A DNA stretch of 64,000 bases, from IMG/VR virus record IMGVR_UViG_3300024518_002836, positions 4,076 through 68,075 of that record; one strand, written 5' to 3'. Under the pieces are notes generated by a model. That model saw nothing but the letters and a program-made list of their open reading frames with translations, ran no database searches and was not told the origin of the DNA. The DNA is from a virus. Both the position numbers and the translations under genes were made by a program. Below, piece after piece: positions 1-64,000 of this stretch (positions within the stretch are counted from its first letter, which is position 1; each line of letters begins with the position of its first letter).

Positions 1-657
1 CAATTCATCCATTGCTTTTACTTCTAATCTTACTAATTTTATAGCATCCTCTTTTCCAACATTTCGTTTTATTAGTAATTTATATGATAAACTTTCTTTC
101 ATTAAATTATCATGGTCACTAGCCTTAAGAAATTTGTTAAGCTTTTGGGCCTTATTAAAATAATCACTTTCAATATCGGCATAGTTTTCCATAGCCTTTG
201 CTGCCCTATCAGTAATTTCGAGCTTTTTCTCTTGAGCAGTTTGATAAATAGACACAACATCAATAACACCACGCATAGCATTTTGAATTGACCATAATCC
301 TGTTCCTGAAAGAAGCCTTGAACCTGCTGTCCATAATTTACTTTGAGACATGGCTTGGAACATTGATTTGTCCATGCCTTTTGTGACTTGAGTGACTTCA
401 AGAATTTGACGTTTAACCTCCATCATGCTATCTTTGAATCGTTGATTTTCAGTAGTAGCATCTAAATAAGTTTCAGTTTGTTCTTTTATTGCTTTAGAAT
501 GTTCTTTTTGAGCGGCAGTTGTTTCCTTTTGTACTTTTTCTGACTCTATCATTTTTTGACTCATTAACGTTAATGCAACATTATTTTTCATCATAAATTC
601 ATTCATAGTATTTAAAGACTCATTCATCTTATCAAAAGTATTTTTAAATGCTCCCAT
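1..657 (-). CDS. Probable tail tape measure protein, N-terminal part (runs off window edge)
   Basis: Open frame from ATG 657 (MGAFKNTFDKMNESLNTMNEF...EVKRQILEVTQVTKGMDKSM...) towards the window edge, absent from the ORF track. Helical/coiled-coil character, GGTGA SD, directly downstream of tail assembly chaperone genes. Confidence 0.6.
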   Translation of the reverse strand, partial: MGAFKNTFDKMNESLNTMNEFMMKNNVALTLMSQKMIESEKVQKETTAAQKEHSKAIKEQTETYLDATTENQRFKDSMMEVKRQILEVTQVTKGMDKSMFQAMSQSKLWTAGSRLLSGTGLWSIQNAMRGVIDVVSIYQTAQEKKLEITDRAAKAMENYADIESDYFNKAQKLNKFLKASDHDNLMKESLSYKLLIKRNVGKEDAIKLVRLEVKAMDEL

Positions 658-665
658 AATATCAC

Positions 666-875
666 CTAATATTTACTCTTTGCATCATTAAATGACTTAT
701 CCATCTCTTCTGCTTTTATCATTTCTACTGCCGCATGAACCGATAATAAATCATTAACCATTTTCGCTGGCATTTTGTAAACTTCTAATGGGCTAATTGC
801 TAAGGCTTTCGCCAAACTATAAACGACAATTAAGGAGGCATCTTGTGGGGTCGCTTTCCCACTTTTAATCGCCAC
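666..875 (-). CDS. Tail assembly chaperone extension (lambda gpT-like), probably expressed by -1 frameshift
   Basis: Lies in the -1 frame of the upstream ORF after the slippery A-AAA-AAC at 893-887; sits between chaperone and tape measure. Confidence 0.7.
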   Translation of the reverse strand: MAIKSGKATPQDASLIVVYSLAKALAISPLEVYKMPAKMVNDLLSVHAAVEMIKAEEMDKSFNDAKSKY

Positions 876-877
876 CT

Positions 878-1249
878 TCAGCCTTCGTTTTTTCCTTCAT
901 CCCCCTGTAAATCCGAAAACGGATTTGGGAGGACTTCTTTAAGTTGGTTGCCCACATAGGGCGAGAGTCGTAATAAATCAACAGCACTAAGACTTGGCTC
1001 AGTTTTGTCAATAAAATTATCAACCATGAATTTATACATGGCATTCAGGTCTAAGTCCATCTCTTGCGTCTTAGCGTTTAATTTTAAAACGCTTGTAGTC
1101 GCTTGCTCTACTTGTAACCAAGTAGGCTGATTTACCCAAACTTTAAGATATTCTTCTGAGTCAGGTGATACTCGCACATAATGCAATTCACTTTCACTCG
1201 CGGCAAACAGGTTGTTTTTGTCCGTTACTACTTTTTTATTATCTAACAT
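878..1249 (-). CDS. Tail assembly chaperone (lambda gpG-like)
   Basis: Between major tail protein and tape measure; ends GGA AAA AAC GAA GGC TGA, containing a slippery heptamer. Confidence 0.7.
   Translation of the reverse strand: MLDNKKVVTDKNNLFAASESELHYVRVSPDSEEYLKVWVNQPTWLQVEQATTSVLKLNAKTQEMDLDLNAMYKFMVDNFIDKTEPSLSAVDLLRLSPYVGNQLKEVLPNPFSDLQGDEGKNEG
887..893 (-). other. Programmed -1 ribosomal frameshift site A AAA AAC
   Basis: X XXY YYZ heptamer in the correct frame; a -1 shift reads through RRLK into VAIKSGKATPQD. Confidence 0.7.
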
Positions 1250-1438
1250 TTTAATCACTTCCACCTACCACGTTACATACATACTGTGGTGGAAAATTAA
1301 ATTACTCTTTAGGTTCCGTTTTTGGCTCCTCTTTAGTTTCTGTCTTTTTATTGATAGGCTTAGCCTTTTTCTTTTTTTCAGCCTCTTTGAGATTCTTTTC
1401 AAATAGAATTCTTTTATCTAATTTACTTACCATAAAAA

Positions 1439-3046
1439 TCACCCTTGTAATACCCAATGGGTTTTAACTGTACAAAGATTTAAATTTCTAGGCATAACAG
1501 TCGCTTCGACTGTAATTGGTCCCTTATCATCAGGAATAGTCCAATTACTTGCAGTAATATGATAATCTTCGAACTTCAAAAGAATCTGTTCGGTATTATC
1601 TTTATCAAATTGTAAATCAATTGTGGATGTGACGGACGGAACTTCTGCTTCTGTAAATAATTCTTCAAAGAGAGCATCATCAGTTACAAGTGCTGTAAAT
1701 GATAATTCATAATTTCTTTGTGCGGGTAAACCATATTTAATATCTTTATTTCCAATACCAATAAATCTCTTATCTTGCAGATTATTGTTAATGGTTAAAG
1801 ATAGATTTGTAATTTTCAAAAATGGAGTCCCAAAAATACTAAATGAACCCTTTGAAAAGAAGAACGGGTCTAAACATTCCACTTCTGAATTTTCATAATT
1901 AAACAGTGATGTGTTAGTTGTTTGACCGCCTCTTGCTTCGTAATTAGTAGTTCGTGCTAATTTATTAACAGCAGCAGTATTTAAATCCATTGTTAATTTT
2001 AACTCTTCATTTTCATTAGCGGTCATAGTCATAGTATTAACTCTATTACCTCTAGCAATTCTAACAAAAGTATGAGATTCACTCGCGGCACCTGTTTCAG
2101 TAGTTAATGTCGTATCAGGATTTTTTGCAATTGATTGTTCAAGGGCAAAGGAGGGCAATTCAGAAGTTTCTGATTCTGTAAACGTATAAGTAATCGCTTT
2201 TTCAACAGCAACAGCAGTTGAAGTTGTTCTTACTACTTTCTCTAATTGACCCGATACATCTGAACCTTGTAGAATTGGTGGCATCAAAGTTTTAGCCTGT
2301 GAAATTCCAGAAGTGGCAACAGCGGCTTTATAAAAAATTGGGCCAGTTTCTACATGGGTAGTATTTGTGATTTCTGAACTAAATGTAGAACCACCACCAT
2401 TATCAATATAAACGTCACCGGCAGTAACACCATAATAACCAGAAGGCATAGTAATATTAGCCAATTCACAGTCAAGTGTTGCACATTTTCCAAAAGCGTA
2501 ATAAAGCCAAGCACCTGTATGTGCTGCTAAATTAATATTTCCGCCTGAAGCGGTTTTAATACCTTTGTATTGATGAGTAAAATTTCTTGAACCACCAAGT
2601 TGTAAATTGAGTTGTTTCATTTCAATATCAACATTGGGGAATGCTGCGGATTCAACAAGACCTAACCAATTATCAGCATTTAATCTTGAAATAGAACCAT
2701 ATTTTGGCCCAGGACAAGGAGCAGCATAACTTCTAACGATAGCAAAATCAGTTTCATCCACTAAAGTCCCTGTTGCGTGAGCAGGTGTAATGGTAAAAGC
2801 AGTAGTTGTATTACCAGTAATTGTATGAGTAGAAGCAGGTGTCGCATTTGACACATCTGCATCATATAAATCTAAAGTGCAACCAACATACAAATCAGGC
2901 ACTAATAACATTCCTGTTTGGAATGCGTTAGATGTTACTAAACTTGTTGTTGTGCTTGATGTATCTAAAGTGATACATAATTCTAATTCTGGTACTAGTG
3001 TTAAACTAGCGCCACTTCCCAGAAAAATTTCGTTATTTACTACCAT
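1439..3046 (-). CDS. Major tail (tube) protein
   Basis: 535 aa, T/S/G-rich beta protein; LPSFALEQS, NLSLTINNNL and GPITVEAT segments resemble siphovirus tail tubes; synteny. Confidence 0.7.
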   Translation of the reverse strand: MVVNNEIFLGSGASLTLVPELELCITLDTSSTTTSLVTSNAFQTGMLLVPDLYVGCTLDLYDADVSNATPASTHTITGNTTTAFTITPAHATGTLVDETDFAIVRSYAAPCPGPKYGSISRLNADNWLGLVESAAFPNVDIEMKQLNLQLGGSRNFTHQYKGIKTASGGNINLAAHTGAWLYYAFGKCATLDCELANITMPSGYYGVTAGDVYIDNGGGSTFSSEITNTTHVETGPIFYKAAVATSGISQAKTLMPPILQGSDVSGQLEKVVRTTSTAVAVEKAITYTFTESETSELPSFALEQSIAKNPDTTLTTETGAASESHTFVRIARGNRVNTMTMTANENEELKLTMDLNTAAVNKLARTTNYEARGGQTTNTSLFNYENSEVECLDPFFFSKGSFSIFGTPFLKITNLSLTINNNLQDKRFIGIGNKDIKYGLPAQRNYELSFTALVTDDALFEELFTEAEVPSVTSTIDLQFDKDNTEQILLKFEDYHITASNWTIPDDKGPITVEATVMPRNLNLCTVKTHWVLQG

Positions 3047-3076
3047 TTTAATTCACCCTTTTAGTTTACATACATA

Positions 3077-3670
3077 CTAAGGTATGGACACCGCAAACTT
3101 CTTCATATCTGCGGTTAATTTATATCCAAAGAGTCTTTTGTTCCTATCATTTGATTCGGTTCTATTACCAACAAAAATTTGATGAAACTTAGTTGATTCA
3201 CCATCAGATAAAGTGACAGTTACACCCTTACGGTTATGTTCTAACCGATGGCGTAAGACTTTATAGAGGTTTTCCAATCTATCGCGGGCAAAGTTTGCGT
3301 CGGATGCTCCACGTTCATCTTGAAGAGTTCTTATACTGATTGACATATTATATTGTTCATTACGAACATCCCATGAAATAGTAGGATATTCAATTGTTTG
3401 TCCACTTTCATATACAATAATAATGTCACCAGAGGATAAATCATACCTCATGGCTTTATTCTTATTCATATTTCTAATATCTACTACTGTCGGTGTTCCA
3501 ACTAAAGTTGCCCAAGATGCTCCTAATACAGTTTCTGCTGATTTAGACCAACTATTAACTGAAGAATAGGCAACACCATCAATAGTAGATACTGTTGCCC
3601 CATCATCAGAATAATCTGTGGGGTTAATTAATGCTACTAAAAATGTTGTTTCGTCCATATTATCACTCAA
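3077..3670 (-). CDS. Putative tail terminator / tail completion protein
   Basis: 197 aa immediately upstream of the tail tube; synteny. Confidence 0.45.
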   Translation of the reverse strand: MSDNMDETTFLVALINPTDYSDDGATVSTIDGVAYSSVNSWSKSAETVLGASWATLVGTPTVVDIRNMNKNKAMRYDLSSGDIIIVYESGQTIEYPTISWDVRNEQYNMSISIRTLQDERGASDANFARDRLENLYKVLRHRLEHNRKGVTVTLSDGESTKFHQIFVGNRTESNDRNKRLFGYKLTADMKKFAVSIP

Positions 3671-3893
3671 ACATTTTAATTAATTCTTTATTATGAGCAT
3701 CTTCAATTTCCTTTTCAATATTTCTAAAGAACTCTGCTTCTACTCTTTCTGAAATTAACCTTTTATCCGAAATAGCAAAACCTGGAAAATAATCTGCAAT
3801 GACTTGTTCTCTTTCTAATTCTAATTTAACTAACTCTTCTAACAAATACCTTCTTTTTTCTAATTTAAGTAGGACTTTATCCATCGCGCCCAT
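3663..3893 (-). CDS. Hypothetical neck-region protein
   Basis: Short ORF tightly packed with its neighbours. Confidence 0.5.
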   Translation of the reverse strand: MGAMDKVLLKLEKRRYLLEELVKLELEREQVIADYFPGFAISDKRLISERVEAEFFRNIEKEIEDAHNKELIKMFE

Positions 3894-3898
3894 ATTAA

Positions 3899-4999
3899 TC
3901 ACTCGATTAAAAATATAGTCTCTCTAGTGAGTTTAAGTAAATCTTCTACTTCTTTCTTTAATAAATCGTATTTCATTTTAATATCAATTTGTGAACCTGA
4001 TTCTGCAATTAGAACAGTTTGGTCATCATGTCTAAGGATTTCACACGCTACAAGTTTTGTTGCTGCATCTGAAATAATTCCGGGAACTCTAGGATTACCT
4101 GCAATATACGTAATCCTAATAGAATTCTTTTCCATATATGGAAATTTAGTTCTGAAGAAAATCCTTCCTTCATCATCTAATCTCCACCAAGTTCCAAGTC
4201 TTTTCATTTGTTCATTATCTGTAAATCCAGATACAGAAAGACCCGTTGAAACATAACTACCACTAGTATCAATAGCAATTGAACAATTAGAACCATCATC
4301 TGATAATAACAAAGATGAGATAATAACGGTATTTTCATCTTCACTATCTAATGTAGCATAGAAATATTTAGCCGGATTATCTGATTCTGATTTAGAAGCA
4401 ACTGCTCCAGTAATCATTGCAGTATTAGTAGGAAACGTTTCATTAATTAAATACACTAATTCTTGAGCGGAAGTTTTTGAACCAAGAGTATTATTAAATT
4501 GACTAGATGCAGTTCCACTATCTAATGAAATTACTGTAGAATTAGGTAATGTTAAATTGATTCTATTAGTAGTTCCTCTATTATCTGAACTGAAAGTTAC
4601 TTTAGCAGTAGCCGAGGCTAAATCAGTCCATGTATTACCTTGCCAAACTTCAATTCTAATCATTTTGCGAATATGTCGATGGTTTAATTGACAAAACCCG
4701 ACATAATCAGACCACCATGAGGGCCATTTACGAAGAGAACCCCCTGTCGGACTACGGAAATTGTGCATTTCATTAGCGTAAAAGATGGGTCTATAAGACA
4801 TACCCGTTGTTTCATCAATATAATCTTCCGCATTTTTAATATATTGACCTACTTGAGAATAATCAGGATTGGTTGTTCCAGAAAAAGATGGAATTTGTAG
4901 TAAATCTGCAACAAGGTTTTCATTAGTGTAATGCCCTTGTCCAGTAGCATAATTAGGATTAATTGCAGTATAGTCAGAAGGAGAGGATAGTTTAACCAT
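3899..4999 (-). CDS. Putative head-tail adaptor/connector protein with inserted domain
   Basis: N-terminal IKNAEDYIDETTG and C-terminal IRITYIAG..VPGIISDAATKLVA pattern of gp6/gp15-like adaptors. Confidence 0.6.
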   Translation of the reverse strand: MVKLSSPSDYTAINPNYATGQGHYTNENLVADLLQIPSFSGTTNPDYSQVGQYIKNAEDYIDETTGMSYRPIFYANEMHNFRSPTGGSLRKWPSWWSDYVGFCQLNHRHIRKMIRIEVWQGNTWTDLASATAKVTFSSDNRGTTNRINLTLPNSTVISLDSGTASSQFNNTLGSKTSAQELVYLINETFPTNTAMITGAVASKSESDNPAKYFYATLDSEDENTVIISSLLLSDDGSNCSIAIDTSGSYVSTGLSVSGFTDNEQMKRLGTWWRLDDEGRIFFRTKFPYMEKNSIRITYIAGNPRVPGIISDAATKLVACEILRHDDQTVLIAESGSQIDIKMKYDLLKKEVEDLLKLTRETIFLIE

Positions 5000-6584
5000 T
5001 AAATGCACCCCCAATAGCCTCTTCTAATTTAGCCAATCTAGAAGTAACATGAGTTGCTAAAAATTTCCTTTGTGGATTATATCCTAATGAACGTCTTTTT
5101 CGTCTATCCTTTTCTTCTTTCATAGTTAAGGGTTGAGTAGTATCTCTCTTCTTACCAAATCTAAACTTTAATGCCCTTTCACCCTGCGAACCAGATGGAT
5201 TCATTAATAGTTCTGGGGTTAAAATCCTATTTTGAGTATATAACCAATCAGAAGTAATACTAATATCACGTTCACCTTCTTTTCTAGTAATAATTAATGT
5301 TATTTTATAGTCCCCAATAGATGTTAATGACATAGGCATTCCAATTATTTGAAAGTGATGGTATAAAGCATTATTATCCCAATTATATTCTAACCACTTA
5401 TGAACATTTTCTTTTGTTGGAGAATGGAATAATTCAATAGCATCATTAATAGAAGAACTATCAACATTTAAATTCTTTTTTGCCTTTGATGCTTCAATCC
5501 TCTCTGTTTTTTCAGAAACTTGTTCTTCTAAATCCTTTTCACCATATGGATGACGGGCAATAATTTTCTTTCCTAGCCCAGCCGTAAGGAGGGGCAAACT
5601 TTTCTTTCCTGCTTTAATATCTTTAATATCTGGTAAATCTTTTGTTTCTCCTGTAACGGTATCATAAATTTCCCAATCCTTTCGTTTAAGAGGAACTTTT
5701 CTCCATTCTTTTTTCCCAGAATCAATATCTTTTCTTTTAATTTTTTTTTCTTTCCACTTGGTTTCACCCATTCTTTTCATATGACTGGCAAATGGTGTTC
5801 TTGCTCCTTCCAATTTAAATGGCATTCCCTTAGCACTAGGTTTAATGACCTTACTATCGTGTTGAAATGATACTCGTTGTTTTGGAAAAATAGCTCGTAA
5901 TCTTTTCAAATGAACTTTTTTATCTGTAAGGTTAATATTAAATTTAATGATTAACTTATCTCCACCATGTTTTCCTAATCCTCCACTTTTAGTGATGTCA
6001 ATTGAGCCTTTATCATACCCATGTTTTAACTCTTCATTAGTTAAATTAACGGGGTCATCCTCATCAAAAACTCTATCTTGAAGGGGCTTTAATTTTGGTT
6101 TTCCATACGTAAATAATGGTTGAAAAAAATCTTCATGACTAACCTCCTCTGCAATATCTTTAACCTTCCAATTAGTATCATCTACATCCAAATATAATCT
6201 ACTAACCAAATCTTTATCTTTACTCCCATCAATAATTTTATGTTCACCAATATATTTTTCAACGGCATCAAGTAAATCCATATCAAGAATGGACTCTTTA
6301 GCCTTATTAACCCTTTCAAGCCAATCGTCTTGTTTATTGGGTTCAGTCGGAGGTTCCGACCATTTTTCCTCTTCGTCTGCACTAGGAGGATAAGCCCGAA
6401 TAGTCCGGTCTTTAATATTTTTTAACTGTTTAGGAATTATGTCTAATTCATCTACTTGTTTTAAATTAAATAAATATAGACCAATTGCCTGTTTAAGTTC
6501 AGAAATAGTAACTTCTTGGAGAATCCTTTTATTCCTATCGAATTTATCCCCATCAATTTGAAACCAATGGTATCGAAAAGACAT
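4992..6584 (-). CDS. Hypothetical Lys-rich protein (530 aa)
   Basis: Long ORF in the structural operon; no recognisable motif. Confidence 0.6.
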   Translation of the reverse strand: MSFRYHWFQIDGDKFDRNKRILQEVTISELKQAIGLYLFNLKQVDELDIIPKQLKNIKDRTIRAYPPSADEEEKWSEPPTEPNKQDDWLERVNKAKESILDMDLLDAVEKYIGEHKIIDGSKDKDLVSRLYLDVDDTNWKVKDIAEEVSHEDFFQPLFTYGKPKLKPLQDRVFDEDDPVNLTNEELKHGYDKGSIDITKSGGLGKHGGDKLIIKFNINLTDKKVHLKRLRAIFPKQRVSFQHDSKVIKPSAKGMPFKLEGARTPFASHMKRMGETKWKEKKIKRKDIDSGKKEWRKVPLKRKDWEIYDTVTGETKDLPDIKDIKAGKKSLPLLTAGLGKKIIARHPYGEKDLEEQVSEKTERIEASKAKKNLNVDSSSINDAIELFHSPTKENVHKWLEYNWDNNALYHHFQIIGMPMSLTSIGDYKITLIITRKEGERDISITSDWLYTQNRILTPELLMNPSGSQGERALKFRFGKKRDTTQPLTMKEEKDRRKRRSLGYNPQRKFLATHVTSRLAKLEEAIGGAFNG

Positions 6585-6601
6585 TCATTTTAACCCCCAA
6601 A

Positions 6602-7255
6602 TCAGACTAGCCATTTAGCCCATGCTGCTGCTTTGGATAATGTTTGCCCTAATCCTAAACCACCTTGAGGCGGCGTATATGACATTTGTCCCGTTTGGGG
6701 GTCAATCCAATATGGATTATTCATTTGGTCGTAACCATTTGGAGGAACCGGATAACCGCTTTGCATACCCTGATTGATTCCCATAGCAGCCCCTGAAGCG
6801 CCTCCAACGGTCGCACCCATGCCGACCCCTACCGGGGCTGAATGCGGCCCTCCTGTGGTTTGTGGACTAAAGCCTTGACTCTCTAAATACTGTTGTTTAG
6901 CCATTTTGCGCTGAACGATAACTTCGCTATTAACAGCAGAAGCTAATAAAGTCTGAATGTCTAATTGGATATTTTCTTGTGTGATAGAATTATATTCCGA
7001 TAAACACTTTTCTTGCAAGGTTATATGATTAGTAGTTGGATTTAATACAAATTCTAATTTAGAAAGCATTTGTGAAATAACACGTTGTAACACATCCTCA
7101 AATATTTTTTCAAATGAAACCATAAACTCTTCGCCATGATACTGGAAGAATTCTTCCACATGGTTTTCTTGAAGAGTCAATAAATTATTTATATTTTTAA
7201 AGCTTTGATTCTGGGAATCAGCTAATGCAGAATTCAATGTACTGTTTCTAACCAT
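6602..7255 (-). CDS. Hypothetical protein with G/P/Q-rich tail and C-terminal amphipathic helix
   Basis: Ends GLGLGQTLSKAAAWAKWLV; coupled to the GTPase operon. Confidence 0.6.
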   Translation of the reverse strand: MVRNSTLNSALADSQNQSFKNINNLLTLQENHVEEFFQYHGEEFMVSFEKIFEDVLQRVISQMLSKLEFVLNPTTNHITLQEKCLSEYNSITQENIQLDIQTLLASAVNSEVIVQRKMAKQQYLESQGFSPQTTGGPHSAPVGVGMGATVGGASGAAMGINQGMQSGYPVPPNGYDQMNNPYWIDPQTGQMSYTPPQGGLGLGQTLSKAAAWAKWLV

Positions 7256-7892
7256 TTTCATTTACCTCCAATAAAGGAATAATTTGTTGTATCTGTAATA
7301 ACTTACCTTGAACTTCTAACATGATTCTAGTATATTGTTGATAAGGCATTTCTTTAGTTCCTTTAGGCGGCTCAATAGTCCATCCGGCAGATATTAAAGT
7401 GATTACTTCTGTTGCGGTTAAATCGGTTAATGGTCCTCTAGAAACCATATTTGGAAAGCGTGGCTTAGGAATGTATTTTTTAAATTCTAACCCATGATTA
7501 TTTGCAAGAATCTGTTGTTCTAATGTTTCCATTTGAATAAACATTGATGCGTGTTTAGGACAATAATTACCTTTTAATGGTCTGCCCTTATATACTTCTG
7601 ATAAAGGAATTGGTGGTCGCATTGTATCTGAAGCATCCCATTCATGATATGCACCACATACTATACAACGACATTTAACATTAAATTTAGCTCCATATTT
7701 AAAAATGAACCTTTTCTTTTCCGGATAAAGAACCTTTCTAATTTCCTTTAATTGTTTCTTTTCTTTTGAACTCTTATATTCATAAGAAGTAATAGGACCG
7801 GGCATTCTAGCCACTTGAAGTGTAGTAAACCCCATTGTTGAATTAGGGCCATTTAAATTAAGTAAACCGGGTGGGGAAAAAGATATGCTCAT
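7248..7892 (-). CDS. Hypothetical Zn-binding protein
   Basis: CIVC...YCPKH motifs; directly downstream of the GTPase. Confidence 0.55.
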   Translation of the reverse strand: MSISFSPPGLLNLNGPNSTMGFTTLQVARMPGPITSYEYKSSKEKKQLKEIRKVLYPEKKRFIFKYGAKFNVKCRCIVCGAYHEWDASDTMRPPIPLSEVYKGRPLKGNYCPKHASMFIQMETLEQQILANNHGLEFKKYIPKPRFPNMVSRGPLTDLTATEVITLISAGWTIEPPKGTKEMPYQQYTRIMLEVQGKLLQIQQIIPLLEVNENG

Positions 7893-7902
7893 TTTAATCA
7901 CC

Positions 7903-8571
7903 TTAATAATCATCACACATTGTCATTACTCCCCGGTATACCATCTCCGGGTCTGATTTGGCTGAAACGACGTATTTGAAACAGGGGATTCCTTTTTCAT
8001 TGAGCCGTTGCATACCGTATGCGAATGGTTCAAAAATTGGGTGGTTAGACATATTGTCGAGTTCAAATCCATTCCCCCATAAATCAAATTTATTTGCCCA
8101 TAATCCTACTGCTATTGGGTAATCTTTATCCTTTTTTCTTTTTCTTTTGTTACCATCTCGCCAATATGAATCACAAATTAAATCTATTAAATATTGCCAA
8201 GCTAATTGATTTTGCATATTTACATTACTAGTTAGATGCCGATTATCTATCATAAATATTATATATCTTGGTTGTCTTTTCCTCATATCCCTTTTCCATA
8301 ATTCCCAGTATTTAGATTCTCCGCCAACATCTGCTACTTTAACTGTGTGTATATCTTTATCAATCTTAATTAATTTTCTAGTGGGGCGTTCTAATCCAAC
8401 TGTTCTCTTTTTAATTTCAGGGACTTCGCCTCTAGTTTGTAATTGTCTATGAAGTGTAGTTTTTCCTACTTCTGATGCACCATATATTCCAAAATTAATT
8501 GCATGGACTCTTTTCCAAAATGCTCCTAATGCTTCAATAAATACAATAGCGAAACCTGCGACGACTGACAC
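7903..8571 (-). CDS. Arf/Sar1-like small GTPase
   Basis: G1 GASEVGKT, G2 RTVG, G3 DVGG, G4 ANKFD, G5 SAK; N-terminal hydrophobic helix; GGTGA SD. Confidence 0.85.
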   Translation of the reverse strand: MSVVAGFAIVFIEALGAFWKRVHAINFGIYGASEVGKTTLHRQLQTRGEVPEIKKRTVGLERPTRKLIKIDKDIHTVKVADVGGESKYWELWKRDMRKRQPRYIIFMIDNRHLTSNVNMQNQLAWQYLIDLICDSYWRDGNKRKRKKDKDYPIAVGLWANKFDLWGNGFELDNMSNHPIFEPFAYGMQRLNEKGIPCFKYVVSAKSDPEMVYRGVMTMCDDY

Positions 8572-8628
8572 ATATAATCACCTAATTAGGGTATAAAAAT
8601 AAAGCTCTTTCTTACTTCTCTCATAATT

Positions 8629-8841
8629 TCAACTCCAAATTCTTGATAACCAATTCCAACTTACTCCAAAAAAATTAATTCCAAATACTCCACAAATATT
8701 ACCTATAAGAAGTGATGCAACAACGGCTGTAATACCATACATCCACGCTCTAATTTTAAGAAATACAATATCAGCAGAATGTGCTCTTGTCATATCATAT
8801 GCAACAGATGTTTCATCCAATCCAAACAAGTCTAATAGCAA
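8629..8841 (-). CDS. Small membrane protein
   Basis: Hydrophobic C-terminal segment(s) WMYGITAVVASLLIGNICGVFGINFFGV. Confidence 0.6.
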   Translation of the reverse strand: MLLDLFGLDETSVAYDMTRAHSADIVFLKIRAWMYGITAVVASLLIGNICGVFGINFFGVSWNWLSRIWS

Positions 8842-8856
8842 ATTAATTCCTCAGTA

Positions 8857-9237
8857 TTATGGCTCGATTCCATCGAGAAAAACACTTGGAACTTCATTGT
8901 CATTATACGGTTTAGTATATGGACTCATATTCATCTGTCTCATAGAATCAACAATTTTACTTTTCTGCTGTTCTTCCCTTTTTCTCTTTTCCCAATACAT
9001 ATGGATTTTTCTATCGAGAAGCCATAATTCCATACGGTCATTCATTATTAAGTCGAACACTGCTTTAATACCCATAACAAATCCAATGGTAATTAAAGAG
9101 AATAGTGCTGCATGGCTTAATGCTGACCACGGTAACTCTGCTCCATAGTTTGCATAAAAATAAATATTCATTCCACTAACTGCACCAACGAATAATATCG
9201 CCATAACTAATCTAGTATCTTTATTTATTGCCGCCAT
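8857..9237 (-). CDS. Two-TM membrane protein (holin-like topology)
   Basis: Two hydrophobic helices followed by a charged cytoplasmic tail. Confidence 0.6.
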   Translation of the reverse strand: MAAINKDTRLVMAILFVGAVSGMNIYFYANYGAELPWSALSHAALFSLITIGFVMGIKAVFDLIMNDRMELWLLDRKIHMYWEKRKREEQQKSKIVDSMRQMNMSPYTKPYNDNEVPSVFLDGIEP

Positions 9238-9247
9238 TTAAATCACC

Positions 9248-9592
9248 TTAAGCATACTCAACCGTGAGATTAGGGGTTCCAGATGTAACATCAACATATA
9301 ACCCATTATCGCAAATAACTGCATGCATATCATATTCTATATTTGTCCCTGTAAAGGCTGTTGCTGCTTGGTCGCCACCAGAAGTATCATCTATTATGAC
9401 GCTTCTTTGACCGGGAATTAATAATTTTGCAACAATTTTACCACTTGCAGCAGTATTATCGTAAACTATAATTGTAGTTGCATCCGAAGCGTGTGCATTA
9501 TACGCATGAATACTAACCAATTTACATCTTCCTGAAAAAACCTTTGTATCAGCGGTAATTAAACCACTACTTCTGCAACCTGCATGACTCAT
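9248..9592 (-). CDS. Putative minor virion/decoration protein
   Basis: Beta-rich 114 aa (IIVYDNTAASG...CDNGLYV) in the head module. Confidence 0.5.
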   Translation of the reverse strand: MSHAGCRSSGLITADTKVFSGRCKLVSIHAYNAHASDATTIIVYDNTAASGKIVAKLLIPGQRSVIIDDTSGGDQAATAFTGTNIEYDMHAVICDNGLYVDVTSGTPNLTVEYA

Positions 9593-9667
9593 TTTTTAAT
9601 CACCTATTAATGGAGGCCTCTCCCCCTGAAGGGGGAAGAGAGAGAGGCACATATTAACCTGACGAAA

Positions 9668-10045
9668 TCATTCGGATTCATCGGCTGAATCAGCCTCATC
9701 CGAAGTTTCGGCTGTAACCACCTTTCTATTTAATGTGGGTGTTACTGTATTGACTACTGCCTTTGTTTTTTGAACAAAGGTGCTAGGTGCTTTTTCAGGA
9801 GAAATGGTAGAAATAACCTCTTCTCTAGAATCCAAACCTAATAGTCTTTGTGCTAATGCTAATTTTTTATCACTAAGACCTTCTACTTCTTCCTCAGAAA
9901 GAATAACATCGAATTGGGATGAACCCAAATAAGATACGACATTATCAGCAGATAATTCAGCAGATTCACCACGACGCAATTGCCCACATTTTAACGTTTG
10001 GACATATTTTTGAGGGTTATCCTCTCTTAGTCGTAATTGTGCCAT
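9668..10045 (-). CDS. Hypothetical protein
   Basis: ORF downstream of the capsid genes with an acidic C-terminus. Confidence 0.55.
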   Translation of the reverse strand: MAQLRLREDNPQKYVQTLKCGQLRRGESAELSADNVVSYLGSSQFDVILSEEEVEGLSDKKLALAQRLLGLDSREEVISTISPEKAPSTFVQKTKAVVNTVTPTLNRKVVTAETSDEADSADESE

Positions 10046-10054
10046 TTAATCGCC

Positions 10055-10423
10055 TCAGATTAAGCCCCAAACACGAAGTCTAAATGCTACATCATCAAAG
10101 TTATGTCCATTAGTATATTCAGCACAGTCGCCATCATTATCATAACAGAATATTTTAATGCTACTATTACTTGTATAATCACCAGTTAAAACATCTGTTA
10201 CTTCTATGAAAGCACCTGTTTTACCGTCATTAGATGCTGTTGATTGACCCGTTAGACAGGCGGCGGTAATTCTTGCTAATCCTACATCAGAAGCATTAAT
10301 TACATCTGCATCGTGATAAACAGTCATCTTCACTATACAGTCCACCATATATTCATCACCAACCACGCGAGGTCGTGAAACCCCGCGATGGTCGGGTATT
10401 ATTGTAATAAATTGTAGTGTCAT
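10055..10423 (-). CDS. Putative capsid decoration protein
   Basis: 122 aa beta-rich ORF immediately downstream of the MCP. Confidence 0.5.
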   Translation of the reverse strand: MTLQFITIIPDHRGVSRPRVVGDEYMVDCIVKMTVYHDADVINASDVGLARITAACLTGQSTASNDGKTGAFIEVTDVLTGDYTSNSSIKIFCYDNDGDCAEYTNGHNFDDVAFRLRVWGLI

Positions 10424-10434
10424 TTTAAATCAAC

Positions 10435-11799
10435 TCACTGAAGATTTGTTAACTTGCCTTGTCCCTTAAAGAAAGTGCAGCCAGTTTCGCCCATTGTTCG
10501 GAACATGGCCTTGTTTCCAAGTGCGCCAACACCAAACGGGTTTCCAGAATTGATACCATCCTCGAAGTATTGAGTCGGTTTCATCACAGCCAACCATAAA
10601 TGGTCAGTATCTAAGAACAGCATATCACTCACTTGAGTTGTTGCTTCTCCAGAATTAGGCATATCCTTGCAAGGAATCAACGGAATGTCGAAATACGTAG
10701 CAACACGGAAACCGACTTCTCGACCCTTAATACCACGAACACCTTGATGCGAAGGAATAATCTCTTTTCGCTCCATAAAGCGTTCCTGCGCTTGGAGTAA
10801 ATCAGCAATCGCTTGAATCGTATCATAGCCACTTAAGATAACTTTGGGCGTTCCACCATTCGTGCGTAGGTTCTGCAAAGTAGTGTTAATTAGCGTTAAA
10901 GTAAGCGAACGAACATCTGCCGCAGCATAACCATCACCGTAATTCACATACGAATCCATAAAAGACGTATTGTATGCGTTTGCAACTAAATCACGACTGT
11001 TGTTTCCATACAAATAACTGTATTGGTCAATTAATCCACCAGTCGAAGACGTTGAAGCCATACTTCCGTGCATTCCTGCATCAACCATAGCCTCTAATTC
11101 TTGGCTACTTGCAACAATTTTATTCAAAGATGTGTAATTGAGTTCAATGTCTGCATATGATGTGTGGTCATAGTTTTCAAGGGGCATAACCAGCATTTTG
11201 GACTGAACCTCAGCGTGGAATTTACCCATATCTTCACGAACGATGTTACGAATATCACCGATACCATCATCAATTTTAGCCATTTCTGCTGCTACTTCGG
11301 AGTAACCGAACATATGTGCAACAGTTTTAGGACTCATGAATAAGGTCGCATATTCAGGTGCAAGTTCTGAAAGACCAACAGTATTTAAAGAATGATTTTC
11401 TTTTACACCGCCAAGAGTATCTGCTGAAGGTGCGCTCATATCTGCTGTTGGAGTTGCTGACATATCAGTTGTTCCAATTGCAAAAGCCGCCGCACTTCCA
11501 CCCATAGGTCTGTCAATCATTACTCGCCAACCACTAGAAGAATACGGACGCTTTGGAAGAATCGAAAGAGGATTAATCTCTTGATTCAGCATACTCCAAA
11601 CTTTCTGACCATAAATTACGTTATATAAGTTAGATAAGTTAGATGCCGCTGTGCCTACAAACGCATTTGTTGCATTTGTGTCGTGAGCCGTGTGTAAGCC
11701 TAGTAAAGACCCACCGCTTTTCAGAATGTCATTCGTGCCGCCAAAAGTGCCGTATGTTGCGGCTTCAAGGTCAGCAATTGTGTTAATGTATTTTACCAT
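10435..11799 (-). CDS. Major capsid protein (HK97 fold)
   Basis: About 455 aa following protease/scaffold; C-terminal YFDIPLIPCKDMP...DMLFLDTDHL...MFRTMGE...QGKLTNL typical of archaeal tailed-virus MCPs. Confidence 0.85.
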   Translation of the reverse strand: MVKYINTIADLEAATYGTFGGTNDILKSGGSLLGLHTAHDTNATNAFVGTAASNLSNLYNVIYGQKVWSMLNQEINPLSILPKRPYSSSGWRVMIDRPMGGSAAAFAIGTTDMSATPTADMSAPSADTLGGVKENHSLNTVGLSELAPEYATLFMSPKTVAHMFGYSEVAAEMAKIDDGIGDIRNIVREDMGKFHAEVQSKMLVMPLENYDHTSYADIELNYTSLNKIVASSQELEAMVDAGMHGSMASTSSTGGLIDQYSYLYGNNSRDLVANAYNTSFMDSYVNYGDGYAAADVRSLTLTLINTTLQNLRTNGGTPKVILSGYDTIQAIADLLQAQERFMERKEIIPSHQGVRGIKGREVGFRVATYFDIPLIPCKDMPNSGEATTQVSDMLFLDTDHLWLAVMKPTQYFEDGINSGNPFGVGALGNKAMFRTMGETGCTFFKGQGKLTNLQ

Positions 11800-11829
11800 T
11801 TTAATCACCATTTATTGTTTCCAGCGTAT

Positions 11830-13149
11830 TCAGCGGAAATTGCGCTCCAGACGAGACATAGCAAGATGGATTTCATTCCAATCCATCTTTGCGATTTCAT
11901 CATAAGAAGGAACATCTAACGCATCAACGGCCTCTTGCCGCTTGATGATTACATTCTCCTTATCGTTCTTGAGTGTGTCAATGAGTTCACTAAATTGCTT
12001 CTTGAGTTCATTGACTTCTGTTCGGGGGTCGTATTCAGCCTTAGCAATTGCTTCTGCCTTGTTAGCAACCTCACTATTGAATCTTTGTTGGAATCCAGAC
12101 TTAATATCTTCATAAGCCATCTTTTCCATTTGTTCCGCCTTGAATTCAGCATATGCCTTTTCAAGGTTTTCTGCACTTAAATCTAAAGTGGGCGTATCGC
12201 CACCATAAAGAGACTTCTTTGCTTCAGTCCCAGAAACAACTGCAATCTGTCCATGCTTGTTCGAGGGGTTTCCACCAGAAACAATTTCTAAACCAGCCTC
12301 ATCTTCTAATGGCGCTCCATACGGAACATCAGTTTTGCTCTTTTGTGCTAATTCAAGGTCATCGCCTTCATCAACTACTTCTTCTTCACCATGCGCCGAT
12401 TCTAAATCATCGGGTAATGGTGCTTCTTCTTCAGATTCTTCGGTATCTAAGTATTCACCTGTCATGTTTTGTTCACCATCCACTAACTCTAGGTCGGTTG
12501 GTTCTTCTACGGAACGCGGATTTGCTTCCTTAGAAATGTTTTCTCCTTTAATTTCTTTAAGGAGACTATTCAGTTCTTCTAATGCCTTTGTAACTTCAGT
12601 CATTTCATCACCATTATCTTGTTTTAAAATATCAAATTTTGCTTCAGGGTTAATTCCTTTTTCACAAATTGTAACTTCATGTAATTCCAATTTACTAATT
12701 TCGTTATAATCCCCTAATTCTTTATTCTGCTTCTTTCTTTTTTCTAACGCTTGACCGCCAATACTAAAAGAACGAAGAGTACCTTTTCTTATATCTCGAC
12801 TAACTTCCTTAGCCTTTTCAATATCATCTCTTAATTTAATTACTACAAAAAACCCAACATCATCAACGCTGCTTTTCCATAATCTCCCAGAAACATCTCT
12901 ATATTCTTTAACTACTTCTCCAACTTGAACATTTGAATGATTTGTCATCACGTTGCTAAACTTTGGAGTAGTCATGAATTTTTTTACAGCATCTCCTAAT
13001 GCGTCTAAGGTAATTAAATCGTTTTGTTTATCAACAATTTCAATAGAAGCATATCCACCAATATATAACTCATCTGATTTTAATATCTGAAAATCATGCG
13101 AAATACTGGGTTTAATCGAAGGACTAAACTGTATGGCGGCGCTCGTCAC
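11830..13149 (-). CDS. Prohead protease fused to acidic scaffold region
   Basis: IGGYASIEIVDKQND, NHSN (His), RSFSIGG (Ser), LHEVTICEKGINPEA are HK97-type prohead protease motifs; acidic/coiled-coil C-terminal half. Confidence 0.85.
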   Translation of the reverse strand: MTSAAIQFSPSIKPSISHDFQILKSDELYIGGYASIEIVDKQNDLITLDALGDAVKKFMTTPKFSNVMTNHSNVQVGEVVKEYRDVSGRLWKSSVDDVGFFVVIKLRDDIEKAKEVSRDIRKGTLRSFSIGGQALEKRKKQNKELGDYNEISKLELHEVTICEKGINPEAKFDILKQDNGDEMTEVTKALEELNSLLKEIKGENISKEANPRSVEEPTDLELVDGEQNMTGEYLDTEESEEEAPLPDDLESAHGEEEVVDEGDDLELAQKSKTDVPYGAPLEDEAGLEIVSGGNPSNKHGQIAVVSGTEAKKSLYGGDTPTLDLSAENLEKAYAEFKAEQMEKMAYEDIKSGFQQRFNSEVANKAEAIAKAEYDPRTEVNELKKQFSELIDTLKNDKENVIIKRQEAVDALDVPSYDEIAKMDWNEIHLAMSRLERNFR

Positions 13150-13185
13150 AATAACACAACCTGATTCTAGTATATGAAGCGAAGC

Positions 13186-15744
13186 CTATTCAAGCGTGGT
13201 GAAGGACAAATCTTTATTCTCATCTTCCCTAACATCCCATATACCATCATCTGTGGACGATTCAACAGGTTCTTCAACAAAACTTGAAAATGCTAACCAT
13301 TGTTTCTGTCCCTTTAAAGGAATAACCCGTAAATGTAACTTAGTATCAAATTTCTCTCCCTTAAGGAAATATTCGTGATAACCATGTCTCTGCACTCCCA
13401 ATTCAATAGACCCCTTATCAATTAGTTTTTCCTTAGAAACGGTCTCTTGGACTCTTGCTGGATATTTACCCGCTTTACCAAATAAATCAAACACATTATC
13501 AATCGAATCAATTTGTATTTCCCAGCCTATTTGTTCTTTATTTAAAAGAAAACTTAAATCCAAATTACCATCTTTTCTAAGGTATAATTTAAAATCACCC
13601 TTTCTATATTCTTCGGGAGTTTTATACCCTTTAACAATAGTCATAGGATTCGTTTCAAACCCTTCTTCTAATATTTCTTCATCATCCAAAGTCGTAAAAT
13701 TAGTATTACTTAAAGGAATAATATCATTAAATTTATTTTTCATATCTTCTGCTAATTTTTTAGGGTTATCGTTCCAAACCTCTTTAAATAATCTTTTAAA
13801 ATCCTTATCTCTAAGACCATTTTCTATAATATCTTCCAATTCCATTTCATTATCATTTTCTCTAATTAGTTTTATTATTATTGCCCTCATATGGCCGGTC
13901 TTTGCTTTTAATAATTCAACAATTTCTTCTTTAACAACATCTAAATCCACAAGAGCATTTTTAGCCATTAAATTATTATTTTTAAAACCATAAATGGTAA
14001 ATCCATCCATATCATATTTAAGAATAATTTCAGTTTCTCCATGAATATCATCAGTAATAGAAATGCCCTTCTCCAAAGCCCTTGCCTTGTAAGATTTAGT
14101 ATCACCATCAGTATTGGCTAACAACTCCAAAGTTATTAATTTATCAGGAGTCTCTACTTCAGGAATTTCAATCACTTTAGCTGAATAAACTCTAAATTGT
14201 CCCTTACTATTCTTCTTCACTTCATCAACCTTCACACGAATAATTTTACCAATCTCAACATTAATTTTAGTATTTAATGCTTTACCAACATTTAAATAAT
14301 ACCTATCATTAACCTTCTCAGATTGAAGTTTCCTTGCTTCTGCTGGTAATATAGGTCCAGCCCCTAAAGTGTAAGAATTTAAATTAGATTTGGTCGTTTT
14401 CTTATCCAATACTATCAAATCTAAATCAACAAATTTCTTCCATTTAATCCATTTTGGGTTCTTTTTTGCTCCTTTAATATATGTAGAAGTAAGGTCTTTA
14501 ATAACTACTCCTTCAGCAGTTGGAATCTTCATTATCTCTTTAGCATATTTATTAATATCAGACAAACTATCAGCAATTCTAGTGTCCTTTTTAGAAGGGA
14601 ACTGTAATTTTTCATCAGAATGAATAGAGTAATTTTGGAAAAGAATATTAATCCTATCTTGAAGAGGAGAATCAGTTAAATCTCTATCATTATGACGCAT
14701 AATATCAAACACATGACATTTCAATACACCATCTGATTTTTTCCCCTTAAAAATTTTAGCCACGACTTGTGCTCTATGTAAGGGTTTATCATTTTCAAAC
14801 AACATTAGTTCCCCATCAAGAATACATTCACCAAATTTCTTTTCTTTAAGAATTTTAACCTGTTCTGAACATCTATCAGTAATATCATTACCATTAAATG
14901 AATAAATCGAAACCTTATTATCAATTTTATGTAATTGTATCCTCATTCCATCGTATTTTTCCTGAACAAGCCAATCTCCTGTAAATCCTTTAAGTTCATT
15001 AATATCATCTACATCGAAGATTCTATACATTGGCTTATTTGGGACAAGGAAGTGAATATCGTCCTTTTCCTTGTCGGCCTTCTCAATATCAAGACCGAGT
15101 AATTCCTCCCACTCGGATTTGGAATAAAATTTTAGATACAAAGCCTTTAATAAGGACATAGCACCCTTAACTTTGGCTTTAACCTCTTGTGTATTTTTCT
15201 CATCCCCATAATGCTCCATAATGTAGGGGGTGATGGTCTTCTCATGTAGGTCTAGGCCGTCATACCCGTCAGTAATTTGGTCGCCTTTGGGGAGATATTC
15301 CGACCAAAATTCAATTGGAAGGGCGTTTCGGTCATCTCTAATCGCCCAATGGATAAATAGAGCAAGATGTGCTTTATTTTCTAATAGTCTTTCTAGAACT
15401 TGTTCCTTGAATTCTTTAGAAAATGGGTCTTTAACATAATCACTATCATATCTAAGAGTTTTAATGGCATTATAGATAGTCTGAGCTAATGTTGATTCAG
15501 GATTATTTGCTTCAGAAGATTCTAAATCCTTTTCATCTAATACTCGTTTTAATTGTCTAGAAAGGTCATCAATATCTGAATAAATATTTTTCAATTTATC
15601 AATAGACTTTTGCCAATCCTTAGCATAATCTTTTGGTTGCTGTCTAGCAGTAAGATAGGATGCCCTAATCTCTTCAAAAAGGCGCTGAATACGCCTAGAA
15701 AGAGGATTTTTCTCTTTCTTAAATCGGAGACCACTTAAAGGCAT
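13186..15744 (-). CDS. lig: ATP-dependent DNA ligase with N- and C-terminal extensions
   Basis: Motif I QEKYDGMR, LDGE, VFDI, EGVVIK, WIKWKK and OB-fold region; C-terminus resembles the LigD phosphoesterase domain. Confidence 0.9.
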   Translation of the reverse strand: MPLSGLRFKKEKNPLSRRIQRLFEEIRASYLTARQQPKDYAKDWQKSIDKLKNIYSDIDDLSRQLKRVLDEKDLESSEANNPESTLAQTIYNAIKTLRYDSDYVKDPFSKEFKEQVLERLLENKAHLALFIHWAIRDDRNALPIEFWSEYLPKGDQITDGYDGLDLHEKTITPYIMEHYGDEKNTQEVKAKVKGAMSLLKALYLKFYSKSEWEELLGLDIEKADKEKDDIHFLVPNKPMYRIFDVDDINELKGFTGDWLVQEKYDGMRIQLHKIDNKVSIYSFNGNDITDRCSEQVKILKEKKFGECILDGELMLFENDKPLHRAQVVAKIFKGKKSDGVLKCHVFDIMRHNDRDLTDSPLQDRINILFQNYSIHSDEKLQFPSKKDTRIADSLSDINKYAKEIMKIPTAEGVVIKDLTSTYIKGAKKNPKWIKWKKFVDLDLIVLDKKTTKSNLNSYTLGAGPILPAEARKLQSEKVNDRYYLNVGKALNTKINVEIGKIIRVKVDEVKKNSKGQFRVYSAKVIEIPEVETPDKLITLELLANTDGDTKSYKARALEKGISITDDIHGETEIILKYDMDGFTIYGFKNNNLMAKNALVDLDVVKEEIVELLKAKTGHMRAIIIKLIRENDNEMELEDIIENGLRDKDFKRLFKEVWNDNPKKLAEDMKNKFNDIIPLSNTNFTTLDDEEILEEGFETNPMTIVKGYKTPEEYRKGDFKLYLRKDGNLDLSFLLNKEQIGWEIQIDSIDNVFDLFGKAGKYPARVQETVSKEKLIDKGSIELGVQRHGYHEYFLKGEKFDTKLHLRVIPLKGQKQWLAFSSFVEEPVESSTDDGIWDVREDENKDLSFTTLE

Positions 15745-15753
15745 TTATATCAC

Positions 15754-16242
15754 TTAAAAACCAGAAGATAACATTAGTAAAACATGTCTAATAGATTCGG
15801 GATTAGGACTAGAATTACTAATTTCTAATTTTAATAATTTGTGAATTAGTGCTTCTTTTTCATTTTTAGGACCCTGTTCTAATACAGTATATGCTTCAAC
15901 AACTAATTCATCTAACTCTTTACTAAATTTCTTTAAATCATCTAATTGTGCCTGAAGTGATTCAGTAGTAATAGATTTAACTGTCCCGTCTGTAACATAA
16001 ATATTTTCCGGAACACCTTTACTTCCATCCATAGGAGTAGTCCGACTCAATGTTTTGTATTCCTTTACTTTCTCAGCCTTTGGTCTAACGAGTTTAACAT
16101 CTTCTCCACCAGCAGGGTCACAATTATGTTCTTCTGTTGCCGATTCCAATTGAAGTTCACTTTCATCATCAGCACTATGAAGATTATTCATCGTGTCAAC
16201 TTGAACCTCTTTTAATTTTTTCAAGATTGCATCAATATTCAT
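15754..16242 (-). CDS. Hypothetical protein
   Basis: ORF in the coupled operon. Confidence 0.55.
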   Translation of the reverse strand: MNIDAILKKLKEVQVDTMNNLHSADDESELQLESATEEHNCDPAGGEDVKLVRPKAEKVKEYKTLSRTTPMDGSKGVPENIYVTDGTVKSITTESLQAQLDDLKKFSKELDELVVEAYTVLEQGPKNEKEALIHKLLKLEISNSSPNPESIRHVLLMLSSGF

Positions 16243-16487
16243 ATTGTTCCGCCCCCTAATTTAGTAACAAGAGTATTAATCTCATCCCAACTCATCTTAG
16301 CAATAGTGTTAGAATCAGGAACAACTCCATCTACCGCAACCATTTGTGGTGTTGGGCTATCAACCTTTACAAAACCAGATTTCATTAAAATGTTTTCGCT
16401 ATTATACACAGTATCTTCTAGTTTTTGGATTTTATCCACTAATAATTTCAGCACTTCTAGCGTTTCGTCCTTTGTTTCTTCGCTCAT
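16239..16487 (-). CDS. Small protein sharing the scaffold C-terminal motif (IAKMxWxEI)
   Basis: PDSNTIAKMSWDEINTLV versus scaffold PSYDEIAKMDWNEIHLAM. Confidence 0.6.
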   Translation of the reverse strand: MSEETKDETLEVLKLLVDKIQKLEDTVYNSENILMKSGFVKVDSPTPQMVAVDGVVPDSNTIAKMSWDEINTLVTKLGGGTI

Positions 16488-16816
16488 TTCTTTCTCAACC
16501 CCTTACTCTTAGGATAAATAATCTCACGAAGTTCTCTATACATTTCTTCGTAAGATTTACGTAATTTGGCAGCCAAAGCAACAACATCTACATTTTGCTC
16601 AGAAATACTTTTAACTTTCTTTTGCATTTTTTTGTCAGCTTTAACTAAATCTAATTTTCTCATAAGGTCAATTAATTCACCCATTCTAGTGAAATCTTGA
16701 CCAAAATATTCTGAAGGTTCTGCTGCTGATAAAACCTTTTTAAGTTTCTTTTTTTCTTTAACAGACAGACTAGCCAATGCTGGGCTGTCCTCTTTAATTA
16801 CATCAAACCATGTCAT
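16484..16816 (-). CDS. MxWxxILK-tagged hypothetical protein
   Basis: N-terminus MTWFDVIK. Confidence 0.6.
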   Translation of the reverse strand: MTWFDVIKEDSPALASLSVKEKKKLKKVLSAAEPSEYFGQDFTRMGELIDLMRKLDLVKADKKMQKKVKSISEQNVDVVALAAKLRKSYEEMYRELREIIYPKSKGLRKK

Positions 16817-17118
16817 GCTAAATCACCCAATCTATTTTCATAAAATTCTATAACATCATCAACGTCTGTAAATTTTACAAAGCGTTCTTCGTCTTTAAAA
16901 CCACTTACCCAATATTCTTGTTTAATTGCTAAGAATTTTATTACGCTATATTCTTCATTTTTATGAACACTAATACTAAATGAATCAGGAAGACCTTGAA
17001 GTAAAGGTTTAACATATTCAACAGATGCAGTAAATCCTAATTTTTTTAATGCATCTACAATAAAATTAGCAGTTACCCTTACTGAATTCTCATTCTTTAA
17101 TACACTTTCCCAACTCAT
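16813..17118 (-). CDS. MxWxxILK-tagged hypothetical protein
   Basis: N-terminus MSWESVLK. Confidence 0.6.
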   Translation of the reverse strand: MSWESVLKNENSVRVTANFIVDALKKLGFTASVEYVKPLLQGLPDSFSISVHKNEEYSVIKFLAIKQEYWVSGFKDEERFVKFTDVDDVIEFYENRLGDLA

Positions 17119-19952
17119 TCTTCTTCTTCCCTCCTTTTTCTATCTCTTTCTTTTGATGCTGCATGGTGTCGTTCCGTATCTCTTATTCTATTTTTAGGAG
17201 CAACCCATTTCGGGTCTTTAGATTGAACCTCTATTTCTTTTTCTTTTTCTGGTTCCTGTTCATCTATATGCTTTTCTTTATCTTGTCTTTCTTCTTCTGC
17301 TAAACGCTCAACCTTATCTTCATAAGATTCTGGAATATATTTATCTCCTTCTTTTTCTTTACGCTCTTCTTCTTCTTGCAGATGACTGAATTCACCCATA
17401 AGGTTTGCATTCCCTGCTTCCAATAATTGTTCAATATTCACAGCATCATCATCAACAAATTCATGGTCATCTCCTTCTATATATTCAATCACATTTCCAG
17501 CAACATCAACAATTTGTTCATCTAAATGTAATCCCTGACCAATATATTCTTCGTCCGGAAGGTAGTCTCGATAATCAACTTTCTCATCTTTAGCATAAGA
17601 AACAGCACCCATTTGCTCAACTCTTCTATCAAATAAATGCGGAAAATCTTCTACATTTGGGTGTTGTCCAGATGCTAAAGCTCTAATTAATCTAGTTCTA
17701 TTAGAATCAATCTTTTGTTGAGTTAATATCGTTCTAAACTTCTTCCTTTTCTGACGCTCCTTATCCATAAAAAGATTATATTCAGGTAACATTATATTAA
17801 CAAGCCTTTTTAAGTCGTCTTCATCATATTTCTTTCCAGCCTTAACAACTCGTACTAAAGACGTAATTCTTAAATCTAATTCCTCTTTCTTTTCTGTAGA
17901 AAAATTAGTCCTTCTTCTAGTTTTAGTAGTGGGTTTATAGAAAGGGTCCTCTTTTAATGCTAACTCTTGAAATCTTTTTAAATCTTTATTAGCAATTTTA
18001 TTAAAATTCTTTTCTATCTTTTTAGATAACTCGTTAATCATTTTAGTAAGTTCTTTTTTAATTGGTTCCCATGAAGGAATGTTTTCTTTTACTTCTCCCC
18101 ATACGCGCTTAATCGCTTCATAGTTTATTAATAATTCAATATACTCATCATCAGTTGGATTATCTTTATCCATATCTTTTATTGTATCAGAAATCGCATC
18201 TAATAATCTTCTAGCATCTTGTTCAGGTAAACTTTTATATTCATCACCTTCTAATTCTTCTTGCATAGTTAATGCGTCGTCATGAAAATCTAAAAGTGTT
18301 TCTAACATTAATTCTTGCTCATCTGTTAATTCTGGTTTCTCAACTTGTTTTTCACCAGTATCTAATTTTTTTCTAATCCTTTTAATAATATATCTAGCAC
18401 TAACCACTAAATCTGCATTTAAATCTCCTTCTTTTAATGCTTTAATAAAGATTTTTAATAATATATTGAGATTTTTCCTAAAAATAGTATGATGTTCCGG
18501 GCGGGTTTTCCCATCTTCTTCATATGAAATGCCAAAATCGCTTTTACCAGATACTGACTGTTCATCAAACATTTCTAATTGTTCTGAAGTAAGGTTTGAA
18601 AAAAAGGATTGTAATTTTTGTAATAATTCTATCCCATCATTATCACCGGGAACTCTTAATAAATAAGATAATTCTTCATCATACGCTTCCCAGTTTTTCA
18701 AATTTCCTGATTTACCTGTTCCTAGTCGACCAGATTTAGGCATATCTTTCATATAATTAGGGTGAGCATTTTTAACCTCTCTAACAAACTCTTTAAATTT
18801 AATAGTGTAATCATCAAGGAATGGTTTTAAATCCGCAGTTAAAGTGAATGCTTTAACATCATCAATAAACTTCTGCTTTCTAGCTTTTAATCTAATCATC
18901 TCTTCATAAGATACTGGAATATATTCTTTCCCTTCTTTTATTTCACGCTCTTCTTCTGCTTCCCTATGTTGTTTTCTTTCTTTTGTTTCTACGATTTCAG
19001 GTTTAGGTGTCTTCTCTTTCTCTTCTACTGGCCCACCTAATTCTTTTTTAGTTTTAGTTATCCTATCTTTAATTTGTTTGATTTGTATATCTAACTTATC
19101 ATTGATTCTAGCATTTTTATTATATCTAGCTCTTATATTCTTTACAAGACTTTCTATTGGTAAGATGTCTCCAACTTTCTTATGTTGTTCTCTTGCTTCT
19201 TTAATTTCACGTTCTAACTCTCTTGCATCAGCATTTAAATATAATGTTTCTAATTTATTTAACTTTCCTGTTAATATCTTAAGGCCTGTTTTTAACAAAC
19301 TATTTTTAATTTTAGGATTATTCCTTTCTTCATAACTATGCCCCATTAATTTAGTGTAATGGTTTTTTAATTCAACAAAATCTTCCTTAAAGAATTGTAA
19401 TTGTTCTTTCATATCATTGATTAATAAAGCGTGTTCTTTTTGTTCTTCTTTCCACCAAGAAGTAATCTGTTTTCTTTTTTCTTTTTTCTCAGAAGCAGAT
19501 AATTTTTTACCCTTACCTGCTCTTCTTTTTAAATTCGTAATATGTCTTAAAAGCCCCTTATCATCTGGCTCATCAGTAGCGATAATTTTTTGATTTATTA
19601 ACGATTCTAGTAAATCCTTTTTTTCCTCAGATTTAGGACCAAGTAATATTTTTAAGTTTTTAGTAGGAATATCTTCGGATTCTTCAATACGCGCTATCAT
19701 ATTTTTATAACCCTTAGCCTGTCTTGCAAACTGCTCTTTTCCCAATTCAATATCTTCTGGAATATCTTTAATCATAGATACTGTTTCTTTCATAGCCTCC
19801 TTCCAATATTCTCCACCTAATTCTTCTAAACCTTCTTCTCTAGCAGCCTCGACACCTTTTATTAATTCGCCCATAAACACTTTGGTTAAAGTATAAGGGT
19901 CGCGTTTACCAATTAGGTGGGCTTTGAGTAAGGTCATTAAAGAATTCACCAC
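17115..19952 (-). CDS. Large charged coiled-coil protein (945 aa), possible internal virion protein
   Basis: K/E-rich long ORF in the head module. Confidence 0.65.
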   Translation of the reverse strand: MVNSLMTLLKAHLIGKRDPYTLTKVFMGELIKGVEAAREEGLEELGGEYWKEAMKETVSMIKDIPEDIELGKEQFARQAKGYKNMIARIEESEDIPTKNLKILLGPKSEEKKDLLESLINQKIIATDEPDDKGLLRHITNLKRRAGKGKKLSASEKKEKRKQITSWWKEEQKEHALLINDMKEQLQFFKEDFVELKNHYTKLMGHSYEERNNPKIKNSLLKTGLKILTGKLNKLETLYLNADARELEREIKEAREQHKKVGDILPIESLVKNIRARYNKNARINDKLDIQIKQIKDRITKTKKELGGPVEEKEKTPKPEIVETKERKQHREAEEEREIKEGKEYIPVSYEEMIRLKARKQKFIDDVKAFTLTADLKPFLDDYTIKFKEFVREVKNAHPNYMKDMPKSGRLGTGKSGNLKNWEAYDEELSYLLRVPGDNDGIELLQKLQSFFSNLTSEQLEMFDEQSVSGKSDFGISYEEDGKTRPEHHTIFRKNLNILLKIFIKALKEGDLNADLVVSARYIIKRIRKKLDTGEKQVEKPELTDEQELMLETLLDFHDDALTMQEELEGDEYKSLPEQDARRLLDAISDTIKDMDKDNPTDDEYIELLINYEAIKRVWGEVKENIPSWEPIKKELTKMINELSKKIEKNFNKIANKDLKRFQELALKEDPFYKPTTKTRRRTNFSTEKKEELDLRITSLVRVVKAGKKYDEDDLKRLVNIMLPEYNLFMDKERQKRKKFRTILTQQKIDSNRTRLIRALASGQHPNVEDFPHLFDRRVEQMGAVSYAKDEKVDYRDYLPDEEYIGQGLHLDEQIVDVAGNVIEYIEGDDHEFVDDDAVNIEQLLEAGNANLMGEFSHLQEEEERKEKEGDKYIPESYEDKVERLAEEERQDKEKHIDEQEPEKEKEIEVQSKDPKWVAPKNRIRDTERHHAASKERDRKRREEEE

Positions 19953-20164
19953 TTATTTTCTGTCCTTTTTTGTTTCTTAGGAAGATGCACTACATAATCA
20001 ATATCATTTGAAGATGTTCTTTCATTATTATGATTTTTCTTATCTGGTAATTGCATAGGAGTAAGGTTTCTATCAATTGGTTTTTTCTGTTCTGCTAAAC
20101 TCAGCATCTTTTCAGTCTCTTGAAGTTCTCTTCTAATCTTTGCTACTTCTTTTCTATTTGTCAT
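19946..20164 (-). CDS. Hypothetical protein
   Basis: Coupled short ORF. Confidence 0.5.
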   Translation of the reverse strand: MTNRKEVAKIRRELQETEKMLSLAEQKKPIDRNLTPMQLPDKKNHNNERTSSNDIDYVVHLPKKQKRTENKW

Positions 20165-20607
20165 TATCTTACCTCCGGAATATTTTTCTTACGAATCATA
20201 CGTCTAATCTTACCAAGAAGGCGCTTTTGTTCTCTAGGTTCCTCTCTAGCCCTTGTTGCTAAAAGTGTAACCGCATCAGCCAACTCCCCATATTGCCCTC
20301 TAGATTCTCTCATAAGTCTAGCACGAACTTCTTTAATGTTTGCTCTAGTATCATCACCAGTAGAAACATCTTCGTCTATTGGTTCTCTTCTAGGTTCAGC
20401 AGTTTTACGAGAAGATGGAGAAATAGTTTTTCTACCAAATGTAGGCCTACCTTGCATTTCTTCCGGCATTCCTTTCGGATGCTCCGCAATTTTAGGACCA
20501 ACATCCAAAGTGGTTTGTCCGGGGTTTTTTCTAGCAATATTCGCTGCACGTCTAATTCGACGAGTCTGCTCTATTTTAGATTCTTTTAGTATTTTAAACC
20601 AAGTCAT
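20164..20607 (-). CDS. MxWxxILK-tagged Arg-rich protein
   Basis: MTWFKILK, very basic; GAGGTGA SD. Confidence 0.6.
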   Translation of the reverse strand: MTWFKILKESKIEQTRRIRRAANIARKNPGQTTLDVGPKIAEHPKGMPEEMQGRPTFGRKTISPSSRKTAEPRREPIDEDVSTGDDTRANIKEVRARLMRESRGQYGELADAVTLLATRAREEPREQKRLLGKIRRMIRKKNIPEVR

Positions 20608-20611
20608 TTAA

Positions 20612-22246
20612 TCACCTCGTTTCTGTGCGTTTATCAACATTTTGATTACCTGCCTCTTTAGGCAAGCCTGTGGCTCTCTTATCAGGCCCTACGCTCATTG
20701 AGGGTTTATTCCTTGTGGCTCCGGCGTCCACCTTCGGAGTATCTTTTCCTCCCTGCATCATTTGTTCCTGCATTTGCCCCATTTGACTAGAATCTATATT
20801 AGTTCCAGCATACGGGTCAGTTTCGACTTTACCTCCTTTTTCGCCAGAAGGTGCCTGTTGTGGCTCAGGCGGTTCCTTCTTAAACGTAAACTCACCTTCT
20901 TCATTCATATCCACCACAAACCCAAGATTCTTAATTGACGCAGCAATGTTAACTTCAATTTCTCTCTTCCGCATTACTGCAATTTCATCTTCTTCTTCGG
21001 AAGGCGGTAATACTAATCGCCAATCTGTAATCCCGAATTCTTTAACCACCCATGGAAATACATAATGGTTATAAACGTTCTGAGCCATTTCAACTGCACG
21101 GTTAGTAACAAGGATTTGCATACCCTCATTATTTAATCCACCGCTAGCCGAATTATCCGCCATAAAGATTTTACTCACACCATAGAATGCAGAAATTCTA
21201 TCTCGAAGGTCTTCCTTAACAGCAACATATTCCATTTCTTTAAGCGAATCCATAAATTTAATCCACTCAATAGACCCCTTACCATTTTCTGCTTCAATAC
21301 CCATAACTGGAATAAAATGTTGGTCTTCTTCCATTTTTTCTTTAACTGCTCTCCAAAAAGTTCGCATTGATTCAATATTACGAGTTTGAACAGCAAGCAA
21401 TCCTTTAGGCATACGGCTCTTTGTATAAGAAGTGTTCACATAATTCTCCATAGCAATAAGAGTAGTAATATGATTAAATAATGTAATAATAGGAGAAGAA
21501 CCATACATTCTACCCGGTGAATACTTGCTAAAATGTAATACTTCTCCTTCAATAAAATATTGGTCTTCACCATGAACGCGATTTACATAATGAACCGGAT
21601 AAAGAGTCTCATTTGTTTCTGGATGACACTCAAAAGCATTTTCTGCAAGATACTCTCTATCATTAAGTGCAGTAAACCCTTTAGTTCCACGTTCACCAAC
21701 TTCATCAGAATAAATAGCCATAGTAACCGGGTCTGCCCTATAAATTTCTTTGACTTTGTGAAGTTTAATATCACCATTACCATCTAAATAATACTCTTTA
21801 ACAAGAACAACATAAGCATCATCAACAATATTTAAATCATCTTCTAACTCTTTAAATACATCAATTAACATTTGATTAGATTTATTAACATAACCATCAA
21901 ACATATTTTTTGCGTATTTTAATTGATTTTGATTAGGCTTTCTTAAATTAATAGAACCACATTCAGAACACTCTTCAACAGGAGCCTCATGTTCTTTATC
22001 ACAATCTAAACATTTCTGTGCAAACTTTTTTCGCCATTCATATCCCCGTCGGAATACTTCATTTTTTAATTGTGTAATACACGTTCTAGTAATTACCGAA
22101 TTATGAGCCAAATTAAATAATAACGGGGTAGTCATTAAATAATTTGCCTCTCTTTCCTGAATACCTAAGTTAAACACCTTTCGGTCAGCAGGTTTAGGAG
22201 TGCTTCTCCTTAAGAAATTTCTAATAGACCACTTTCTCTTTACCAT
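20612..22246 (-). CDS. Portal protein
   Basis: 544 aa near terminase; GRMYGSSPI, MPKGLL and RISAFYGVS motifs of HK97/SPP1-like portals; CxxC..CxxC insert. Confidence 0.85.
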   Translation of the reverse strand: MVKRKWSIRNFLRRSTPKPADRKVFNLGIQEREANYLMTTPLLFNLAHNSVITRTCITQLKNEVFRRGYEWRKKFAQKCLDCDKEHEAPVEECSECGSINLRKPNQNQLKYAKNMFDGYVNKSNQMLIDVFKELEDDLNIVDDAYVVLVKEYYLDGNGDIKLHKVKEIYRADPVTMAIYSDEVGERGTKGFTALNDREYLAENAFECHPETNETLYPVHYVNRVHGEDQYFIEGEVLHFSKYSPGRMYGSSPIITLFNHITTLIAMENYVNTSYTKSRMPKGLLAVQTRNIESMRTFWRAVKEKMEEDQHFIPVMGIEAENGKGSIEWIKFMDSLKEMEYVAVKEDLRDRISAFYGVSKIFMADNSASGGLNNEGMQILVTNRAVEMAQNVYNHYVFPWVVKEFGITDWRLVLPPSEEEDEIAVMRKREIEVNIAASIKNLGFVVDMNEEGEFTFKKEPPEPQQAPSGEKGGKVETDPYAGTNIDSSQMGQMQEQMMQGGKDTPKVDAGATRNKPSMSVGPDKRATGLPKEAGNQNVDKRTETR

Positions 22247-22410
22247 AATTATACCTCAATAAGGCTTATTCCATTTTTTAGCTTCTTCTAATTTACAACT
22301 AAAACATTTATCGGCTAATGTATTTTTCCGTTTTGGGCAAAATCTACATCTATATTTTAACGGTACTTTAAGTTTAATGCTAATAATAATTCTAGATAAT
22401 CTTCTTCCCA

Positions 22411-23766
22411 TCACTCCTCACCTTGAGATGTTTTAGAGATACTGTCTAAATCATCCATAAGACTAATTTTACAATTATTATGTAATTTAGCAACGGTTTC
22501 AAAATCAATACCATATTGTGAGAAGTCATAATTAACATGGTCTTTGTGATTTTCATATTTCATTAACTTGAAAATTTCTTCACATCGACTTTTATACCAA
22601 TCAGCCTTTTTATAGCCCTTTTTCATACGAATCAATTCAAGAAGTAAATCAGCATTTGCACCTTTCATTCTAAAATGTGGACGACACTTAGTTAGTAATT
22701 CAGTAACATCTGATTGAGAATAAAAATTTAATCTATTAACTGGTCTAGTACCTTGAGGAGATTTTTGGTCAAGATGTAATTTACCAATTCCCAATGCTTT
22801 TTGAATCTCAATCATAAAGGCTTTACCTCTATCCCCAGTAGCAACTAATCCTACTCTTGGATTATGACTTTTATCCACAGTAATATAGCCATCAGAGTCA
22901 ATAAACGCGGCAGTATAAGAATACAAGTCCTTTTTAATCTCATCGGGCAATTTATAGTTGGCTCCCTCAATAGAAGTAATCCCAATCTTTTTAATTTGCT
23001 TAGATATGGTTTGTGGCGAACACAGTTTATATAATTTATTTGACATTTTTTCATGAATTTGCCTAGAAGAAATCCCCGGTGAATCACAAACAGCCTTAAT
23101 AATAAATTCTGAGATTTGTTTATTGAGATTTTTTCTAACGGATTGATGAGGTATCTCTTTTAAGAAAGAACGAAATTCCTTTTTCGAAGAAGACATTTGT
23201 TTAGATAATCTAGAATATTCTTTAGAATAAGCAGTGCCTTTAATATCTAAATCCGCCTCCCAAAATTTACAAAGAATATCAACCATTCTACTTCTATCTG
23301 AATAATCTTTCAAAGAATTAATTTTCTTTAAATCCATCTCATTATACTTCATTTTCTTAAGAGGAGATTGATATTTATCTAACCAATAAATAGATTTAAT
23401 ACAATCATTTAAATGAGATGAATAGGAATTAATTAAATTTTCAATACCCTTAGTTAATTTAATTTTATTATCCCCTTTAACGGTCCTACGATATTTTCGT
23501 AAATCTTTAACTAATGTGGAAATATTTTGATTATCACAAGTACAATCTTCAGGATAATCATCTAATTTCTTTTTAACTCTAGATAAATTAATATTAAATT
23601 GCTTAGCCATATTAATGGATAATTCATATTCATCACATAAAGGCTGCTTTCTAATCCATTTAACTAAATCTGCCTCTTCAAGAATTAACTCACGCTCTTC
23701 CTCAATAGGCTCTAATTCATCTGCGGCTGCACGAAGTTTACTAGAAGTTAAGACCAAGAACACCAC
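22411..23766 (-). CDS. LAGLIDADG homing endonuclease-like protein with long N-terminal extension
   Basis: YTAAFIDSDGYITV motif followed by typical IQKALGIGKL and LLTKCRPHFRMK segments; start codon uncertain. Confidence 0.75.
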   Translation of the reverse strand: MVFLVLTSSKLRAAADELEPIEEERELILEEADLVKWIRKQPLCDEYELSINMAKQFNINLSRVKKKLDDYPEDCTCDNQNISTLVKDLRKYRRTVKGDNKIKLTKGIENLINSYSSHLNDCIKSIYWLDKYQSPLKKMKYNEMDLKKINSLKDYSDRSRMVDILCKFWEADLDIKGTAYSKEYSRLSKQMSSSKKEFRSFLKEIPHQSVRKNLNKQISEFIIKAVCDSPGISSRQIHEKMSNKLYKLCSPQTISKQIKKIGITSIEGANYKLPDEIKKDLYSYTAAFIDSDGYITVDKSHNPRVGLVATGDRGKAFMIEIQKALGIGKLHLDQKSPQGTRPVNRLNFYSQSDVTELLTKCRPHFRMKGANADLLLELIRMKKGYKKADWYKSRCEEIFKLMKYENHKDHVNYDFSQYGIDFETVAKLHNNCKISLMDDLDSISKTSQGEE

Positions 23767-25177
23767 CTCCTATTACATTAACTGAATTTTCTTTAGAATC
23801 AAATAAATCCAAATCATCTAGCAATATGAAATGGTCAAGCGATTGGTGAGTTGCAGCGTTTGCTAGAGCAAGCCCCATAACTAAATCGTCGTGAGCGCCG
23901 ACCCCTTCAAACCTACCGCTGTCGGTGATAGCAAACATTGATAATTCATCTAAAATGGTATCTGTAACACGTCTGCTCTCTTCATTACCTCTAGGGAAAA
24001 TGATTTTATGGTTCTCAATATTCATTTGTAAATTAAGGATGATTTCTTGCTTCTTCTTTCTAGTAGTAGTAAAATCATGAACATTGAGGTCAGTCTCATT
24101 CCTTAATTCTTGAGTAAAAGACTTAGCAAAGGTGTTAGTCTCTAAAAATATGGATTCGGGTCTAAATAATTGCCCAATTAATTTAAGTTTATTGATATTT
24201 TCACGGAATTCAACATTTTTACTTCTATCCACAAACACAACACGTTTATTTCTATTTTCATCCACTTCTAAAACAAGAATAACATTGTAATCACCATCAG
24301 TTGAAATTGCAGGGTCAACACCAACAAAATATTTATACCCCTTTCGTTCACGCATTAATAATATGTCTTTCTTCCCTAATTTTTTACATTCATCTAAATG
24401 TTCAGGATTAAATAATGATGTTCCAGTTGAAATAGGAATACACATATATTCCCTTGTGAATTTTAATGAACCCACTTCAGATTTACGTTGCATTAGTGCA
24501 TCATAACCCCAACGTTCCGGCCAAAGTGGCTCATTTAATTGATTTAAACAGGGATACCTTCTAACAGTATAAGCATCATTCTCCTCCAGTTCTGTAAAAA
24601 TATCAGTATATGTAAATGGAGTTCCAATCATTCTTAATGATGCAGTATGGTGAAGAGTAGGAATCATATCACCAAAGAACCAATCTGTAACCTTTTTAAT
24701 TGCAGATAAACTAAATTCCTTTAATGGGTCATCAATAATAATTTCTTGAGGGTGAAGACCACGAATCTGTGAACCAATTGAACGTTCAAGAATAGAGTTA
24801 CCATTTGTAAGTGTAATATTTCCCACAGCCCAACCGCGACTAGGGCGGAATTGTTTTAATGCGGGTTTATTAAAAAGGCGGTCAATATCTCTCATGTGAA
24901 CCATAGTCTGTTTATGGTTAGAAGAAATGTATAGCATTTGAAATGGTGGCGGTTGAAATACTAAATTCCATACAGCCCATGAGTGCATGAAGACAGATTT
25001 GCCGTGGTCACGACTACAAATAATAACCGTCCTAGTAGTATTATTCATCATTTCTAACCATTCTTCATGGAATGATGTAAAATCAAACCCTAAAATGTGT
25101 TGAAAGAAATATGGGAATGAAGATTTAGAAATCTCCATATCCATTTCAGTTGTGAAATCTAATTGTTCAGTTTCCAT
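23741..25177 (-). CDS. terL: Terminase large subunit
   Basis: Walker A SRDHGKS, Walker B IIIDDP, motif III IGTP, nuclease GVDPA and HDDLVMGLALA. Confidence 0.92.
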   Translation of the reverse strand: METEQLDFTTEMDMEISKSSFPYFFQHILGFDFTSFHEEWLEMMNNTTRTVIICSRDHGKSVFMHSWAVWNLVFQPPPFQMLYISSNHKQTMVHMRDIDRLFNKPALKQFRPSRGWAVGNITLTNGNSILERSIGSQIRGLHPQEIIIDDPLKEFSLSAIKKVTDWFFGDMIPTLHHTASLRMIGTPFTYTDIFTELEENDAYTVRRYPCLNQLNEPLWPERWGYDALMQRKSEVGSLKFTREYMCIPISTGTSLFNPEHLDECKKLGKKDILLMRERKGYKYFVGVDPAISTDGDYNVILVLEVDENRNKRVVFVDRSKNVEFRENINKLKLIGQLFRPESIFLETNTFAKSFTQELRNETDLNVHDFTTTRKKKQEIILNLQMNIENHKIIFPRGNEESRRVTDTILDELSMFAITDSGRFEGVGAHDDLVMGLALANAATHQSLDHFILLDDLDLFDSKENSVNVIGGGVLGLNF

Positions 25178-25180
25178 ATA

Positions 25181-25477
25181 TCAAGACCCATCCGTTTCTT
25201 CATTATATTCTTTATAATCAAACTCATCATTACTAATATGAACAGAAGGTTGTCGTAAATCTGTTTGGGTAATTCTACTAAGTTTAGCTAAATCCCAAGC
25301 ATCTAATAAAGGAAGAGAAAATCTCTCATTATCATTTTGATAAATACCAAATCCAGAATGTTCATTAATATCAACATATTCATATTTCTTACCATCCATA
25401 ACTATTAACCTTGGCCATTTATTACCATCACCATCTGTATGAGTTGCACCACGTTTTAAAATATCTTCCCATGTCAT
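25181..25477 (-). CDS. MxWxxILK-tagged hypothetical protein
   Basis: MTWEDILK. Confidence 0.6.
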   Translation of the reverse strand: MTWEDILKRGATHTDGDGNKWPRLIVMDGKKYEYVDINEHSGFGIYQNDNERFSLPLLDAWDLAKLSRITQTDLRQPSVHISNDEFDYKEYNEETDGS

Positions 25478-26007
25478 TCAACCCAACCTCCTAATACGTT
25501 CCACCAATTTAATTTCTTTTTGATTACAAATGCCGTTCGCATATCTTCACTTTGATATTCTTCTCTAAATAATTCAATAATTTCTTGTGGAACATTAGGA
25601 TAATTTTCAGGATTTATATCATATTTATTTTTAATATAGTTATTTACCCACGCAGTCTTTACTCTGGGATTATCATTATTAACTCCAGCTAACTGGGGAA
25701 TACCACCATATTCGTCTCTTCTCCATTGAAAAAATCGCAACCCACTTTTTAATCCCCGCCTACCTTTTAATCCACCCGAAAGTAAATACTCACCTTTATG
25801 CTCATAACCAGAAATAGCCACGACTTCATTATTAGTAGTATCTCTTCTAATTAACCATTGAGTTAATCTATACCAAGTATTAAATTTTCCACCCGTTCTA
25901 GGTTCCATTTTATCTGAAGGATTATCTTCATTCCAAAGATGAATTGCGCTACCCATAGTCATAGGTCCTTCAATTTTATAACGTTCTTTAGGACCAAATA
26001 CCATCAT
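25474..26007 (-). CDS. Hypothetical protein (possibly divergent GNAT fold)
   Basis: VVAISGY..LSGGLKGRRG; C-terminal NWWNVLG resembles the tag. Confidence 0.5.
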   Translation of the reverse strand: MMVFGPKERYKIEGPMTMGSAIHLWNEDNPSDKMEPRTGGKFNTWYRLTQWLIRRDTTNNEVVAISGYEHKGEYLLSGGLKGRRGLKSGLRFFQWRRDEYGGIPQLAGVNNDNPRVKTAWVNNYIKNKYDINPENYPNVPQEIIELFREEYQSEDMRTAFVIKKKLNWWNVLGGWVE

Positions 26008-28436
26008 CTACACAATCCTTTAATCTCATAAATAACATCTTCAGATAAACCATGGTTGGTTGCTAAAGCTTTAAAAGAATTTTGCGAATAAACAATCTTA
26101 GTAATATCAGTTGCATTAACATCTACCCTATATTTAGATTCCATTTTAGTAATGATATAATCCATAGCATCAAAATCATTAATAGATAATGTTGCATAAA
26201 CAACCTCTTTACCTTTCATCCGCCTAATAGCATCATGGGCATTAAGTAACGACTTGTTAATATCTGGAATATTATTTAATTTTTCTAAAGATGTCAAATC
26301 AATAATGCTATCAACCACTTGTTGTAATTTAGTAACATTAATTCCCATTCTCTCACGTTCAGCTATAAATTCTTTACTCCTACTATCCATTAAATGAGTG
26401 CGTAATGATAATGCTATTGAACCAGCCGGCCCTTCCTTTTTCCACTCTTTATATCTAATCTCTGCCTTTGAGCCATCTTTCCAAGAATATAAGTGTAAAT
26501 CCTCTTCCTCATCTCTAGCCCTCAAATATCTATTTAATTGGTCTGACGCATATTGTTGCGCCCATTCTATATCACCAAATAGGTTAGTAAAGGACTCAAT
26601 AGTTTCTTCTAATACCTTAATATAATTTTCTTTATCATCATCATTTTCTGCAACAGACTCATCCTTAAGGTGTGCTTCAATTTGAATTAAATCCTGATAA
26701 TTCATATTAGCGGTTAATGTAGCACCCATTTCTTTTCTTTTGACTAAAGGAGGATGTTGACTAAAAGTAGTTCCTAATACATTAAAGAAATGAGTTCCTG
26801 AACTTTCAGAAGAGAAACTTGGTAGTATCTCATTAATAAAAAGATTAGATTTACCCATAATAGGAATAAAATAATATTTATCTAAGGCATCTAATAACAC
26901 CGTTATTTTATCATTAATATCTTCATCTTCAAACACTCTAACTTTGGGGTCCACTCCCGGTTGATAACGTGGACGCTTTAATCCAATTTGAGTAGGTTTT
27001 GTTTGTTTAACCCCTAATGGTCCAGTAAATAACGGAGTTTTGCTTTTAGCGGCTGCTGGATTATCATACCCGGCTTTAGGATGAGTAGTTTCCATATGAA
27101 CTTGTTCTTGACCAGAAACTTTTAATAAAATATCAGAAAGAGTTTCAAAAAAGATAGAAGTTTTATCATTCAATGTTGAAATCTTTTGAGTATACTGTTT
27201 ATAATTATCTGCTACCCAACTAGTTAATGGTATATAAAACTCATCATTACCCGTAGTTTCAAATGCTTCCTTTTTAATTTTAGCCATTTTTCTTTTAAGG
27301 TCCCTTTCCATAGAAGTTAACTTTCGTAATTTAACCATTTCTATCCAAGCATTAAATCTTTTCTCAGCTTTTTCTATTTCATACGTTCTAATAGGGAAAT
27401 TTAATTTATCTTCTAATAGACTATAATAAATAGGGTCTACAAACTCAAATGAACTTAACTCTTTTCTTCTATCCTCTTCTGTTAATGTGTGTAAAGGTTC
27501 TCTTTGAGTTTCTGTTATTTGTTCACCAAATGCTCTACTTCCTTTTGTTTCCGCGTGACCTCTTCGTAATTTAGAAGCAGCAGTTAAATTTTCATAATCT
27601 CTAGACTTACGCCGTTGCTCAAGATTTTCTGCAGAAACACCTAATTCTTTTGTAAGGGCAGCAAAGACAAATGCAACCCAACTACCTATACGAGAGCTTA
27701 ATTTAAGAAATTCTACTTCTTTAGCAGGAACCTTTTCAATATACTCAGGAGGAAGTTCTAATTTATTAATAAGTTCTTCTATATTATCTGGTAATTTAGA
27801 TGAATCTGGAATCTTTTTTAAAGCCTTAACTGCAGATTTTACCTCCTTATATTCCTTACTAATTTTCCCCCAATATACATACATTGTATCTCTTTCACTA
27901 GTAAGATTAATATTCATAATACCCTTAATCAATTCTTGAGGAGCCAATTCTACTTTATCTAACTCTTCCTTTGGAACATTCCTAGCAATTAAATCATCTA
28001 AATGTTCAATAATCTCTTCAATATGTTCTTTTTCTTGTGAGGATAATCTAGGTTTAGAAGCAAAGGTTGTTAATTTAGCACGACTAGTTTCCCAATTTTT
28101 AACAGAACTAGCACTAGGAGTAATATCATTAATATTTAAATCCGGGTCACTTAAATCTTCAATAGTGAATTTTCCACCTTCAAATTTAACTGACTTTTGA
28201 ACATTTGATATAAATTCTCTCTTAAACCTTGTCTCTTCTTGAGCATCAATATCTTCACCAAATTCTTCTTTAACCTCTTCAATTAAATCCTTAATCTCTT
28301 GAATCCCTATATCAGGAATTCGTAGTCTAGCCGTCCTACTTCTCCACTTATTAATTTTTGTATTAATACCACCTTCACCAGAAGAAATTATATCAATCAG
28401 TTCTTGTTTTAGTTCGTCTCTTCTTGTCATAATCAC
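26004..28436 (-). CDS. Large hypothetical protein (810 aa), possible internal virion protein
   Basis: Long K/E-rich ORF with an HTH-like C-terminus. Confidence 0.65.
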   Translation of the reverse strand: MIMTRRDELKQELIDIISSGEGGINTKINKWRSRTARLRIPDIGIQEIKDLIEEVKEEFGEDIDAQEETRFKREFISNVQKSVKFEGGKFTIEDLSDPDLNINDITPSASSVKNWETSRAKLTTFASKPRLSSQEKEHIEEIIEHLDDLIARNVPKEELDKVELAPQELIKGIMNINLTSERDTMYVYWGKISKEYKEVKSAVKALKKIPDSSKLPDNIEELINKLELPPEYIEKVPAKEVEFLKLSSRIGSWVAFVFAALTKELGVSAENLEQRRKSRDYENLTAASKLRRGHAETKGSRAFGEQITETQREPLHTLTEEDRRKELSSFEFVDPIYYSLLEDKLNFPIRTYEIEKAEKRFNAWIEMVKLRKLTSMERDLKRKMAKIKKEAFETTGNDEFYIPLTSWVADNYKQYTQKISTLNDKTSIFFETLSDILLKVSGQEQVHMETTHPKAGYDNPAAAKSKTPLFTGPLGVKQTKPTQIGLKRPRYQPGVDPKVRVFEDEDINDKITVLLDALDKYYFIPIMGKSNLFINEILPSFSSESSGTHFFNVLGTTFSQHPPLVKRKEMGATLTANMNYQDLIQIEAHLKDESVAENDDDKENYIKVLEETIESFTNLFGDIEWAQQYASDQLNRYLRARDEEEDLHLYSWKDGSKAEIRYKEWKKEGPAGSIALSLRTHLMDSRSKEFIAERERMGINVTKLQQVVDSIIDLTSLEKLNNIPDINKSLLNAHDAIRRMKGKEVVYATLSINDFDAMDYIITKMESKYRVDVNATDITKIVYSQNSFKALATNHGLSEDVIYEIKGLCR

Positions 28437-30490
28437 ACCTTCCTAATTAATCCTCTAGCATGTAATAAATTAAAAATAGTATCGTTATACTGTAAATACT
28501 TCCCCTGATTATTAATCATATTTTGTAAATGGGATTCTAATATTTCTATAACCTTTTTTCTAATACTACTAATAATTGTATCAAACTCTGTATAAAATAA
28601 TTCTACTAATTTTTTCTTTTCTTCTATACTAACACCTTGTTTTAAAGCATTATCATATTTACCATTATCATCTAACATATCATTTAATTTACTTCTTCCA
28701 AATAATTTAATTTCAATATGTCTAATCTCTTTAATTAAATCTAAAATATTAATAGTCTTAGTTTTAGATGGAGTATGTTTACGTTGTAATTCTGATAATT
28801 TAGCCCTATCATCTACAACATCGTCAAACATAAAAGCAATAGATTTTTTAAATGGGTCCGAAAATTGCTGTGCTAATTCTGGTTCATCTTGTTTACTGGC
28901 TAATAATAAATCCCCAAACATTTCTTGTTCCTGCCATTGTTGATTATCTTCTTCATCAATAAATTCAAGATAGGCCCAATCTAAAGCATCCCAAGCATCT
29001 TGAACAGTTTCAGAGCTATCGGTATCTTGTTTAATATCCTTAATAATATGATTATGTATCATTTTTACTCTTTTATCATATACCTCTCCACTTCTAGGTA
29101 AAGACCAAATAGGAACAGTTTCTCCAGTTTTAGTAACCATGGTTCCATTAGTAGTAAAACCTACTGAATTGTCTTGTGGGGCAGAAGATACAAAATCTGT
29201 ATACCCACCTTTCCACATATCATCTAAAATATCTTTATATTTATTTTTATTTTTTAAGATATGAATAATAAAATCTTTGAATAGTTTAGGCACTCCTTTT
29301 CTATAATTATACAATTTTTGTTTAAAATTACTAACCATATTATTACTTGCAATTTCCCCTTCAGGGGTTTCAAAACGCTCTAACATCTTTTCTTTAAATT
29401 CTTCATACCCATATTTAGTTGCGGGAATAATCTCATGTGGTAAAGCAAAGCCTAACATCCTTTCCATTTCTTCTTTTGTTGCTGAACCCTGATTAATCTT
29501 AAACGCAGCATCTATAATTCTTTCTTTAACAGCACTAATATTAACTGCTTTACTTTCCATATCAGTAGTTAATTTTTGAGCAAGGCCTAATTCAACATCA
29601 TTTAAATCATGCGTTAAAATGCCTTTGAATGTTTCAGTAAAATTATTTCTGTTCCCACCTTTAGTTTGAAGGGTTCTTAATTCTTTAATCTTAAAGGGTC
29701 TAGTAGATTGTTTTTCTACACCTTTTCTTTTTCCTTTAATCTTCTTCCACCCTCTAGGTTTCTTTGAAGCAACAGTTTTTCCACCTAATTTAGCAGGTTC
29801 TTGAATATTAGTAAAAAATGTAATTACTAATTCTGGAGTAATATCAGCAACAGTATAATTTATACTTTCCTCAACATCGGTATATTTAGCATACATACTA
29901 GAAAGTTTTGGAAACCCTTCAGGTAAATTTTTAGCGATAATTCTATTAATACCATCTCCTAATTCTCCTCGAAATTTATCGAAAGTCCTAACTCTATCAC
30001 CGGGAAAAGCAGAAACAAGTTCCTCTTCTAACTCTCCCCAATCTACTTCTTCATCTTTATTTAATTCTTCGGCGGCTTCTTTAAATAAGGCTAATAATTC
30101 TACTCTATACTCTCCGCCTATTATCCCACCTATCCTCCCACCTTCTTTAGTAGCACCTTCTTTATATTCACCAATATCCTCTTCAAAGGCTTCTCGAATA
30201 GTATTGTAGTTATCAATCATCAATTGTTTTTTCTCATTTTCTTCCCGCCAATCCATATCAGGATATAATCTATCTAATTCATCTTGTAATCCGGATATAA
30301 AATTATTTGCTGTCTCATAATTACGTAAGACAGACCTAAACGATTCTGAATATTTAGGGTTCTTAGGAAGTAAAGTTTTCCCAGTTAAAATAAATCCTTT
30401 AATTGAAGCAGAATTTCCAGTTAAAAGTTCCACCCAAGAAGTATGACTATGAGGAAAATGGTGCGCTTTAAGTAAAATTTGCCAACTCAT
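28433..30490 (-). CDS. Large MxWxxILK-tagged protein (~685 aa)
   Basis: Probable start MSWQILLK at 30490. Confidence 0.65.
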   Translation of the reverse strand: MSWQILLKAHHFPHSHTSWVELLTGNSASIKGFILTGKTLLPKNPKYSESFRSVLRNYETANNFISGLQDELDRLYPDMDWREENEKKQLMIDNYNTIREAFEEDIGEYKEGATKEGGRIGGIIGGEYRVELLALFKEAAEELNKDEEVDWGELEEELVSAFPGDRVRTFDKFRGELGDGINRIIAKNLPEGFPKLSSMYAKYTDVEESINYTVADITPELVITFFTNIQEPAKLGGKTVASKKPRGWKKIKGKRKGVEKQSTRPFKIKELRTLQTKGGNRNNFTETFKGILTHDLNDVELGLAQKLTTDMESKAVNISAVKERIIDAAFKINQGSATKEEMERMLGFALPHEIIPATKYGYEEFKEKMLERFETPEGEIASNNMVSNFKQKLYNYRKGVPKLFKDFIIHILKNKNKYKDILDDMWKGGYTDFVSSAPQDNSVGFTTNGTMVTKTGETVPIWSLPRSGEVYDKRVKMIHNHIIKDIKQDTDSSETVQDAWDALDWAYLEFIDEEDNQQWQEQEMFGDLLLASKQDEPELAQQFSDPFKKSIAFMFDDVVDDRAKLSELQRKHTPSKTKTINILDLIKEIRHIEIKLFGRSKLNDMLDDNGKYDNALKQGVSIEEKKKLVELFYTEFDTIISSIRKKVIEILESHLQNMINNQGKYLQYNDTIFNLLHARGLIRKV

Positions 30491-30750
30491 TATGAATGCT
30501 CCCATTGTGCCATAATATGTATATGTATATTTGAAAGTGCTTCTTGAGTTTGTTGTAAACTATCATTATAAATTTGTAGTAATTTGATAGTCTGAAGGTC
30601 ATCTTTATACGTAGGATTTTCTTTTATAAATTCTCGAAGTGCTACTATTAAATCGTTGATACTTTTCATGCTAGTATTTGCCCAATTGTTAATATTTAAG
30701 GCATATTTATCCCCTTCTTCTATTTTTTTAATACTATCTTCCCAACTCAT
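30490..30750 (-). CDS. MxWxxILK-tagged small protein
   Basis: MSWEDSIKK, preceded by GATTACA. Confidence 0.6.
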   Translation of the reverse strand: MSWEDSIKKIEEGDKYALNINNWANTSMKSINDLIVALREFIKENPTYKDDLQTIKLLQIYNDSLQQTQEALSNIHIHIMAQWEHS

Positions 30751-30755
30751 TGTAA

Positions 30756-30983
30756 TCACTCCTGTATCTTAGGTTCAAGTGTTTTTACCAACCAATTACT
30801 AGGGCCATTAAAAACTTCTTCTTCGGTGATTACATATTCAACTTCGGAATAGCCATCTTCTTCCATATGTAAAATAGCCATTACATTTTGTTTTCTTCCG
30901 GTTTCATTTGCTAATTTTTGTGCCGCTTCAATGGCTTCATATTCATAGCGATATTCCTTTTTCAAAATGTTTTTCCAACTCAT
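30756..30983 (-). CDS. MxWxxILK-tagged small protein
   Basis: MSWKNILKK. Confidence 0.6.
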   Translation of the reverse strand: MSWKNILKKEYRYEYEAIEAAQKLANETGRKQNVMAILHMEEDGYSEVEYVITEEEVFNGPSNWLVKTLEPKIQE

Positions 30984-31186
30984 TGTAATCTCTCCTTATC
31001 TTTAATATTCATAGCGGGTTGTGTAACTTCTCCACCTTCTTTACTACATTTAGGACAAATATCAAATTCCATCCCTTCTTCATCATAAAATTTAGCCCAC
31101 TTATTCTTATCATATTCTTCAATTGAATATCTTTTACCACATTCTAAACAAGGGATTTTACCTTTGAGAACATTTTGCCAACTCAT
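30980..31186 (-). CDS. MxWxxILK-tagged Zn-ribbon protein
   Basis: MSWQNVLK; CLEC...CPKC. Confidence 0.6.
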   Translation of the reverse strand: MSWQNVLKGKIPCLECGKRYSIEEYDKNKWAKFYDEEGMEFDICPKCSKEGGEVTQPAMNIKDKERLQ

Positions 31187-31199
31187 TGTAATTCCTCCT

Positions 31200-31457
31200 T
31201 CATTCTTTTTCAAAGAAGTTTAAGTAGTCATCTATAAAGTAGCCATATCTATTATCTAATCTATCTTCAAACATATGTCTTGCATCATCTTCGCTCATTA
31301 AAAGAGAACCTTCTTTGGCGGGTGAAGTCAAAATATAACTCCCGTAGTGCGGTTCAATTTCATAATATGCTAAGTGTTTATACTCAGGGTGAAAGCCCTT
31401 AACATCTTTTACATCGTGGTCAAATTGTTCTTCTTTCAATATTTTTTTCCAACTCAT
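31200..31457 (-). CDS. MxWxxILK-tagged small protein
   Basis: MSWKKILK. Confidence 0.6.
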   Translation of the reverse strand: MSWKKILKEEQFDHDVKDVKGFHPEYKHLAYYEIEPHYGSYILTSPAKEGSLLMSEDDARHMFEDRLDNRYGYFIDDYLNFFEKE

Positions 31458-31672
31458 TGTAATTTCTCCTTCACACTTTCATAATCTAGGTCTTGGTCTG
31501 TTGCATCAATAGTTATGACCTGCCCTACTAATTTTTTAATGCTACCATTTAACACCAAAGCAACCATTTCTCCTGTATCGGCAATTGTTAGACTTCCTGA
31601 AATACCTTCTTTAGAAGAACCATCATCATACATTAAGACTAATTGTTTTTTCAATATACTTTGCCAACTCAT
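31454..31672 (-). CDS. MxWxxILK-tagged small protein
   Basis: MSWQSILK. Confidence 0.6.
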   Translation of the reverse strand: MSWQSILKKQLVLMYDDGSSKEGISGSLTIADTGEMVALVLNGSIKKLVGQVITIDATDQDLDYESVKEKLQ

Positions 31673-31911
31673 TGTAATCTCTCCAATGCTTTTATTGCTT
31701 TAGGCAAACCAATATCTGTTTTTGGGTCATAATTAGCAGAAGCCATAACGACTTCCAAATCATCAATTAAATTAGGAATATTATCTCTTGTGATATTTTC
31801 ACCCCTACCAATATAATTTTCCAATCCATCTTCATCATCCCCGTACCAAAGCCTCAATGCTTCTCTAACTTTAATATTTAAATCATCTTTTAATATATTT
31901 TTCCAACTCAT
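31669..31911 (-). CDS. MxWxxILK-tagged small protein
   Basis: MSWKNILK. Confidence 0.6.
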   Translation of the reverse strand: MSWKNILKDDLNIKVREALRLWYGDDEDGLENYIGRGENITRDNIPNLIDDLEVVMASANYDPKTDIGLPKAIKALERLQ

Positions 31912-32210
31912 TGTAATCTCTCCTGCATTCTTTTTCGTTCTTCTTCGGAATACACATAGTTTCCTTCTTTATCTTTTTTGAAAGGGTTGGGCTTTTCTAA
32001 ACCTTCTAGTGTTTCAAAATTGCCTTGAAAATCAAATCGAGGTCGTTCTTTAAGATAATTAGAAATCGCTTCATATTTTTCTTTTCGTGTTAAAGTTATA
32101 TAATCATCAAATTTATTTAAGGGTATTTTGTGTTTAACTTCTTTCCCTTTACTATCTCTATAAGATACAGTAATTACCTTAGATTTTTTTAGAATATCTT
32201 GCCAACTCAT
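31908..32210 (-). CDS. MxWxxILK-tagged small protein
   Basis: MSWQDILK. Confidence 0.6.
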   Translation of the reverse strand: MSWQDILKKSKVITVSYRDSKGKEVKHKIPLNKFDDYITLTRKEKYEAISNYLKERPRFDFQGNFETLEGLEKPNPFKKDKEGNYVYSEEERKRMQERLQ

Positions 32211-32212
32211 TC

Positions 32213-32563
32213 TTAATCCACCACCCAATCATATCTATTAGTTTTAGGATTCCATATTGGTGTAATACTCGGTTTATTTTCTTCTCCTGTTCTCGATTCC
32301 CAAAATCTTTTAGCATCTTCTGTTTGATTCGATGATTCATTTTTGACCGGCACTCCGGTTACTTTTTCAGCATAATTATAAATCTTAGTTCCAATTCCTT
32401 GTCGAGTAGATTTTGTCTTTATTCTAAAAGGAACTAATTTATCCTCAAATACAAAGAAAGAACCTTCACTATCTTCTCCGGCTTTGACTTCAATCACTTT
32501 TAAACCACTTTCTTCTGTAAATGTATGAGTCAATTCTAATTTTAATATTTGCATCCAACTCAT
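32213..32563 (-). CDS. MxWxxILK-tagged GNAT-like acetyltransferase
   Basis: MSWMQILK; acetyl-CoA motif RQGIGTKIY and NQTEDAKRFWE. Confidence 0.6.
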   Translation of the reverse strand: MSWMQILKLELTHTFTEESGLKVIEVKAGEDSEGSFFVFEDKLVPFRIKTKSTRQGIGTKIYNYAEKVTGVPVKNESSNQTEDAKRFWESRTGEENKPSITPIWNPKTNRYDWVVD

Positions 32564-32732
32564 TGTAATTCTTCCTGCATTTTATGTAGCCCATTCCACA
32601 AATCTTGTGTAATTTCATCCATTGTAATATCCAATGTGATTTCTCCCCATCTATACAAATCCCAAATGAATAATGAGATAATCAATAAACAACCTATTAA
32701 GAAACCAAGAAGAAAGTAAAGTATCATTGTAA

Positions 32733-32948
32733 TCATCCCTCATTAAGTTCTTTTTCTAGATTTTCTATCATTTTAATAAGTTTTTTTGTTTCCAAAGAAC
32801 GCATTTGTGGGTCAATAGATGATTGTCTGAGTAATTTTTCCTTTAGACCTCTAATTCTAGCCTCAAGTTTTCTTCTCTTATCTGCTTTTTTTCTAGATTC
32901 TTCTTTCCAATCATGTTCATCTATTTTTAATAAAGAAAACCAACTCAT
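32733..32948 (-). CDS. MxWxxILK-tagged small basic protein
   Basis: MSWFSLLK. Confidence 0.55.
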   Translation of the reverse strand: MSWFSLLKIDEHDWKEESRKKADKRRKLEARIRGLKEKLLRQSSIDPQMRSLETKKLIKMIENLEKELNEG

Positions 32949-33622
32949 TGCAATTTCCTCTCCATTTCATTTCTAACTTCTAACCAAACATTTGGATGCT
33001 GTTGTGCAAGAACTTCTTTAACAATCTGCATTTGAGCAATGATAATAGTATCTTGTCTCTTATGCACTAACTTACCTTTGAACTCCATAAGATACTTTAA
33101 ACTCTCACGAACTTCTCTAGCCAACTTAGTCAATGAATCAATTTCTCGGAAATCTAAATTCTCCTTTTGGAAAACTTCATCCAATTTAACGTCTAATTTT
33201 TGAATATTTTTAGACAGTAATTCAATTTCATCTAACTCCTTTTTAGCAAGAATAGCCGAAGCGGATTTTTGAACTAACGGCTGTAAATGGGATTGCATAT
33301 GTAATCGAACTTGTTGAACAGTAGTTTGTAATGTCGCGGCTAATGCACTAGGTTTTAATGAACCCTCAGACAAACCAGTTTCAAACATTTCCCTTCCACT
33401 ACTAATGCACAATTTGCACTTAGGATTAGATTTATCATCATATTCTCCAACATGATTTCTCATATGTCTAGAAGCAGTTCCAGAGGGCCAATCCATTTTC
33501 TGGTCTAAATCATCAGGCATAACGGAAATAGCATTGATATTATCTTCGTATTCAACCCGTTCATCATGTTGGCAAAACTTACAATGCTTTCTAGTTTTTC
33601 TACTCATTAAATTCAACTCCAT
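32945..33622 (-). CDS. Tandem Zn-HTH plus coiled-coil protein, candidate terminase small subunit
   Basis: Two CxxC...HxxxH units (CKFC/RHMRNH, CKLC/LHMQSH), then a helical oligomerisation-like region. Confidence 0.5.
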   Translation of the reverse strand: MELNLMSRKTRKHCKFCQHDERVEYEDNINAISVMPDDLDQKMDWPSGTASRHMRNHVGEYDDKSNPKCKLCISSGREMFETGLSEGSLKPSALAATLQTTVQQVRLHMQSHLQPLVQKSASAILAKKELDEIELLSKNIQKLDVKLDEVFQKENLDFREIDSLTKLAREVRESLKYLMEFKGKLVHKRQDTIIIAQMQIVKEVLAQQHPNVWLEVRNEMERKLQ

Positions 33623-34881
33623 AAGTAACTATGCCAAGAACCTTTAATTGCGCTCTTTTGTATAGCCCAACCCGGCAAATTATCTTTATTAGCCTTACGT
33701 TCTCTTTCAAACAATACCTTTCTACTTTCCTCTTCTCTAGCAGGGTCGTGTAAGAAAACACCTTTAAGTTTACCATGAACAACATCATTCAAGAACTTCT
33801 CACCTCTATTATTAAGAATGGTTCTAACTAACCTAAGAGAAATTTTATCTACAAAGAACGATTTAATTTCAACCAACGGTTTACCTTTATCATTCTCAAG
33901 ATTATCCTTTTTCCTATAATGAATAATAAAAGCAGAATCCTTTTTATCTATCACGTTAATCTTTTTTGTTTGTAAAGCCCGCATTACGGCTGCGAAATTA
34001 ATATGAAGACGCTTAAAAGGAACATTACCAGTTGGGTCTCTATAAGACTTTTGGTCAGATAACACCTCATCTAAAGCCGCTATAAATGAAGGGGCCTTTT
34101 CTAATCCTTGTCTATCTACCTTACCTTTAATATGCCATTTATTAATAGAACCTATATTGCCCTCGTCTACAATTTTAATAAAAGATTTTAACAAGGGTAA
34201 TAACCCCGCATTAATCCCAGGAATGTCTTGAATCTTTCCTTCAGGAGCAAACAATGCTTGCCAAAATGGAGGCTGGGCATCATTTTCTTCACTTGAATAC
34301 CAATGAGGTTCAGCAGCAGGAAGGCTCTCCTGTTTACCAGTAGCCTTTCTATGCTTAATATAGTTAGGTGTTCGATAATGCCCATAAACCTTTTCCCAAG
34401 ATTCAGCACCATCTTTACCAACAGTAGCAGGAACAGTAAATATAATGTTTCTAGGGTTTAATTTAGTAGTATTCTTCACTCTTTCTAAACCCTTTACATA
34501 AAGTTCAATATCTTTCAATTCATCCTTATCCACTAACTCTTCATCTCCAACTATTTTAACTAATTCTTCAACCATCTGATAAACACCTTTCCCGTAATTC
34601 TTTACTCCAGAACGTTTAACTTCCGCTCTAACGTGCTTATCAATAAAATCGAATAAATTGGTTGCTCCCTTTTGACCAGTAGTTCCAACATCTGTTTTAG
34701 ACACAGATTTACACTTAGTAACCCAATTACTTAAAGACTCAATAACATTTTTAAATGCTGGAGAATATTCAATTTCACCTGTATCACCATCTCCTAAATC
34801 AACTCTCTTAGGCCCCTTCTTCTTTTCTTCTTTTTTAGGGGCCTTATAAATAGGCGCTTTAAGGATAGTTTGCCAAGTCAT
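33613..34881 (-). CDS. MxWxxILK-tagged protein (422 aa)
   Basis: MTWQTILK. Confidence 0.65.
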   Translation of the reverse strand: MTWQTILKAPIYKAPKKEEKKKGPKRVDLGDGDTGEIEYSPAFKNVIESLSNWVTKCKSVSKTDVGTTGQKGATNLFDFIDKHVRAEVKRSGVKNYGKGVYQMVEELVKIVGDEELVDKDELKDIELYVKGLERVKNTTKLNPRNIIFTVPATVGKDGAESWEKVYGHYRTPNYIKHRKATGKQESLPAAEPHWYSSEENDAQPPFWQALFAPEGKIQDIPGINAGLLPLLKSFIKIVDEGNIGSINKWHIKGKVDRQGLEKAPSFIAALDEVLSDQKSYRDPTGNVPFKRLHINFAAVMRALQTKKINVIDKKDSAFIIHYRKKDNLENDKGKPLVEIKSFFVDKISLRLVRTILNNRGEKFLNDVVHGKLKGVFLHDPAREEESRKVLFERERKANKDNLPGWAIQKSAIKGSWHSYLWS

Positions 34882-35489
34882 TAATTATTCCCCCTTTGTG
34901 AAATACCCCTTGTATTTACTTTATCTCTAGTGGTTAATCCATGTTGAATATAGTAATTATACAAATTATTAATATTCGGGAAAATATTATTCAGCCATTC
35001 TTGTAATCTCATTGAATCTAAACTGAAAATTAACTTATCCCATTCTTCTTCAGTATTTGCTTGCTCAAATTTTCCTTCAATTTTTCGTGCAAACGTGGCA
35101 AAAGGCATGGCTGCTGGATTATTGGGCTGACCACCTTCGCGCATAGCCCTCATCATTTGAATAACTTCAAATCTATGGAAACCCTTATGAATTATCCAAT
35201 CTATTGCCTTTTGCCAATTTGGGGGCTTAGACCATATTTCTATAGGTCCCTCTTCAGGTTCTTCTAACTCCTTTTTGCGTTTTTCCCACTCTTCTCTAGA
35301 TTCATACGAGCGTCTAGGAATTTCTGCTTTTAATACATTTTCCCAACTCATTGTAATCGCTTCCTTCTTAACAGATTCAACTTGCTCAACAGTTTCTAAA
35401 GCATCAACCATTGGTTCATCAGTATCGCCATCACCGTCAAGGTCTGGGTAATCAGGCCGTTGGCCTTTAATTGTATTTTCCCAACTCAT
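34881..35489 (-). CDS. Double-tagged protein (fusion of two cassettes) with DxDxDGD Ca-binding-like motif
   Basis: MSWENTIK...PDLDGDGDTDEPM...internal MSWENVLK. Confidence 0.6.
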   Translation of the reverse strand: MSWENTIKGQRPDYPDLDGDGDTDEPMVDALETVEQVESVKKEAITMSWENVLKAEIPRRSYESREEWEKRKKELEEPEEGPIEIWSKPPNWQKAIDWIIHKGFHRFEVIQMMRAMREGGQPNNPAAMPFATFARKIEGKFEQANTEEEWDKLIFSLDSMRLQEWLNNIFPNINNLYNYYIQHGLTTRDKVNTRGISQRGNN

Positions 35490-35552
35490 TGATTATCCCT
35501 CATTCGCTTAAAGTAAAACTCTAAAATATTTTGTTTCCAAAGTTCTTTCATT

Positions 35553-35732
35553 TTAATCCCTCCAAAAATCCGGTTCTTCTGGAACAACTTTCTTTTCACT
35601 AACTTTCGGCTTTTTCTTTTTAGGACCAAATGATGTATTGGTAATCCCCGCCTTACTGCTAGTGATGGGACCACCCTCCTTAAGCGTTGCCCACCAAGCA
35701 TCCACAGAATGTTTATTTTTATCTTTAACCAT
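35553..35732 (-). CDS. Small basic protein with WWATLK motif
   Basis: MVKDKNKHSVDAWWATLKEGG...; abuts the upstream stop codon; preferred to track ORF 35486..35749. Confidence 0.45.
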   Translation of the reverse strand: MVKDKNKHSVDAWWATLKEGGPITSSKAGITNTSFGPKKKKPKVSEKKVVPEEPDFWRD

Positions 35733-36719
35733 TCATTCTTCCTCCTCATTTTTCTGACCTATGATTCTATTTAACGAAGCCGTAACTTCTGCATCAGCAC
35801 CAATAACCCTATTACCTAATCCTTGGTCTTCAGCCCAACGTCTAATAATTTCTAATTCTTTAACCCCAATATTTCCACCTTCAGAATCGCCCCTATAAGA
35901 ATTAGGAATGGGAAAATCATCTTTCATCATCCAGCGTCTGACTACTGTTGGAGTAACTCTAAACCATTCGGAAAGAGGACCTATTCCATAAGAGGACTGA
36001 TATGCAGGCTTTGGTTGAACATGAACCCCTTTAATTCTATCTCTCCAAGTTGTATGTTGTTTACCTTTAGGTTGTCCTCTTACAGCCCTAGAAAGTCTCC
36101 TTTTAGATGGAGTCCTTCTACTAATTCTCTTTTCGGGGGCAAACCTAGATATTAAAGTTCTAAATCTACGAGTTAAATCTTCCTCGGTCATTCTTCTAGC
36201 TTTACGCGTATTTCTATCAATGGTGTGACCCGGATTTTCTCTTTCAAAAGACTCTTTAAGTTCTTCAAAGGTTTCACTTGGTTTACTGGTTTCAATTTCC
36301 TTTTCTTCAACATTAACTTTAAAAATCTCCTTAAATTTAACCCGTGTTAAATTCAATAACTCATCTAAACTATCAGCATATCTAATTTCTTGTAGTGATG
36401 CTGCTGCTGCTGTTGCGGCTTGATAACCAACTAATTGAATATTATTACCCTCCAGTACCCGATATAGTAAACTAGCTTTAAGGGCAGTTTCAGGATTACC
36501 ATTAAAGGCCTGTCTAATAAAAGAAATGTATACTGATGGAATAGGTGTACTATTTGGTTTATCTACAACCCTAACTTGAGGTTTTCGACCAACACCTTCA
36601 GAACTAATTTGTTCTATTTCCTGTCTTAATCTAATTAAAAGTTCTGCTTTATCAACAATTAAAAACTGTTCATCTTCAGTTTTTATTTTTAATATGGTAA
36701 ACCAATTAATTCTATTCAT
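35733..36719 (-). CDS. Tagged hypothetical protein
   Basis: MNRINWFTILK. Confidence 0.6.
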   Translation of the reverse strand: MNRINWFTILKIKTEDEQFLIVDKAELLIRLRQEIEQISSEGVGRKPQVRVVDKPNSTPIPSVYISFIRQAFNGNPETALKASLLYRVLEGNNIQLVGYQAATAAAASLQEIRYADSLDELLNLTRVKFKEIFKVNVEEKEIETSKPSETFEELKESFERENPGHTIDRNTRKARRMTEEDLTRRFRTLISRFAPEKRISRRTPSKRRLSRAVRGQPKGKQHTTWRDRIKGVHVQPKPAYQSSYGIGPLSEWFRVTPTVVRRWMMKDDFPIPNSYRGDSEGGNIGVKELEIIRRWAEDQGLGNRVIGADAEVTASLNRIIGQKNEEEE

Positions 36720-37746
36720 GTTCATCACGCCATTGCCTTGCATCTTTTATATCTTGCTCCATTCTATGTATATTAGCCCTAGCGGGACTAACTCTCCTAG
36801 CAAGAGAAGTCCACCGATTAGCAATGTCAGGATCATACGTAGCTTTAGTATTAATTCTAAGTAAATCTTGACGGGCTTCCTGAATTATTGTCAGCCCTTG
36901 TGCATAATATGGCGCATCTAAACCTCTATACCACCATTCTTTCATATTTGGGGTTGCTTGCTGCGTTTGACCAAATGACCACCTACGACCCCTACCAGCA
37001 ATATACTCTTCAAATGCTTTTTTATCAGATAATGCCGACAGAATGATACCCACATAATAATCTCCAGAAACAATGTGAACACTCTCAGGACGAAAACAAA
37101 CTTCTTGAGCTTTTTTATCGTCAATCATATAATCAACACAAGTGTCGTAAGTCCGATGACTTAAATTAAATCGTATTCTTAAATTATTAATTAGTTTACC
37201 ACGATGACCAGATTCACCCGAAACATGGCGCGAAGGCAACCAATCCGGCCAAATTCTAATAGTTAACCCATGATGCGTTTCTTTAAATTTAAGTCGAGAA
37301 TCATTAGCAAAATCACTCAACACGTCTAAAATTAATTTTCTAGCACGTTCTCTAGGTAATTGTTGGGCTTGAGTTTTCCCTTTCCTAACTCTATCCATCA
37401 AGTTATCTAAGTTTTGTATTAAATTATTAAATATATTTCCTGCTATACTTATTTTTGCAGTAGATTCTCCTTTAACCCGTTCATGATAATTTTTCATATG
37501 TTCTAATCCCTTAGAAGGTAAAGTAGAACTATCCCTCAATTGTTCAGGGTCGCCTCTTGTATCATAACCTTTAGGCTTATCCGTTCTAATTGAACCAAAA
37601 GACCACCATTTTTTAAAACTATGTTTATGACTATCATCTAATAAATTCGATAGATATTTAATGTATTTACCAACTTCTGGAGTTTCATGAGCTTCAGGGT
37701 TTGGATATGGGTTTGGATTTACCTTTAAAATATTAAACCAATTCAT
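36712..37746 (-). CDS. Tagged hypothetical protein (344 aa)
   Basis: MNWFNILK. Confidence 0.65.
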   Translation of the reverse strand: MNWFNILKVNPNPYPNPEAHETPEVGKYIKYLSNLLDDSHKHSFKKWWSFGSIRTDKPKGYDTRGDPEQLRDSSTLPSKGLEHMKNYHERVKGESTAKISIAGNIFNNLIQNLDNLMDRVRKGKTQAQQLPRERARKLILDVLSDFANDSRLKFKETHHGLTIRIWPDWLPSRHVSGESGHRGKLINNLRIRFNLSHRTYDTCVDYMIDDKKAQEVCFRPESVHIVSGDYYVGIILSALSDKKAFEEYIAGRGRRWSFGQTQQATPNMKEWWYRGLDAPYYAQGLTIIQEARQDLLRINTKATYDPDIANRWTSLARRVSPARANIHRMEQDIKDARQWRDEHE

Positions 37747-37928
37747 TAAAATGACCCCCCTTCACACTCTTTCCATTCTTCTAAAATTTTACGTAATTTT
37801 TTAGTATGCGCATTAAAACTTGATTCTCTCGCTTTGAAAGTACTATTCTCATAAGCATTCATATCCGTAGATTCCCGAAATTTTATATCTTCTTTAAGAG
37901 CCTCTTTTAATACATCAAACCAACTCAT
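37746..37928 (-). CDS. Tagged small protein
   Basis: MSWFDVLK. Confidence 0.55.
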   Translation of the reverse strand: MSWFDVLKEALKEDIKFRESTDMNAYENSTFKARESSFNAHTKKLRKILEEWKECEGGSF

Positions 37929-38131
37929 AAGAAATCCCTCGGATATACTCTCCCCTCAGTAATAAACTCTTTGACAAATTCTATAACTCTTTGATTAATA
38001 TAAGTTTCTAACTCTTCTTTAGAACCTTTCCAACCCTCTTCTAATAAGGCACGTTTAATCTCTTCTTTTAATTTTAAAATCATCGATTTAATATCCTCTC
38101 TTGCTGATTTTAAAACTAATTGCCAAGACAT
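37925..38131 (-). CDS. Tagged small protein
   Basis: MSWQLVLK. Confidence 0.55.
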   Translation of the reverse strand: MSWQLVLKSAREDIKSMILKLKEEIKRALLEEGWKGSKEELETYINQRVIEFVKEFITEGRVYPRDFL

Positions 38132-38132
38132 A

Positions 38133-38459
38133 TTATTCCTCTTCCTCTACACTATAATCTTCCATAATAGTATCAATATCTTCATCAAAATTTTCTACAA
38201 CCTGTACCCAATCAACATCGGATAGACCATCTGAAGGACTCATTTCTATTAATTCATCCATGAACCCATCAATATGAGCCATCTTTTCAGGAAGAATAGA
38301 AGCAAGAGCCTCTAAAATCTCTTCCTTAGTGTGTTTCTTTTTTACTAAGAATTTAATATCATCAAGAATACTCATATAAAATCCATAATCATTCATTGTC
38401 CATAAATCTGCTGACCGTGTTGCAGTAGCAGTATCTTTTAGTATATCTTGCCAAGCCAT
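38133..38459 (-). CDS. Tagged acidic protein
   Basis: MAWQDILK. Confidence 0.6.
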   Translation of the reverse strand: MAWQDILKDTATATRSADLWTMNDYGFYMSILDDIKFLVKKKHTKEEILEALASILPEKMAHIDGFMDELIEMSPSDGLSDVDWVQVVENFDEDIDTIMEDYSVEEEE

Positions 38460-38460
38460 A

Positions 38461-38751
38461 TTAATCCTTCCAATATTCTCTTCTTAATCTCCATAACTTT
38501 CTAGGACCTTTACTTTCTCTTATTGACGGGTCATTCATACTTTCAAACGATTCTCTATTTGTTCCGGGAGCAGTATTATGTTTAATAAACATAGCAATCC
38601 TTCTACTATTACTACCCACCAATTCAACTAGTTCAGCAACAGTCCTCCATTCACCATCACTCATAATATGCAATATTTTATTTCTTTCCTTATAGGTTAA
38701 CCTAGGAGTTTTACCCGCGCGTTGGCCCTTAATAAGAATTTCTTTCCACAT
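38461..38751 (-). CDS. Tagged winged-helix-like protein
   Basis: MWKEILIK; MSDGEWRTVAELVELVG is HTH-like. Confidence 0.55.
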   Translation of the reverse strand: MWKEILIKGQRAGKTPRLTYKERNKILHIMSDGEWRTVAELVELVGSNSRRIAMFIKHNTAPGTNRESFESMNDPSIRESKGPRKLWRLRREYWKD

Positions 38752-38755
38752 ATTA

Positions 38756-39076
38756 TCACTTAATTAATCTATAACTATTTGGATGGGAAAATCGTTTACC
38801 TCCAACAGTAGTTTGTTGTTTAATGGCCCGTCTTTGTTCATACTTTAATTCTTGAGAACGTCTAGGTTTTCTAGCATAATTCAAATACGGCCTAATATGA
38901 GCCTCATGAATTTTCTGTCCTGTTTTAAGATGTCTAAATTCAGATAAAGCTAATTCTTGAAAAATCTCATTAACGCTTCTCCATCTATAATCTAACATTA
39001 AATCATCAATTAAGTCTCTAGCCTTTTTGGGTATCCTATTTCTATATCTTCCTATTTTCAATACTTCTTCCCACAT
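38756..39076 (-). CDS. Tagged winged-helix-like protein (paralogue of neighbour)
   Basis: MWEEVLK; MLDYRWRSVNEI resembles the neighbour's MSDGEWRTVAEL. Confidence 0.55.
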   Translation of the reverse strand: MWEEVLKIGRYRNRIPKKARDLIDDLMLDYRWRSVNEIFQELALSEFRHLKTGQKIHEAHIRPYLNYARKPRRSQELKYEQRRAIKQQTTVGGKRFSHPNSYRLIK

Positions 39077-39081
39077 AATCA

Positions 39082-39366
39082 TCAAACCTTATGACTATCT
39101 GGATAACTTCTACCTGAATATTTACCCTTTCTAAAAACCCCCCATAATTCACCATATGAAGAATTAGCAAGACTGATTTGCCTAACCATTCCTCTAGCGA
39201 CTTCACCATGTTGAATATACCACTCATTCATCCTATCTCTAGTTTCTTTTGCTTCTTGACTAGTAGAATGCAATGAACGTAATATCCAACTTTTAGGGGG
39301 CTTTTGAACCCATAAATGGCGCTCTGGATGATTACGCTTAAATTTTAAAACCTCGGCCCAAGACAT
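39082..39366 (-). CDS. Tagged small protein
   Basis: MSWAEVLK. Confidence 0.55.
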   Translation of the reverse strand: MSWAEVLKFKRNHPERHLWVQKPPKSWILRSLHSTSQEAKETRDRMNEWYIQHGEVARGMVRQISLANSSYGELWGVFRKGKYSGRSYPDSHKV

Positions 39367-39642
39367 TTATTCCGCGCCCCAGTTATCAAATAACCTACTA
39401 AGTTCTCTCCGTTTTGCACGATAATCCTTTGTTTGCACATCTTTTAACCTCTGTAATGTTTGCATAGCGACATCGTTTTCCCATAGTCGGGGCATTGCGC
39501 GTAAACTATTAATTAAATTTTGGATTGCTGTATCTATTTCTACTTCAATAAGTGATTTTAAATCTTCCGGATTAGCATATCTTTTAGCATCACTAATTGC
39601 ATCTGATGTACTAATTTTTAATATATCATTCCAATTGTTCAT
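39367..39642 (-). CDS. Tagged small protein
   Basis: MNNWNDILK. Confidence 0.55.
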   Translation of the reverse strand: MNNWNDILKISTSDAISDAKRYANPEDLKSLIEVEIDTAIQNLINSLRAMPRLWENDVAMQTLQRLKDVQTKDYRAKRRELSRLFDNWGAE

Positions 39643-39652
39643 TTTAAAACAC

Positions 39653-39892
39653 CTATTCATCAATCTTTGTTCCACGATTACCAAATCCAAACTCTTCAGG
39701 TTTTAAATCTTCCCAATTTGCATTCAATTCATAAAGCATATCACTAGCACTATTAAGACTATGACCATGTTTTTCTAGTTCCTTTACTGCATTCTTTAAG
39801 TCTATGTATAAATTACGATAAACACTCATTAACTTTGCTCTACCTATCGGGGTTAAATCCTCATCTTTAATTATATTTTGCCAATTAGTCAT
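39653..39892 (-). CDS. Tagged small protein
   Basis: MTNWQNIIK. Confidence 0.55.
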   Translation of the reverse strand: MTNWQNIIKDEDLTPIGRAKLMSVYRNLYIDLKNAVKELEKHGHSLNSASDMLYELNANWEDLKPEEFGFGNRGTKIDE

Positions 39893-39911
39893 TTTAAACA
39901 CAATTCCTGAG

Positions 39912-40215
39912 ATTTTGGGCTGTAATTATTTTAACTCTTTCTCTAATTTCTCTTGAACCTTTTTTGCTTCTCTAAGAAAGTTCTCTATAATGGATATTGG
40001 ATTATTAATTCTTAAAATTCGCGGTTCTTCAGGTCTACCTTTTTCTAATTCCTCTAAAACATTTTCAATTGCACTTATAATATTAGGCATTCTTGATTTA
40101 ACTTTAAGCGAACTTACTTTATCATGTAAGAAATCATTTTCTGAATACTCTTTTTTGATTGAATCTTTCCAATTCATTAAAATCACCTTTATTTTTCAAA
40201 TTTTGGGCTGTAATT
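39912..40215. repeat. 16-bp direct repeat ATTTTGGGCTGTAATT upstream of two successive tagged genes
   Basis: Copies at 39912-39927 and 40200-40215; possible promoter or cassette element. Confidence 0.6.
39926..40177 (-). CDS. Tagged small protein (first gene of the leftward unit)
   Basis: MNWKDSIKK; AGGTGA SD. Confidence 0.55.
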   Translation of the reverse strand: MNWKDSIKKEYSENDFLHDKVSSLKVKSRMPNIISAIENVLEELEKGRPEEPRILRINNPISIIENFLREAKKVQEKLEKELK

Positions 40216-40998
40216 TATGAGGGACTAGCAAAATCTTTTTTGGGCTATTGATTCTATTTCCAGGATAAGGATACATTGATTCAACTAAGGATGAACATAA
40301 CTAGGGGTATTGTTTGTTTGTAATGGTCTAGATTAGTGGGCCAAAGTATCGTTAAAGTATAGTATGAGAGTAACATTAACCTAAGCGATGTTATACTAGA
40401 ATATGAGTTAACTTAGGACGAAATCATCATAGGAGGCATTAGGTATTAAGATGGCGGTTGAACGGGTAAGGTTTCTTTCGTTCATTTTGACAATTAGCCT
40501 AATTAGCCAATTAATTTCTTTTGATTTAAAAATCGGTGCAAAGCATATGGTTGGGTTAAATACTCCAATCCGTTATCCAACCATATGGAATTAAGTGGCA
40601 GAGAGTCTGCGTAAAGCGGCTTATATGGTGATGCTAAAATATAAGACGTAGCAGCGTCTGACACTGCCTTCCTTAAGGCTAAAGATACGCTATTCGCGTA
40701 TTTGCTACGCAACCATATGGTAAGTTGTTTGTGAACTATAATGAAATGAGAGAGTGAAACGTGAAGTTCGTAAGTATATGCGAATAGCATATGATGAAGA
40801 AGTTCCCGAGTGTAATTAATATGTGAACACATTGGGCTGGCTGTTAGGGTTTGGCGGAGTTACCTTATTAGGGGTCATATCTTTATTAAGTATCAGCGTT
40901 ATAATAACACTAATATCTTATAAAGGACCATATGGTGGTACTTTGGTACACCCCATTATCAAGGTTAACAAAACCTATCTTATGCGGAGACACAAAAA

Positions 40999-41196
40999 AT
41001 GTTCTTTAATCGAAGAATCACAGCCTTGAATGTTGAATCAACATTCACACTCAAGATTGGGCACGACAGAAACATGAACTTGATTATCAAGGAATTGAGC
41101 GTAAAGGCGGATAACGTCGATGACTTGATTTTGCAGGTAAAGGATGCTTTGGAACAATTCAACGCCATGAAGGTTGAACAAATGCTAGGTGAATAA
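40999..41196 (+). CDS. Hypothetical early protein
   Basis: GGAGA SD; first gene after an ACCATATGGT/TATA-like element. Confidence 0.55.
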   Translation: MFFNRRITALNVESTFTLKIGHDRNMNLIIKELSVKADNVDDLILQVKDALEQFNAMKVEQMLGE

Positions 41197-41757
41197 GATG
41201 ATATGCAATCACATGAATTACACAGAATCAGCGCACGAACGAGCATGGAACCCAATGACAGGTATTGTTGAATTTCGATTCATTCAAATCTGCCTAGATT
41301 GTGGCAAACAATGGACTCTTGATAATCTGGAGGACTGAATATGAAGACACACGAAGAAATGCACGAATTGAGCCTAACCGAATTGAAGGACTATATTCAA
41401 GGCGTTTGGAGCCATCTTTATGATGCACAGGCAATCAGAGAGTATCGAGTAAAGATTGGCGAACCGAACCTATTGGCTGCACCGACTGAAGTTGAGTTTG
41501 AAGAAGAGGAAGAAGAATGATTTGTGGTATTTGTGACGGTTGGATAATAAACACGCATAATTGGTCTGATGAGGAACAATGTGATTGTAAGGAGGAAGAG
41601 GAATGAATTATTATGAATTTATGGAAAGCCCACACCATGCTTTAGATGTTATTGCAGATTTAATACGATTTGAGGCATCACCTGAAGAACAAACCGCATG
41701 GCTTAAAGCAGTTATTAAATTAGGATTTGTAGAAAACATGGAATTGGAGGAAGAAGA

Positions 41758-41946
41758 ATGAGTATATTTCAAAGGCAGCATTATGAGGCAATTGCGGAGT
41801 GTTGTGGTTACATATCTACCGTAAAGGGCCGTGAAATGGTCGTTGAGTCAATGATTAAACTGTTTGAGCGGGATAATCCTAACTTCCAACCTGATAGGTT
41901 CAGAGAAAGGGTCAAACAATACGCAGAAGGCATAATTATGCGTTAA
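41758..41946 (+). CDS. Small conserved-type phage protein (RQHYEAIA...DNPNFQPDRF)
   Basis: Motif DNPxFxxxRF seen in small phage early proteins; SD present. Confidence 0.55.
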   Translation: MSIFQRQHYEAIAECCGYISTVKGREMVVESMIKLFERDNPNFQPDRFRERVKQYAEGIIMR

Positions 41947-42077
41947 TAGAAGAGGGAAAGACATGAATGATTTTTGGATAATATTCTTAGTAACACTCGG
42001 TTTACTCGAAATAGTATTTTGGGCAGCAGCGTGGAGATATGCTAAGAAAGTGTGGCTTAGACTAATGGGGATTTCTC

Positions 42078-42407
42078 ATGGGAAATAGAGGTAAACGCAG
42101 TAGAGAGCGATGGGTTCCCAGACAGGAACAAAAGGGCTTAGACAAAATAGAACGACGAAAGATAGCACAGGAAGAAATTGAAGCAGAAGTGAGGAATGCT
42201 TTTTATTCAGTCGAAGGTGAATGTCGTTCATGTGGGTCAAAGGAAAATGTATTGGAAACCGATAAAGTATTAACAGGTGGAAGAAGACATAAATTATGTC
42301 AAGAATGTTTAGATTACATACTAAAAAAAGTGAATAAAAGGAGAGAGTTAAATGTGGAAAGCAGGAACAAAAATGGGAAAGAGCCTAAAAGCACGAACAA
42401 GGAGTAA
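42078..42407 (+). CDS. Zn-ribbon hypothetical protein
   Basis: CRSC...CQEC. Confidence 0.55.
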   Translation: MGNRGKRSRERWVPRQEQKGLDKIERRKIAQEEIEAEVRNAFYSVEGECRSCGSKENVLETDKVLTGGRRHKLCQECLDYILKKVNKRRELNVESRNKNGKEPKSTNKE

Positions 42408-42559
42408 TGCGCTCCGAGAGGAAAGAAAAAAGCGTTATTTCGCTTCTTTTAAGAAAAAGATTTAATTCTTTTTCCCTTCGGGGTTTTTAATCCAAAGTAT
42501 TACCTACCATATGGTAACACTTTGTTACCCCACTTTAAATCACCTGTTATCCTTCTTAT

Positions 42560-43100
42560 TGTCCGTGGATGCAAACATGGACACGTTGTGGCTGAATAAT
42601 CTCTTTATCAGAGATAAAGCACACGTCGCAGATTCCGTAGCCGGAACGACTTGAGCCAATCTGGGGAAAGTCAAGAATACTTCGGTATTCGCCTTTTAGC
42701 GAGGCCAGCGAAAACTCATAGTAACGATATGGGGCGTGGTTGGAAGTAACCCTCGATTCTTTTTGCGCAAATCAAAAGAAACGAGATAGGGAGAAAACTT
42801 GAGAGAAGGCGCGTTAATCGGCGCGTAGCCTCTTCAACACCTACTTATCCCCACGGGATGAAAACAGTAGAAAGGTATCATACTGAGAGCAATTTTGGTC
42901 AATAGCGCTACTGAAAGAGTCATGAATCTTTCAGATATCTTCGCACCGAATAGACACTTTGATGCAAACCTGTTGGATTCCTATCCCTTTCCTGAGAGTG
43001 CGTCTAAAAAATGTTTAGGGCAAATCCTGAAGAACATTTATCGCTCTCTTCCCCGAAAAGACAAGATACCATCAACAGTCAACAGGCTAAGTAGTGCGGG
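42560..43100 (+). ncRNA. Candidate large structured non-coding RNA (~550 nt)
   Basis: GC-elevated, no credible ORF, many hairpins including GAATAC-TTCG-GTATTC, nested long-range helices, TATA-like TTTAAAT at 42534. Confidence 0.5.
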
Positions 43101-43132
43101 CTTGAGGAAAAAAAAACAGGAGATGACACAAA

Positions 43133-43495
43133 ATGACCAATTTCGTAAATATGACAGCACACCCAATCAACATCATGAATGACAATATGACCATTCCCTT
43201 TGTCATTGAACCGAGTGGTGAAGTAATTCGTTTGGATGAAGAATGGAGCAACCGCGCTAACGACGAATCTGTTGAATTGAATCTAGAAAATGGTGAAATC
43301 TTCAATCTCACAATCATGCATTGCAAATACACGGCTTCTGGTAATATTCCTGAAAAGGTCGAAGGCACGGTTTACATCGTATCTGCGATGGTTGCAAATG
43401 CTTACCCATATCGAGAAGATTTCTTGATTCCCGCAAAGATGGTAAAGGACCACAATGGCCGCATTCGCGGTTGTCAGGCCCTTGCTCACGTTTAG
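43133..43495 (+). CDS. Conserved-type hypothetical phage protein (NMTAHPI...IVSAMV...GRIRGCQAL)
   Basis: Motif pattern NxTxHxI / YIVSxxV / GxIxGC; SD present. Confidence 0.65.
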   Translation: MTNFVNMTAHPINIMNDNMTIPFVIEPSGEVIRLDEEWSNRANDESVELNLENGEIFNLTIMHCKYTASGNIPEKVEGTVYIVSAMVANAYPYREDFLIPAKMVKDHNGRIRGCQALAHV

Positions 43496-43637
43496 TGGGT
43501 CAGGGCCCCATTAAAACTCAAAGTTTTTAAGACCCATATGGTAGCACTTTGGAATAAATAAAATGTCCCCGTTCTCACTAACGAACAAATGCTAAGTTTG
43601 CTCGAAAGTGAGAATAGGGTGGAGAAGGGAATTACCC

Positions 43638-44180
43638 TCACTCTTCTTCTTCGCCTCCGTCGGCTTCAGAAGATTCCGGCGCTGAAATCACCGGAATATG
43701 TCCATTCATGCTACCATCCCAACAAATAGCATCGCTATCGCCATTGAGATGATTTCGGTAGTAAGTCGTGAGTCGAGACTTCATGGATTTGAGGAGAGTT
43801 GCCTCATATTCCTCCAAATCCTCGTATGTTCCACCCCCGGACTTACCATGCTTCCGAACGATTTCACCATAAAGAGGGTCCGTCGCAAAAGGCGCAGCGA
43901 ACGCTGCTGCATATTGCGCAGAAATCGTTTGAATCGCCTGTTGGATTTCGTCGGGTAGGCTGCTTTCGCGGCCGCGCGAAATCGGGCTGTTCGGAAGCAT
44001 CGCAAAAAGGTTCGTGATATTCGTCCAGAACCTTTTTCGGTTTTCGGGGTCATTTCGGCCTTGATTGAGATTCCATTCAATCACGGCTTGCATATCGCCT
44101 ACGTCGTTATTCTCCAAATGAAGGAGAACCTTATTTTCGTTCTTTGACCATTTCTGGTCATCCATTGAGTAGTCTGCCAT
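43638..44180 (-). CDS. Early-region paralogue family, member 1
   Basis: SPISRGRESSLP, KHGKSGGG and WDGS shared with 46287..46775; probable start at 44180. Confidence 0.7.
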   Translation of the reverse strand: MADYSMDDQKWSKNENKVLLHLENNDVGDMQAVIEWNLNQGRNDPENRKRFWTNITNLFAMLPNSPISRGRESSLPDEIQQAIQTISAQYAAAFAAPFATDPLYGEIVRKHGKSGGGTYEDLEEYEATLLKSMKSRLTTYYRNHLNGDSDAICWDGSMNGHIPVISAPESSEADGGEEEE

Positions 44181-44748
44181 TTTCATCATCACATCCATTT
44201 GTTCAGTAAGTGGGATTATTCCCTTCTCCATTAGTAACTTTGGCGTGAGTTTGATAACGGGGAACATTACATTTGCCCAAAGTGCATCCATATGGTTGTG
44301 GTAATAATGAAATTATACCTTGACTGAAAGGAATCCTTAATGAGGCTACTGGTATGTTAATTGTGCTATTCGCCCAATTCTTTTCATACCACCGCCATAT
44401 GGTAGGAGGTTGTTAATGGTTTAGTATATGATAAGGCCGTTAGGCTCATTGATACAAACCTTTAACTTCTGAACTAAGCGTTAGCGGTCCTTAAAAAAAT
44501 AATTGGGGTAACTTTAACGGGCTACGCCCGCAAGTTTGCTTTATCTGCTATTCGCAGATTCACAAATCAGTTACCATATGATTGTGTAACAAGATACGCG
44601 AATAGTGTATCGTATCCGTAGAAAAGAAAAAACTTTATTGGGGATTCGTTCCTCAACCTTAAATTCTTTAAAGGCAACCATATGGTAATGGAACTTTGTG
44701 GATTACCCTATAATAGCACAAAAATCGTATTTACTGGAGCGAGTGAAA

Positions 44749-45135
44749 ATGAGCAGCGAACGACATGATACACGAAAGACAATGATTGAGGCAATCATCG
44801 AGGATAACGAACATCTCTCAGACGAGAAGAAAGAAGAATTGGCGAACCTCTGGGCAATCCCGGCAAATACCCCGGAAATGCAGAAAGCCATCTGGGACGG
44901 CACACGGCAGATTCTGAAGGGCGTCGAAGGTGTCGATATCAGCATCAATGCGAAAGAGGCCGAGTTTGCCGGAGTCAAGGACTCTATCATTTCTCACCTT
45001 CAGGCTGCATATAATGTATGCCCTGAGTTTTTCCTTCAGCGCGGCGTTAAGGGTGTTTATCTCCCCTATGACGATTCTATCGAAATGCCTAATTCAGTCT
45101 GGGATATCTTCATGGGACGACAGAAGAAGGCCTGA
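44749..45135 (+). CDS. Early-region paralogue family, member 2 (divergent)
   Basis: QKAIWDGTRQILKGVEG resembles QERVWDSIKSMIRGLDG. Confidence 0.6.
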   Translation: MSSERHDTRKTMIEAIIEDNEHLSDEKKEELANLWAIPANTPEMQKAIWDGTRQILKGVEGVDISINAKEAEFAGVKDSIISHLQAAYNVCPEFFLQRGVKGVYLPYDDSIEMPNSVWDIFMGRQKKA

Positions 45136-45457
45136 CTACACTCAAGACCCCCCATACGACCGCAGAAGGGCAAATTGCCCTTCTGTGTGTCAATGGGGTG
45201 GTTTTAATTTCAAAGTGTAAACCTACCATATGGATAGGAAAATTGAGGTCGGTGAGGCGAATTGACTAAATATGCGAATAGCATATAGTCATTTAGCGTA
45301 GCGTGAGCCGTAGACCCGTATTTAGCGAAGCGGTCCGTAAGCGAAGCGGTCCTTATTTTGGGGTCAATCAGTAGATTCAGTCGAAACAATAATGATTCTT
45401 AATGAATGCAGAATCATTACTCCTTCATCTTATACATGCAACCATATGGTGAGTGGC

Positions 45458-45643
45458 TGTATTAAGTTATGCGTAGCAAATACGCGAATAGTGTATGGTT
45501 AACTTAATACAATGAACGAATGCCCAAATTAAGGTTTATTAATATGCTATTCGCATATTAGCCTAAAGGCCCAACCATATGGTTAGTAGGCATTAAACTA
45601 TTGCGAAGCAAATATGCGAATAGTATATGGTATAGTTTAATGC
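45458..45643. repeat. Two 30-nt conserved cores, each enclosed by a different 12-bp inverted repeat
   Basis: TGCG(T/A)AGCAAATA(C/T)GCGAATAGT(G/A)TATGGT at 45470-45499 and 45602-45631. Confidence 0.85.
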
Positions 45644-46286
45644 AATAAGACCTTAAAAAACAATTAAGGTCTAAACACTATTATTAAGTATTAATGTCAT
45701 AATAACATTAATATCTTATAATAGGACCATATGGTTGTTCCTGCGAGAGATGGCCTCTTTTGAGCGGAAAGCCTCTAACCCATCTAAACGCTATACCGAG
45801 AGCCACCAAAGAAAACTTACTCGAATATGTTGGGTAGTAGGAAAGGGGTCAGCCCAATTGACATATACAATATCCTATACCATAGTGGATAAGATATAAG
45901 TATTGAATATAGTTATATTACGGGTGCGCGCAATTAGATTAGAATAACAGGGTTTTGACTAGGAGGGAGGTGTCACGCGTGACAATGTTCTGGATGAGTT
46001 TCAAACGAGTTTCAAAAGAAGGCTAAAGATTGTAATGGTTGAAAATGAATATAGTATTGAGTGGGCCGTGGTGCCGAAGTGGTGTGATATGGGGCGAAAG
46101 TCAGGGGTGCTTTGAATGAGATATTAGGGTGAACATGAGGCAGAATGTATCAATATCATGTGTATCAATGTAAAGCCTACACCTATTCCTTTATATGGCG
46201 TTGCGGTGAACGTGATTATGCCCCGCAACGGGTATATGATTTAGATAGATGATAATTAAAACACCAAACAATTGAAGGTGAAAAAG

Positions 46287-46775
46287 ATGACAATGGAAGG
46301 TTGGCAAGCAAGAACTGAAGAAGTAGCGGAATTTATCGCAGTAGACGGATTTGATGCACAGTTGCAGCAAGTGGTTCAATTTCAGATTAATTTCGGAAAT
46401 GAAAACTCTGAGCAGCAAGAGCGCGTTTGGGACTCAATTAAGAGTATGATTCGCGGATTAGACGGTAGTCCTGTTCGTCGTGGAAAGAAGAGTAATCTTC
46501 CGGCAAGCGTGAACGTGGCTATTGCTCAAGTGAGCAGTGAAGTGGAAGGATTAGCAGCAGACTGGTTTGACCAGAATTCGCTGTTACAGTGTGTTTTACT
46601 GAAACACGCTAAGTCTGGTGGTGGAATGTTTTCCGATGGTTCGGAATATGGTGCCGCATTAGGCAAGAAGATTGGCACACGTTTAAAGCGAATGTATGCT
46701 GAGGAATCATGGAATGGGACTGTTGAAGGATTAACTTCCACAACGGCTCCGGCCCTTGAAGAAGAGGAAGAGTGA
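46287..46775 (+). CDS. Early-region paralogue family, member 3
   Basis: SPVRRGKKSNLP, KHAKSGGG, WNGT, acidic tail; TATA-like TTTATATG at about 46190. Confidence 0.7.
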   Translation: MTMEGWQARTEEVAEFIAVDGFDAQLQQVVQFQINFGNENSEQQERVWDSIKSMIRGLDGSPVRRGKKSNLPASVNVAIAQVSSEVEGLAADWFDQNSLLQCVLLKHAKSGGGMFSDGSEYGAALGKKIGTRLKRMYAEESWNGTVEGLTSTTAPALEEEEE

Positions 46776-46788
46776 TTATCACTCAAAT

Positions 46789-46842
46789 GGATGCAATCGG
46801 GGAATGTAATAATTCCTCGGTTGTGTCCTATTTTTTTTATTT
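46789..46842 (+). terminator. Hairpin plus T-tract terminator
   Basis: GGATGCAATCGGGGAAT...ATTCCTCGGTTGTGTCC followed by a T-run. Confidence 0.6.
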
Positions 46843-47309
46843 AGGTTGATATAGAATTGATTTGATATTAATGAACGTAATAAGTTACGTTTGAAGGGGG
46901 GCGCCGTTTACCTTAAAGGAAGTGCGAAAGGCTCCTATGTAAGTGGATAGAATGATAACGTATCAATATGGTATGTGTATCAACACGATACACAGTTTTG
47001 ATAGGGAACCGCATAGTGGTTTAATATAATTATGTATGTGTATTATATGTATCATATGTATTCATACATAGGGCATATTCTGAGCGCGCACTCCCCCACA
47101 GACGCCCCACTCACTCGATACACATATACACGATACACATTAGACCATACACATGATATTCATACCAAACCGGGGGGCGGTTCAGGGCAATTTCGTTGTA
47201 TCTCCCATCGAATACACATCCGATACACTCAATGAGGGGCCATAATTTAAAATGGATTTAAATCAATTTATGAGAAGACTTAAAGAAAAGTCTATTCATA
47301 TGACAAGAG

Positions 47310-47828
47310 GTGAAAACAATGGTAAAACGTTGGATTAATAGAAAAGAAGTAAAGGAACTGTTTAAGGTAAGCCCAGCAAGGCTTAAGAAACTAGCCCAAT
47401 TAAATTTGGTAGAAACTAAGACGGAAAGTGGAAAAAGGGGGCGACCGAGTATATTATACAATACTGCTCAATTGCGAAATTTTCTCAAGAATAGCGAACC
47501 ACAACGTAAAGCATTACTAAATATCGTACGGGGGGTCTTGCCCTCAAATGAGGAAAATTTGAAGGCTTGGTCGGCAATTGTAGAAAAAACAGCAGATTTA
47601 TCGTATACTAAACCATTATCTATTGTTGAAGAAGCACCTGAAGAAAAGGTTAATCATCCGGCTTACTATAATACAGGTAGTATTGAAGTAATTGATGCTA
47701 TTGATGATTGGGGATTGGACTTTAGCGCAGGTAATGTTGTGAAATACGTTGTTCGTGCGGCACATAAGAATAATCAACAAGAAGATTTAGAAAAGGCTAT
47801 GTGGTATATTCAACGCTTGCTTGGTTAA
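47310..47828 (+). CDS. HTH plus DUF3310-like domain protein
   Basis: VNHPAYY..IEVIDAI..GNVVKYVVRA..KN..EDLEKAMWYI. Confidence 0.75.
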   Translation: MKTMVKRWINRKEVKELFKVSPARLKKLAQLNLVETKTESGKRGRPSILYNTAQLRNFLKNSEPQRKALLNIVRGVLPSNEENLKAWSAIVEKTADLSYTKPLSIVEEAPEEKVNHPAYYNTGSIEVIDAIDDWGLDFSAGNVVKYVVRAAHKNNQQEDLEKAMWYIQRLLG

Positions 47829-48048
47829 AACCAAGTAACGTGTATTCCACGACAGTTAAGCACAAACTTGGGTGAAAGCACACTTGAGGCTTATTAGGTG
47901 AAAACTGAAAGGTTAAAGGTGATTAAGTTTAGTAGCCCGAACCGTGTGATTCTGGTTCAAAAGCAGGTGGAGGCCTGTATAATAGCGAAAATTGCCTCAA
48001 GACTGAAACAGGTCCACACAATAGACGCTCGCGGTATAATATACAATA

Positions 48049-48222
48049 GGGCCATTGGCGCAGTTAGGTAGCGCATCGGGCTTTTAAGGGGTTTATCGAA
48101 TAATAAGGAGAAAATCTTTTCCGTACATCGAGATAGTAGTTTCAATTATTTGGTTGTTTCCACTATGAACTTCTTTCCTCGAAGATACCCGATGGTCGTG
48201 GGTTCAAATCCCACATGGCCCT
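48049..48222 (+). tRNA. tRNA-Lys(UUU) with 100-nt BHB intron (48087-48186)
   Basis: Acceptor GGGCCAT/ATGGCCC, D arm, TCGGG-CT-TTT-A|intron|A-CCCGA, T loop TTCAAAT; BHB helix CUUU/GAAG with two 3-nt bulges. Confidence 0.85.
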
Positions 48223-48466
48223 CCTATTCAAAAACATCACATCTTTCCTGAGCATGAAACAAAAGGCTCAATCCTACTCTTTAGAGCAAACTAAAGGTGA
48301 GTCCCAACCTCTACCGAATAGACTTAAAATATGGTATTAATAAAATAAATTTAAAGAAATACTTTAAGCACCTCGGTCTTGATTGATGCAGAGCCTTAAG
48401 GTATTTATATTAAAAAACCATCCTGAATATGATGCTTCATTTTTTTGAAGAAAGTGTTCTATATAC

Positions 48467-48551
48467 GCGGGGTTTCCAGAGTGGTCAAATGGGAGAGGCT
48501 TAAGACCTCTTGGATAATCCTTCGCAGGTTCAAATCCTGCACCCCGCACCA
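48467..48551 (+). tRNA. tRNA-Leu(UAA)
   Basis: Cloverleaf with AGAGG-CT-TAA-GA-CCTCT, variable arm and encoded CCA. Confidence 0.9.
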
Positions 48552-48561
48552 ATTCTTAAAA

Positions 48562-48635
48562 GGACAGTTAGCACAGTCTGGAAGTGCGCCACGCTCATAA
48601 CGTGGTAGTCATTGGTTCAAATCCGATACTGTCCA
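48562..48635 (+). tRNA. tRNA-Met(CAU) (or Ile2)
   Basis: GGACAGT/ACTGTCC acceptor; CCACG-CT-CAT-AA-CGTGG. Confidence 0.85.
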
Positions 48636-48953
48636 TTAACGAGGCATAAATATGAGAAATATAATTTTATTTGAGAAAATATTAGATAAAATGGGCGAAG
48701 TAAACTCATTTGATGTTAGATACCAATTAATAATTAGTTGGTGTGTAACATGATATGTTTTAAATGTAAAGAAGAAATGTTTTGTATTGAGACCTTTACT
48801 CAAGGCCAACAATCAATAGTGGGCTTTGAGTGTAGACCCTGCAAAATAAAGTATGAGGTGAAGAACAATGCCAATGTGTAAAAAATGTTCTTGCACCCGA
48901 TTTATTGGGCATGGTAACAAAGTATATTGTGTTAATTGTAATGAGGTGATAAA

Positions 48954-49199
48954 ATGGCTGAATTAAATGACCATCAAGATAGTGAACATTTTTTATATGA
49001 TAAATCTTGGAAAGAAATTGAAGATATGTTAGACGATGCCGAACGTCGGTTAAACTATCATCTAACTAAAATCAGTCGAAAGAACATTTCTAAGAAACAA
49101 CAAGTTTATCACTTGAGGAACTACAAGGCTCTTCAAGGGGTAATCAAAACACTTCGATGGGTATTGGGTGACATTAGCATTCAAGACCCATTAGAATAA
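48954..49199 (+). CDS. Hypothetical protein
   Basis: GAGGTGA SD. Confidence 0.55.
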   Translation: MAELNDHQDSEHFLYDKSWKEIEDMLDDAERRLNYHLTKISRKNISKKQQVYHLRNYKALQGVIKTLRWVLGDISIQDPLE

Positions 49200-49203
49200 A
49201 AAG

Positions 49204-49404
49204 GTGAAAAAAATGAACGTAGAAGAAGTAACAATAATTGTGGCTATGGTTATGTCCGTAATGCCAGTAATGTGGATTGCCTATCTATACTATAGATTGG
49301 AAATCAATAAACTAAAACTTGCTGTTAAGATTGAACAGACACGTTCTGAAACAAATTTAGTAGTTTCGGAAACAAAGCCTACACTATTCCCTGAACAGGA
49401 GTAA
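49204..49404 (+). CDS. Small membrane protein
   Basis: One N-terminal TM segment. Confidence 0.5.
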   Translation: MKKMNVEEVTIIVAMVMSVMPVMWIAYLYYRLEINKLKLAVKIEQTRSETNLVVSETKPTLFPEQE

Positions 49405-49415
49405 TGTAGCAATTT

Positions 49416-49492
49416 GGGCATATAATGTAGTTTGGAAATCATTTTGGCCTTCTAAGCCGAGAACAGGGGTTCAAATCCTCTTATGCCCGCCA
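49416..49492 (+). tRNA. tRNA-Arg(UCU)
   Basis: GGGCATA/TATGCCC acceptor; TTGGC-CT-TCT-AA-GCCGA; encoded CCA. Confidence 0.88.
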
Positions 49493-49508
49493 AACTAAAG
49501 AAAAAGAG

Positions 49509-49886
49509 ATGAATAGAATGATGAATGAACAGACAGAAAAAAGAACACTTGAATTTAATTGTATCAGAGTTTATGATTTAAGAAGACTAACTGCAAATCC
49601 AACCACAGATTCATATGTGGTTTCATATCATTTGCAGAAAAGAATTGATACACATACTTTATGTGGATATAAAACAGATACATGGAGAAAGACAGGTAAA
49701 TGGATTAATGCCAGTGAAGCCTTATTTGTGGATTCTCCTACGGAGAGAGACTCAATTTGTTTCAGATGTTTGAGACTTTGGGCAGTTAAAAATCGACTCC
49801 AATACCCTCGGCTATGGATGACTGGTCGAATTGAAAATGAAGAATATCGAAATGAACATTCAGGATTTCGAGTTAAAGAGAAGTGA
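49509..49886 (+). CDS. Hypothetical protein
   Basis: H..TLCG...CFRC Zn-like motif. Confidence 0.5.
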   Translation: MNRMMNEQTEKRTLEFNCIRVYDLRRLTANPTTDSYVVSYHLQKRIDTHTLCGYKTDTWRKTGKWINASEALFVDSPTERDSICFRCLRLWAVKNRLQYPRLWMTGRIENEEYRNEHSGFRVKEK

Positions 49887-49892
49887 TGATAA

Positions 49893-50141
49893 ATGAGAAG
49901 AATGAATAAAGAAACAGCAGGTGTATATGCAACATATAATTGCCAATTGTATTTTAATGTAGAAAATGTAGATAAAGAACAAGTAGTAGATTGGTGGATT
50001 AAGCATGGAACGATGTATTTGAAACTAAAAGACGATAGTGTTATTACTATTGGCGGTGGTGATATTGAAATAGATTACGGGTGGCCTATGTCTGAATGTG
50101 AATATGATATAGACTTTATCGAATTAGAGGTGCATGACTAA
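49893..50141 (+). CDS. Hypothetical protein
   Basis: Coupled ORF. Confidence 0.5.
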   Translation: MRRMNKETAGVYATYNCQLYFNVENVDKEQVVDWWIKHGTMYLKLKDDSVITIGGGDIEIDYGWPMSECEYDIDFIELEVHD

Positions 50142-50386
50142 TGAGCGTAGTAGAATTTAGAATAATTAATGATATGGGATTGCCTCCTATTGTTATAACC
50201 ATGAATGACGATGATGAGGTAAAAGTAGTATTAAATACTTATCACCGATTATGGCTTTCTTTGAATAGAAAACTTATTGGTGGAAGTGCAGAAGCATTGT
50301 TTGAAAAGATTGACATGATTTTATCTAGTTATCTAGAAGAACAATATCGCTTTGAAAAAGAGGATAGGGATTTTAATGAAGTGTAA
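50141..50386 (+). CDS. Hypothetical protein
   Basis: Coupled ORF with SD. Confidence 0.5.
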   Translation: MSVVEFRIINDMGLPPIVITMNDDDEVKVVLNTYHRLWLSLNRKLIGGSAEALFEKIDMILSSYLEEQYRFEKEDRDFNEV

Positions 50387-50771
50387 GGCTTGCGAAGGCG
50401 TAGGTTCATTTGAAGTCTTAGAAAAAGGTATCTCGTATAAGAATGCGTGTTATCTATGTGAAGGTGTAGGCGAAACTACTATTTGTAAAAAATGTAATGG
50501 TTTAGGAGAATTTATTTCTAATAATCGTTTTACTCCTTGTATGGCTTGCCGAGGCAACGGACACTCCCCAAAGATTGAATACGTGTGCCGACTATGCGAT
50601 AATACGCGAGTAGTATATGTTGATAATAAACTTCCGTGGGAAGAAGACGCTATATTGGAAAAAGAAATGTGTGATTGTTCAATTCAAGAACACATGATTG
50701 ATGAAAAAGGAAATAACACAAAGTATTTTTACGAAATACACAATGTAAGGAGGAATTATAATGGAGTTTGA
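50376..50771 (+). CDS. DnaJ-type CxxCxGxG zinc-finger protein
   Basis: Four CxxCxGxG repeats; no J domain. Confidence 0.65.
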   Translation: MKCKACEGVGSFEVLEKGISYKNACYLCEGVGETTICKKCNGLGEFISNNRFTPCMACRGNGHSPKIEYVCRLCDNTRVVYVDNKLPWEEDAILEKEMCDCSIQEHMIDEKGNNTKYFYEIHNVRRNYNGV

Positions 50772-52017
50772 AGAAGTATTACCTAGAAGGTCGTTGAAAG
50801 AAGGACGTTGGGATAAAATATTGAAAGCACGAATGATAGAGTTATCCGTAGCAGATAACTATGATGATTGTAAGCATGAATGGATTGTTACCGGCGAAAC
50901 TTGGTATATTCCTTTTGTTGAAGAAGCGGGTATGGTTTTACCTGATTATCATAATGTTCATGCTCATGAATGTCTTTGTGGTCATCCTATTGTTTGGCAT
51001 TTTGAGATTGAAAATACTGAGAATGGTCATAAGGATATTGTGGGTTCAGAACATATTGAATCATACATGGTCATTAGACATTTAGAGGCTAAGGGCATTG
51101 ACCCTACTACTATTACTGAAGACATGATTGATAAGTGGGTTTCAGAACAAATTAAATCTCTTAAGGCTAAATGGTGGTGGGACTTGCATGGTGAACAATT
51201 TGAAGAATGGTTTGCTCATATTTCTGATTTAGATTTGCGTGTGAATGTTAGGCCTAAAGGTCGTCGTTGGGACTATTCAACTCGTCAATATGAAAATGAA
51301 CACGTTATTCGTAAGCGAGCCGAAGGTAAGTTTGGACAACCCGGATATAAAATGGCTAGTATTGTTTGGCGATGGAATCATGAAGATAATACTCGGAATC
51401 AAAGAGATGGTCGAGGCTATCCTAATGAACGCTTGTGGAATGATTTACAAATGTTCTATATTACAGCACAGCGCCATATAACACGTCTTAATGAAGAGGA
51501 TGAAAAAAGAGCAGCCCGGCTTGAACTTCTTAAGGAGCAAGAGCGTATAAATGAACTTGCTAGACAAGAGAGATTAGAGGCTAGTCGAATCTTTAGAGAA
51601 GAGGCTCGACAAAGAAGAGAAAAGAACGATGCAAAGGAAGCAGAATTAGATGGGGCGCGTGAACAAAAGCGACTCAATCGAGCAATTGCTGCTAGAATTA
51701 ACAATGAAGGGGCAGACGAGAAGTTTTCCGATGCTTGTGAATACTATGACATTCCTACTTTCTCTGCTCAACTTGGTCATAATGATTGGGAGAGAACTTT
51801 TTTGTCTGATATGATTACACAACTTTCAGATGGAAAGGATTTGTCAGAAGCACAACTGAATCGGTTGCGAAAGATTGTAATTGATGAACCGTTACCTGCT
51901 ACTGATAAGCAGATTTGGTATATTAAGAAATTAGCAGTAGATGGATATACTCCCCCGGAGGGATTAACTCGGACTGAGGCTAGTATTCTAATTAATGAAT
52001 TAAAGGGGGGTGAATAA
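50761..52017 (+). CDS. Hypothetical protein (418 aa)
   Basis: CLCGHPI motif, coiled coil, C-terminal ATDKQ..YI..L...LTRTEAS.LI.EL module. Confidence 0.65.
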   Translation: MEFEEVLPRRSLKEGRWDKILKARMIELSVADNYDDCKHEWIVTGETWYIPFVEEAGMVLPDYHNVHAHECLCGHPIVWHFEIENTENGHKDIVGSEHIESYMVIRHLEAKGIDPTTITEDMIDKWVSEQIKSLKAKWWWDLHGEQFEEWFAHISDLDLRVNVRPKGRRWDYSTRQYENEHVIRKRAEGKFGQPGYKMASIVWRWNHEDNTRNQRDGRGYPNERLWNDLQMFYITAQRHITRLNEEDEKRAARLELLKEQERINELARQERLEASRIFREEARQRREKNDAKEAELDGAREQKRLNRAIAARINNEGADEKFSDACEYYDIPTFSAQLGHNDWERTFLSDMITQLSDGKDLSEAQLNRLRKIVIDEPLPATDKQIWYIKKLAVDGYTPPEGLTRTEASILINELKGGE

Positions 52018-52065
52018 TTATGTTTGGACTATGGACTTTATTAAAAGCTATTTTGAGTGTAATGG

Positions 52066-53259
52066 ATGACACAATTGGTGAGTAAGATGTTTTATGTTGT
52101 ATGGATATGTAAATCTGTGTCTTCTAATATGAAGAGTAAAAAGGCTTGTGGAAGGCATACTGTTGCTTATTCACTATTTAATCCTCTTTTAAATCCAAAG
52201 AAGATATTAAAGACTTGTGTTTGTGGAAAAAAGACTTCTGTGAGCGTGTTGAACAAAACTTTAGTCCCAATTATTTTTGAATCATCTAATGGTGCTAAAA
52301 AGTGGATGACTGAAGTAAATGAGTTTAATAATATTCTTCCAATGCAAAAAGTAAATCCTAATTACAATTATGTATGGAGATGTGTGCAATCGCCAAACGC
52401 ACGTATAACTGCTAAGAAAGGGTGTTTGAAGTATCAGTATGCAAAATCAGAGGAAAATCCTTTGCTGAAAACTGAAAGGACTGTGAAAAAATGTTGGTAT
52501 TGTAGTAAAAGGACCGTCATGAATATGAAAAGTGGGTCATTAATCCCAATGTTATTTGATAGTAGGCACCATGCTAAAAAATGGGTAAATACTATGAATT
52601 CATTAGAGGAAGTAGAAGAACCGATTGTCACAAATGAAACTATGGATATTCACACAGCAAAAATATATTCGGCTTTCGCTAGAGCAAATAAAAATAAAGA
52701 TGGTTGGGTGTTAAAGCGAAATATTAGGGATTTGGCATTTGTTTATGAAAACATGGCCCATGCGTCTTTTTATAGACATTGGAAAAAGATTAGTGACGAT
52801 TTTGATGTGATGAAAGATGGTAGAAATGTTCATATTAGAATGAAACGTATTAATACTGATGTTATGGTTTTGGAAAAAGATAATGAACATATTTCTAAGG
52901 AAGTATTAAAAATGATTAAAAAACTTAATAATGCAAAAAATGATAATTATGTGTTACGGAAACAAATAACAGAGTTAAAAGAAACAATAGACAAGTTAAA
53001 TATAGATTTGCTTGATAAAGAGGCGACTAAAGAACAATGGACACCATTAGTTACGCAAACAGTAGCCGAGAATCAAATGTTGCGTTTAAGGATAAATGAA
53101 TATGAAGCCCTCCTTAAACACTATGAACAGACTATGGCTGTGCTATTGGAGAGAATGATAACAGAACGGGGGGTCTTAAATACCCCTGTAACCACGGAAA
53201 ATCGCGCCGAAAGCGGGGGAATCGTGGAAAGGGCGACACAAAATGAGGTGAACAAATGA
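52066..53259 (+). CDS. Hypothetical protein with duplicated Cys domain and coiled coil
   Basis: Internal repeat YVVWIC...NPLL...LVPIIFES..GAKKW / YVWRC...NPLL...LIPMLFDS..HAKKW. Confidence 0.65.
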   Translation: MTQLVSKMFYVVWICKSVSSNMKSKKACGRHTVAYSLFNPLLNPKKILKTCVCGKKTSVSVLNKTLVPIIFESSNGAKKWMTEVNEFNNILPMQKVNPNYNYVWRCVQSPNARITAKKGCLKYQYAKSEENPLLKTERTVKKCWYCSKRTVMNMKSGSLIPMLFDSRHHAKKWVNTMNSLEEVEEPIVTNETMDIHTAKIYSAFARANKNKDGWVLKRNIRDLAFVYENMAHASFYRHWKKISDDFDVMKDGRNVHIRMKRINTDVMVLEKDNEHISKEVLKMIKKLNNAKNDNYVLRKQITELKETIDKLNIDLLDKEATKEQWTPLVTQTVAENQMLRLRINEYEALLKHYEQTMAVLLERMITERGVLNTPVTTENRAESGGIVERATQNEVNK

Positions 53260-53456
53260 AATTGAGAATTTTGAACGAAACCGGACATACTGAATTAGTA
53301 GTTAACACAAGCGAAGTAATTGACCAAATTAATGACCACCCGACACATTGGGTGTTTGTTGATGGCGAGATGGTTTCCCGTGAAACAGTTAATACTGTGA
53401 ATTGGGATGAAGTCGAGCAAGTAGATTTAACCCCCGCAATTGTTGGTGGGTATTAA
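53256..53456 (+). CDS. Ubiquitin-like (beta-grasp, SAMP/ThiS-type) protein precursor
   Basis: 66 aa; WVFVDGEMV and VDLTPAIVGG-Y C-terminal di-Gly; strong SD, own TATA-like box and terminator. Confidence 0.75.
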   Translation: MKLRILNETGHTELVVNTSEVIDQINDHPTHWVFVDGEMVSRETVNTVNWDEVEQVDLTPAIVGGY

Positions 53457-53469
53457 TCTATGATGTGGG

Positions 53470-53502
53470 GAGAGGACAGTTAATTCTGTCCTCTCTTCAT
53501 TT
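53470..53502 (+). terminator. Hairpin terminator after the Ubl gene
   Basis: GAGAGGACAG-TTAATT-CTGTCCTCTC followed by a pyrimidine tract. Confidence 0.55.
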
Positions 53503-53562
53503 CTAAATAAATGGACTACTCTTCGGGGTAATCCATGTATTTTAATTTAGAGAGGGGGAAAT

Positions 53563-53970
53563 TTGACAGAAAAATATAATTTTTTATCAATAGATGCTCT
53601 CGAAATGATTTTATCTCAATTGGGTTGGAATTATTCTAATTCTTTAAACGATATTATAGGTGAACATCAATCCTATTCTTTAAAGAGGATTCCATTCAGG
53701 GCGGATTTCTACCCACCCGGATGGAGATTAGCAGCATCTAAAAAAGCAATAATTATTTCTGATGGAGAAACAGAAATAGAATATAAAGGAGAACTATTTT
53801 ATTCTCCGTGGGAAATCTTTGACCGATTTGGTGAAGATTCCCTGTTAGATATTAACAATTGGAACTTCATTGTTGAACGTCAATGGTTAATTAGGAAATT
53901 AAATGGAGATTGGGTGAAATCATTCACGTTATTAACGGAATGCCCATTCAGAACAGTAATAAGGTGTTAA
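53563..53970 (+). CDS. Hypothetical protein
   Basis: TTG start with GAGGGG SD. Confidence 0.5.
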   Translation: MTEKYNFLSIDALEMILSQLGWNYSNSLNDIIGEHQSYSLKRIPFRADFYPPGWRLAASKKAIIISDGETEIEYKGELFYSPWEIFDRFGEDSLLDINNWNFIVERQWLIRKLNGDWVKSFTLLTECPFRTVIRC

Positions 53971-53972
53971 AA

Positions 53973-56132
53973 ATGTTACCAGATGAAAAACCGTGGGTGC
54001 AAAACCTACTACAACAACGATATTATCAAAAGGAAGAATCTACATGGCCGCAAATATGCCAACGTGTAGCGTCTTTAGGTAAAACGGCAGAAGATAAAGC
54101 AGCATTTTTTAATTATTTGCTACATTGTGATTTCCTACCTAATAGCCCGACATTGTTTAATGCGGGAACAGGTAAGGGAAATCTATCTGCGTGTTATGTA
54201 TTACCAATGAAAGATTCATTAGAAGAAATTTTTGATTCTACTAAAAATACCGCATTAATCCATAAATATGGTGGAGGAACTGGGTTTGATTTTAGTAGAA
54301 TTAGACCAGAAAATTCTCCGGTTGGTGGAACAAATCAAGTAGCATCAGGACCACTTTCATTTATGAGAGTTATTGATGCTAACACACAAGAAATCAAACA
54401 GGGAGGAAAGCGTCGTGGAGCAAATATGGCGGAATTACGTATTGACCATCCTGACATTATCAAATTCATTAAGATGAAGCATGAAGAAGGAACACTATCT
54501 AATTTTAATATTAGTGTGAGTGTTACTGATGAGTTTATGGAGCAATTTCAGAAATACCCTGATGACAATTTTGTTGCAAAGTGGAATGATGATTTTTTCC
54601 TCATTACTTTAGAAGACGATGAAGTTATTCCTGTTAGCCCTAGCACAGTTATAGAACAATCAGAAAAGACTAAGCATTATACCTATCGTCAAGTTTGGGA
54701 TTTGATTGCTCAATCAGCATGGGAATGTGCAGACCCCGGTATTATTTTCATTGATAGGATTAATGAGCAAATGCCAGCAAGTTACTTGGCTTGTGAAGAA
54801 TACCTAGAAGAAACTGGAGATGACTTAACTATACGCGCAACTAATCCTTGTGGTGAACAGCCACTTCCTGATTATGGTTCTTGTAATCTTGTTGCGCTAA
54901 ACATTGGTAATTTCGTTATTAAGGGCCAAATGGATTGGAAGGCTCTTCAAGAAGCAATTAAGTATGCTTATCGTTTAGGAGAAGCCGTGATTGATAGTAA
55001 TGTTTATCCTATTTCAGAAATCGAATCGCATAGTCGTGCGTATAGAAATATCGGAATCGGAGTTATGGGCTATGCTGATGCGTGTATTCTATTGGGTATG
55101 AAGTATGGTCAAGAAGACGCTTTGGCGTTTGGTGAAGAAGTAATGAAGTTCATCTATAAATGGACGTTTGTTGAGTCTGTTGATTATGCTGAAACATTTG
55201 GAGCATTCAAGGGTTGGGAATATGGAGACTATCGACCATTAATTGATAGAAGACAACTTCCACCGGAAACGCGAAAGAAGTATAAGGCAACAGGGATTAG
55301 AAACATTTGTTTGACTACTATTGCCCCAACAGGTAGTATTGGTTATATTGCAGATTGTTCCACCGGAATTGAGCCACATTTCGCGGCCCGCGTGTTCCGT
55401 ATTGACGAGTCAAACCCTGAAGGCACATGGATTACTACCCCTCTCGCGGCACAATACCCTGAAGTATTCGTTACAGCCCAAGATTTGCCCATTGATGAGC
55501 ATATTGCTACTCAAGCGACATTTCAAAAGTGGGTGGATTCGGGCATCAGCAAGACCATCAATATGGATAGTGAAGTTACTATTGAAGATGTTAAACGGGC
55601 ATATATGCTTGCTTGGGATGCTAATTGTAAAGGTGTGACTATTTATCGAGATGGGTCCAAATCTAAACAGGTGTTAAATACTAATGATAGTACATTTAAA
55701 CCAAAGGACTTAGATGATATTAGCGAGGCGGTTAGATTTAGATTACCTGCTGAGGGATTAGATGATGAGTTTATTTATATTACGGTGTCTCATAATAGTA
55801 ATCAACCTATTGAAATGTTTGTGAATTATCCTTACTTAAATAGGCCTTCAATCGAACACACTCAAAAGCGAGAACAATTAGATAGTATTTCTAGACTTAT
55901 TTCTGTTGGACTACGATACCATATTCCGTTAGATAAATTGATTGAACAATTAGAGAAATCAAAGGGTTCTATGCGTGGAACAGTAGCACAGATTTCAAAT
56001 GTATTAAAAGAATTCGCATCAAGAAGTGACGACCCGTATACTGAAAAATGTGTAGATTGTGATAATGGGAGTATGATATTTCAAGGTGGTTGTGCGACCT
56101 GTAATGAATGTGGACATTCTGAGTGTGGTTGA
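53973..56132 (+). CDS. nrdJ: Class II (B12-dependent) ribonucleotide reductase
   Basis: FLPNSPTLFNAG, SACYV, GGGTGFDFS, GGKRRGANM, ATNPCGEQPL, TIAPTG; C-terminal TSCPD-like domain and Zn ribbon; no NrdB in the window. Confidence 0.92.
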   Translation: MLPDEKPWVQNLLQQRYYQKEESTWPQICQRVASLGKTAEDKAAFFNYLLHCDFLPNSPTLFNAGTGKGNLSACYVLPMKDSLEEIFDSTKNTALIHKYGGGTGFDFSRIRPENSPVGGTNQVASGPLSFMRVIDANTQEIKQGGKRRGANMAELRIDHPDIIKFIKMKHEEGTLSNFNISVSVTDEFMEQFQKYPDDNFVAKWNDDFFLITLEDDEVIPVSPSTVIEQSEKTKHYTYRQVWDLIAQSAWECADPGIIFIDRINEQMPASYLACEEYLEETGDDLTIRATNPCGEQPLPDYGSCNLVALNIGNFVIKGQMDWKALQEAIKYAYRLGEAVIDSNVYPISEIESHSRAYRNIGIGVMGYADACILLGMKYGQEDALAFGEEVMKFIYKWTFVESVDYAETFGAFKGWEYGDYRPLIDRRQLPPETRKKYKATGIRNICLTTIAPTGSIGYIADCSTGIEPHFAARVFRIDESNPEGTWITTPLAAQYPEVFVTAQDLPIDEHIATQATFQKWVDSGISKTINMDSEVTIEDVKRAYMLAWDANCKGVTIYRDGSKSKQVLNTNDSTFKPKDLDDISEAVRFRLPAEGLDDEFIYITVSHNSNQPIEMFVNYPYLNRPSIEHTQKREQLDSISRLISVGLRYHIPLDKLIEQLEKSKGSMRGTVAQISNVLKEFASRSDDPYTEKCVDCDNGSMIFQGGCATCNECGHSECG

Positions 56133-56133
56133 T

Positions 56134-56418
56134 ATGTGGTGGGATAATAAATTTAAAGATTGGGCTAAGTTTGAAGAAACCATTGAAGAAATGGTTAAAG
56201 AAAATAAATATATTGATGGACAATTTGTATTAGATGTTATGGATAAAAGCATGGATATTGTTGATTGGAAAGATAGAATAGATTTCGTATTAACTAGAAC
56301 TTTTAATGGGTTCAAACACCCATCAGGAAAATTTGCATATACGCATTTTATCACAACAGCAAATGCGATAGAAGATAGATTAGATTATTATAGAAAAAAC
56401 TCGGAGGAAGAAGAATGA
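56134..56418 (+). CDS. Hypothetical protein
   Basis: Coupled ORF. Confidence 0.5.
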   Translation: MWWDNKFKDWAKFEETIEEMVKENKYIDGQFVLDVMDKSMDIVDWKDRIDFVLTRTFNGFKHPSGKFAYTHFITTANAIEDRLDYYRKNSEEEE

Positions 56419-56744
56419 ATTTTGAAGGTTATAAAGAATTAACAGAAATGAATAAAGGACAAATGGTTGACTTTTTTAAAGACCAACTGTGTCCAAGTAG
56501 AGTGCGTGGTGCTAATAAAATTATAACAGCCACTAATACAGTAAAAAGAACTGGCATCGACAGCAAATCAATTGATTATGAGTTATTAACAACTTATTCT
56601 CAATCAACAATAGGGACTAATATGAGTCTACATCGGCCTGTAATTGGTGATACTGAATATACATGGGGAGAATTGAAAAAACATCCTGCGGATTTATTAC
56701 GAGTAATGATTTATCAATATCTTAAACAACAGGAGGCAAAGTAA
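56415..56744 (+). CDS. Hypothetical protein
   Basis: ATGA-coupled ORF. Confidence 0.5.
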   Translation: MNFEGYKELTEMNKGQMVDFFKDQLCPSRVRGANKIITATNTVKRTGIDSKSIDYELLTTYSQSTIGTNMSLHRPVIGDTEYTWGELKKHPADLLRVMIYQYLKQQEAK

Positions 56745-57074
56745 TGGAAACTTTTAGATACAGAATTACCTTTTTACGCAGTAGTGGTAGCGTTTGGGTT
56801 CAAGATTATGATAGCCCAGAAGCAATCGCTAGAGACATTGAATCACACATTGAGGAATACCCTCATATCATTGTTTCAAAACAGCGTATCATAAAGGATG
56901 ATTAAAATGAGTAAAGACCCTGATTATGTAAAGAGCAGACGCTCCTATATGAAAAGAATTGCTACTAGATGTAGGCTTTGTGGTAAGCAATTGCTTGACC
57001 CTATGGAAGCAAGAAAAGAAGTGCACGAAGGGTGTATTAAACAATATAAGCGTAACAGTTATGGAGTGAAATAA

Positions 57075-58319
57075 ATGACATATGAACGATTAGACATTTT
57101 TACACCAGATGATTCTGGAAGAAGTTATTCTACCTTTGTTGGAGTAGATGGAGAAAATATGATATGGCAAGAACCACTTCGAGGATATCGACATCAACAA
57201 CAATCAAATGGTATTCGGCCTAACTATTATAGAAATGAACATGAACCTACTATTAAAGCAATCAAAATTTGGCTTCAAGGTTATTTGGGTTGGGGCAAGA
57301 GTGGCCGGGAACAATTTAATGGTTTCTTTATTATTTCTAAGGGTATGGATAAAGCCCAAATTCATTGTTCAAAAATTGGAAATAAATATATGATTCAAGG
57401 GATGGTGACTACTAAAGATACTGCGATTACTGCAATTGCTCGGACTGTTTATCGTTCTTGTTTTGAAACTGATACTGCTAAATTAGAAAGGTATTGTTTC
57501 AATAATATCCTTTTACCTGAAAATGTTTCATACGCTCTAGAAAATAGAGCGCCGTATCATTGGTATAATAAGGGTATTAAAATTGATGTTCGATTTAATG
57601 TCAGAATGATTGCCGCAGATGAGTGCGCAATTGAAATTTCAGATGGTATTTGGGCTCCAATTTCAGTAAAGAAAATGAATACATATATGAATTATTATTG
57701 GAAGGGGCAGAAATCTTCGTCTTGGTTTAAGGCGAGATTGACGCCAAAGAAATTATGGGAAAAATTATTGCATAATGAACCGACTAAAGGCCAAACGAAA
57801 ATGATGATTGCTTTTCTAGAACAGAACAGAACAGATGCTCTTGTTCAGAAGAGGGCATATGCATTGGTTAATGATTTAGAAAAACAATATCCTGATAGAA
57901 TTAAAGTCTTTTGGGATGAAGAAACTGGAAAGCTAGTTAAGGCTATGTTGATTAAAGGTAAAATTGCTGATTGGTTAATTACTGATAATAAGTATAAATC
58001 TAATATTCAGGCAGTATCAACCTATGTCTATTTGAAACAGAATATTGATGGTATGAAAAAACATACAAGCGGTGTTTTTGCAGGTGGTATATTGAAGGGA
58101 CCAATTTGTATTGATAATATGACGAAGAATTCTTCAATTGGTGACCAATTTGCAGCAAGAGCAATGGCTTTATTAAATGATAAAATTACAATAACATTAG
58201 TTAGCACCATTAATCATTATCTATCAGATGTTCATTTTGATGGTCAATATGAACATAGGATAAATTTTGGAGAAGTGAAATATGATGAAATTGATAAAGT
58301 GTGTAACAATAATAGTTGA
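57075..58319 (+). CDS. Hypothetical protein (414 aa)
   Basis: Long ORF; C-terminal GPICIDN...GDQFAARAMALLND. Confidence 0.65.
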   Translation: MTYERLDIFTPDDSGRSYSTFVGVDGENMIWQEPLRGYRHQQQSNGIRPNYYRNEHEPTIKAIKIWLQGYLGWGKSGREQFNGFFIISKGMDKAQIHCSKIGNKYMIQGMVTTKDTAITAIARTVYRSCFETDTAKLERYCFNNILLPENVSYALENRAPYHWYNKGIKIDVRFNVRMIAADECAIEISDGIWAPISVKKMNTYMNYYWKGQKSSSWFKARLTPKKLWEKLLHNEPTKGQTKMMIAFLEQNRTDALVQKRAYALVNDLEKQYPDRIKVFWDEETGKLVKAMLIKGKIADWLITDNKYKSNIQAVSTYVYLKQNIDGMKKHTSGVFAGGILKGPICIDNMTKNSSIGDQFAARAMALLNDKITITLVSTINHYLSDVHFDGQYEHRINFGEVKYDEIDKVCNNNS

Positions 58320-58433
58320 AACTGATTCCCAAGACATTTGGGATGATTCTCTTAAAGATATGAAAGATATGATTAAATTAATGACTAATATTACAAGAAG
58401 GATTAAAATTATAAACATTGAGGATGTAAAAAA

Positions 58434-59390
58434 ATGACAGAAGTAGAAGACATAATAAAATGCACAGAATGTGCAAGTAGAAATTTAATTATTGACGATT
58501 TTCGTGGAGAATTATATTGTTATGATTGTGGAGTAGTATTAGATGAAGATATTATTGAGACTACTTCGGCCGGGAGACAAAAACCGGGCGACCCACAATC
58601 TGAATTAAGTCATGAAAGAAATAGAGAAGGTTTTATTCTAGGTAGTACGGTTGGATATAGAAACCATGATGGTTCTAGCAATAATACTAAAATTGCTCGT
58701 TCTCTTAGACGAATGGATAAACGTGTGAAATTAACTGCTCAAGAACGTAATCAACAACGGGGATTAGTTTTATGTAATATGCTTGCTTCTGAATTTGAGA
58801 CTAGCCATAATTTTAAAGAACAAGTATCTTGGAACTATAAAAAGATTCAAGTGGGTCAGGTGTTAAATGGTATGTCTTTAGAAATTAGAGCGGCTGCTAT
58901 TGTGTACTATACGTTTAAGGATAATGGCATATCTAGAACTATTAATGAAGTGTGTTCTAAAAATAGTGCGCATCCAAGACAAGTAGCAAAATCTGCTAGA
59001 AAGATTGCATCATTTTTTAGAAAACCTTGGGTCTTATCACAAAAAAACATTGCGGTAGAAATTGAAAAGTATTGTAGTTTGTTGGGTGTTCATAGAGATT
59101 ATACTAATGCCGCAATTAAAATTGGAATAAAGATGCACCAAATGGCAGAAGAAAGATTTATTACTGCTAACGTTGGATTTACAGCAGCCTGTATTTATTT
59201 AGCGGGGCGTTTAATGCCTCATGTTTCTATTAGAACTCAAATTGAAATTTCAACAGTCTGTAATATCACGGAAGTGACATTGAGAAATAATATGTTGAAT
59301 TTATTAAAAATGATTAATTTAACTAGAGACGATTTAGAGGGATTAACAGTAGATAGTTTATTGGAAGGAGCGTATAAAAATGAAGAATGA
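58434..59390 (+). CDS. tfb: Transcription initiation factor IIB (TFB) homologue
   Basis: Zn ribbon CTEC...GELYCYDCGVVL, two cyclin repeats (AAAIVY; TAACIYLA..RTQIEISTVCNITEVTLRN). Confidence 0.88.
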   Translation: MTEVEDIIKCTECASRNLIIDDFRGELYCYDCGVVLDEDIIETTSAGRQKPGDPQSELSHERNREGFILGSTVGYRNHDGSSNNTKIARSLRRMDKRVKLTAQERNQQRGLVLCNMLASEFETSHNFKEQVSWNYKKIQVGQVLNGMSLEIRAAAIVYYTFKDNGISRTINEVCSKNSAHPRQVAKSARKIASFFRKPWVLSQKNIAVEIEKYCSLLGVHRDYTNAAIKIGIKMHQMAEERFITANVGFTAACIYLAGRLMPHVSIRTQIEISTVCNITEVTLRNNMLNLLKMINLTRDDLEGLTVDSLLEGAYKNEE

Positions 59391-59946
59391 GAGAAATATA
59401 TTAATTATTGGAGCAGGTGGAATTGGAGGATATTTGATTCCACTATTAGATAAAACTGGGTTATATACGATGACAGTATCTGACCCTGACATTGTTGAAA
59501 AGAAAAATTTAACCTATCAAAACTTTCGCACTAAAGAGGTGGGAATGAATAAGGCGTCGGTTATGGATTGGAATTATGGTTCTGTTACAAGAGGAATAAC
59601 TTATCCTATTCTAACAAGTAAACAGATTCAGAATTATGATTTGATTATTTGCTGTGCAGATAATTTAGATGTGAGAAGAATGCTTTATCGCGATGATGTT
59701 AAATGGTTGGACCTGAGAGCGCAAGGTAGAAATTGTGCCTTCATTTCCTTTAGAGCAGATAAGATGAAGCATGATGTTTTGTTGGCCGGACCTGAAGGTT
59801 CATTTAGTTGTCAAGGCAATTCATGGGATGGTTCAACAGCCGCTCAACATTTTTCACATTTGATTGCAGCAGGAATGGGAGCAGAATGGATTCACCGGTA
59901 TTTCGCAGGTGATGATGTAGCAGATTTTAAGGTGGTGAATGTATGA
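59380..59946 (+). CDS. ThiF/MoeB/E1-like Ubl-activating enzyme
   Basis: IIGAGGIG, DPDIVEKKNLTYQNF, NKA, ICCADN..VRR; candidate catalytic Cys in SFSCQ. Confidence 0.85.
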   Translation: MKNERNILIIGAGGIGGYLIPLLDKTGLYTMTVSDPDIVEKKNLTYQNFRTKEVGMNKASVMDWNYGSVTRGITYPILTSKQIQNYDLIICCADNLDVRRMLYRDDVKWLDLRAQGRNCAFISFRADKMKHDVLLAGPEGSFSCQGNSWDGSTAAQHFSHLIAAGMGAEWIHRYFAGDDVADFKVVNV

Positions 59947-60230
59947 GTTGGAAAGATACTTATCCAGAATTTAACGAGGGAAAATTATTAGCCCTGATTG
60001 TTATATCAGCACAAGACTACAACGCCCAATCAACACTTAAAACGATGGTGGATGGTGGAAGAGAATGAGCGATAAAGAATGGAAACGTAGGAGGCAATAT
60101 CAATGATGGAAGAGACAAATATATTATTAGAGAAACTCAATACTTTAATTGAGAAAACTAATAGGATTATTATTACTGTTAATGTAGTGAATATTGTTAC
60201 GTTAATAGTATTACTTATGGTGGTGATGAG

Positions 60231-60491
60231 ATGAAAAGAAGAATGAGAATGAGAACATTAGTTAAATATGAATGTGAGAAATGTAATAAACTTTGGGGAT
60301 TGCACCCTGAAAAATTAATCCTACGTGGAAGCGGGCCTATTTTTTGCGGCTATGATGGGAAAGGACATAAAAAATGGCGTTTAGAGGGTCATTGTCATTG
60401 TGGGACAGCATTTGCATATCCCTTTACAACAATGGCTAAATTGCACGAACAATACGGACGCGCATGGGCATATAATAAAGAAGGTGAATAA
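60231..60491 (+). CDS. Zn-ribbon hypothetical protein
   Basis: CEKC...CHCG. Confidence 0.5.
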   Translation: MKRRMRMRTLVKYECEKCNKLWGLHPEKLILRGSGPIFCGYDGKGHKKWRLEGHCHCGTAFAYPFTTMAKLHEQYGRAWAYNKEGE

Positions 60492-60644
60492 AATGAAATA
60501 CAGAGATGAAAACGGGAAATTTATTAGTAAGGAAGCGTGGGAAACCATGCGAAAAGAAGAAAACAATAGTGGACGATTGATTTTAATGGGTATGATAGCA
60601 TCTTTAGTGGTGTTGTATACTATTAATAATTTGGGGTGGCTTAA

Positions 60645-61133
60645 TTGATTTCAAGTGATAGTATTGTAGTTATGTTAGCGGATTGGGAAGACCAAATCCG
60701 TGAAGCGTTCTTAATTACCGCTGATGGTAATTTTGAAGACCAGAGATTTCATGATGTTATTTGGGAAATGAGCCTAACAGCATTTGATATTCCACGAGAA
60801 GTTCAAGTGGTTATTGATGGAAAAATGAATCTTCATATTTCAGCGGGCGACCCCGGATTTGTATGGTTTGAAACACCACCAATAGGAATGTCGCTACCTA
60901 TTGAATGTTGGATTCATACCCATCCTTTTGGTAAGGCTTATTTTAGTATGACTGATTGGAATACAATTCGCACATGGGAACCAATAATGCATTGTGCCAT
61001 TGTTCTTGGAGATAGGGAATATATGATTTGGGCTAAAGGAATGTGTCAAACCTTATTTTTTGCAACTGTTGATATTCCAGATTGGGTTAGCGGGCAAACA
61101 ACGCTTGATGATTTTATGGGTGAAGAAGAATGA
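60645..61133 (+). CDS. JAB/MPN+ (JAMM) metalloprotease
   Basis: REV (catalytic Glu) ... WIHTHPFGKAYFSMTD matches HxHx7Sx2D. Confidence 0.85.
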   Translation: MISSDSIVVMLADWEDQIREAFLITADGNFEDQRFHDVIWEMSLTAFDIPREVQVVIDGKMNLHISAGDPGFVWFETPPIGMSLPIECWIHTHPFGKAYFSMTDWNTIRTWEPIMHCAIVLGDREYMIWAKGMCQTLFFATVDIPDWVSGQTTLDDFMGEEE

Positions 61134-61603
61134 AGTGCCTAAAGGATGGATTGGAACACCCAAGAATTCTTGTCATTTGTAATTGCCCGAAATGTGAGGT
61201 GAAGAGTAATGAAGTGTGAATGTAATGGTAGAACTTATGACTTAACTGTAACCGACTATATTTTGTGTATCGAATGTGGAGCACAATTCGCAATGGAGGT
61301 AGTAAAATGAAATGTCCTAAATGTGGTAGAGAAATGATTGAAGAACATGACCGAGGATATGATGGTAGGAATGTTCAGTTTTGGTATTTTTGGACATGCC
61401 CGAATTGTGGTTATGTGCATAATATAGATAATGATGGTGATTGGAATGAATGAGAAACTTTTAATAGAAACGGCAAATCGAGTTAGTGATGCTAATTCTG
61501 TTGTATTATGGAATCTGATAAATGTGTTTGATGACAGCAAACATGACATAAATGATTTGTATGCAGTAGCATTAAAAATGTTAGAAGAATTGGAGGAAGA
61601 AGA

Positions 61604-61843
61604 ATGAAAGCGTATGGACATTGGGTGTTACTCCAACATACTAAAGATGAAACTGATTCTGGGATTATTAGTAATCAAGGGGCAGCGATGGAAGTAATTT
61701 CTGTGGGAGCAGAATGTCCACCATCCTTTCATAATTTAGTAGGTAAGAAAATCTACTATAAACAAAGCCGTTCCGCTATTGAGATGGGTGGCTATATTTG
61801 TATTGAATGTAGAGATGTGATGTATTCGGAGGAAGTAGTATGA
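61604..61843 (+). CDS. groES: Co-chaperonin GroES-like
   Basis: KAYGHWVLL..ETDSGII..EVISVG..VGKKIYY; directly upstream of groEL. Confidence 0.75.
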   Translation: MKAYGHWVLLQHTKDETDSGIISNQGAAMEVISVGAECPPSFHNLVGKKIYYKQSRSAIEMGGYICIECRDVMYSEEVV

Positions 61844-63390
61844 CTGAAATTTTATATGGTGAATCTGCAAGAGTGAAATTATTAGAAGGTATTAATTTAG
61901 TATCTGATACTATTAAATGCACGTTAGGGCCACAGGCTCGCACGGTAATTTTAAAACAAAATGGGGTTCCTGTCATTATTAATGATGGAGTAACTATTGC
62001 TAAGGCCGTTACAAGTGATGATGAATTTATTCAAATGGGAGTGGAATTGCTTCAACAGGTTGCTTCACAGGCGCAAGAGAATAGTGGTGATGGAACTACT
62101 ACTGCTGCAATTATAGCACAATCAATTTGTGAATTTGCCCTTAATTCGATTATCGAGGGGGCCAATCCTATTAAATTAAAGGCCGAACTTGACTCCTTAG
62201 TAAAGGGTACTCTTCTAGAATTAGATAATATGGCGGTGCCTATTGATAGCCGAGAAATGCTTGAGAATGTTGCTAGTATTGCAGCGAATAATGACCCACA
62301 ATTAGGAGAATTAATTGCTGATGTTGTCGAAGCCGTAGGAAAAGACGGTATTATTTCCGTCGAAGACGGTCATAGTCTTGAGACTACATTTGAAGTGATT
62401 GAAGGGATGGAATTAGATAATGGATTCATGAGTCACTTGATGGTTAATAATGATGATGGAACCCATTGTGTGTTTGAGGATTGTCTAGTCTTAATGTCTA
62501 ATGAAACAATCAATAATTTCCAAGAACTTCTCCCTGTATTAGAAGTAGCAGTTTCAGAAAAGAAACCATTAGTCATCATGTGCAAGGAATTAGAAGGAAC
62601 CGCTTTTCCAAACTTGCTAGTAAATGTAATGCAGAAAACACTTAAGGTATGCGCAATTAAAACGCCAGATTTTGGTGATGAGCAAATTGAAATTCTTAAA
62701 GATATTCAATCTATGATTGGGGGTCACGTATTCAATGCGGATTTGGGAGATAAGATTTCTAATGCGACTTTAAATGATTTAGGAGTGATTGATAAAATTA
62801 GCATTGGACGTTCAAAAAGCACATTAATTCATGATGCTAATGAGCATCAAAAAGAAAGTATTTCTGATAGGGTCTTTGCTCTCAATAAACAAATGGAGGC
62901 TCAAACTAACGATTGGTATAAAGAAAAAATTCATCGTAGGATTGGGCGATTATCAGGCGGAGTCGCTTTAGTAAAGGTTGGTGGTTCAACTGAAATTGAA
63001 TTACGTGAAACTAAAGAGCGGTTGGATGATGCGTTAAATGCGACCACGGCCGCAATTCAAGAAGGCGTTGTTGTAGGCGGAGGATTAGCATTGTATAATA
63101 TCTCACTATCTTTGGAATCTCCATATGCCTTTTATAGAACTGCTCTCCAAAGACCAATTAAGCAACTGGCTGATAACTCAGGAGTAGAACTAGATATAAC
63201 TCAATTAGATGCTTGTGTAGGATTTGATGCTAATTCCAATACATATCGAGATATGTGGAATGCTGGAATTTTAGACCCAGTTAAAGTAACAAAAAGCGCA
63301 TTGGTTACGGCGGCGTCAATTGCCGGATTGGTTATTACAACTTCAGTATTGATTGCTCCCGATGAAGAGGAATTACCTCCGATGTATTAG
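61840..63390 (+). CDS. groEL: Group I chaperonin GroEL
   Basis: TLGP, INDGVTIAK, GDGTTTA, GGVALVKVGG.TEIELRETKERLDDALNAT, GILDPVKV. Confidence 0.93.
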   Translation: MTEILYGESARVKLLEGINLVSDTIKCTLGPQARTVILKQNGVPVIINDGVTIAKAVTSDDEFIQMGVELLQQVASQAQENSGDGTTTAAIIAQSICEFALNSIIEGANPIKLKAELDSLVKGTLLELDNMAVPIDSREMLENVASIAANNDPQLGELIADVVEAVGKDGIISVEDGHSLETTFEVIEGMELDNGFMSHLMVNNDDGTHCVFEDCLVLMSNETINNFQELLPVLEVAVSEKKPLVIMCKELEGTAFPNLLVNVMQKTLKVCAIKTPDFGDEQIEILKDIQSMIGGHVFNADLGDKISNATLNDLGVIDKISIGRSKSTLIHDANEHQKESISDRVFALNKQMEAQTNDWYKEKIHRRIGRLSGGVALVKVGGSTEIELRETKERLDDALNATTAAIQEGVVVGGGLALYNISLSLESPYAFYRTALQRPIKQLADNSGVELDITQLDACVGFDANSNTYRDMWNAGILDPVKVTKSALVTAASIAGLVITTSVLIAPDEEELPPMY

Positions 63391-63398
63391 GTGATTAT

Positions 63399-63647
63399 AT
63401 GACAGATGGATTTGAAGTAAAAGGGCGCATTCCAAGAAGTGCTACTCAAGAAATTAAAGTAAAGCAAGGCGTATATTGGAATATACCAATTGTAGATATA
63501 CGTTGGTATGAAGATGGTAAGCCTTCTAGAAAAGGAATAAGAATGAACATGAATGAGTTAAGACACTTAGTAAATATTTTAAGGAGGATTGATGATGGTC
63601 AGCAACGAAGAAATGAAACGAGTAATCAAAAAGACGAAGAAGAATGA
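63399..63647 (+). CDS. PC4-like ssDNA-binding / transcriptional coactivator protein
   Basis: IVDIRWYEDG.KPSRKGIRM is the PC4 signature. Confidence 0.8.
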   Translation: MTDGFEVKGRIPRSATQEIKVKQGVYWNIPIVDIRWYEDGKPSRKGIRMNMNELRHLVNILRRIDDGQQRRNETSNQKDEEE

Positions 63648-63840
63648 ACAATGGTCAGCGAACGCTAAAGCAGCGTTCCGCTCAAATATTGAAGCCCTAA
63701 TGATTTATCTTGCTAAACGTTCAATTGAAATTAAAGAAGACCGATGGTTAACTAGTCAAAAAAGAGTTACTGGCGACGATGTAAATGCGGCGTTTGGAGA
63801 ACTATGGCCAAAACTATTTAAAGGTGATACTAATGAATAA
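63595..63840 (+). CDS. Archaeal-type histone-fold protein
   Basis: MKRVIKK..QWSANAKAAF...LAKRSIEI...KRVTGDDVNAA aligns with the HMf pattern RIIK..RVS.DA...RKTI..EDI. Confidence 0.7.
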   Translation: MVSNEEMKRVIKKTKKNEQWSANAKAAFRSNIEALMIYLAKRSIEIKEDRWLTSQKRVTGDDVNAAFGELWPKLFKGDTNE

Positions 63841-64000
63841 ATTGAATTTTACAGAATTATTAAAAGGTGTGCAAGACGCACAAGAATATTTAGAAATGAA
63901 TACTGGTAAGACCTTAGAGGAACTAGTAGATGAACATTATGAATCTTTACCATTTGCATTAGGACATATGTTAGGTATGAGAGATTGTTTAATAATTGTT
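63833..64000 (+). CDS. Partial hypothetical protein
   Basis: MNKLNFTELLKG... open to the window end; AGGTGA SD. Confidence 0.5.
   Translation, partial: MNKLNFTELLKGVQDAQEYLEMNTGKTLEELVDEHYESLPFALGHMLGMRDCLIIV

Follow-up and report, generated by a model that had tools for sequence, protein, structure and literature searches.

Among described GTPases, those of the Arf family (Arf1, Arf6, Arl3, Arl8 and Sar1, with ArfR, PDB 8OUN and 8OUM, in Asgard archaea) stand closest to the viral protein that is the subject of this analysis. SR-beta is likewise an Arf-like GTPase, held by a permanent N-terminal hydrophobic anchor, and to our knowledge Archaea use FtsY without SR-beta. The accessible text of the ArfR preprint gives the interswitch toggle as the defining feature of Arf proteins (10.1101/2024.02.28.582541). 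A comparable arrangement is found in ArvA-ArvB-ArvC (OapABC) of Haloferax volcanii and other Euryarchaeota and DPANN, where, according to the sections of the source available to us, a small Arf-like GTPase with an N-terminal helix acts on the archaeal membrane, with a zinc-binding (Zn-ribbon) partner encoded in its operon, the two driving vesicle budding in Euryarchaeota (PMC10927574). Virus-encoded GTPases of the Ras superfamily are also found in giant viruses, for example the mimivirus Rab (PDB 5XC5), but those are close copies of the Rabs of eukaryotic hosts, in eukaryotic viruses, whereas the family of the GTPase described below is deeply divergent and restricted to tailed viruses of archaea. 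On the side of virion release, the available part of a review describes the machinery by which tailed archaeal viruses leave the cell as "completely uncharacterized" (PMC10791045), and what was accessible of the description of magroviruses ranks them with the most abundant viruses of surface-ocean waters (PMC5434244).

Genomic setting and conservation of the cassette

The window, that is, the whole stretch of 64,000 nucleotides that was analysed, comes from a magrovirus whose record of 68 kb is 72% complete; this is a tailed virus of Marine Group II, archaea that are abundant in the ocean, and its host is uncultured. Positions 6602-9237 hold a cassette of five closely packed ORFs, all on the minus strand and all recovered at the coordinates of the original prediction. 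The cassette lies between the genes for the major capsid protein (10435-11811) and the tail-tube protein (1439-3046), so that the GTPase gene does sit, as had been proposed, within the virus's morphogenesis cluster, with capsid on one side and tail tube on the other. Such a head-tail position would also fit a role in assembly. Shine-Dalgarno-like sequences (AGGTGA or GGTGAT) precede the tightly packed cassette genes; in one close relative, small genes with an MSWxDILK leader are inserted between them, and strict translational coupling is therefore not required. Leaders of this MSW type are present on many genes of the genome and begin none of the five cassette proteins. A search for RNA sequencing runs containing 6602-9237 listed none.

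The gene order of the cassette is collinear in all 80 related viral loci that were compared, TM126 (the first membrane protein, see below) being present in 79 of them and TM70 (the second) in all 80, and it is kept in a distant second virus clade (clade 2), in which the GTPase is about 30% identical and the zinc and fifth proteins are homologous; the expectation that the neighbours would be conserved together with the GTPase is thus borne out. Each of the 26 capsid-selected records of at least 20 kb carries one copy of the GTPase gene, whose product has the highest median identity of the region (61.6% vs 58.6% for the capsid protein), and its pairwise distances correlate with those of the capsid protein (Spearman 0.75) and of its cassette partners (0.61-0.82). 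In the five near-complete clade-2 genomes (5/5), the block lies on the same strand, 7-11 kb upstream of the terminase gene, while 20-24 kb separate it from the gene for the capsid protein. These comparisons of sequence and gene order suggest that the cassette is a self-contained, vertically inherited unit of magroviruses that moves between genome positions as a block. Direct observations of this analysis are the gene content and motifs, the fold class, the conservation and synteny of the block, its portability and its absence from cells.

None of the five proteins matched a PHROG family, and tblastn returned no match in 50,697 phage records, a set from which close relatives of the window may be missing; on both counts the cassette is unusual for tailed viruses, in line with the earlier reading. 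The absence of a visible endolysin-like gene was likewise upheld by a Pfam scan of 58 ORFs of at least 100 aa, which contained no lysis-type family, and no envelope- or S-layer-degrading enzyme was detected beside the cassette in the Pfam scan of the ORFs.

The GTPase

The third gene (7903..8571, minus strand) encodes a GTPase of 222 aa belonging to the Arf/Sar/SR-beta/G-alpha-like branch, with a GTG start and AGGTGA 6 nt upstream. All the motifs named originally were located, namely RTVG (residues 56-59), DVGG (81-84), the W-x-x-W element within YWELW (88-92), IIFMID (104-109) and ANKFD (159-163), to which G1 (GASEVGKT, 31-38) and SAK (203-205) are added. The protein carries every element of the Ras-superfamily small GTPases (G1 GxxxxGK[ST], G2 Thr, G3 DxxG, G4 NKxD, G5 SAx), and it shares with the Arf family the succession of G1-G5, with DxGG followed by Trp, IIFxxD, NKxD and SAx, as well as a helix of about 22 residues ahead of strand 1. 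Sixteen positions (G31, G36, K37, T38, T57, D81, G83, G84, W89, W92, N160, K161, D163, S203, A204 and K205) are invariant in all 24 aligned close relatives, and eight of them (G31, G36, K37, D81, G84, N160, K161 and D163) stay unchanged in every one of 22 sequences in a set that extends to relatives at 19-33% identity, a constancy which, judged from the alignments, is far beyond chance.

There are also clear departures from the Arf family. The catalytic Gln of switch II, directly after DxGG, is replaced by Glu85 in the window GTPase and by Glu in 19/24 of the close relatives, and is kept in 5/24 of them and in several clade-2 GTPases; a Lys-rich insert precedes NKxD; Gly2 is missing; and the gene is encoded by a tailed virus, next to partners unrelated to those of Arf proteins. 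The N-terminal helix (residues 2-22; 8506..8568, minus strand), which is helical in the AF2 model and has invariant F7 and E13, is strongly hydrophobic, as predicted (Kyte-Doolittle 19-residue mean 1.94; Eisenberg mean H 0.78 for residues 2-19), but in this clade it has a low hydrophobic moment (muH 0.21 for residues 2-19, range 0.21-0.33) and appears hydrophobic rather than amphipathic like that of Arf. The N-termini of clade-2 GTPases are less hydrophobic (KD17 1.05-1.54).

With respect to family affinity, the GTPase passed the Pfam cut-off for Ras (24.7 vs 21.6 bits), matched Roc more weakly, and stayed below the cut-offs for Arf (PF00025; 19.3 vs 22.3 bits) and SRPRB (19.1 vs 25 bits). When the family profile (A2) was run against the PDB, the best 60 of 1012 matches were all Arf, Arl, G-alpha or the Asgard ArfR 8OUN, with no Ras, Rab or Rho among them; 8OUN was matched over the whole length with E 1.7e-15, followed by Arl3 (4e-14) and Arf1 (1e-12), and by profile comparison the nearest relatives are therefore Arf, Arl and G-alpha proteins together with the Asgard ArfR. 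The AF2 model (pLDDT 69.9), searched with Foldseek, points the same way, with Arf1/Arl8 ranked first (E 3e-8). Its VIA Z against small GTPases ranges from 12 to 14.6, the top scores being ties between an Asgard Rag-like protein (14.6), Arf6 (14.3), SR-beta (14.1), G-alpha (13.9) and Sar1 (13.4); the three SR-beta chains score 14.1, 13.3 and 12.7, tied with Arf6, and the mimivirus Rab 13.2. The likeness to SR-beta has its limit in the partners, as no SR-alpha- or SRX-like family was recognised in the Pfam searches. The proposal of a virus-encoded small GTPase of the Arf/Sar-like type is accordingly well supported by the G motifs, the profile search and Foldseek.

A recent origin from a host gene can be excluded, since homologues number in the hundreds in viruses (at least 581 confirmed stretches in IMG/VR) and only two matches occur among 185,579 cellular species, each represented by one genome, both matches being probably mis-binned viral contigs. 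Among 1.84 billion representatives, 93 matched at E<=1e-3. Three distant relatives (P0174, P0177 and P0156) are cluster singletons on short contigs; none of them was found in the viral contigs scanned, nor was P0177 found in the metagenome contigs scanned. A further weak match (P0205, E 3.5e-4) comes from a Heimdallarchaeaceae MAG, where it is annotated as a GTPase of the Rab family.

The small membrane proteins

Upstream of the GTPase gene lie the two membrane proteins anticipated in the original prediction, both with segments that reach a Kyte-Doolittle value of at least 1.6, the threshold used here for membrane segments. TM126 (126 aa; 8857..9237, minus strand) has two such segments by hydropathy, residues 9-29 and 39-66, followed by a conserved helix, a tail rich in Lys, Arg and Glu (of the type KRKREEQQKSK) and a C-terminal FLxxIE; T8, L10, G18, G22, N24, K58, D62, E70, R76 and W82 are invariant across 22 aligned homologues. 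TM70 (70 aa; 8629..8841, minus strand) has one hydrophobic segment by hydropathy (residues 32-60), a conserved AYDxxRAHSAD motif at its N-terminus and a Trp-rich end, with A14, R19, A20, H21, S22, A23, R31 and G47 invariant across 22 homologues. The threshold is missed by 1 of the 22 TM126 homologues and by 4 of the 22 TM70 homologues (18/22 reach it). Positive charges, read from the sequences, flank the cytoplasmic sides of the segments in both proteins. Between the clades, homology of TM126 and of TM70 could not be demonstrated by hhalign (probabilities of 3.8% and 0.7%), and for the small membrane proteins of the two clades we claim the same position and an apparently similar build, not common descent.

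In its architecture, TM126 appears holin-like (class II), being a small protein whose two TM segments precede a highly charged C-terminus, and with TM70 adjoining it in the manner of the phage holin/antiholin pairs; the general holin build (small size, at least one TM segment, a charged hydrophilic C-terminus) is present in TM126 and agrees with the description in the portion of the review that was accessible (PMC10791045). The neighbourhood differs from that of phage holins, with no lysis-enzyme family among the 58 ORFs to supply an adjacent endolysin, no gene for envelope degradation adjoining the cassette, no similarity to PHROG families, and an association with a GTPase that is unprecedented. 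We know of no GTPase-controlled holin.

The putative zinc protein and the modular fifth protein

The gene following that of the GTPase encodes a Cys/His protein of 213 aa (7248..7889, minus strand). The predicted zinc protein holds up as regards its Cys/His site, but its start is most likely the ATG at 7889, preceded by GGTGAT, rather than the GTG at 7916. It contains a CxxCG knuckle (C75, C78), W84, the sequence RPPIPL (residues 91-96) and a CxxH (C110, H113) that opens a long helix (111-131 in the AF2 model, pLDDT 76.6). The invariance of C75, C78, C110 and H113 supports metal binding, and the arrangement looks like a treble-clef-like putative zinc site without a known fold match, reported here for the first time. 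The protein is homologous to its clade-2 counterpart (hhalign 97.5%, E 6e-12). Searches against known families and folds were without result: the profile gave a single chance-level match among PDB sequences (E 0.56), Pfam no consistent family over 20 members, the fold searches no recognisable match (Foldseek best E 4.0, VIA-wide best Z 4.3) and the Atlas feature search nothing usable. ArfGAPs carry a CxxC...CxxCSGxHR motif and, downstream of the zinc site, an invariant Arg finger. An identification of the zinc protein as an ArfGAP was dropped, with no ArfGap among the Pfam families at E<=10 in the 20 members and no fold match; in the viral protein H113 is followed by a conserved His/aromatic, and two positions beyond this one the residue is variable (R, K, I or M).

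An alignment of 20 homologues reveals the fifth protein (219 aa; 6602..7261, minus strand) to be modular, with a conserved N-terminal domain (about residues 20-131), a variable linker rich in Gly, Gln and Met, and then a WW-like segment ahead of a C-terminus rich in Trp. In clade 2, the product of the fifth gene is homologous to this N-terminal domain (hhalign 95%, E 4e-8); the whole-protein profile had no match in the PDB. The segment at residues 169-202 (PVPPNGYDQMNNPYWIDPQTGQMSYTPP; 6656..6757, minus strand) is a new lead, a possible WW-like motif that lies below the family thresholds: Pfam WW appears in 4 of the 20 homologues (E<=1) at 15-20.5 bits vs a cut-off of 26.9 and does not match the window's own fifth protein; the profile of the region returned Itch WW domains as the top 3 of 5 PDB matches, all weak (E 0.11-0.61); 6 of 10 Atlas structure neighbours are WW families (TM 0.40-0.47); and Tyr would occupy both of the signature Trp positions. 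As to the amphipathic Trp-rich end that had been described, the conserved AAWAKWL is confirmed in the C-terminal SKAAAWAKWLV (6605..6640, minus strand), with W214 and W217 invariant, but amphipathicity is not strong (moment 0.26-0.29). A weak match to Romo1 was rejected because it falls within the non-conserved, low-complexity, Gly-rich linker.

Proposed function and alternative explanations

We consider it likely that the cassette is a membrane-acting GTPase-switch module. As a late-gene module of magroviruses it would act at the host cytoplasmic membrane, its core being an Arf/Sar1/SR-beta-like GTP switch that the hydrophobic N-terminal helix would hold on the membrane; TM126, with its class II holin build, and TM70, with a cytoplasmic AYDxxRAHSAD, may be the membrane-embedded effectors or receptors, and the two remaining proteins, the zinc protein and the fifth one with its helical domain, flexible linker, WW-like segment and Trp-rich tail, could supply a soluble regulator and an adaptor. 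For these proteins, binding to the membrane, assembly into a complex, hydrolysis of GTP, expression at a late stage and any egress role are what we infer. The specific role that we prefer is the timing or triggering of membrane disruption for virion release. That egress or lysis is the cassette's actual job is put forward tentatively, while the account as a whole, of a vertically inherited late cassette with a membrane GTP switch and release timing as the preferred role, has our moderate confidence. A bolder version, in which the release machine of tailed archaeal viruses is a membrane-anchored Arf-like GTPase that reads a nucleotide state or timer and, through the zinc regulator and a WW-like adaptor binding RPPIPL, turns holin-like proteins from harmless to lethal, we regard as doubtful; were it true, Arf-type membrane switches with eukaryote-like partner modules would circulate in viruses of non-Asgard archaea.

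Rather unlikely, in our judgement, is a membrane-anchored platform for assembly or packaging, in which the assembly of procapsid, neck or tail (or a virus factory) would be tied to the cell membrane by the cassette, with the GTPase as checkpoint. It would account for the location between capsid and tail-tube genes in the window clade, for the co-evolution of GTPase and capsid protein and for the single-copy core status of the gene, but the distance of the block from the capsid gene in all five clade-2 genomes means that this position is not conserved, and the placement outside the head-tail genes weakens any argument for assembly by position; nor do the proteins resemble any PHROG head, neck or tail family. 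The same genomes tell against packaged entry or ejection proteins, in which the membrane proteins and their partners would form a DNA conduit in the next host and the GTPase would be a pilot protein. Phage ejection proteins often have TM segments, and in the window clade the cassette genes do stand among structural genes; a GTPase in the virion would, however, have no energy source outside the cell, and the MSW-type leader is missing from the cassette proteins. To this reading we assign the smallest probability of those considered.

Vesicle-type budding like that of ArvA-ArvB-ArvC, in which the virus would supply a vesiculating GTPase and a zinc-protein regulator of its own to bud or shed membrane, whether for non-lytic release, decoys, gene transfer or an override of the host vesicle system, seems to us quite improbable. 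In its favour, HMM comparison makes ArvA Arf-like, the protein carries an N-terminal helix, and in Euryarchaeota its partner is the Zn-ribbon protein ArvC, as far as the available sections of the source describe it (PMC10927574); in the viral cassette, likewise, the gene next after that of the GTPase encodes a zinc protein. Yet ArvB (OapB, PF09846) was not detected at E<=0.01 when the 68-kb record was searched in six frames, with positive controls from Haloferax and Methanosarcina, and the record held no ArvC (OapC, PF09845) Zn-ribbon at E<=1; Pfam placed none of 20 members of the viral zinc protein family in OapB or OapC, tailed virions are not enveloped, and the viral block, whose Cys/His protein is a different one, adds two to three small membrane proteins and the modular fifth protein to a GTPase that is viral, not cellular. 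Very improbable, finally, is a membrane switch for host takeover or superinfection exclusion that would play no part in release: a membrane location and a switch protein are compatible with it, and the many accessory genes inserted nearby indicate that the region tolerates non-structural functions, but exclusion genes are usually variable and early, whereas the cassette equals the capsid protein in conservation and runs in the same direction as the late genes.

Relation to published work

No searchable paper joins "magrovirus" and "GTPase", and the word "GTPase" is absent from the main texts of PMC5434244, PMC10160649 and PMC11706807, whose supplementary gene tables could list the gene; literature matches for Poseidoniales, virus and GTPase concerned Asgard or eukaryogenesis topics only. 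The text match for "sar1" in magrovirus papers is to "SAR11", not to Sar1. The cassette is thus an undescribed candidate for acting on, or breaking out through, the host membrane, and a block as conserved as the capsid protein, apparently moving as a unit and built on a putative membrane GTP switch, offers a concrete, clonable candidate for release or for another obligatory membrane step. Arf-like GTPases with a predicted N-terminal membrane helix are hereby extended to viruses of Euryarchaeota-related hosts, and the viral GTPase joins two recently reported cases, ArvA of Euryarchaeota and the Asgard ArfR.

Genomic Setting

The minus strand carries the genes of the window from position 1 to about 40,800, and these are transcribed in an order that leads from the terminase large subunit (23741-25177) and the portal (20612-22246), through an ORF containing an ATP-dependent ligase domain (13186-15744), the prohead protease (11830-13149), and the HK97-type major capsid protein (10435-11811; SU10_MCP, phrog_24667), to three small proteins, the five-gene cassette (6602-9237), ORFs of 530, 371, and 197 aa, and the tail tube protein (1439-3046; Phage_tube_2, 1.2e-14). 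A structural module with an embedded ligase, as found here, is described by Philosof et al. (PMC5434244). The virus record comprises 68,075 bases, with a completeness estimate of 72%. The window belongs to a magrovirus, i.e., one of the tailed viruses that infect Marine Group II archaea, because the database relatives of the cassette GTPase include 'hypothetical protein QKV95_gp088 [Poseidoniales virus YSH_150918]'.

Organization of the Cassette

The five ORFs are present as the original prediction had stated, in the order TM126 (a 126-aa membrane protein, 8857-9237), TM70 (a 70-aa membrane protein, 8629-8841), the GTPase (7903-8571), a 213-aa Cys/His protein referred to as the zinc protein (7248-7889), and a fifth protein of 219 aa (6602-7261), with spacings of 15, 57, 13, and -14 bases, the last being an overlap. 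The GTPase starts with a GTG six bases past AGGTGA, and the zinc protein most likely starts at the ATG at 7889, which follows GGTGAT and lies 13 bases beyond the GTPase stop, rather than at the upstream GTG of the ORF list. Hydropathy analysis places two hydrophobic segments in TM126, one in TM70, and one at the N-terminus of the GTPase, and finds none in the other neighbors.

In L001, a close relative whose GTPase is 79% identical (L001:5421-7707), small inserted genes interrupt the cassette, two of them separating TM70 from the GTPase and three separating the GTPase from the zinc protein; every one starts with an MSW/MGW-x-D-I/T-LK leader and is preceded by a common 'MIIKVIKM' junction (stop, GGTGAT, leader). 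The same junction is retained, without an insert, before the zinc-protein gene of the window (7889-7916).

Co-conservation within the Clade of the Window

At least 581 stretches in IMG/VR encode a close relative of the GTPase, and synteny was assessed by tblastn with 15 neighboring window proteins in 80 loci kept from these relatives. Wherever the contig reaches, the order is identical: protease, capsid, small proteins, TM126, TM70, GTPase, zinc protein, fifth protein, a variable slot, the 371-aa and 197-aa proteins, and the tail tube. Matches were obtained for TM70 and the GTPase in all 80 loci, for TM126 in 79, for the zinc protein in 76, and for the fifth protein in 68, the misses falling at contig ends; the neighbors are collinear with the GTPase across the related loci, and the lack of co-conservation that the original prediction had named among its refuting conditions was not encountered. 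Compared with the window, the GTPase has the highest median identity (61.6%), followed by the capsid (58.6%), the fifth protein (55.0%), TM70 (47.5%), TM126 (46.9%), and the zinc protein (46.5%). Pairwise GTPase distances are correlated with capsid distances (Spearman 0.75) and with the distances of the cassette partners (0.61-0.82), in a sample whose loci were picked by GTPase similarity and whose pairs are non-independent. An independent sample of 80 loci was fetched by the capsid protein, and exactly one GTPase was found in each of the 26 records of at least 20 kb that were searched.

The variable slot directly past the cassette is occupied in the window by the Lys-rich 530-aa ORF (4992-6584), a homologue of which is detectable in only one of the 80 related loci (L001, 31% identity), with conserved genes flanking it on both sides.

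A Second Clade and the Mobility of the Block

A distant group of GTPases of 240 aa, about 30% identical to that of the window, is encoded by 266 further IMG/VR stretches. Five genomes of this second clade are 94-100% complete at about 100-105 kb, and the identity of their capsid proteins (42-50%) and terminases (37-40%) to those of the window indicates that the clade is another magrovirus lineage. The cassette there opens with a protein that has two TM segments or one and a charged coiled tail; next come, in this order, a small TM protein, the GTPase, a longer Cys/His protein, a protein rich in Gln, Gly, and Met, and an extra small TM protein. In profile-profile comparison, the Cys/His proteins of the two clades are homologous (97.5%, E 6e-12) over an alignment that spans a Lys-rich helix, a CxxCG knuckle, a Trp, and CPxH, and the fifth proteins have one domain in common (95%, E 4e-8); for the small membrane proteins, the same comparison did not demonstrate homology. 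By distances worked out from locus ranges, the block in all five genomes shares the strand of the terminase and capsid genes, lying 7-11 kb upstream of the former and 20-24 kb away from the latter. Since it stands upstream of the terminase in the second clade yet at the head-tail junction in the clade of the window, the block has changed its genome position as one unit; it constitutes a module of its own, with the orientation of the late genes, and is not tied to the head-tail junction.

In one virus of the second clade (L118:922-7026 and 11674-12795), most ORFs upstream of the cassette have an N-terminal-proximal (A/D)xAWxLLK-type motif, and some carry it internally; by analogy with the MSW leader found in the clade of the window, the motif may serve these proteins as a common signal for targeting or processing.

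Identity and Distribution of the GTPase

The motifs on which the original prediction had based its Arf/Sar1-like GTPase were all found and show no variation across the 24 relatives aligned; the core residues of G1, G3, and G4 stay invariant even in a set of 22 sequences extending to relatives at 19-33% identity. Pfam places the protein in the Ras superfamily, with Ras above the cut-off and Arf, SRPRB, and Roc sub-threshold, and NCBIfam returns only the generic small_GTP domain, below its cut-off. A PDB search with the single sequence has Arl8A as its best match (E 0.005), in an alignment that extends into the N-terminal helix; the family profile gives a much clearer class signal, the best 60 of its 1012 PDB matches all being Arf, Arl, Asgard ArfR, or G-alpha Ras-like domains, with the ArfR structure 8OUN matched over the full length at 1.7e-15. 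With the AF2 model (pLDDT 69.9), Foldseek lists Arf1/Arl8 first and Ras and Rab close behind, and a Foldseek-independent structure search has an Asgard Rag-like GTPase, Arf6, SR-beta, G-alpha, Arl2, and Sar1 as its top ties (Z 14.6-13.4; Rab 13.2). Some family members bear the automatic JGI name 'GTPase SAR1 family protein'. On the basis of these rankings, we call the protein a divergent member of the Arf/Sar/SR-beta/G-alpha branch. We do not file it as a member of the Arf family, because the Pfam Arf cut-off is missed, because the N-terminal helix in the window's clade combines hydrophobicity with a low moment, and because the interswitch toggle, the defining Arf feature according to 10.1101/2024.02.28.582541, would have to be judged from GDP- and GTP-bound structures. 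The N-terminus is less hydrophobic in the second clade. DVGG is followed by Glu in the window and in 19 of the 24 relatives, and by Gln in the other 5.

Against 1.84 billion representative proteins, the family profile finds only 93 at E<=1e-3, the full-length matches consisting of the window's own 50% cluster, the second group (240-264 aa, 27-33% identity), and a few singletons. A survey of one genome for each of 185,579 prokaryote species returned two matches, in one 'Maricaulis' MAG at 60% identity, on contigs of 29 kb (28.9; L162) and 12 kb (12.2; L163), which are probably viral contigs mis-binned with a bacterium. No PHROG family was matched by any of the five cassette proteins, none of the papers searched joins 'magrovirus' and 'GTPase', and the main texts of the three main magrovirus papers nowhere mention a GTPase.

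Partner Proteins

TM126 is built like a class II holin, and TM70 carries an invariant AYDxxRAHSAD motif ahead of its TM segment; by the positive-inside rule, as applied to the sequences, the conserved soluble parts of both would face the cytoplasm, the same side as the GTPase. Across 73 zinc-protein sequences spanning both clades, C75, G79, W84, C110, and H113 do not vary and C78 hardly does, and the AF2 model (pLDDT 76.6) has the CxxC in a beta knuckle and the CxxH starting a helix (111-131), a predicted site that we take to be treble-clef-like; Foldseek and VIA returned no matching fold for the model. An RPPxPL-type motif (R91, P92, P95, L96) is also invariant. In the fifth protein, a variable linker of low complexity separates a conserved N-terminal domain from 55 conserved C-terminal residues. 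Three independent indications, all of them weak, suggest a WW domain in this C-terminal region: 4 of 20 homologues score 15-20.5 bits with Pfam WW, Itch WW domains that align in register take the top three of the five PDB places for the C-terminal profile, and WW families make up 6 of 10 structure neighbors of the Atlas model. We consider a WW-like fold in this region reasonably probable; that such a module binds the RPPIPL motif of the adjacent zinc protein is an idea open to testing rather than a result. The WW-like segment is absent from the fifth proteins of the second clade.

Possible Functions

The best-supported reading is that the cassette would be a membrane-acting switch module needed by every virus of these clades. 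The original prediction had left egress or lysis and membrane-anchored assembly side by side; we favor control of virion release from the host, which the cassette would exert, because tailed archaeal viruses lyse their hosts by means described as unknown in PMC10791045, because no lysis enzyme is visible among the window ORFs scanned, as the earlier remark on a missing endolysin-like gene had it, and because the block includes holin-like proteins. Virion assembly located at the membrane is unlikely, the distance of 20-24 kb from the capsid gene in the second clade leaving the block untied to the head-tail junction.

Vesicle budding of the ArvA type draws on an appealing analogy, ArvABC of Euryarchaeota likewise combining a GTPase with a zinc partner (PMC10927574), but the OapB and OapC models (Pfam models for ArvB and ArvC) match nothing in the viral genome, and we regard this reading as decidedly unlikely. 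That the cassette acts as an exclusion switch seems to us very improbable, and that it supplies entry proteins borne on the virion about equally so.

Other Features of the Window

A Pfam scan of 38 ORFs of the window found a TFIIB-like protein, with TFIIB matches to the repeat at 4.4e-10 and to the zinc ribbon at 2.9e-9, a chaperonin of the Cpn60/TCP-1 type, the large subunit of a ribonucleotide reductase, a member of the ThiF family, and a zinc domain of the DnaJ type. The plus strand carries genes for three tRNAs (Leu-TAA, Met-CAT, and Arg-TCT) at 48467-49492.

What the first reader, a model, noticed from the sequence alone, without database searches (positions are those of the whole stretch)
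16484..40177. About 27 unrelated proteins share an N-terminal M-[S/T/N/A]-W-x-x-[I/V]-L-K tag: a candidate capsid-targeting cargo system
Seen: 27 minus-strand ORFs of about 60-690 aa with otherwise unrelated sequences begin MSWKNILK, MTWEDILK, MNWFNILK, MAWQDILK, MSWAEVLK and similar. Most are in a near-continuous array at 28.4-40.2 kb co-oriented with the head genes, and the full tag was not seen on the plus-strand arm. The tag is conserved at protein level (codons vary), ends in the same ILK found at putative maturation sites, and resembles the scaffold tail (MDWNEI). Cargo includes GNAT, wHTH, Zn-ribbon and acidic/basic proteins. Known: T4 internal proteins use a short cleavable N-terminal capsid-targeting sequence. 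Inference: a modular address label for packaging a variable arsenal of effectors (anti-defence/host takeover) into the procapsid for injection, on an unusually large scale.
Basis: partly seen in the sequence, partly recalled or inferred. Interest (0 to 1): 0.92.

Follow-up and report, generated by a model that had tools for sequence, protein, structure and literature searches.

The report
Shared address tag on archaeal-virus proteins
In this ocean archaeal virus and its many relatives, dozens of otherwise unrelated small proteins carry the same eight-residue end tag, which resembles a conserved motif in the tail of the capsid scaffold protein, so it is most likely a label that loads variable accessory proteins into the virus head.

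Summary
On the minus strand, 20 ORFs start exactly M-x-W-x-x-[IVLM]-[LIVM]-[KR], and 7 more carry one-residue variants. A DNA form of the tag occurs 17 times against 0.06 expected by chance.

The window matches the published description of a group B magrovirus, a tailed virus of marine Poseidoniales archaea. The tag is found across this virus group, with 360 tagged ORFs on the terminase strand and none on the other in 80 related loci. That gave 321 non-redundant tagged proteins in 160 loci.

- **Protein-level signal:** Leu7 uses all six codons, and the same core also sits 1-3 residues from the C-terminus of 43 other ORFs.
- **Variable set:** tagged genes turn over fast. Only 5 of 26 have a homologue in the closest complete relative, against 29 of 35 untagged genes. 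None has a membrane-like segment.
- **Strand:** tags never occur on the replication strand.
- **Scaffold link:** the first six tag residues (M-S-W-x-D-I) recur in the conserved C-terminal motifs of the protease-scaffold fusion and of a small head-module protein, p82.

My best reading (about 0.5) is a terminal docking peptide that copies the scaffold's shell-binding motif and loads variable cargo into procapsids. This would work like the T4 capsid-targeting sequence or an encapsulin cargo peptide. Binding, cleavage and presence in virions are not shown.

The parts
16484..16816 (-). Tagged ORF, 110 aa, MTWFDVIK. Conserved head-module member.
   Evidence: 107 homologues in related loci
16813..17118 (-). 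Tagged ORF, 101 aa, MSWESVLK
20164..20607 (-). Tagged ORF, 147 aa, MTWFKILK. Basic protein, just downstream of the portal gene.
25181..25477 (-). Tagged ORF, 98 aa, MTWEDILK. Just upstream of the large terminase gene.
28433..30490 (-). Tagged ORF, 685 aa, MSWQILLK
   Evidence: no Pfam family
30490..30750 (-). Variant-tagged ORF, 86 aa, MSWEDSIK
30756..30983 (-). Tagged ORF, 75 aa, MSWKNILK
30980..31186 (-). Tagged ORF, 68 aa, MSWQNVLK
31200..31457 (-). Tagged ORF, 85 aa, MSWKKILK
31454..31672 (-). Tagged ORF, 72 aa, MSWQSILK
31669..31911 (-). Tagged ORF, 80 aa, MSWKNILK
31908..32210 (-). Tagged ORF, 100 aa, MSWQDILK
32213..32563 (-). Tagged ORF, 116 aa, MSWMQILK
32733..32948 (-). Tagged ORF, 71 aa, MSWFSLLK
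33613..34881 (-). Tagged ORF, 422 aa, MTWQTILK
   Evidence: no Pfam or PHROG family
34881..35489 (-). ORF of 202 aa with two tags: MSWENTIK at residue 1 and MSWENVLK at residue 47 (35328-35351)
35733..36719 (-). Variant-tagged ORF, 328 aa, MNRINWFTILK
36712..37746 (-). Tagged ORF, 344 aa, MNWFNILK
37746..37928 (-). Tagged ORF, 60 aa, MSWFDVLK
37925..38131 (-). Tagged ORF, 68 aa, MSWQLVLK
38133..38459 (-). Tagged ORF, 108 aa, MAWQDILK. Very acidic (28 D+E).
38461..38751 (-). Variant-tagged ORF, 96 aa, MWKEILIK
38756..39076 (-). Variant-tagged ORF, 106 aa, MWEEVLK
39082..39366 (-). Tagged ORF, 94 aa, MSWAEVLK
39367..39642 (-). Variant-tagged ORF, 91 aa, MNNWNDILK
39653..39892 (-). Variant-tagged ORF, 79 aa, MTNWQNIIK
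39926..40177 (-). Variant-tagged ORF, 83 aa, MNWKDSIK
11830..13149 (-). Prohead protease (S78) fused to a scaffold-like C-terminal half, 439 aa
   Evidence: Pfam Peptidase_S78 9.8e-9; PHROG head maturation protease 7.2e-17
11869..11886 (-). Tag-like motif MDWNEI, residues 422-427 of the protease-scaffold protein, 12 residues from its C-terminus
   Evidence: conserved as K-M-[SD]-W-x-[DE]-[IV]-[HN] in the relatives aligned; third-best internal PSSM hit
16239..16487 (-). p82, a conserved 82-aa head-module protein (candidate small scaffold)
   Evidence: 110 BLAST hits in related loci; alignment
16278..16295 (-). Tag-like motif MSWDEI, residues 65-70 of p82
   Evidence: conserved I-[AS]-K-M-[SDEN]-W-x-[DE]-I; second-best internal PSSM hit, 14.5 bits
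10435..11799 (-). Major capsid protein (start MVKYINT); candidate receptor of the tag. A conserved L-L-K ends at residue 27 (11719-11730 = DILK).
   Evidence: Pfam SU10_MCP 4.1e-8; PHROG major head protein 2.2e-16; K27 invariant in 47 sequences
25474..26007 (-). p177, whose relatives end in a C-terminal copy of the tag core. The window copy is degenerate (WWNVLGG, 25486-25506).

Best explanation
The tag is a short peptide at the end of a protein. Its consensus is a small polar residue, then W-x-[polar or acidic]-[IV]-[LI]-[KR], most likely forming a two-turn helix with one hydrophobic face. It is used at the N-terminus, and in relatives also at the extreme C-terminus, of variable soluble accessory proteins of magroviruses.

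Its first six residues copy the conserved C-terminal motif of the protease-scaffold fusion and of the small head protein p82. I therefore infer that tagged proteins bind the same site inside the assembling procapsid. That site would be on the inner face of the major capsid protein, or on the portal or scaffold core. [quoted passage not shown]

Shown: the motif, its restriction to the structural strand, protein-level selection, use at either end of a protein, fast turnover of the tagged proteins, absence of membrane-like segments, and the shared scaffold motif.

Inferred: binding to the procapsid, packaging, release (possibly by S78 cleavage after K8), and any role against host defence.
For: 1. 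The tag is found across the virus group, on one strand only.
   - 360 tagged ORFs on the terminase strand and 0 on the other in 80 loci (1.43 Mb); 76 of 80 loci have at least one.
   - In whole genomes, tagged genes were 19 of 75, 17 of 71 and 9 of 61 on the structural strand, against 0 of 39, 0 of 71 and 0 of 73 on the other (Fisher p=3.8e-14).
2. Selection acts on the protein.
   - Leu7 uses all six codons (TTA .32, TTG .20, CTT .14, CTC .05, CTA .23, CTG .07) and Ile6 uses three, in 403 unique tags.
   - Upstream DNA is conserved only as a ribosome-binding-like purine stretch.
3. The same core lies 1-3 residues from the stop codon in 43 ORFs on the terminase strand, with none at 6-14 residues. 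On the opposite strand there is 1 hit at that distance among 22.
4. A scoring matrix built from tag positions 1-6 of 321 non-redundant tags was scanned over 20,516 positions of this genome's proteins. After the second tag of ORF 34881-35489, the best internal hits are the C-terminal motifs of p82 (14.5 bits) and of the protease-scaffold (10.2 bits). Both motifs are conserved in relatives.
5. Tagged proteins are the variable set. 5 of 26, 1 of 26 and 3 of 26 have a homologue in three complete relatives, against 29, 24 and 22 of 35 untagged structural-strand genes.
6. None of 321 and none of 27 tagged proteins has a membrane-like hydrophobic segment, against 58 of 418 untagged ORFs.
7. The tag is added onto a known enzyme fold. 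A CCA-adding-enzyme homologue has its GGAVRD motif at residue 33, after MSWMDILK.
8. The tag is not a feature of host genomes. The commonest DNA form has 36 scattered single hits in 596 Gb of prokaryote genomes, none in Poseidoniales.
9. Precedent exists. T-even internal proteins are diverse defence proteins sharing only a capsid-targeting sequence (PMC3012670, PMC7411985; passages). Encapsulin cargo peptides of about 10 aa at either end bind pockets inside HK97-fold shells (PMC8229669; passages).
Against: - There is no direct evidence that any tagged protein is in a virion or binds a head protein.
- The scaffold and p82 motifs share only six of the eight tag positions. They have [HN]-x where the tag has L-K, and score only 2.4 bits or less with the full eight-position matrix.
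- The load is large: 27 proteins and 3,975 aa in this genome.
- Some tagged proteins in relatives are ordinary-looking enzymes (4 PAP2-like phosphatases and 1 CCA-adding enzyme among 150 scanned), with no obvious need to be packaged.
- The main array lies at the promoter-proximal end of the leftward arm, a position often held by early genes.
- Ser2 is AGT in 213 of 227 cases, and A follows the ATG in 26 of 30 tagged against 40 of 125 untagged ORFs. Part of the N-terminal pattern therefore reflects ATGA stop-start overlaps.
- The nearest cultured relatives lack the tag: halovirus HGTV-1 has 0 pattern matches, and none was seen in the HVTV-1 structural region. No virion proteome of a related virus can be used as a check.
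Confidence: 0.5

Rival explanations
1. The tag docks on a hub protein other than the procapsid. This could be a viral or host factor such as the chaperonin, the transcription or translation machinery, or a protease. Its role would be to stabilise, fold, localise or time the destruction of accessory proteins in the cytoplasm.
For: Short terminal peptides with one hydrophobic face are typical docking motifs. Tagged proteins include enzymes that would work in the cytoplasm (CCA-adding enzyme, PAP2-like). The virus encodes a Cpn60 chaperonin and a ThiF-like protein. The array sits where early genes often sit.
Against: The same six-residue core sits in the conserved tails of the protease-scaffold and p82, which are procapsid proteins. 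Tags are absent from every gene on the replication strand. Only 12 of 26 published magroviruses encode a chaperonin (PMC5434244 passage), whereas 76 of 80 loci have tags. The commonest DNA form is at chance level in prokaryote genomes, so host proteins do not appear to use this tag.
Confidence: 0.22
2. The tag is only a propeptide. It would be a recognition and cleavage site ending in I-L-K for the S78 prohead protease or another protease, removed to activate the proteins, with no targeting role.
For: K or R at position 8 in 403 of 403 unique tags (386 K, 17 R). Conserved [IL]-L-K sites occur in the capsid protein (K27 invariant) and at the end of the protease domain (FDILK). From memory, not checked here, the HK97 protease cuts its capsid protein after a lysine.
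Against: C-terminal copies leave only 1-3 residues after K/R, so cutting there would achieve little. The invariant W and the match to the scaffold tail, which lacks L-K, are not explained. The protease N-terminal ILK is continuous with the conserved start of the protease domain.
Confidence: 0.1
3. The shared ends are leftovers of common descent or of cassette shuffling. The array would be a fast-diverging family of paralogues, or genes swapped by recombination at conserved 5' junctions, and the peptide itself would have little function.
For: Tandem arrays of small overlapping ORFs. Eight junctions in the window share the 15-mer ATTACAATGAGTTGG, which also occurs 37 times in 160 loci. The tagged genes turn over quickly.
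Against: No similarity between the tagged proteins beyond the tag (best E=0.13). Tags sit on unrelated known folds and at C-termini. Synonymous codons vary freely at positions 6-8 while the residues stay fixed. Upstream DNA is not conserved beyond the ribosome-binding-like stretch.
Confidence: 0.08
4. The signal acts on RNA or DNA. The first 24 nt would serve translation initiation or coupling, and the peptide would be a by-product.
For: Ser2 is AGT in 213 of 227 cases, against .28 AGT elsewhere in the same ORFs. A follows the ATG in 26 of 30 tagged against 40 of 125 untagged ORFs. Many tagged genes overlap the upstream stop codon as ATGA (coordinates).
Against: Six Leu codons and three Ile codons are used at the conserved positions. 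The core recurs at C-termini and inside the scaffold and p82, where no translation starts.
Confidence: 0.04

Closest known systems
Capsid targeting sequence (CTS) of T4 and T-even internal proteins (IPI, IPII, IPIII, Alt)
   Same: A short N-terminal peptide is the only shared element of otherwise diverse, fast-evolving proteins. It is encoded near the head genes of a tailed virus that has a scaffold core and a prohead protease. In T4 it directs encapsidation and the proteins are injected (PMC3012670, PMC7411985; passages read).
   Different: The virus infects archaea. The protease family is different (S78, not T4 gp21). There are about 27 tagged proteins per genome, against four named in the passage read. 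The tag also works at C-termini and copies the scaffold tail. Cleavage and packaging are not shown here. I did not compare the sequences with the T4 CTS.
Encapsulin cargo-loading (targeting) peptides
   Same: A consensus peptide of about 10 aa at the C-terminal (rarely N-terminal) end of unrelated cargo proteins binds a conserved pocket on the inner face of an HK97-fold shell. The consensus can be used to find new cargo (PMC8229669; passages read).
   Different: The shell here belongs to a genome-packaging virus with terminase, portal, protease and tail. There are dozens of cargo proteins rather than one to a few. Binding to the shell is not shown.
Capsid-binding C-terminal tails shared by scaffold and protease (lambda C/Nu3; HK97 protease tail). 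Recalled: Duda et al. 2013 was seen only as a reference title and is not held.
   Same: The protease-scaffold fusion and a second small head protein share one conserved C-terminal motif. That is expected if the motif brings both into the procapsid.
   Different: Here the same motif core is also spread over many non-structural accessory proteins.
N-terminal propeptides of ejection proteins in giant phages (SPN3US, phiKZ-like)
   Same: Head proteins with N-terminal propeptides are proposed to target them into the prohead, and the prohead protease removes them (PMC7411985; passages).
   Different: Those propeptides are long (for example 111 residues), and the passages read describe no 8-residue consensus shared between them.

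Membership tests
Group B magroviruses (tailed viruses of Marine Group II / Poseidoniales archaea) | Halovirus-like head module; ATP-dependent DNA ligase and an endonuclease inside the structural module; chaperonin; ribonucleotide reductase; tRNA-Leu and tRNA-Arg (PMC5434244 passages) | tested here: met
   TerL, portal, S78 protease and capsid protein found. A ligase domain lies in the 852-aa head-module protein (3.2e-30). An endonuclease-like ORF lies between TerL and portal. Cpn60, RNR and a TFIIB-like protein are on the plus arm. tRNA-Leu, -Met and -Arg are present. The protease is closest to haloviruses HVTV-1 and HCTV. The contig is 68 kb and its relatives are 88-99 kb. No tree was built.
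T4-type capsid targeting sequence | Short terminal peptide as the only shared element of diverse proteins | tested here: met
T4-type capsid targeting sequence | Tagged proteins are present in proheads and virions and are injected | not testable with these tools
   The virus is uncultured. No paper holds both 'magrovirus' and 'metaproteom'.
T4-type capsid targeting sequence | The tag is removed by the prohead protease at a defined site | not testable with these tools
   Only indirect: K/R at position 8 and conserved [IL]-L-K in the capsid protein and protease. C-terminal copies argue against cleavage being essential.
Encapsulin cargo-loading peptide | Consensus terminal peptide on unrelated cargo, usable at either end | tested here: met
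   N-terminal tags and C-terminal tags
Encapsulin cargo-loading peptide | The peptide binds a pocket on the inner face of the HK97-fold shell protein | tested here: inconclusive
   No usable structural result was obtained. The capsid protein model was too poor to use (pLDDT 48.5). See Tried and rejected for the complex job.
Encapsulin cargo-loading peptide | The shell is a cellular nanocompartment with no genome-packaging machinery | tested here: not met
   Terminase, portal, protease and tail genes are present. It works like an encapsulin system but is not a member.
Scaffold/protease shared capsid-binding tail | Protease and scaffold-like proteins share a conserved C-terminal motif | tested here: met
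   K-M-[SD]-W-x-[DE]-[IV] in the protease-scaffold and in p82 across relatives

The most novel reading that the evidence does not exclude
Magroviruses, among the most abundant archaeal viruses of the surface ocean, run a cargo-loading system like that of encapsulins. An 8-residue label, usable at either end of a protein and copied from the scaffold's shell-binding tail, would load dozens of fast-changing soluble effector proteins per genome into the capsid, to be delivered with the DNA. More than 300 distinct tagged proteins are already visible in 160 loci. This would be the largest tag-defined set of injected proteins known for any virus. It would also give a sequence rule for finding archaeal-virus host-takeover and anti-defence proteins, and a ready-made tag for packaging foreign proteins.
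Probability: 0.4. Interest if true: 0.9.

Novelty: new variant of a known kind. Interest (0 to 1): 0.8.

Why it matters
Most magrovirus genes have no known relatives (PMC5434244 passage). A single 8-residue rule now sets apart a large, fast-changing class of their accessory proteins and links it to head assembly.

If the tag is a packaging label, four things follow:
- It gives a way to list the injected protein set of uncultured ocean archaeal viruses from sequence alone.
- It shows that scaffold mimicry is a route by which cargo-loading peptides can arise in HK97-fold shells, which bears on how viruses and encapsulins are related.
- It extends the T4 internal-protein principle to archaeal viruses, on a much larger scale.
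- It offers a compact tag for loading proteins into capsids.

I found no mention of the motif in the main texts of three magrovirus papers. No paper in the library holds both 'archaeal virus' and 'capsid targeting'.

Tried and rejected
1. Complex prediction of the capsid protein (alignment A2) with tagged protein 31911-32210. The verdict was 'no answer' (score 0.00; the controls were not folded). This counts neither for nor against binding.
2. AlphaFold2 of p177 with 11 sequences. Mean pLDDT was 37.4, which is unusable, so whether p177 is a small terminase or a GNAT stays open.
3. AlphaFold2 of the capsid protein with 47 sequences. Mean pLDDT was 48.5. I ran no fold search because a model this poor gives meaningless matches.
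4. ESM Atlas searches for the 685-aa and 422-aa tagged proteins. There was no usable hit by features, and the structure rows were all at TM 0.25 or lower.
5. Pfam on 20 of the 27 tagged proteins. Nothing reached a cut-off; the two weak hits were Bac_chlorC at 0.0013 and DUF6098 at 0.0047. Seven tagged proteins were not scanned: those starting at 30983, 31186, 31672, 31911, 32948, 37928 and 38131. PHROGs on 5 tagged and 5 neighbouring proteins gave 0 families.
6. PCNA-type docking was considered because such motifs also sit at protein ends. I rejected it because no replication-strand gene carries the tag.
7. A secretion or membrane signal was rejected: none of 321 tagged proteins has a hydrophobic segment.
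8. The protease N-terminal 'F-x-I-L-K-S' as a maturation site was judged unlikely. It runs straight into the conserved start of the protease domain.
9. Looking for the tag in cultured relatives with known virions found none: HGTV-1 had 0 pattern matches and the HVTV-1 structural region had none.
10. The first literature search returned nothing relevant. Duda et al. 2013 is not held.
12. I did not use the sequencing-run tools, the large protein-database searches or the RNA-model tools.

Full report
**What the window is.** The window is 64 kb of a single 68,075-bp viral contig. The minus-strand arm (about 40.2 kb down to 1) encodes these proteins:
- a large terminase (23741-25177);
- an endonuclease-like ORF;
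- a portal (20612-22246);
- an 852-aa protein with an ATP-dependent DNA ligase domain;
- an S78 prohead protease fused to a scaffold-like C-terminal half (11830-13149);
- a major capsid protein (true start MVKYINT at 11799);
- tail genes.

The plus-strand arm encodes a ribonucleotide reductase, a TFIIB-like factor, a ThiF-like protein and a Cpn60 chaperonin. There are tRNA-Leu, -Met and -Arg genes and a fourth, 174-nt tRNA match. This set matches the published description of group B magroviruses, tailed viruses assigned to Marine Group II (Poseidoniales) archaea (PMC5434244, passages read). The terminase has 240 confirmed relatives in IMG/VR on contigs up to about 100 kb. The protease is closest to the haloarchaeal viruses HVTV-1 and HCTV.

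**The observation.**
- A six-frame scan finds 28 minus-strand matches to the loose tag. Of these, 20 start with ATG and open ORFs of 60-685 aa. The 4 plus-strand matches are not at start codons.
- Seven further minus-strand ORFs have one-residue variants.
- The DNA form ATGNNNTGGNNNNNNRTNYTNAAR occurs 17 times, all on the minus strand, against 0.06 expected from shuffles.
- With the first 12 residues removed, the 27 proteins share no BLASTP similarity; the best pair has E=0.13.
- 23 of the 27 form a nearly unbroken array at 28.4-40.2 kb. The other four sit inside the head module: two beside p82, one after the portal gene and one just before the terminase gene.

**The tag belongs to the whole virus group.**
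- In 80 loci around terminase relatives (1.43 Mb), the strict tag opens 360 ORFs on the terminase strand and none on the other strand. 76 of the 80 loci have at least one.
- In 160 loci there are 498 tagged ORFs, which reduce to 321 non-redundant proteins.
- Five near-complete relatives of 88-99 kb have 13, 9, 11, 6 and 7 strict DNA matches on the terminase strand and 0, 0, 0, 0 and 1 on the other. The reversed-pattern control gave 0 in all five.
- In gene calls for three whole genomes, tagged genes (N- or C-terminal) are 19 of 75, 17 of 71 and 9 of 61 on the structural strand. They are 0 of 39, 0 of 71 and 0 of 73 on the replication strand (Fisher p=3.8e-14).
- Arrays of up to 16 tags in 14 kb occur elsewhere.
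In 596 Gb of prokaryote genomes it has only 36 scattered single hits, none in Poseidoniales. The tag is therefore a viral feature, not a host one.
- The haloviruses HGTV-1 (0 matches) and HVTV-1 (structural region) lack it.

**Protein level or nucleic-acid level.**
- In 403 unique tags, W3 is invariant. Position 6 is I or V in 377. Position 7 is L or I in 360. Position 8 is K in 386 and R in 17.
- Leu7 is written with all six codons and Ile6 with three, at frequencies close to those elsewhere in the same ORFs. Selection therefore acts on the peptide.
- Position 2 is different. Ser is AGT in 213 of 227 cases, against 28% elsewhere in the same ORFs. An A follows the ATG in 26 of 30 tagged ORFs against 40 of 125 untagged ones. 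This reflects the frequent ATGA stop-start overlaps in these arrays.
- Upstream DNA shows only a purine-rich ribosome-binding-like stretch. Eight junctions in the window do share the 15-mer ATTACAATGAGTTGG.

**A new point: the tag also works at C-termini.** On the terminase strand of the loci, the core W-x-x-[IVLM]-[LIVM]-[KR] lies 1, 2 or 3 residues before the stop codon in 12, 12 and 19 ORFs. Two more lie at 5 residues and none at 6-14. On the opposite strand there is 1 hit at that distance among 22.
- These ORFs fall into several unrelated families of about 180, 215, 365-380 and 450 aa.
- One is the family of the gene just upstream of the terminase. The window's copy, p177, ends in a degenerate WWNVLGG.
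- The residue before W is again small and polar (S, D, G or N), and here no start-codon constraint applies.
- A motif used at either extreme end of unrelated proteins is a peptide signal. It also makes K/R look like a binding residue rather than an obligatory cleavage site.

**Link to head assembly.**
- The protease-scaffold protein ends ...IAKMDWNEIHLAMSRLERNFR. The 82-aa head-module protein p82 ends ...IAKMSWDEINTLVTKLGGGTI.
- In the relatives aligned, these motifs are conserved as K-M-[SD]-W-x-[DE]-[IV]-[HN] and I-[AS]-K-M-[SDEN]-W-x-[DE]-I, while the flanking sequence varies.
- I built a scoring matrix from positions 1-6 of the 321 non-redundant tags of relatives and scanned it over 20,516 positions of this genome's proteins. 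It ranks three non-N-terminal hits highest: the second tag inside ORF 34881-35489, then the p82 motif (14.5 bits), then the scaffold motif (10.2 bits).
- With all eight positions these two score low (2.4 bits or less), because they have [HN]-x where the tag has L-K. The likeness is real but partial.
- A shared C-terminal tail on protease and scaffold is the classical way both are brought into a procapsid. I recall this for lambda C/Nu3 and the HK97 protease; Duda et al. 2013 was seen only as a reference title and is not held.

**Nature of the tagged proteins.**
- They are the variable part of the genome. Only 5 of 26, 1 of 26 and 3 of 26 have a tblastn homologue (E<=1e-5) in the complete relatives G001 (terminase about 90% identical), G002 and G003. 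For untagged structural-strand genes the figures are 29, 24 and 22 of 35. One tagged ORF, 20164-20607, was lost from this gene call.
- None of the 321 or the 27 has a membrane-like hydrophobic segment, against 58 of 418 untagged ORFs in four genomes. The one clear membrane ORF inside the window's array, 32560-32736, is untagged.
- Function is almost entirely unknown. None of the 20 window proteins scanned reached a Pfam cut-off.
- Among the 150 longest tagged proteins of relatives, Pfam found only 4 PAP2-like members, 1 CCA-adding or poly(A) polymerase-like member, 1 HAD_SAK_1 member and a few single weak hits.
- In the CCA-adding-like protein, the tag precedes the nucleotidyltransferase motif as an N-terminal addition.

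**Interpretation.** The best-supported mechanism is a terminal docking peptide that copies the scaffold tail and recruits soluble, fast-changing accessory proteins into the assembling procapsid.
- The documented analogues are the T4 capsid-targeting sequence and encapsulin cargo-loading peptides. [quoted passage not shown] Encapsulin peptides bind pockets inside HK97-fold shells (PMC8229669).
- Which head protein receives the tag, whether the tag is cut after K8, and whether the cargo is injected are all inferred.
- Conserved [IL]-L-K sites exist in the capsid protein (K27 invariant in 47 sequences) and at the end of the protease domain. Nothing shows that they are cleaved.
- Points against are set out in the Against line. 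They are the partial motif match, the size of the load, the presence of ordinary-looking enzymes among the tagged proteins, the early-gene-like position of the array, and the lack of any virion data.
- I put this reading at about 0.5, a non-capsid hub at about 0.22, and a processing-only propeptide at about 0.1. A remnant of descent or cassette shuffling is at about 0.08, and an RNA- or DNA-level signal at about 0.04.

**Novelty.**
- I found no mention of the motif in the main texts of PMC5434244, PMC11706807 or PMC10160649 (term searches). No paper in the library holds both 'archaeal virus' and 'capsid targeting'.
- The principle is known, so I rate this a new variant of a known kind. What is new is the archaeal-virus setting, the scale, the use at either end of a protein, and the visible origin in the scaffold tail.

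Noticed in passing
window 48049-48222 (+): Rfam finds a fourth tRNA match spanning 174 nt (55.3 bits) that ARAGORN did not report. The length suggests a tRNA gene with an intron, as is common in archaea. It lies next to tRNA-Leu, tRNA-Met and tRNA-Arg at 48467-49492.
   Followed up: no
window about 40200-48900: The region between the two divergent arms has few ORFs and a higher G+C content (0.37-0.43 against about 0.33). It holds only a few ORFs of 145-217 aa on either strand and one short tandem repeat (47116-47154, period 14). Its function is unknown; it could hold the origin, promoters or non-coding RNA.
   Followed up: partly
window 34881-35489 (-): One ORF carries two tags in frame: MSWENTIK at residue 1 and MSWENVLK at residue 47. 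This could be two fused small genes or an alternative start.
   Followed up: no
window 30983-32563 and 35351 (-): Eight gene junctions share the exact 15-mer ATTACAATGAGTTGG, which covers the spacer after the ribosome-binding-like stretch, the start codon and the S-W codons. It also occurs 37 times in 160 related loci. These short direct repeats could promote gain and loss of gene cassettes.
   Followed up: partly
window 32560-32736 (-): A 58-aa ORF with a clear hydrophobic segment sits inside the tagged array but has no tag, whereas none of the 321 tagged proteins has such a segment.
   Followed up: yes
window 13186-15744 (-): An 852-aa protein with an ATP-dependent DNA ligase domain (residues 252-436) lies inside the head module between p162 and the protease. 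This is a known oddity of group A and B magroviruses (PMC5434244). Whether it is itself packaged is unknown.
   Followed up: no
window 50761-52017 (+): This is the only plus-arm near-match to the tag: a 418-aa protein with GRWDKILK at residues 15-22, not at the start. It scores low (1.3 bits) with the 8-position matrix.
   Followed up: partly
window 17115-19952 and 15754-16242 (-): Two untagged head-module proteins start with tag-like ends that lack the W: p945 with MVNSLMTLLK and p162 with MNIDAILK. p945 is very rich in charged residues and poorly conserved (28% identity to G001).
   Followed up: no
L193 (IMG/VR contig of 184,733 bp): A contig about twice the usual magrovirus length carries a terminase relative and 8 tagged ORFs in 12 kb. 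It may be a concatemer assembly or a larger relative.
   Followed up: no
G001 (closest complete relative), about 38.9-45.8 kb: Six strict tag matches lie downstream of the capsid gene, among the tail genes. The window has no tagged ORFs there, so tagged genes can be inserted at several places along the structural arm.
   Followed up: no

Follow-up and report, generated by a model that had tools for sequence, protein, structure and literature searches.

We find that positions 42556-42995 on the + strand of the window, i.e. of the whole 64,000-nt stretch of viral DNA analysed here, probably encode a structured RNA, non-coding and as yet unclassified, which would form a self-contained cassette in an early, variable part of the genome of an uncultured marine phage. 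To this reading we assign a probability of roughly 0.55. The cassette would consist of a promoter motif, the RNA itself and a terminator-like 3' helix. The predicted secondary structure is shown to be kept in two homologues by compensatory changes, and this on the + strand only. The features of the locus are collected in Table 1.

The stretch 42408-43135 is non-coding, as all six frames are interrupted by stop codons; the only open reading frames in it are one of 47 aa (42511-42654) and one of 95 aa (42895-43182, with a TTG start). The GC content of the non-coding stretch is 0.44-0.45 vs 0.34-0.41 in the flanks. An earlier note on this DNA, which described a GC-elevated non-coding stretch, was therefore right in this respect, and all motifs that it listed were found in place on reading the sequence. 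The limits it had given to the RNA (42540-43120, ~550 nt) had to be corrected to ~450 nt, with a 3' end near 42995 and a core of ~300 nt. Homology to the L086 locus introduced below runs from a conserved UAUUGUC at the 5' end through to GCAAACCUG..GAUUUCC at the 3' end. In the ~300-nt core (42556-42860), a 5' hairpin is followed by 12 further helices enclosed by a closing helix of 4 bp.

Table 1. Positions of the RNA, its structural elements and neighbouring features in the window.
Feature	Position	Strand	Remark
Promoter-associated motif CCATATGGT-N-CACTTTG	42507..42524	+	directly 5' of the RNA
Whole candidate ncRNA (conserved core and variable 3' domain)	42556..42995	+	homology to L086
P1 hairpin UGUCCGUG / CAUGGACA, 8-nt loop	42560..42583	+	hairpin at the same place in L086 and L208
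P2 closing helix, 5' strand GUUG	42585..42588	+	partner 42835-42838
P2 closing helix, 3' strand CAAC	42835..42838	+	partner 42585-42588
P3 stem-loop with GAAUA/AA internal loop	42591..42620	+	helices 3 and 4; sequence highly conserved; only part with a likeness to manA (model positions 25-60)
Domain I: helix CACGUC/GGCGUG enclosing five hairpins	42622..42738	+	helices 5-10
Domain II	42744..42834	+	helices 11-15
P7 local hairpin AUCCC-CAC-GGGAU	42847..42859	+	mutually exclusive with P8
Variable 3' domain closed by P8, then pyrimidine-rich tail	42855..42981	+	
Variable spacer / 5' UTR of the next ORF	42996..43132	+	AGGAG before ATG; outside the conserved RNA
Crn4-family (Crn4b-like) ring-nuclease homologue, 120 aa	43133..43495	+	
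Next CCATATGGT..CACTTTG copy	43534..43551	+	end of the RNA-ORF unit
GAATAC/GTATTC hairpin	42675-90		listed in the earlier note; present
CTGAAAGA/TCTTTCAG hairpin	42911-34		listed in the earlier note; present
GGTATC / GATACC	42874 / 43065		listed in the earlier note; present
GAGAGC / GCTCTC	42885 / 43043		listed in the earlier note; present
GATGCAAAC repeat	42568-76 and 42961-69		two copies

Only two full homologues were found, one in a single record out of 79 related IMG/VR phage records and one in a metagenome contig. The first is the L086 locus of IMG/VR record G004, with 70% identity over 42584-42862; the second, contig L208, is 95% identical to L086. The structural alignment consequently consists of three full-length sequences (window, L086 and L208) from two lineages. 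An 18-mer common to the window and L086 hit 7 IMG/VR stretches, of which one was real (the already known G004), 108 metagenome stretches, of which again one was real (L208), and 60 GTDB genome stretches, none of them real. With a gapped pattern 29 IMG/VR stretches were obtained, the real one being the known G004 only, and a second 18-mer DNA-pattern scan gave no match. Two candidates were judged to be chance matches: L004, with a single 18-mer match of a DNA-pattern scan, and L105, which has 27 nt in common but is AT-rich, coding-looking sequence of a giant-virus bin. Covariance models of the 5' domain (R1) and the middle domain (R2) recovered only G004 among the 79 related records, their other matches being partial and at most 17 bits.

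Among cultured phages (INPHARED), neither blastn of the RNA nor megablast of the surrounding 12 kb gave a match. The best terminase matches were Bacteroides phages, which at 25% identity are too distant for naming a host. The neighbouring 217-aa and 109-aa proteins were without relatives both in IMG/VR and among solved structures, and the gene upstream of the RNA in the window is unlike the one in L086 and L208. In the case of the 120-aa ORF that follows the RNA, IMG/VR yielded two distant loci only (32% identity), neither with the RNA upstream, and a search of metagenome contigs found none.

In the three-sequence alignment the model comprises 84 pairs in 15 helices, and 94.8% of the 248 pair cells are paired. 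Twenty pairs are changed on both sides, compared to 7.0 +/- 2.0 in shuffles (0 of 500 reach 20) and to 0-3 when the partners are slid by 1-3 columns, both controls being biased toward the structure because it was derived from the same sequences in which the changes are counted. Pairing is preserved by two variants that played no part in building the model, 42614 A>G and 42732 G>A, the latter converting a U-G pair into U-A. Homologue collection, as proposed in the earlier note, speaks for the RNA, two homologues keeping the structure via compensatory changes. The alignment fold has an energy of -60.5 kcal/mol vs -38.9 +/- 4.0 in 100 column shuffles (z -5.44), and its z on the - strand is -3.98. 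As the pair cells contain 30 G-U vs only 2 A-C, the + strand is fixed.

On the + strand the single sequence is more stable than dinucleotide shuffles of itself (z -3.08, with none of 100 as good), which is what the earlier note had expected of a real RNA; the corresponding z on the - strand is -1.21. It is important to add that single-sequence stability is ordinary for this genome: the RNA ranks 92nd among 424 pieces of 450 nt of the same sequence, with a z of -0.68 when energy is regressed on base composition.

The model can be followed helix by helix. In the case of P1, the distal sequence differs in L086 and L208 (CUGAGGCU-UAGC-GGCUUCAG), and one A-U pair becomes G-U in L208. The earlier note had pointed to a repeated GATGCAAAC; the two copies do exist in the window, but the repeat is not conserved, the P1 loop differing in both homologues. 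The P2 closing helix is GUUG/CAAC in the window vs GUCG/CGAC in L086 and L208, which amounts to one both-side change with 100% of cells paired. P3 shows a U-A to A-U exchange at 42593/42618, and contains an 18-nt block identical between the window and L086. A hairpin CTTTATC/GATAAAG (42603-19) proposed earlier is not the conserved one, as A>T at 42618 in the relatives disrupts its pairing; the overlapping AUCUCU/AGAGAU (42599-604/42610-15) is kept in 3/3 sequences.

Domain I holds 11 of the pairs changed on both sides, for example GAAUAC/GUAUUC vs GAUAAC/GUUAUC and UUCCG/CGGAA vs UUCCU/AGGAA. Its hairpins lie at 42633-46, 42648-72, 42675-90 (with a UUCG loop), 42691-705 and 42715-32. Domain II has two parts, the first being AAGU/ACUU (42744-47/42797-800) with an inner CCC/GGG and a variable hairpin, the second GAGA/UCUU (42801-04/42831-34) with an inner G+C hairpin. 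Here a double change is found even between the 95%-identical sequences, AUGG/CCAU in L086 vs GUGG/CCAC in L208; helix 15, paired in 66.7% of its cells, is weak.

Towards the 3' end two helices of close energies, P7 and P8, have the GGGAU strand in common. P7 is present in the minimum-energy fold of the 3' part of the window's RNA and reads UUCCC..GGGAA in L086 (A-U to U-A). The long-range helix P8 (42855-59/42977-81 and 42864-67/42970-73) also forms in L086, where 2 of its pairs differ on both sides. The long-range and crossing pairs that had been proposed earlier are not supported by the comparison. The segment 42997-43095 is swapped for 52 other letters in a relative's contig and has no counterpart in L086 or L208, and it contains the partners both of the nested pairs 42874/43065 and 42885/43043 and of the crossing pair 42969/43080, read as a possible pseudoknot. 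The other crossing pair, GATAGG/CCTATC, is not complementary in L086.

The RNA would be transcribed, from a putative start, by way of the CCATATGG..CTTTG promoter-type motif. Twelve of the window's 13 CCATATGG sites fall inside 40581-45734, against 0.86 expected, and the extended motif has 6 matches vs 0.42 expected. A promoter-type motif stands 5' of the RNA in 3/3 sequences, followed in L086 and L208 by -10-like boxes (TATAAT and TTTAAT); fitting a sigma-70-type or Bacteroidota-type promoter to the motif copies gave no consistent spacing. An equivalent of the motif copy that ends the RNA-ORF unit of the window is found after the crn4 homologue in L086 and directly after the RNA terminator in L208.

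The 3' ends differ between the three sequences, a stem with a U-run following the RNA in two of them (L086 and L208). In L086, P8 is followed by UUUAUUUUUUU and then by a further promoter-type motif ahead of the ORF, so that a U-run and a CCATATGA motif occupy the position of the window's spacer. In L208, the analogue of P8 is an 11-bp helix with U9 (fold z -4.39), and downstream of this terminator lies a convergent gene and no same-strand ORF. Since both homologues have a terminal stem with a U-run and one is without a downstream gene, the RNA looks like an independent gene. In the window, neither a canonical + strand terminator after the RNA nor a second promoter motif before the ORF was detected. 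This weak 3' tail probably leads to read-through into the ORF; transcription would run on, and the RNA would there also be the 5' part of the ring-nuclease mRNA.

The AlphaFold2 model of the 120-aa protein encoded by this ORF (pLDDT 92.3) matched Crn4 chains in Foldseek with E 6e-11 to 8e-8 and TM 0.66-0.77, the next match being at E 0.5. An hmmsearch profile against the PDB likewise found Crn4b (E 1e-16) and Crn4a (E 6e-12). With its predicted Crn4 fold and this profile match, the product of 43133-43495 is a ring-nuclease homologue. In Crn4a, T13, H15 and R112 are described as conserved (PMC12830947). Across the 11 rows compared, T8 and H10 are invariant (11/11), and by our own residue mapping the column of R112 (Crn4a numbering) is Arg in 9/11, with Lys in the window protein and its closest relative, P0004. 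The window protein thus resembles Crn4 in its fold, in a T-x-H motif that is kept and in a size as in Crn4b; it differs in that the catalytic Arg (Crn4a R112 / Crn4b R103) is Lys and the stacking Arg (Crn4a R92) is Ala. A PHROG match to the C-terminal half of longer profiles had raised the idea of a split gene. This was rejected, as was the idea of a recoded gene; phage-borne Crn4 orthologues are reported, some with N-terminal extensions (PMC12830947), and these extensions explain the half-length match. At 43130 a 166-aa relative (P0005) differs by 1 nt, which brings the spacer frame into fusion with the ORF; we read the resulting extension as a gene-calling artefact. The Crn4-type neighbour is a candidate anti-type-III-CRISPR enzyme.

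As to function, the RNA may be released as a discrete molecule of ~430-470 nt acting in trans, possibly as a decoy or scaffold that binds a host or phage protein. A role of this protein binding in host takeover or counter-defence is our best guess from genomic context, suggested by the accessory region and by the position directly upstream of the Crn4-type gene.

This position also fits cis-regulation. A possible, though rather unlikely, alternative is that the RNA acts in cis on the Crn4-type gene, as a leader or riboswitch-like element. Its core would respond to a ligand or factor, and the choice between P7 and P8, with their common strand and close energies, would gate transcription into the ORF. 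In the boldest version the ligand sensed by the core would be a cyclic oligoadenylate. The RNA lies immediately upstream of crn4 on the same strand in the window and in L086, whose crn4 proteins are only 33% identical, and in a further relative (X8) a bridging contig joins the RNA 3' end to the ORF start; crn4 homologues also exist without the RNA, however (G030 and L002/L003). In the window, where the interval from RNA to ORF shows neither a promoter motif of its own nor a canonical terminator, the RNA could simply be a leader. In L086 the second promoter-type motif comes after the U-run and before the ORF, and in L208 the RNA ends in a strong terminator and is not followed by a same-strand ORF. 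Thus, the suggestion of the earlier note that we are dealing with a structured leader of 43133..43495 may hold in the window, but it is not a general rule. Most aptamers are smaller than a ~300-nt core with about 13 helices, and the P8 'terminator' is atypical in spanning >100 nt. The weak resemblance of one stem-loop to part of manA, itself an orphan riboswitch candidate from marine phages (PMC2864571), would agree with a leader.

A further reading, which we regard as improbable, joins the RNA to the Crn4-type gene in a single counter-defence module, either as a cyclic-oligoadenylate (cOA) aptamer switch operating via P7/P8 or with the RNA as a sponge of such signals or of a defence protein. 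In the switch form the ring nuclease would be turned on only when the alarm signal of type III CRISPR (or CBASS) appears. If true, we would have here the first RNA that senses cOA, or else anti-defence by a large structured RNA.

Regarding known families, Rfam 15 returned nothing at the gathering level on the whole window except 4 tRNAs. In 42300-43300 at E<=10, the only match inside the RNA was a weak one to manA (RF01745), and four other weak matches at 42330-42508 lie upstream of the RNA and are unrelated. This Infernal/Rfam check, together with the structure kept in two homologues, supports the earlier suggestion of an undescribed large structured RNA. That we see a divergent, expanded member of the manA family is improbable, even if manA is the only Rfam family matched in both lineages and its RNAs are reported as almost exclusively marine and phage-associated (PMC2864571). 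In the 1-kb search the window reached 19.5 bits (E 0.015) with P1 and P3 aligned, and L208 reached 9.7 bits over model positions 25-60; the first inner stem-loop of manA, with its UGAAUAA / UAA internal loop, was aligned with high posterior probability in both. These scores are far under the gathering score of 55.2, for which membership was rejected; E was 0.93 in the whole-window search, and L086 gave no match at E<=1. Instead of the closed junction with three inner stems of manA, only P1 and the first inner stem align in cmscan, the remaining ~130 model positions being deleted or unaligned. The junction-closing helix of the model (CGUUG with CAGCG in the window) is not complementary in L086, and the covarying partner of the closing helix lies 125 nt further on.

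It is likewise improbable that there is no functional RNA at all and that the stretch serves the early region as a spacer at the DNA level, regulatory or origin-like, with incidental helices. Repeated DNA motifs do crowd the surrounding 5 kb, and G002, the closest complete relative, has a 1.2-kb motif-rich non-coding stretch in the same place with no RNA homologue; the ordinary folding energy would also agree with such a spacer. Nevertheless, these repeated motifs lie outside the core and none inside, the G-U:A-C asymmetry is unexpected for DNA-level palindromes, and the 20 compensatory pairs stand against near-zero slid controls. A self-splicing intron or other ribozyme, an option of the earlier note to which only size and number of helices could point, is very improbable, given that there is no group I, group II or small-ribozyme match at E<=10, that terminator-like hairpins lie upstream and a ribosome-binding site with ATG downstream, and that the flanking ORFs are unrelated genes, the upstream one differing between the window and L086/L208.

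Large structured phage RNAs are few, and function is unassigned for almost all of them. An RNA gene at this locus would add a candidate RNA class with a structural model, borders and a suggestive neighbour gene, beside which it stays although the two crn4 genes have diverged so far. The expected substrates of a phage Crn4-type ring nuclease are the second messengers of type III CRISPR; should the RNA regulate this enzyme or cooperate with it, RNA-based counter-defence or the sensing of cyclic nucleotides would gain a new form. Otherwise, the locus would still be a compact cassette of promoter motif, ~450-nt RNA and terminator, implying that protein-centred annotation overlooks RNA genes in the variable early regions of uncultured marine phages.

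Several known systems can be compared to this RNA. The manA motif, described by Weinberg et al. 2010 (PMC2864571), is likewise a marine phage-associated multi-stem junction RNA with no assigned function, and both RNAs continue from a 5' hairpin into a stem-loop whose internal loop is of the GAAUAA/UAA type. According to the same source (PMC2864571), manA occurs in 5' UTRs of metabolic genes of T4-like cyanophages, whereas the present RNA, located in an early accessory region, can also occur on its own. The two RNAs do not match in the junction-closing helix or in the other stems, and manA has 192 model positions vs the ~300-nt core here.

Riboswitches for cyclic nucleotides comprise the c-di-GMP, c-di-AMP and cGAMP classes. 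Their logic would have an analogue here if a structured leader carrying a terminator-like element preceded a gene that acts on cyclic nucleotides; the present RNA has no Rfam match to them, and in L208 it is without a downstream gene. Racrs (RNA anti-CRISPRs) are described as phage-encoded small mimics of CRISPR repeats (PMC10651486). Like these, the present RNA would be a phage ncRNA in an anti-defence context, standing beside a candidate anti-CRISPR ring nuclease. It differs in its length of ~450 nt and in having no match to the CRISPR-DR models of Rfam at E<=10, although it may still mimic a CRISPR repeat of its host. Finally, ROOL and GOLLD occur in phages. The present RNA has no Rfam match at E<=10 to ROOL, GOLLD, OLE, raiA or HEARO, and compared to the first four it is smaller (~450 nt) and extremely rare; what it shares with these four is the general character of a long, many-helix ncRNA with no assigned function.

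Regarding the candidate RNA (window 42556-42995, + strand), stops were found in all six frames between an upstream 109-aa ORF, which ends at 42407, and a 120-aa ORF with its ATG at 43133, in agreement with the non-coding stretch described in the earlier note. Two terminator-like hairpins, one listed on the - strand, follow the 109-aa ORF, and the surroundings form an early region with a gene-strand switch. Folding energy compared to dinucleotide shuffles, a check suggested in that note, gave z values of -3.08 (+ strand) and -1.21 (- strand). When energy was regressed on base composition across 424 windows (450 nt each) of this sequence, the region ranked 92nd (z -0.68). Taken alone, the stretch is structured only weakly beyond chance, so thermodynamics by itself would not pick out the RNA. 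The case is built on comparison with relatives. The lowest composition-corrected energies (450-nt windows, z -2.4 to -3.5, both strands) were found in the repeat-rich stretch 45245-45994 and in 53345-53794, where an ORF is followed by strong terminator-like hairpins, 5' of the ribonucleotide reductase gene.

Nothing resembling the RNA was found in cultured phages. The 240 terminase relatives in IMG/VR belong to marine phages of one family, ~90-100 kb in size, and 79 records among the best 80 of these 240 loci were searched for the RNA, 50 by blastn and all 79 with two covariance models. The sole carrier among them was G004 (terminase 85% identical to that of the window), whose RNA locus L086, read on the reverse strand, is 70% identical to window 42584-42862. 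An 18-nt block common to both had 108 metagenome matches, and one of these was another copy, contig L208, which matches L086 at 95% identity for 322 nt and diverges beyond. In G002 (terminase 90% identical), the nearest of the almost complete relatives, the site of the RNA and the 120-aa ORF (locus L330, 1512-2708) is occupied by 1.2 kb of ORF-free DNA that is rich in the repeated motifs seen in the window and lacks an RNA homologue. Thus, the RNA is a rare accessory element. The public runs that contain near-identical sequence bear seawater or marine-metagenome labels; contigs from four of them were compared with the window, and those from two marine runs (X5, X8) carry pieces of the window-type RNA at 85-95% identity.

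The structure was derived from an alignment of three sequences, i.e. 42556-42862 and its equivalents in L086 and L208. RNAalifold gave 84 pairs in 15 helices, with 94.8% of 248 cells paired. The covariation among homologues proposed earlier as a check was detected: 20 pairs were altered on both sides, compared to 7.0 +/- 2.0 in shuffles (0/500 as high), a count from three sequences of two lineages, scored on a structure that these sequences themselves had yielded. With the 3' partners shifted by 1-3 columns, 0-3 such pairs remained. Compensatory changes include GAAUAC/GUAUUC vs GAUAAC/GUUAUC in a stem whose UUCG loop is invariant, UUCCG/CGGAA vs UUCCU/AGGAA, GUUG/CAAC vs GUCG/CGAC in the closing helix P2 and, between the 95%-identical L086 and L208, AUGG/CCAU vs GUGG/CCAC. 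All three sequences form the 5' hairpin P1, whose distal part is unrelated in sequence. Compared to column-shuffled alignments the fold reached z -5.44 on the + strand and -3.98 on the - strand, and the model contains 30 G-U as against 2 A-C cells, so that the structure works on the + strand only. Contig substitutions at 42614 and 42732, not among the data behind the model, lie within helices and keep pairing; the one at 42618 is the L086 state, where the partner base has changed as well. The weak parts are helix 15 and portions of helices 7 and 13. Altogether, the RNA is very probably real, conserved and structured on the + strand, and of a kind absent from Rfam.

In all three sequences a promoter-type motif lies ~50-55 nt before the conserved UAUUGUC at the start of P1; the interval contains -10-like boxes (TATAAT in L086, TTTAAT in L208). 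Since no one consistent promoter geometry could be fitted across the three, we infer the start site only tentatively, near 42545-42560. At the 3' side of the core the sequences diverge around a common design with two alternative pairings. A G-run can either take part in a short hairpin, P7, or pair with pyrimidines farther along to form helix P8, which encloses a variable domain. P8 is followed by UUUAUUUUUUU in L086, by an 11-bp helix and then U9 in L208 (fold z -4.39), and by UAUCCCUUUCC only in the window, where no canonical + strand terminator was found. An X8 contig links 42996 to 43096 via 52 different letters; 42996-43132 is therefore a variable spacer, and the long-range and crossing pairs put forward in the earlier note, which use it, are not conserved.

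Features of the window around and beyond the RNA
Feature	Window position	Strand	Remarks
Motif CCATATGGTAACACTTTG	42507-24		Upstream of the RNA; a promoter- or operator-type element repeated in the early region
Helix P8	42855-59/42977-81 and 42864-67/42970-73		Two double changes in the L086 equivalents
120-aa ORF (crn4 homologue)	43133-43495	+	No Pfam match; PHROG matches of unknown function only
217-aa protein	43638-44291	-	Up to 3 paralogues per genome in related phages; present in 24/38 searched records; no Pfam, PHROG or solved-structure relative
Second repeat, ~22 nt, five copies	40774, 44592, 45268, 45478, 45610		Core GCGAATAG conserved, flanks vary
tRNA match (Rfam)	48049-48222	+	55 bits over 174 nt; no ARAGORN call; by eye, anticodon loop CUUUUAA (Lys, UUU) and ~100-nt insert just 3' of it; possibly an intron-bearing phage tRNA
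Hammerhead_HH9 match	51884-51929	+	Sub-threshold (20.5 bits vs gathering 52, E 2); probably chance
Ribonucleotide reductase	53910-56132		C-terminal TSCPD domain
Chaperonin	61840-63390		Cpn60/GroEL family

The source record is a 68-kb IMG/VR virus of 72% completeness (CheckV), and besides tRNAs the window carries genes for a terminase and a portal, as well as a class II ribonucleotide reductase and a GroEL-like gene. In its early region the palindrome CCATATGG, often extended to CCATATGGT-N3-ACTTTG, has 12 of its 13 window sites within 40581-45734 (0.86 expected by chance in the whole window). Copies sit where small transcription units begin, and related phages have them too. This clustering points to a repeated promoter- or operator-type element, likely an early promoter or operator and possibly a cassette boundary. 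The GCGAATAG core, also present in G002 (L330, about 2060-2080), has copies in the ORF-poor stretch 44292-46271, and these repeats are iteron- or origin-like.

An AlphaFold2 model of the 120-aa protein, built with 10 homologues, reached a pLDDT of 92.3. Foldseek matched it to Crn4 ring-nuclease chains only (E 6e-11 to 8e-8, TM 0.66-0.77; next match E 0.5), and its sequence profile matched Crn4b at E 1e-16 and Crn4a at 6e-12. The protein is a Crn4-family (Crn4b-like) ring-nuclease homologue and a candidate phage anti-type-III-CRISPR enzyme; Crn4 is described as breaking down type III CRISPR cyclic oligoadenylates, with phage orthologues proposed as anti-CRISPRs (PMC12830947). The T-x-H motif is invariant and kept in the window protein. 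By our residue mapping, the catalytic Arg column holds Arg in 9/11 rows and Lys in the window protein, whose ring-nuclease activity is thus putative.

We favor, with a probability of about 0.55, an independent trans-acting RNA, given the terminators, a stand-alone copy and the cassette-like layout: in L086 the RNA is followed by another promoter-type motif and then the crn4 homologue, and in L208 by no same-strand ORF before a convergent gene. The leader of crn4 suggested in the earlier note would fit the repeated adjacency of the two and the alternative P7/P8 helices; we consider it rather unlikely. Crn4 homologues occur in 2/79 related records, directly 3' of the RNA in G004 and in another context without it in G030. 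The proteins of the window and L086 share 33% identity only, yet both lie downstream of the RNA. This linkage is noteworthy and not obligatory, as there is RNA without crn4 in L208 and crn4 without the RNA in G030 and at loci L002 and L003. In the window, read-through could make the trans-acting RNA a crn4 leader as well. Any biochemical role assigned to it would be read solely from its surroundings, an early accessory region beside a candidate counter-defence enzyme.

As for known RNAs, no Rfam 15 family attains threshold, in line with the earlier description as undescribed. The ribozyme option raised there finds no signal at E<=10, nor do intron, CRISPR-repeat, ROOL, GOLLD or HEARO. The sole match inside the RNA at E<=10 is manA (window 19.5 bits, L208 9.7 bits), where the aligned part comprises P1 plus the stem-loop P3, which has a GAAUAA/UAA internal loop; in a larger search L086 had no match at E<=1. 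Membership in manA was rejected on score and junction topology. The manA RNAs are described as marine orphan riboswitch candidates carried by phages (PMC2864571), so the two may be distantly linked or may share a module.
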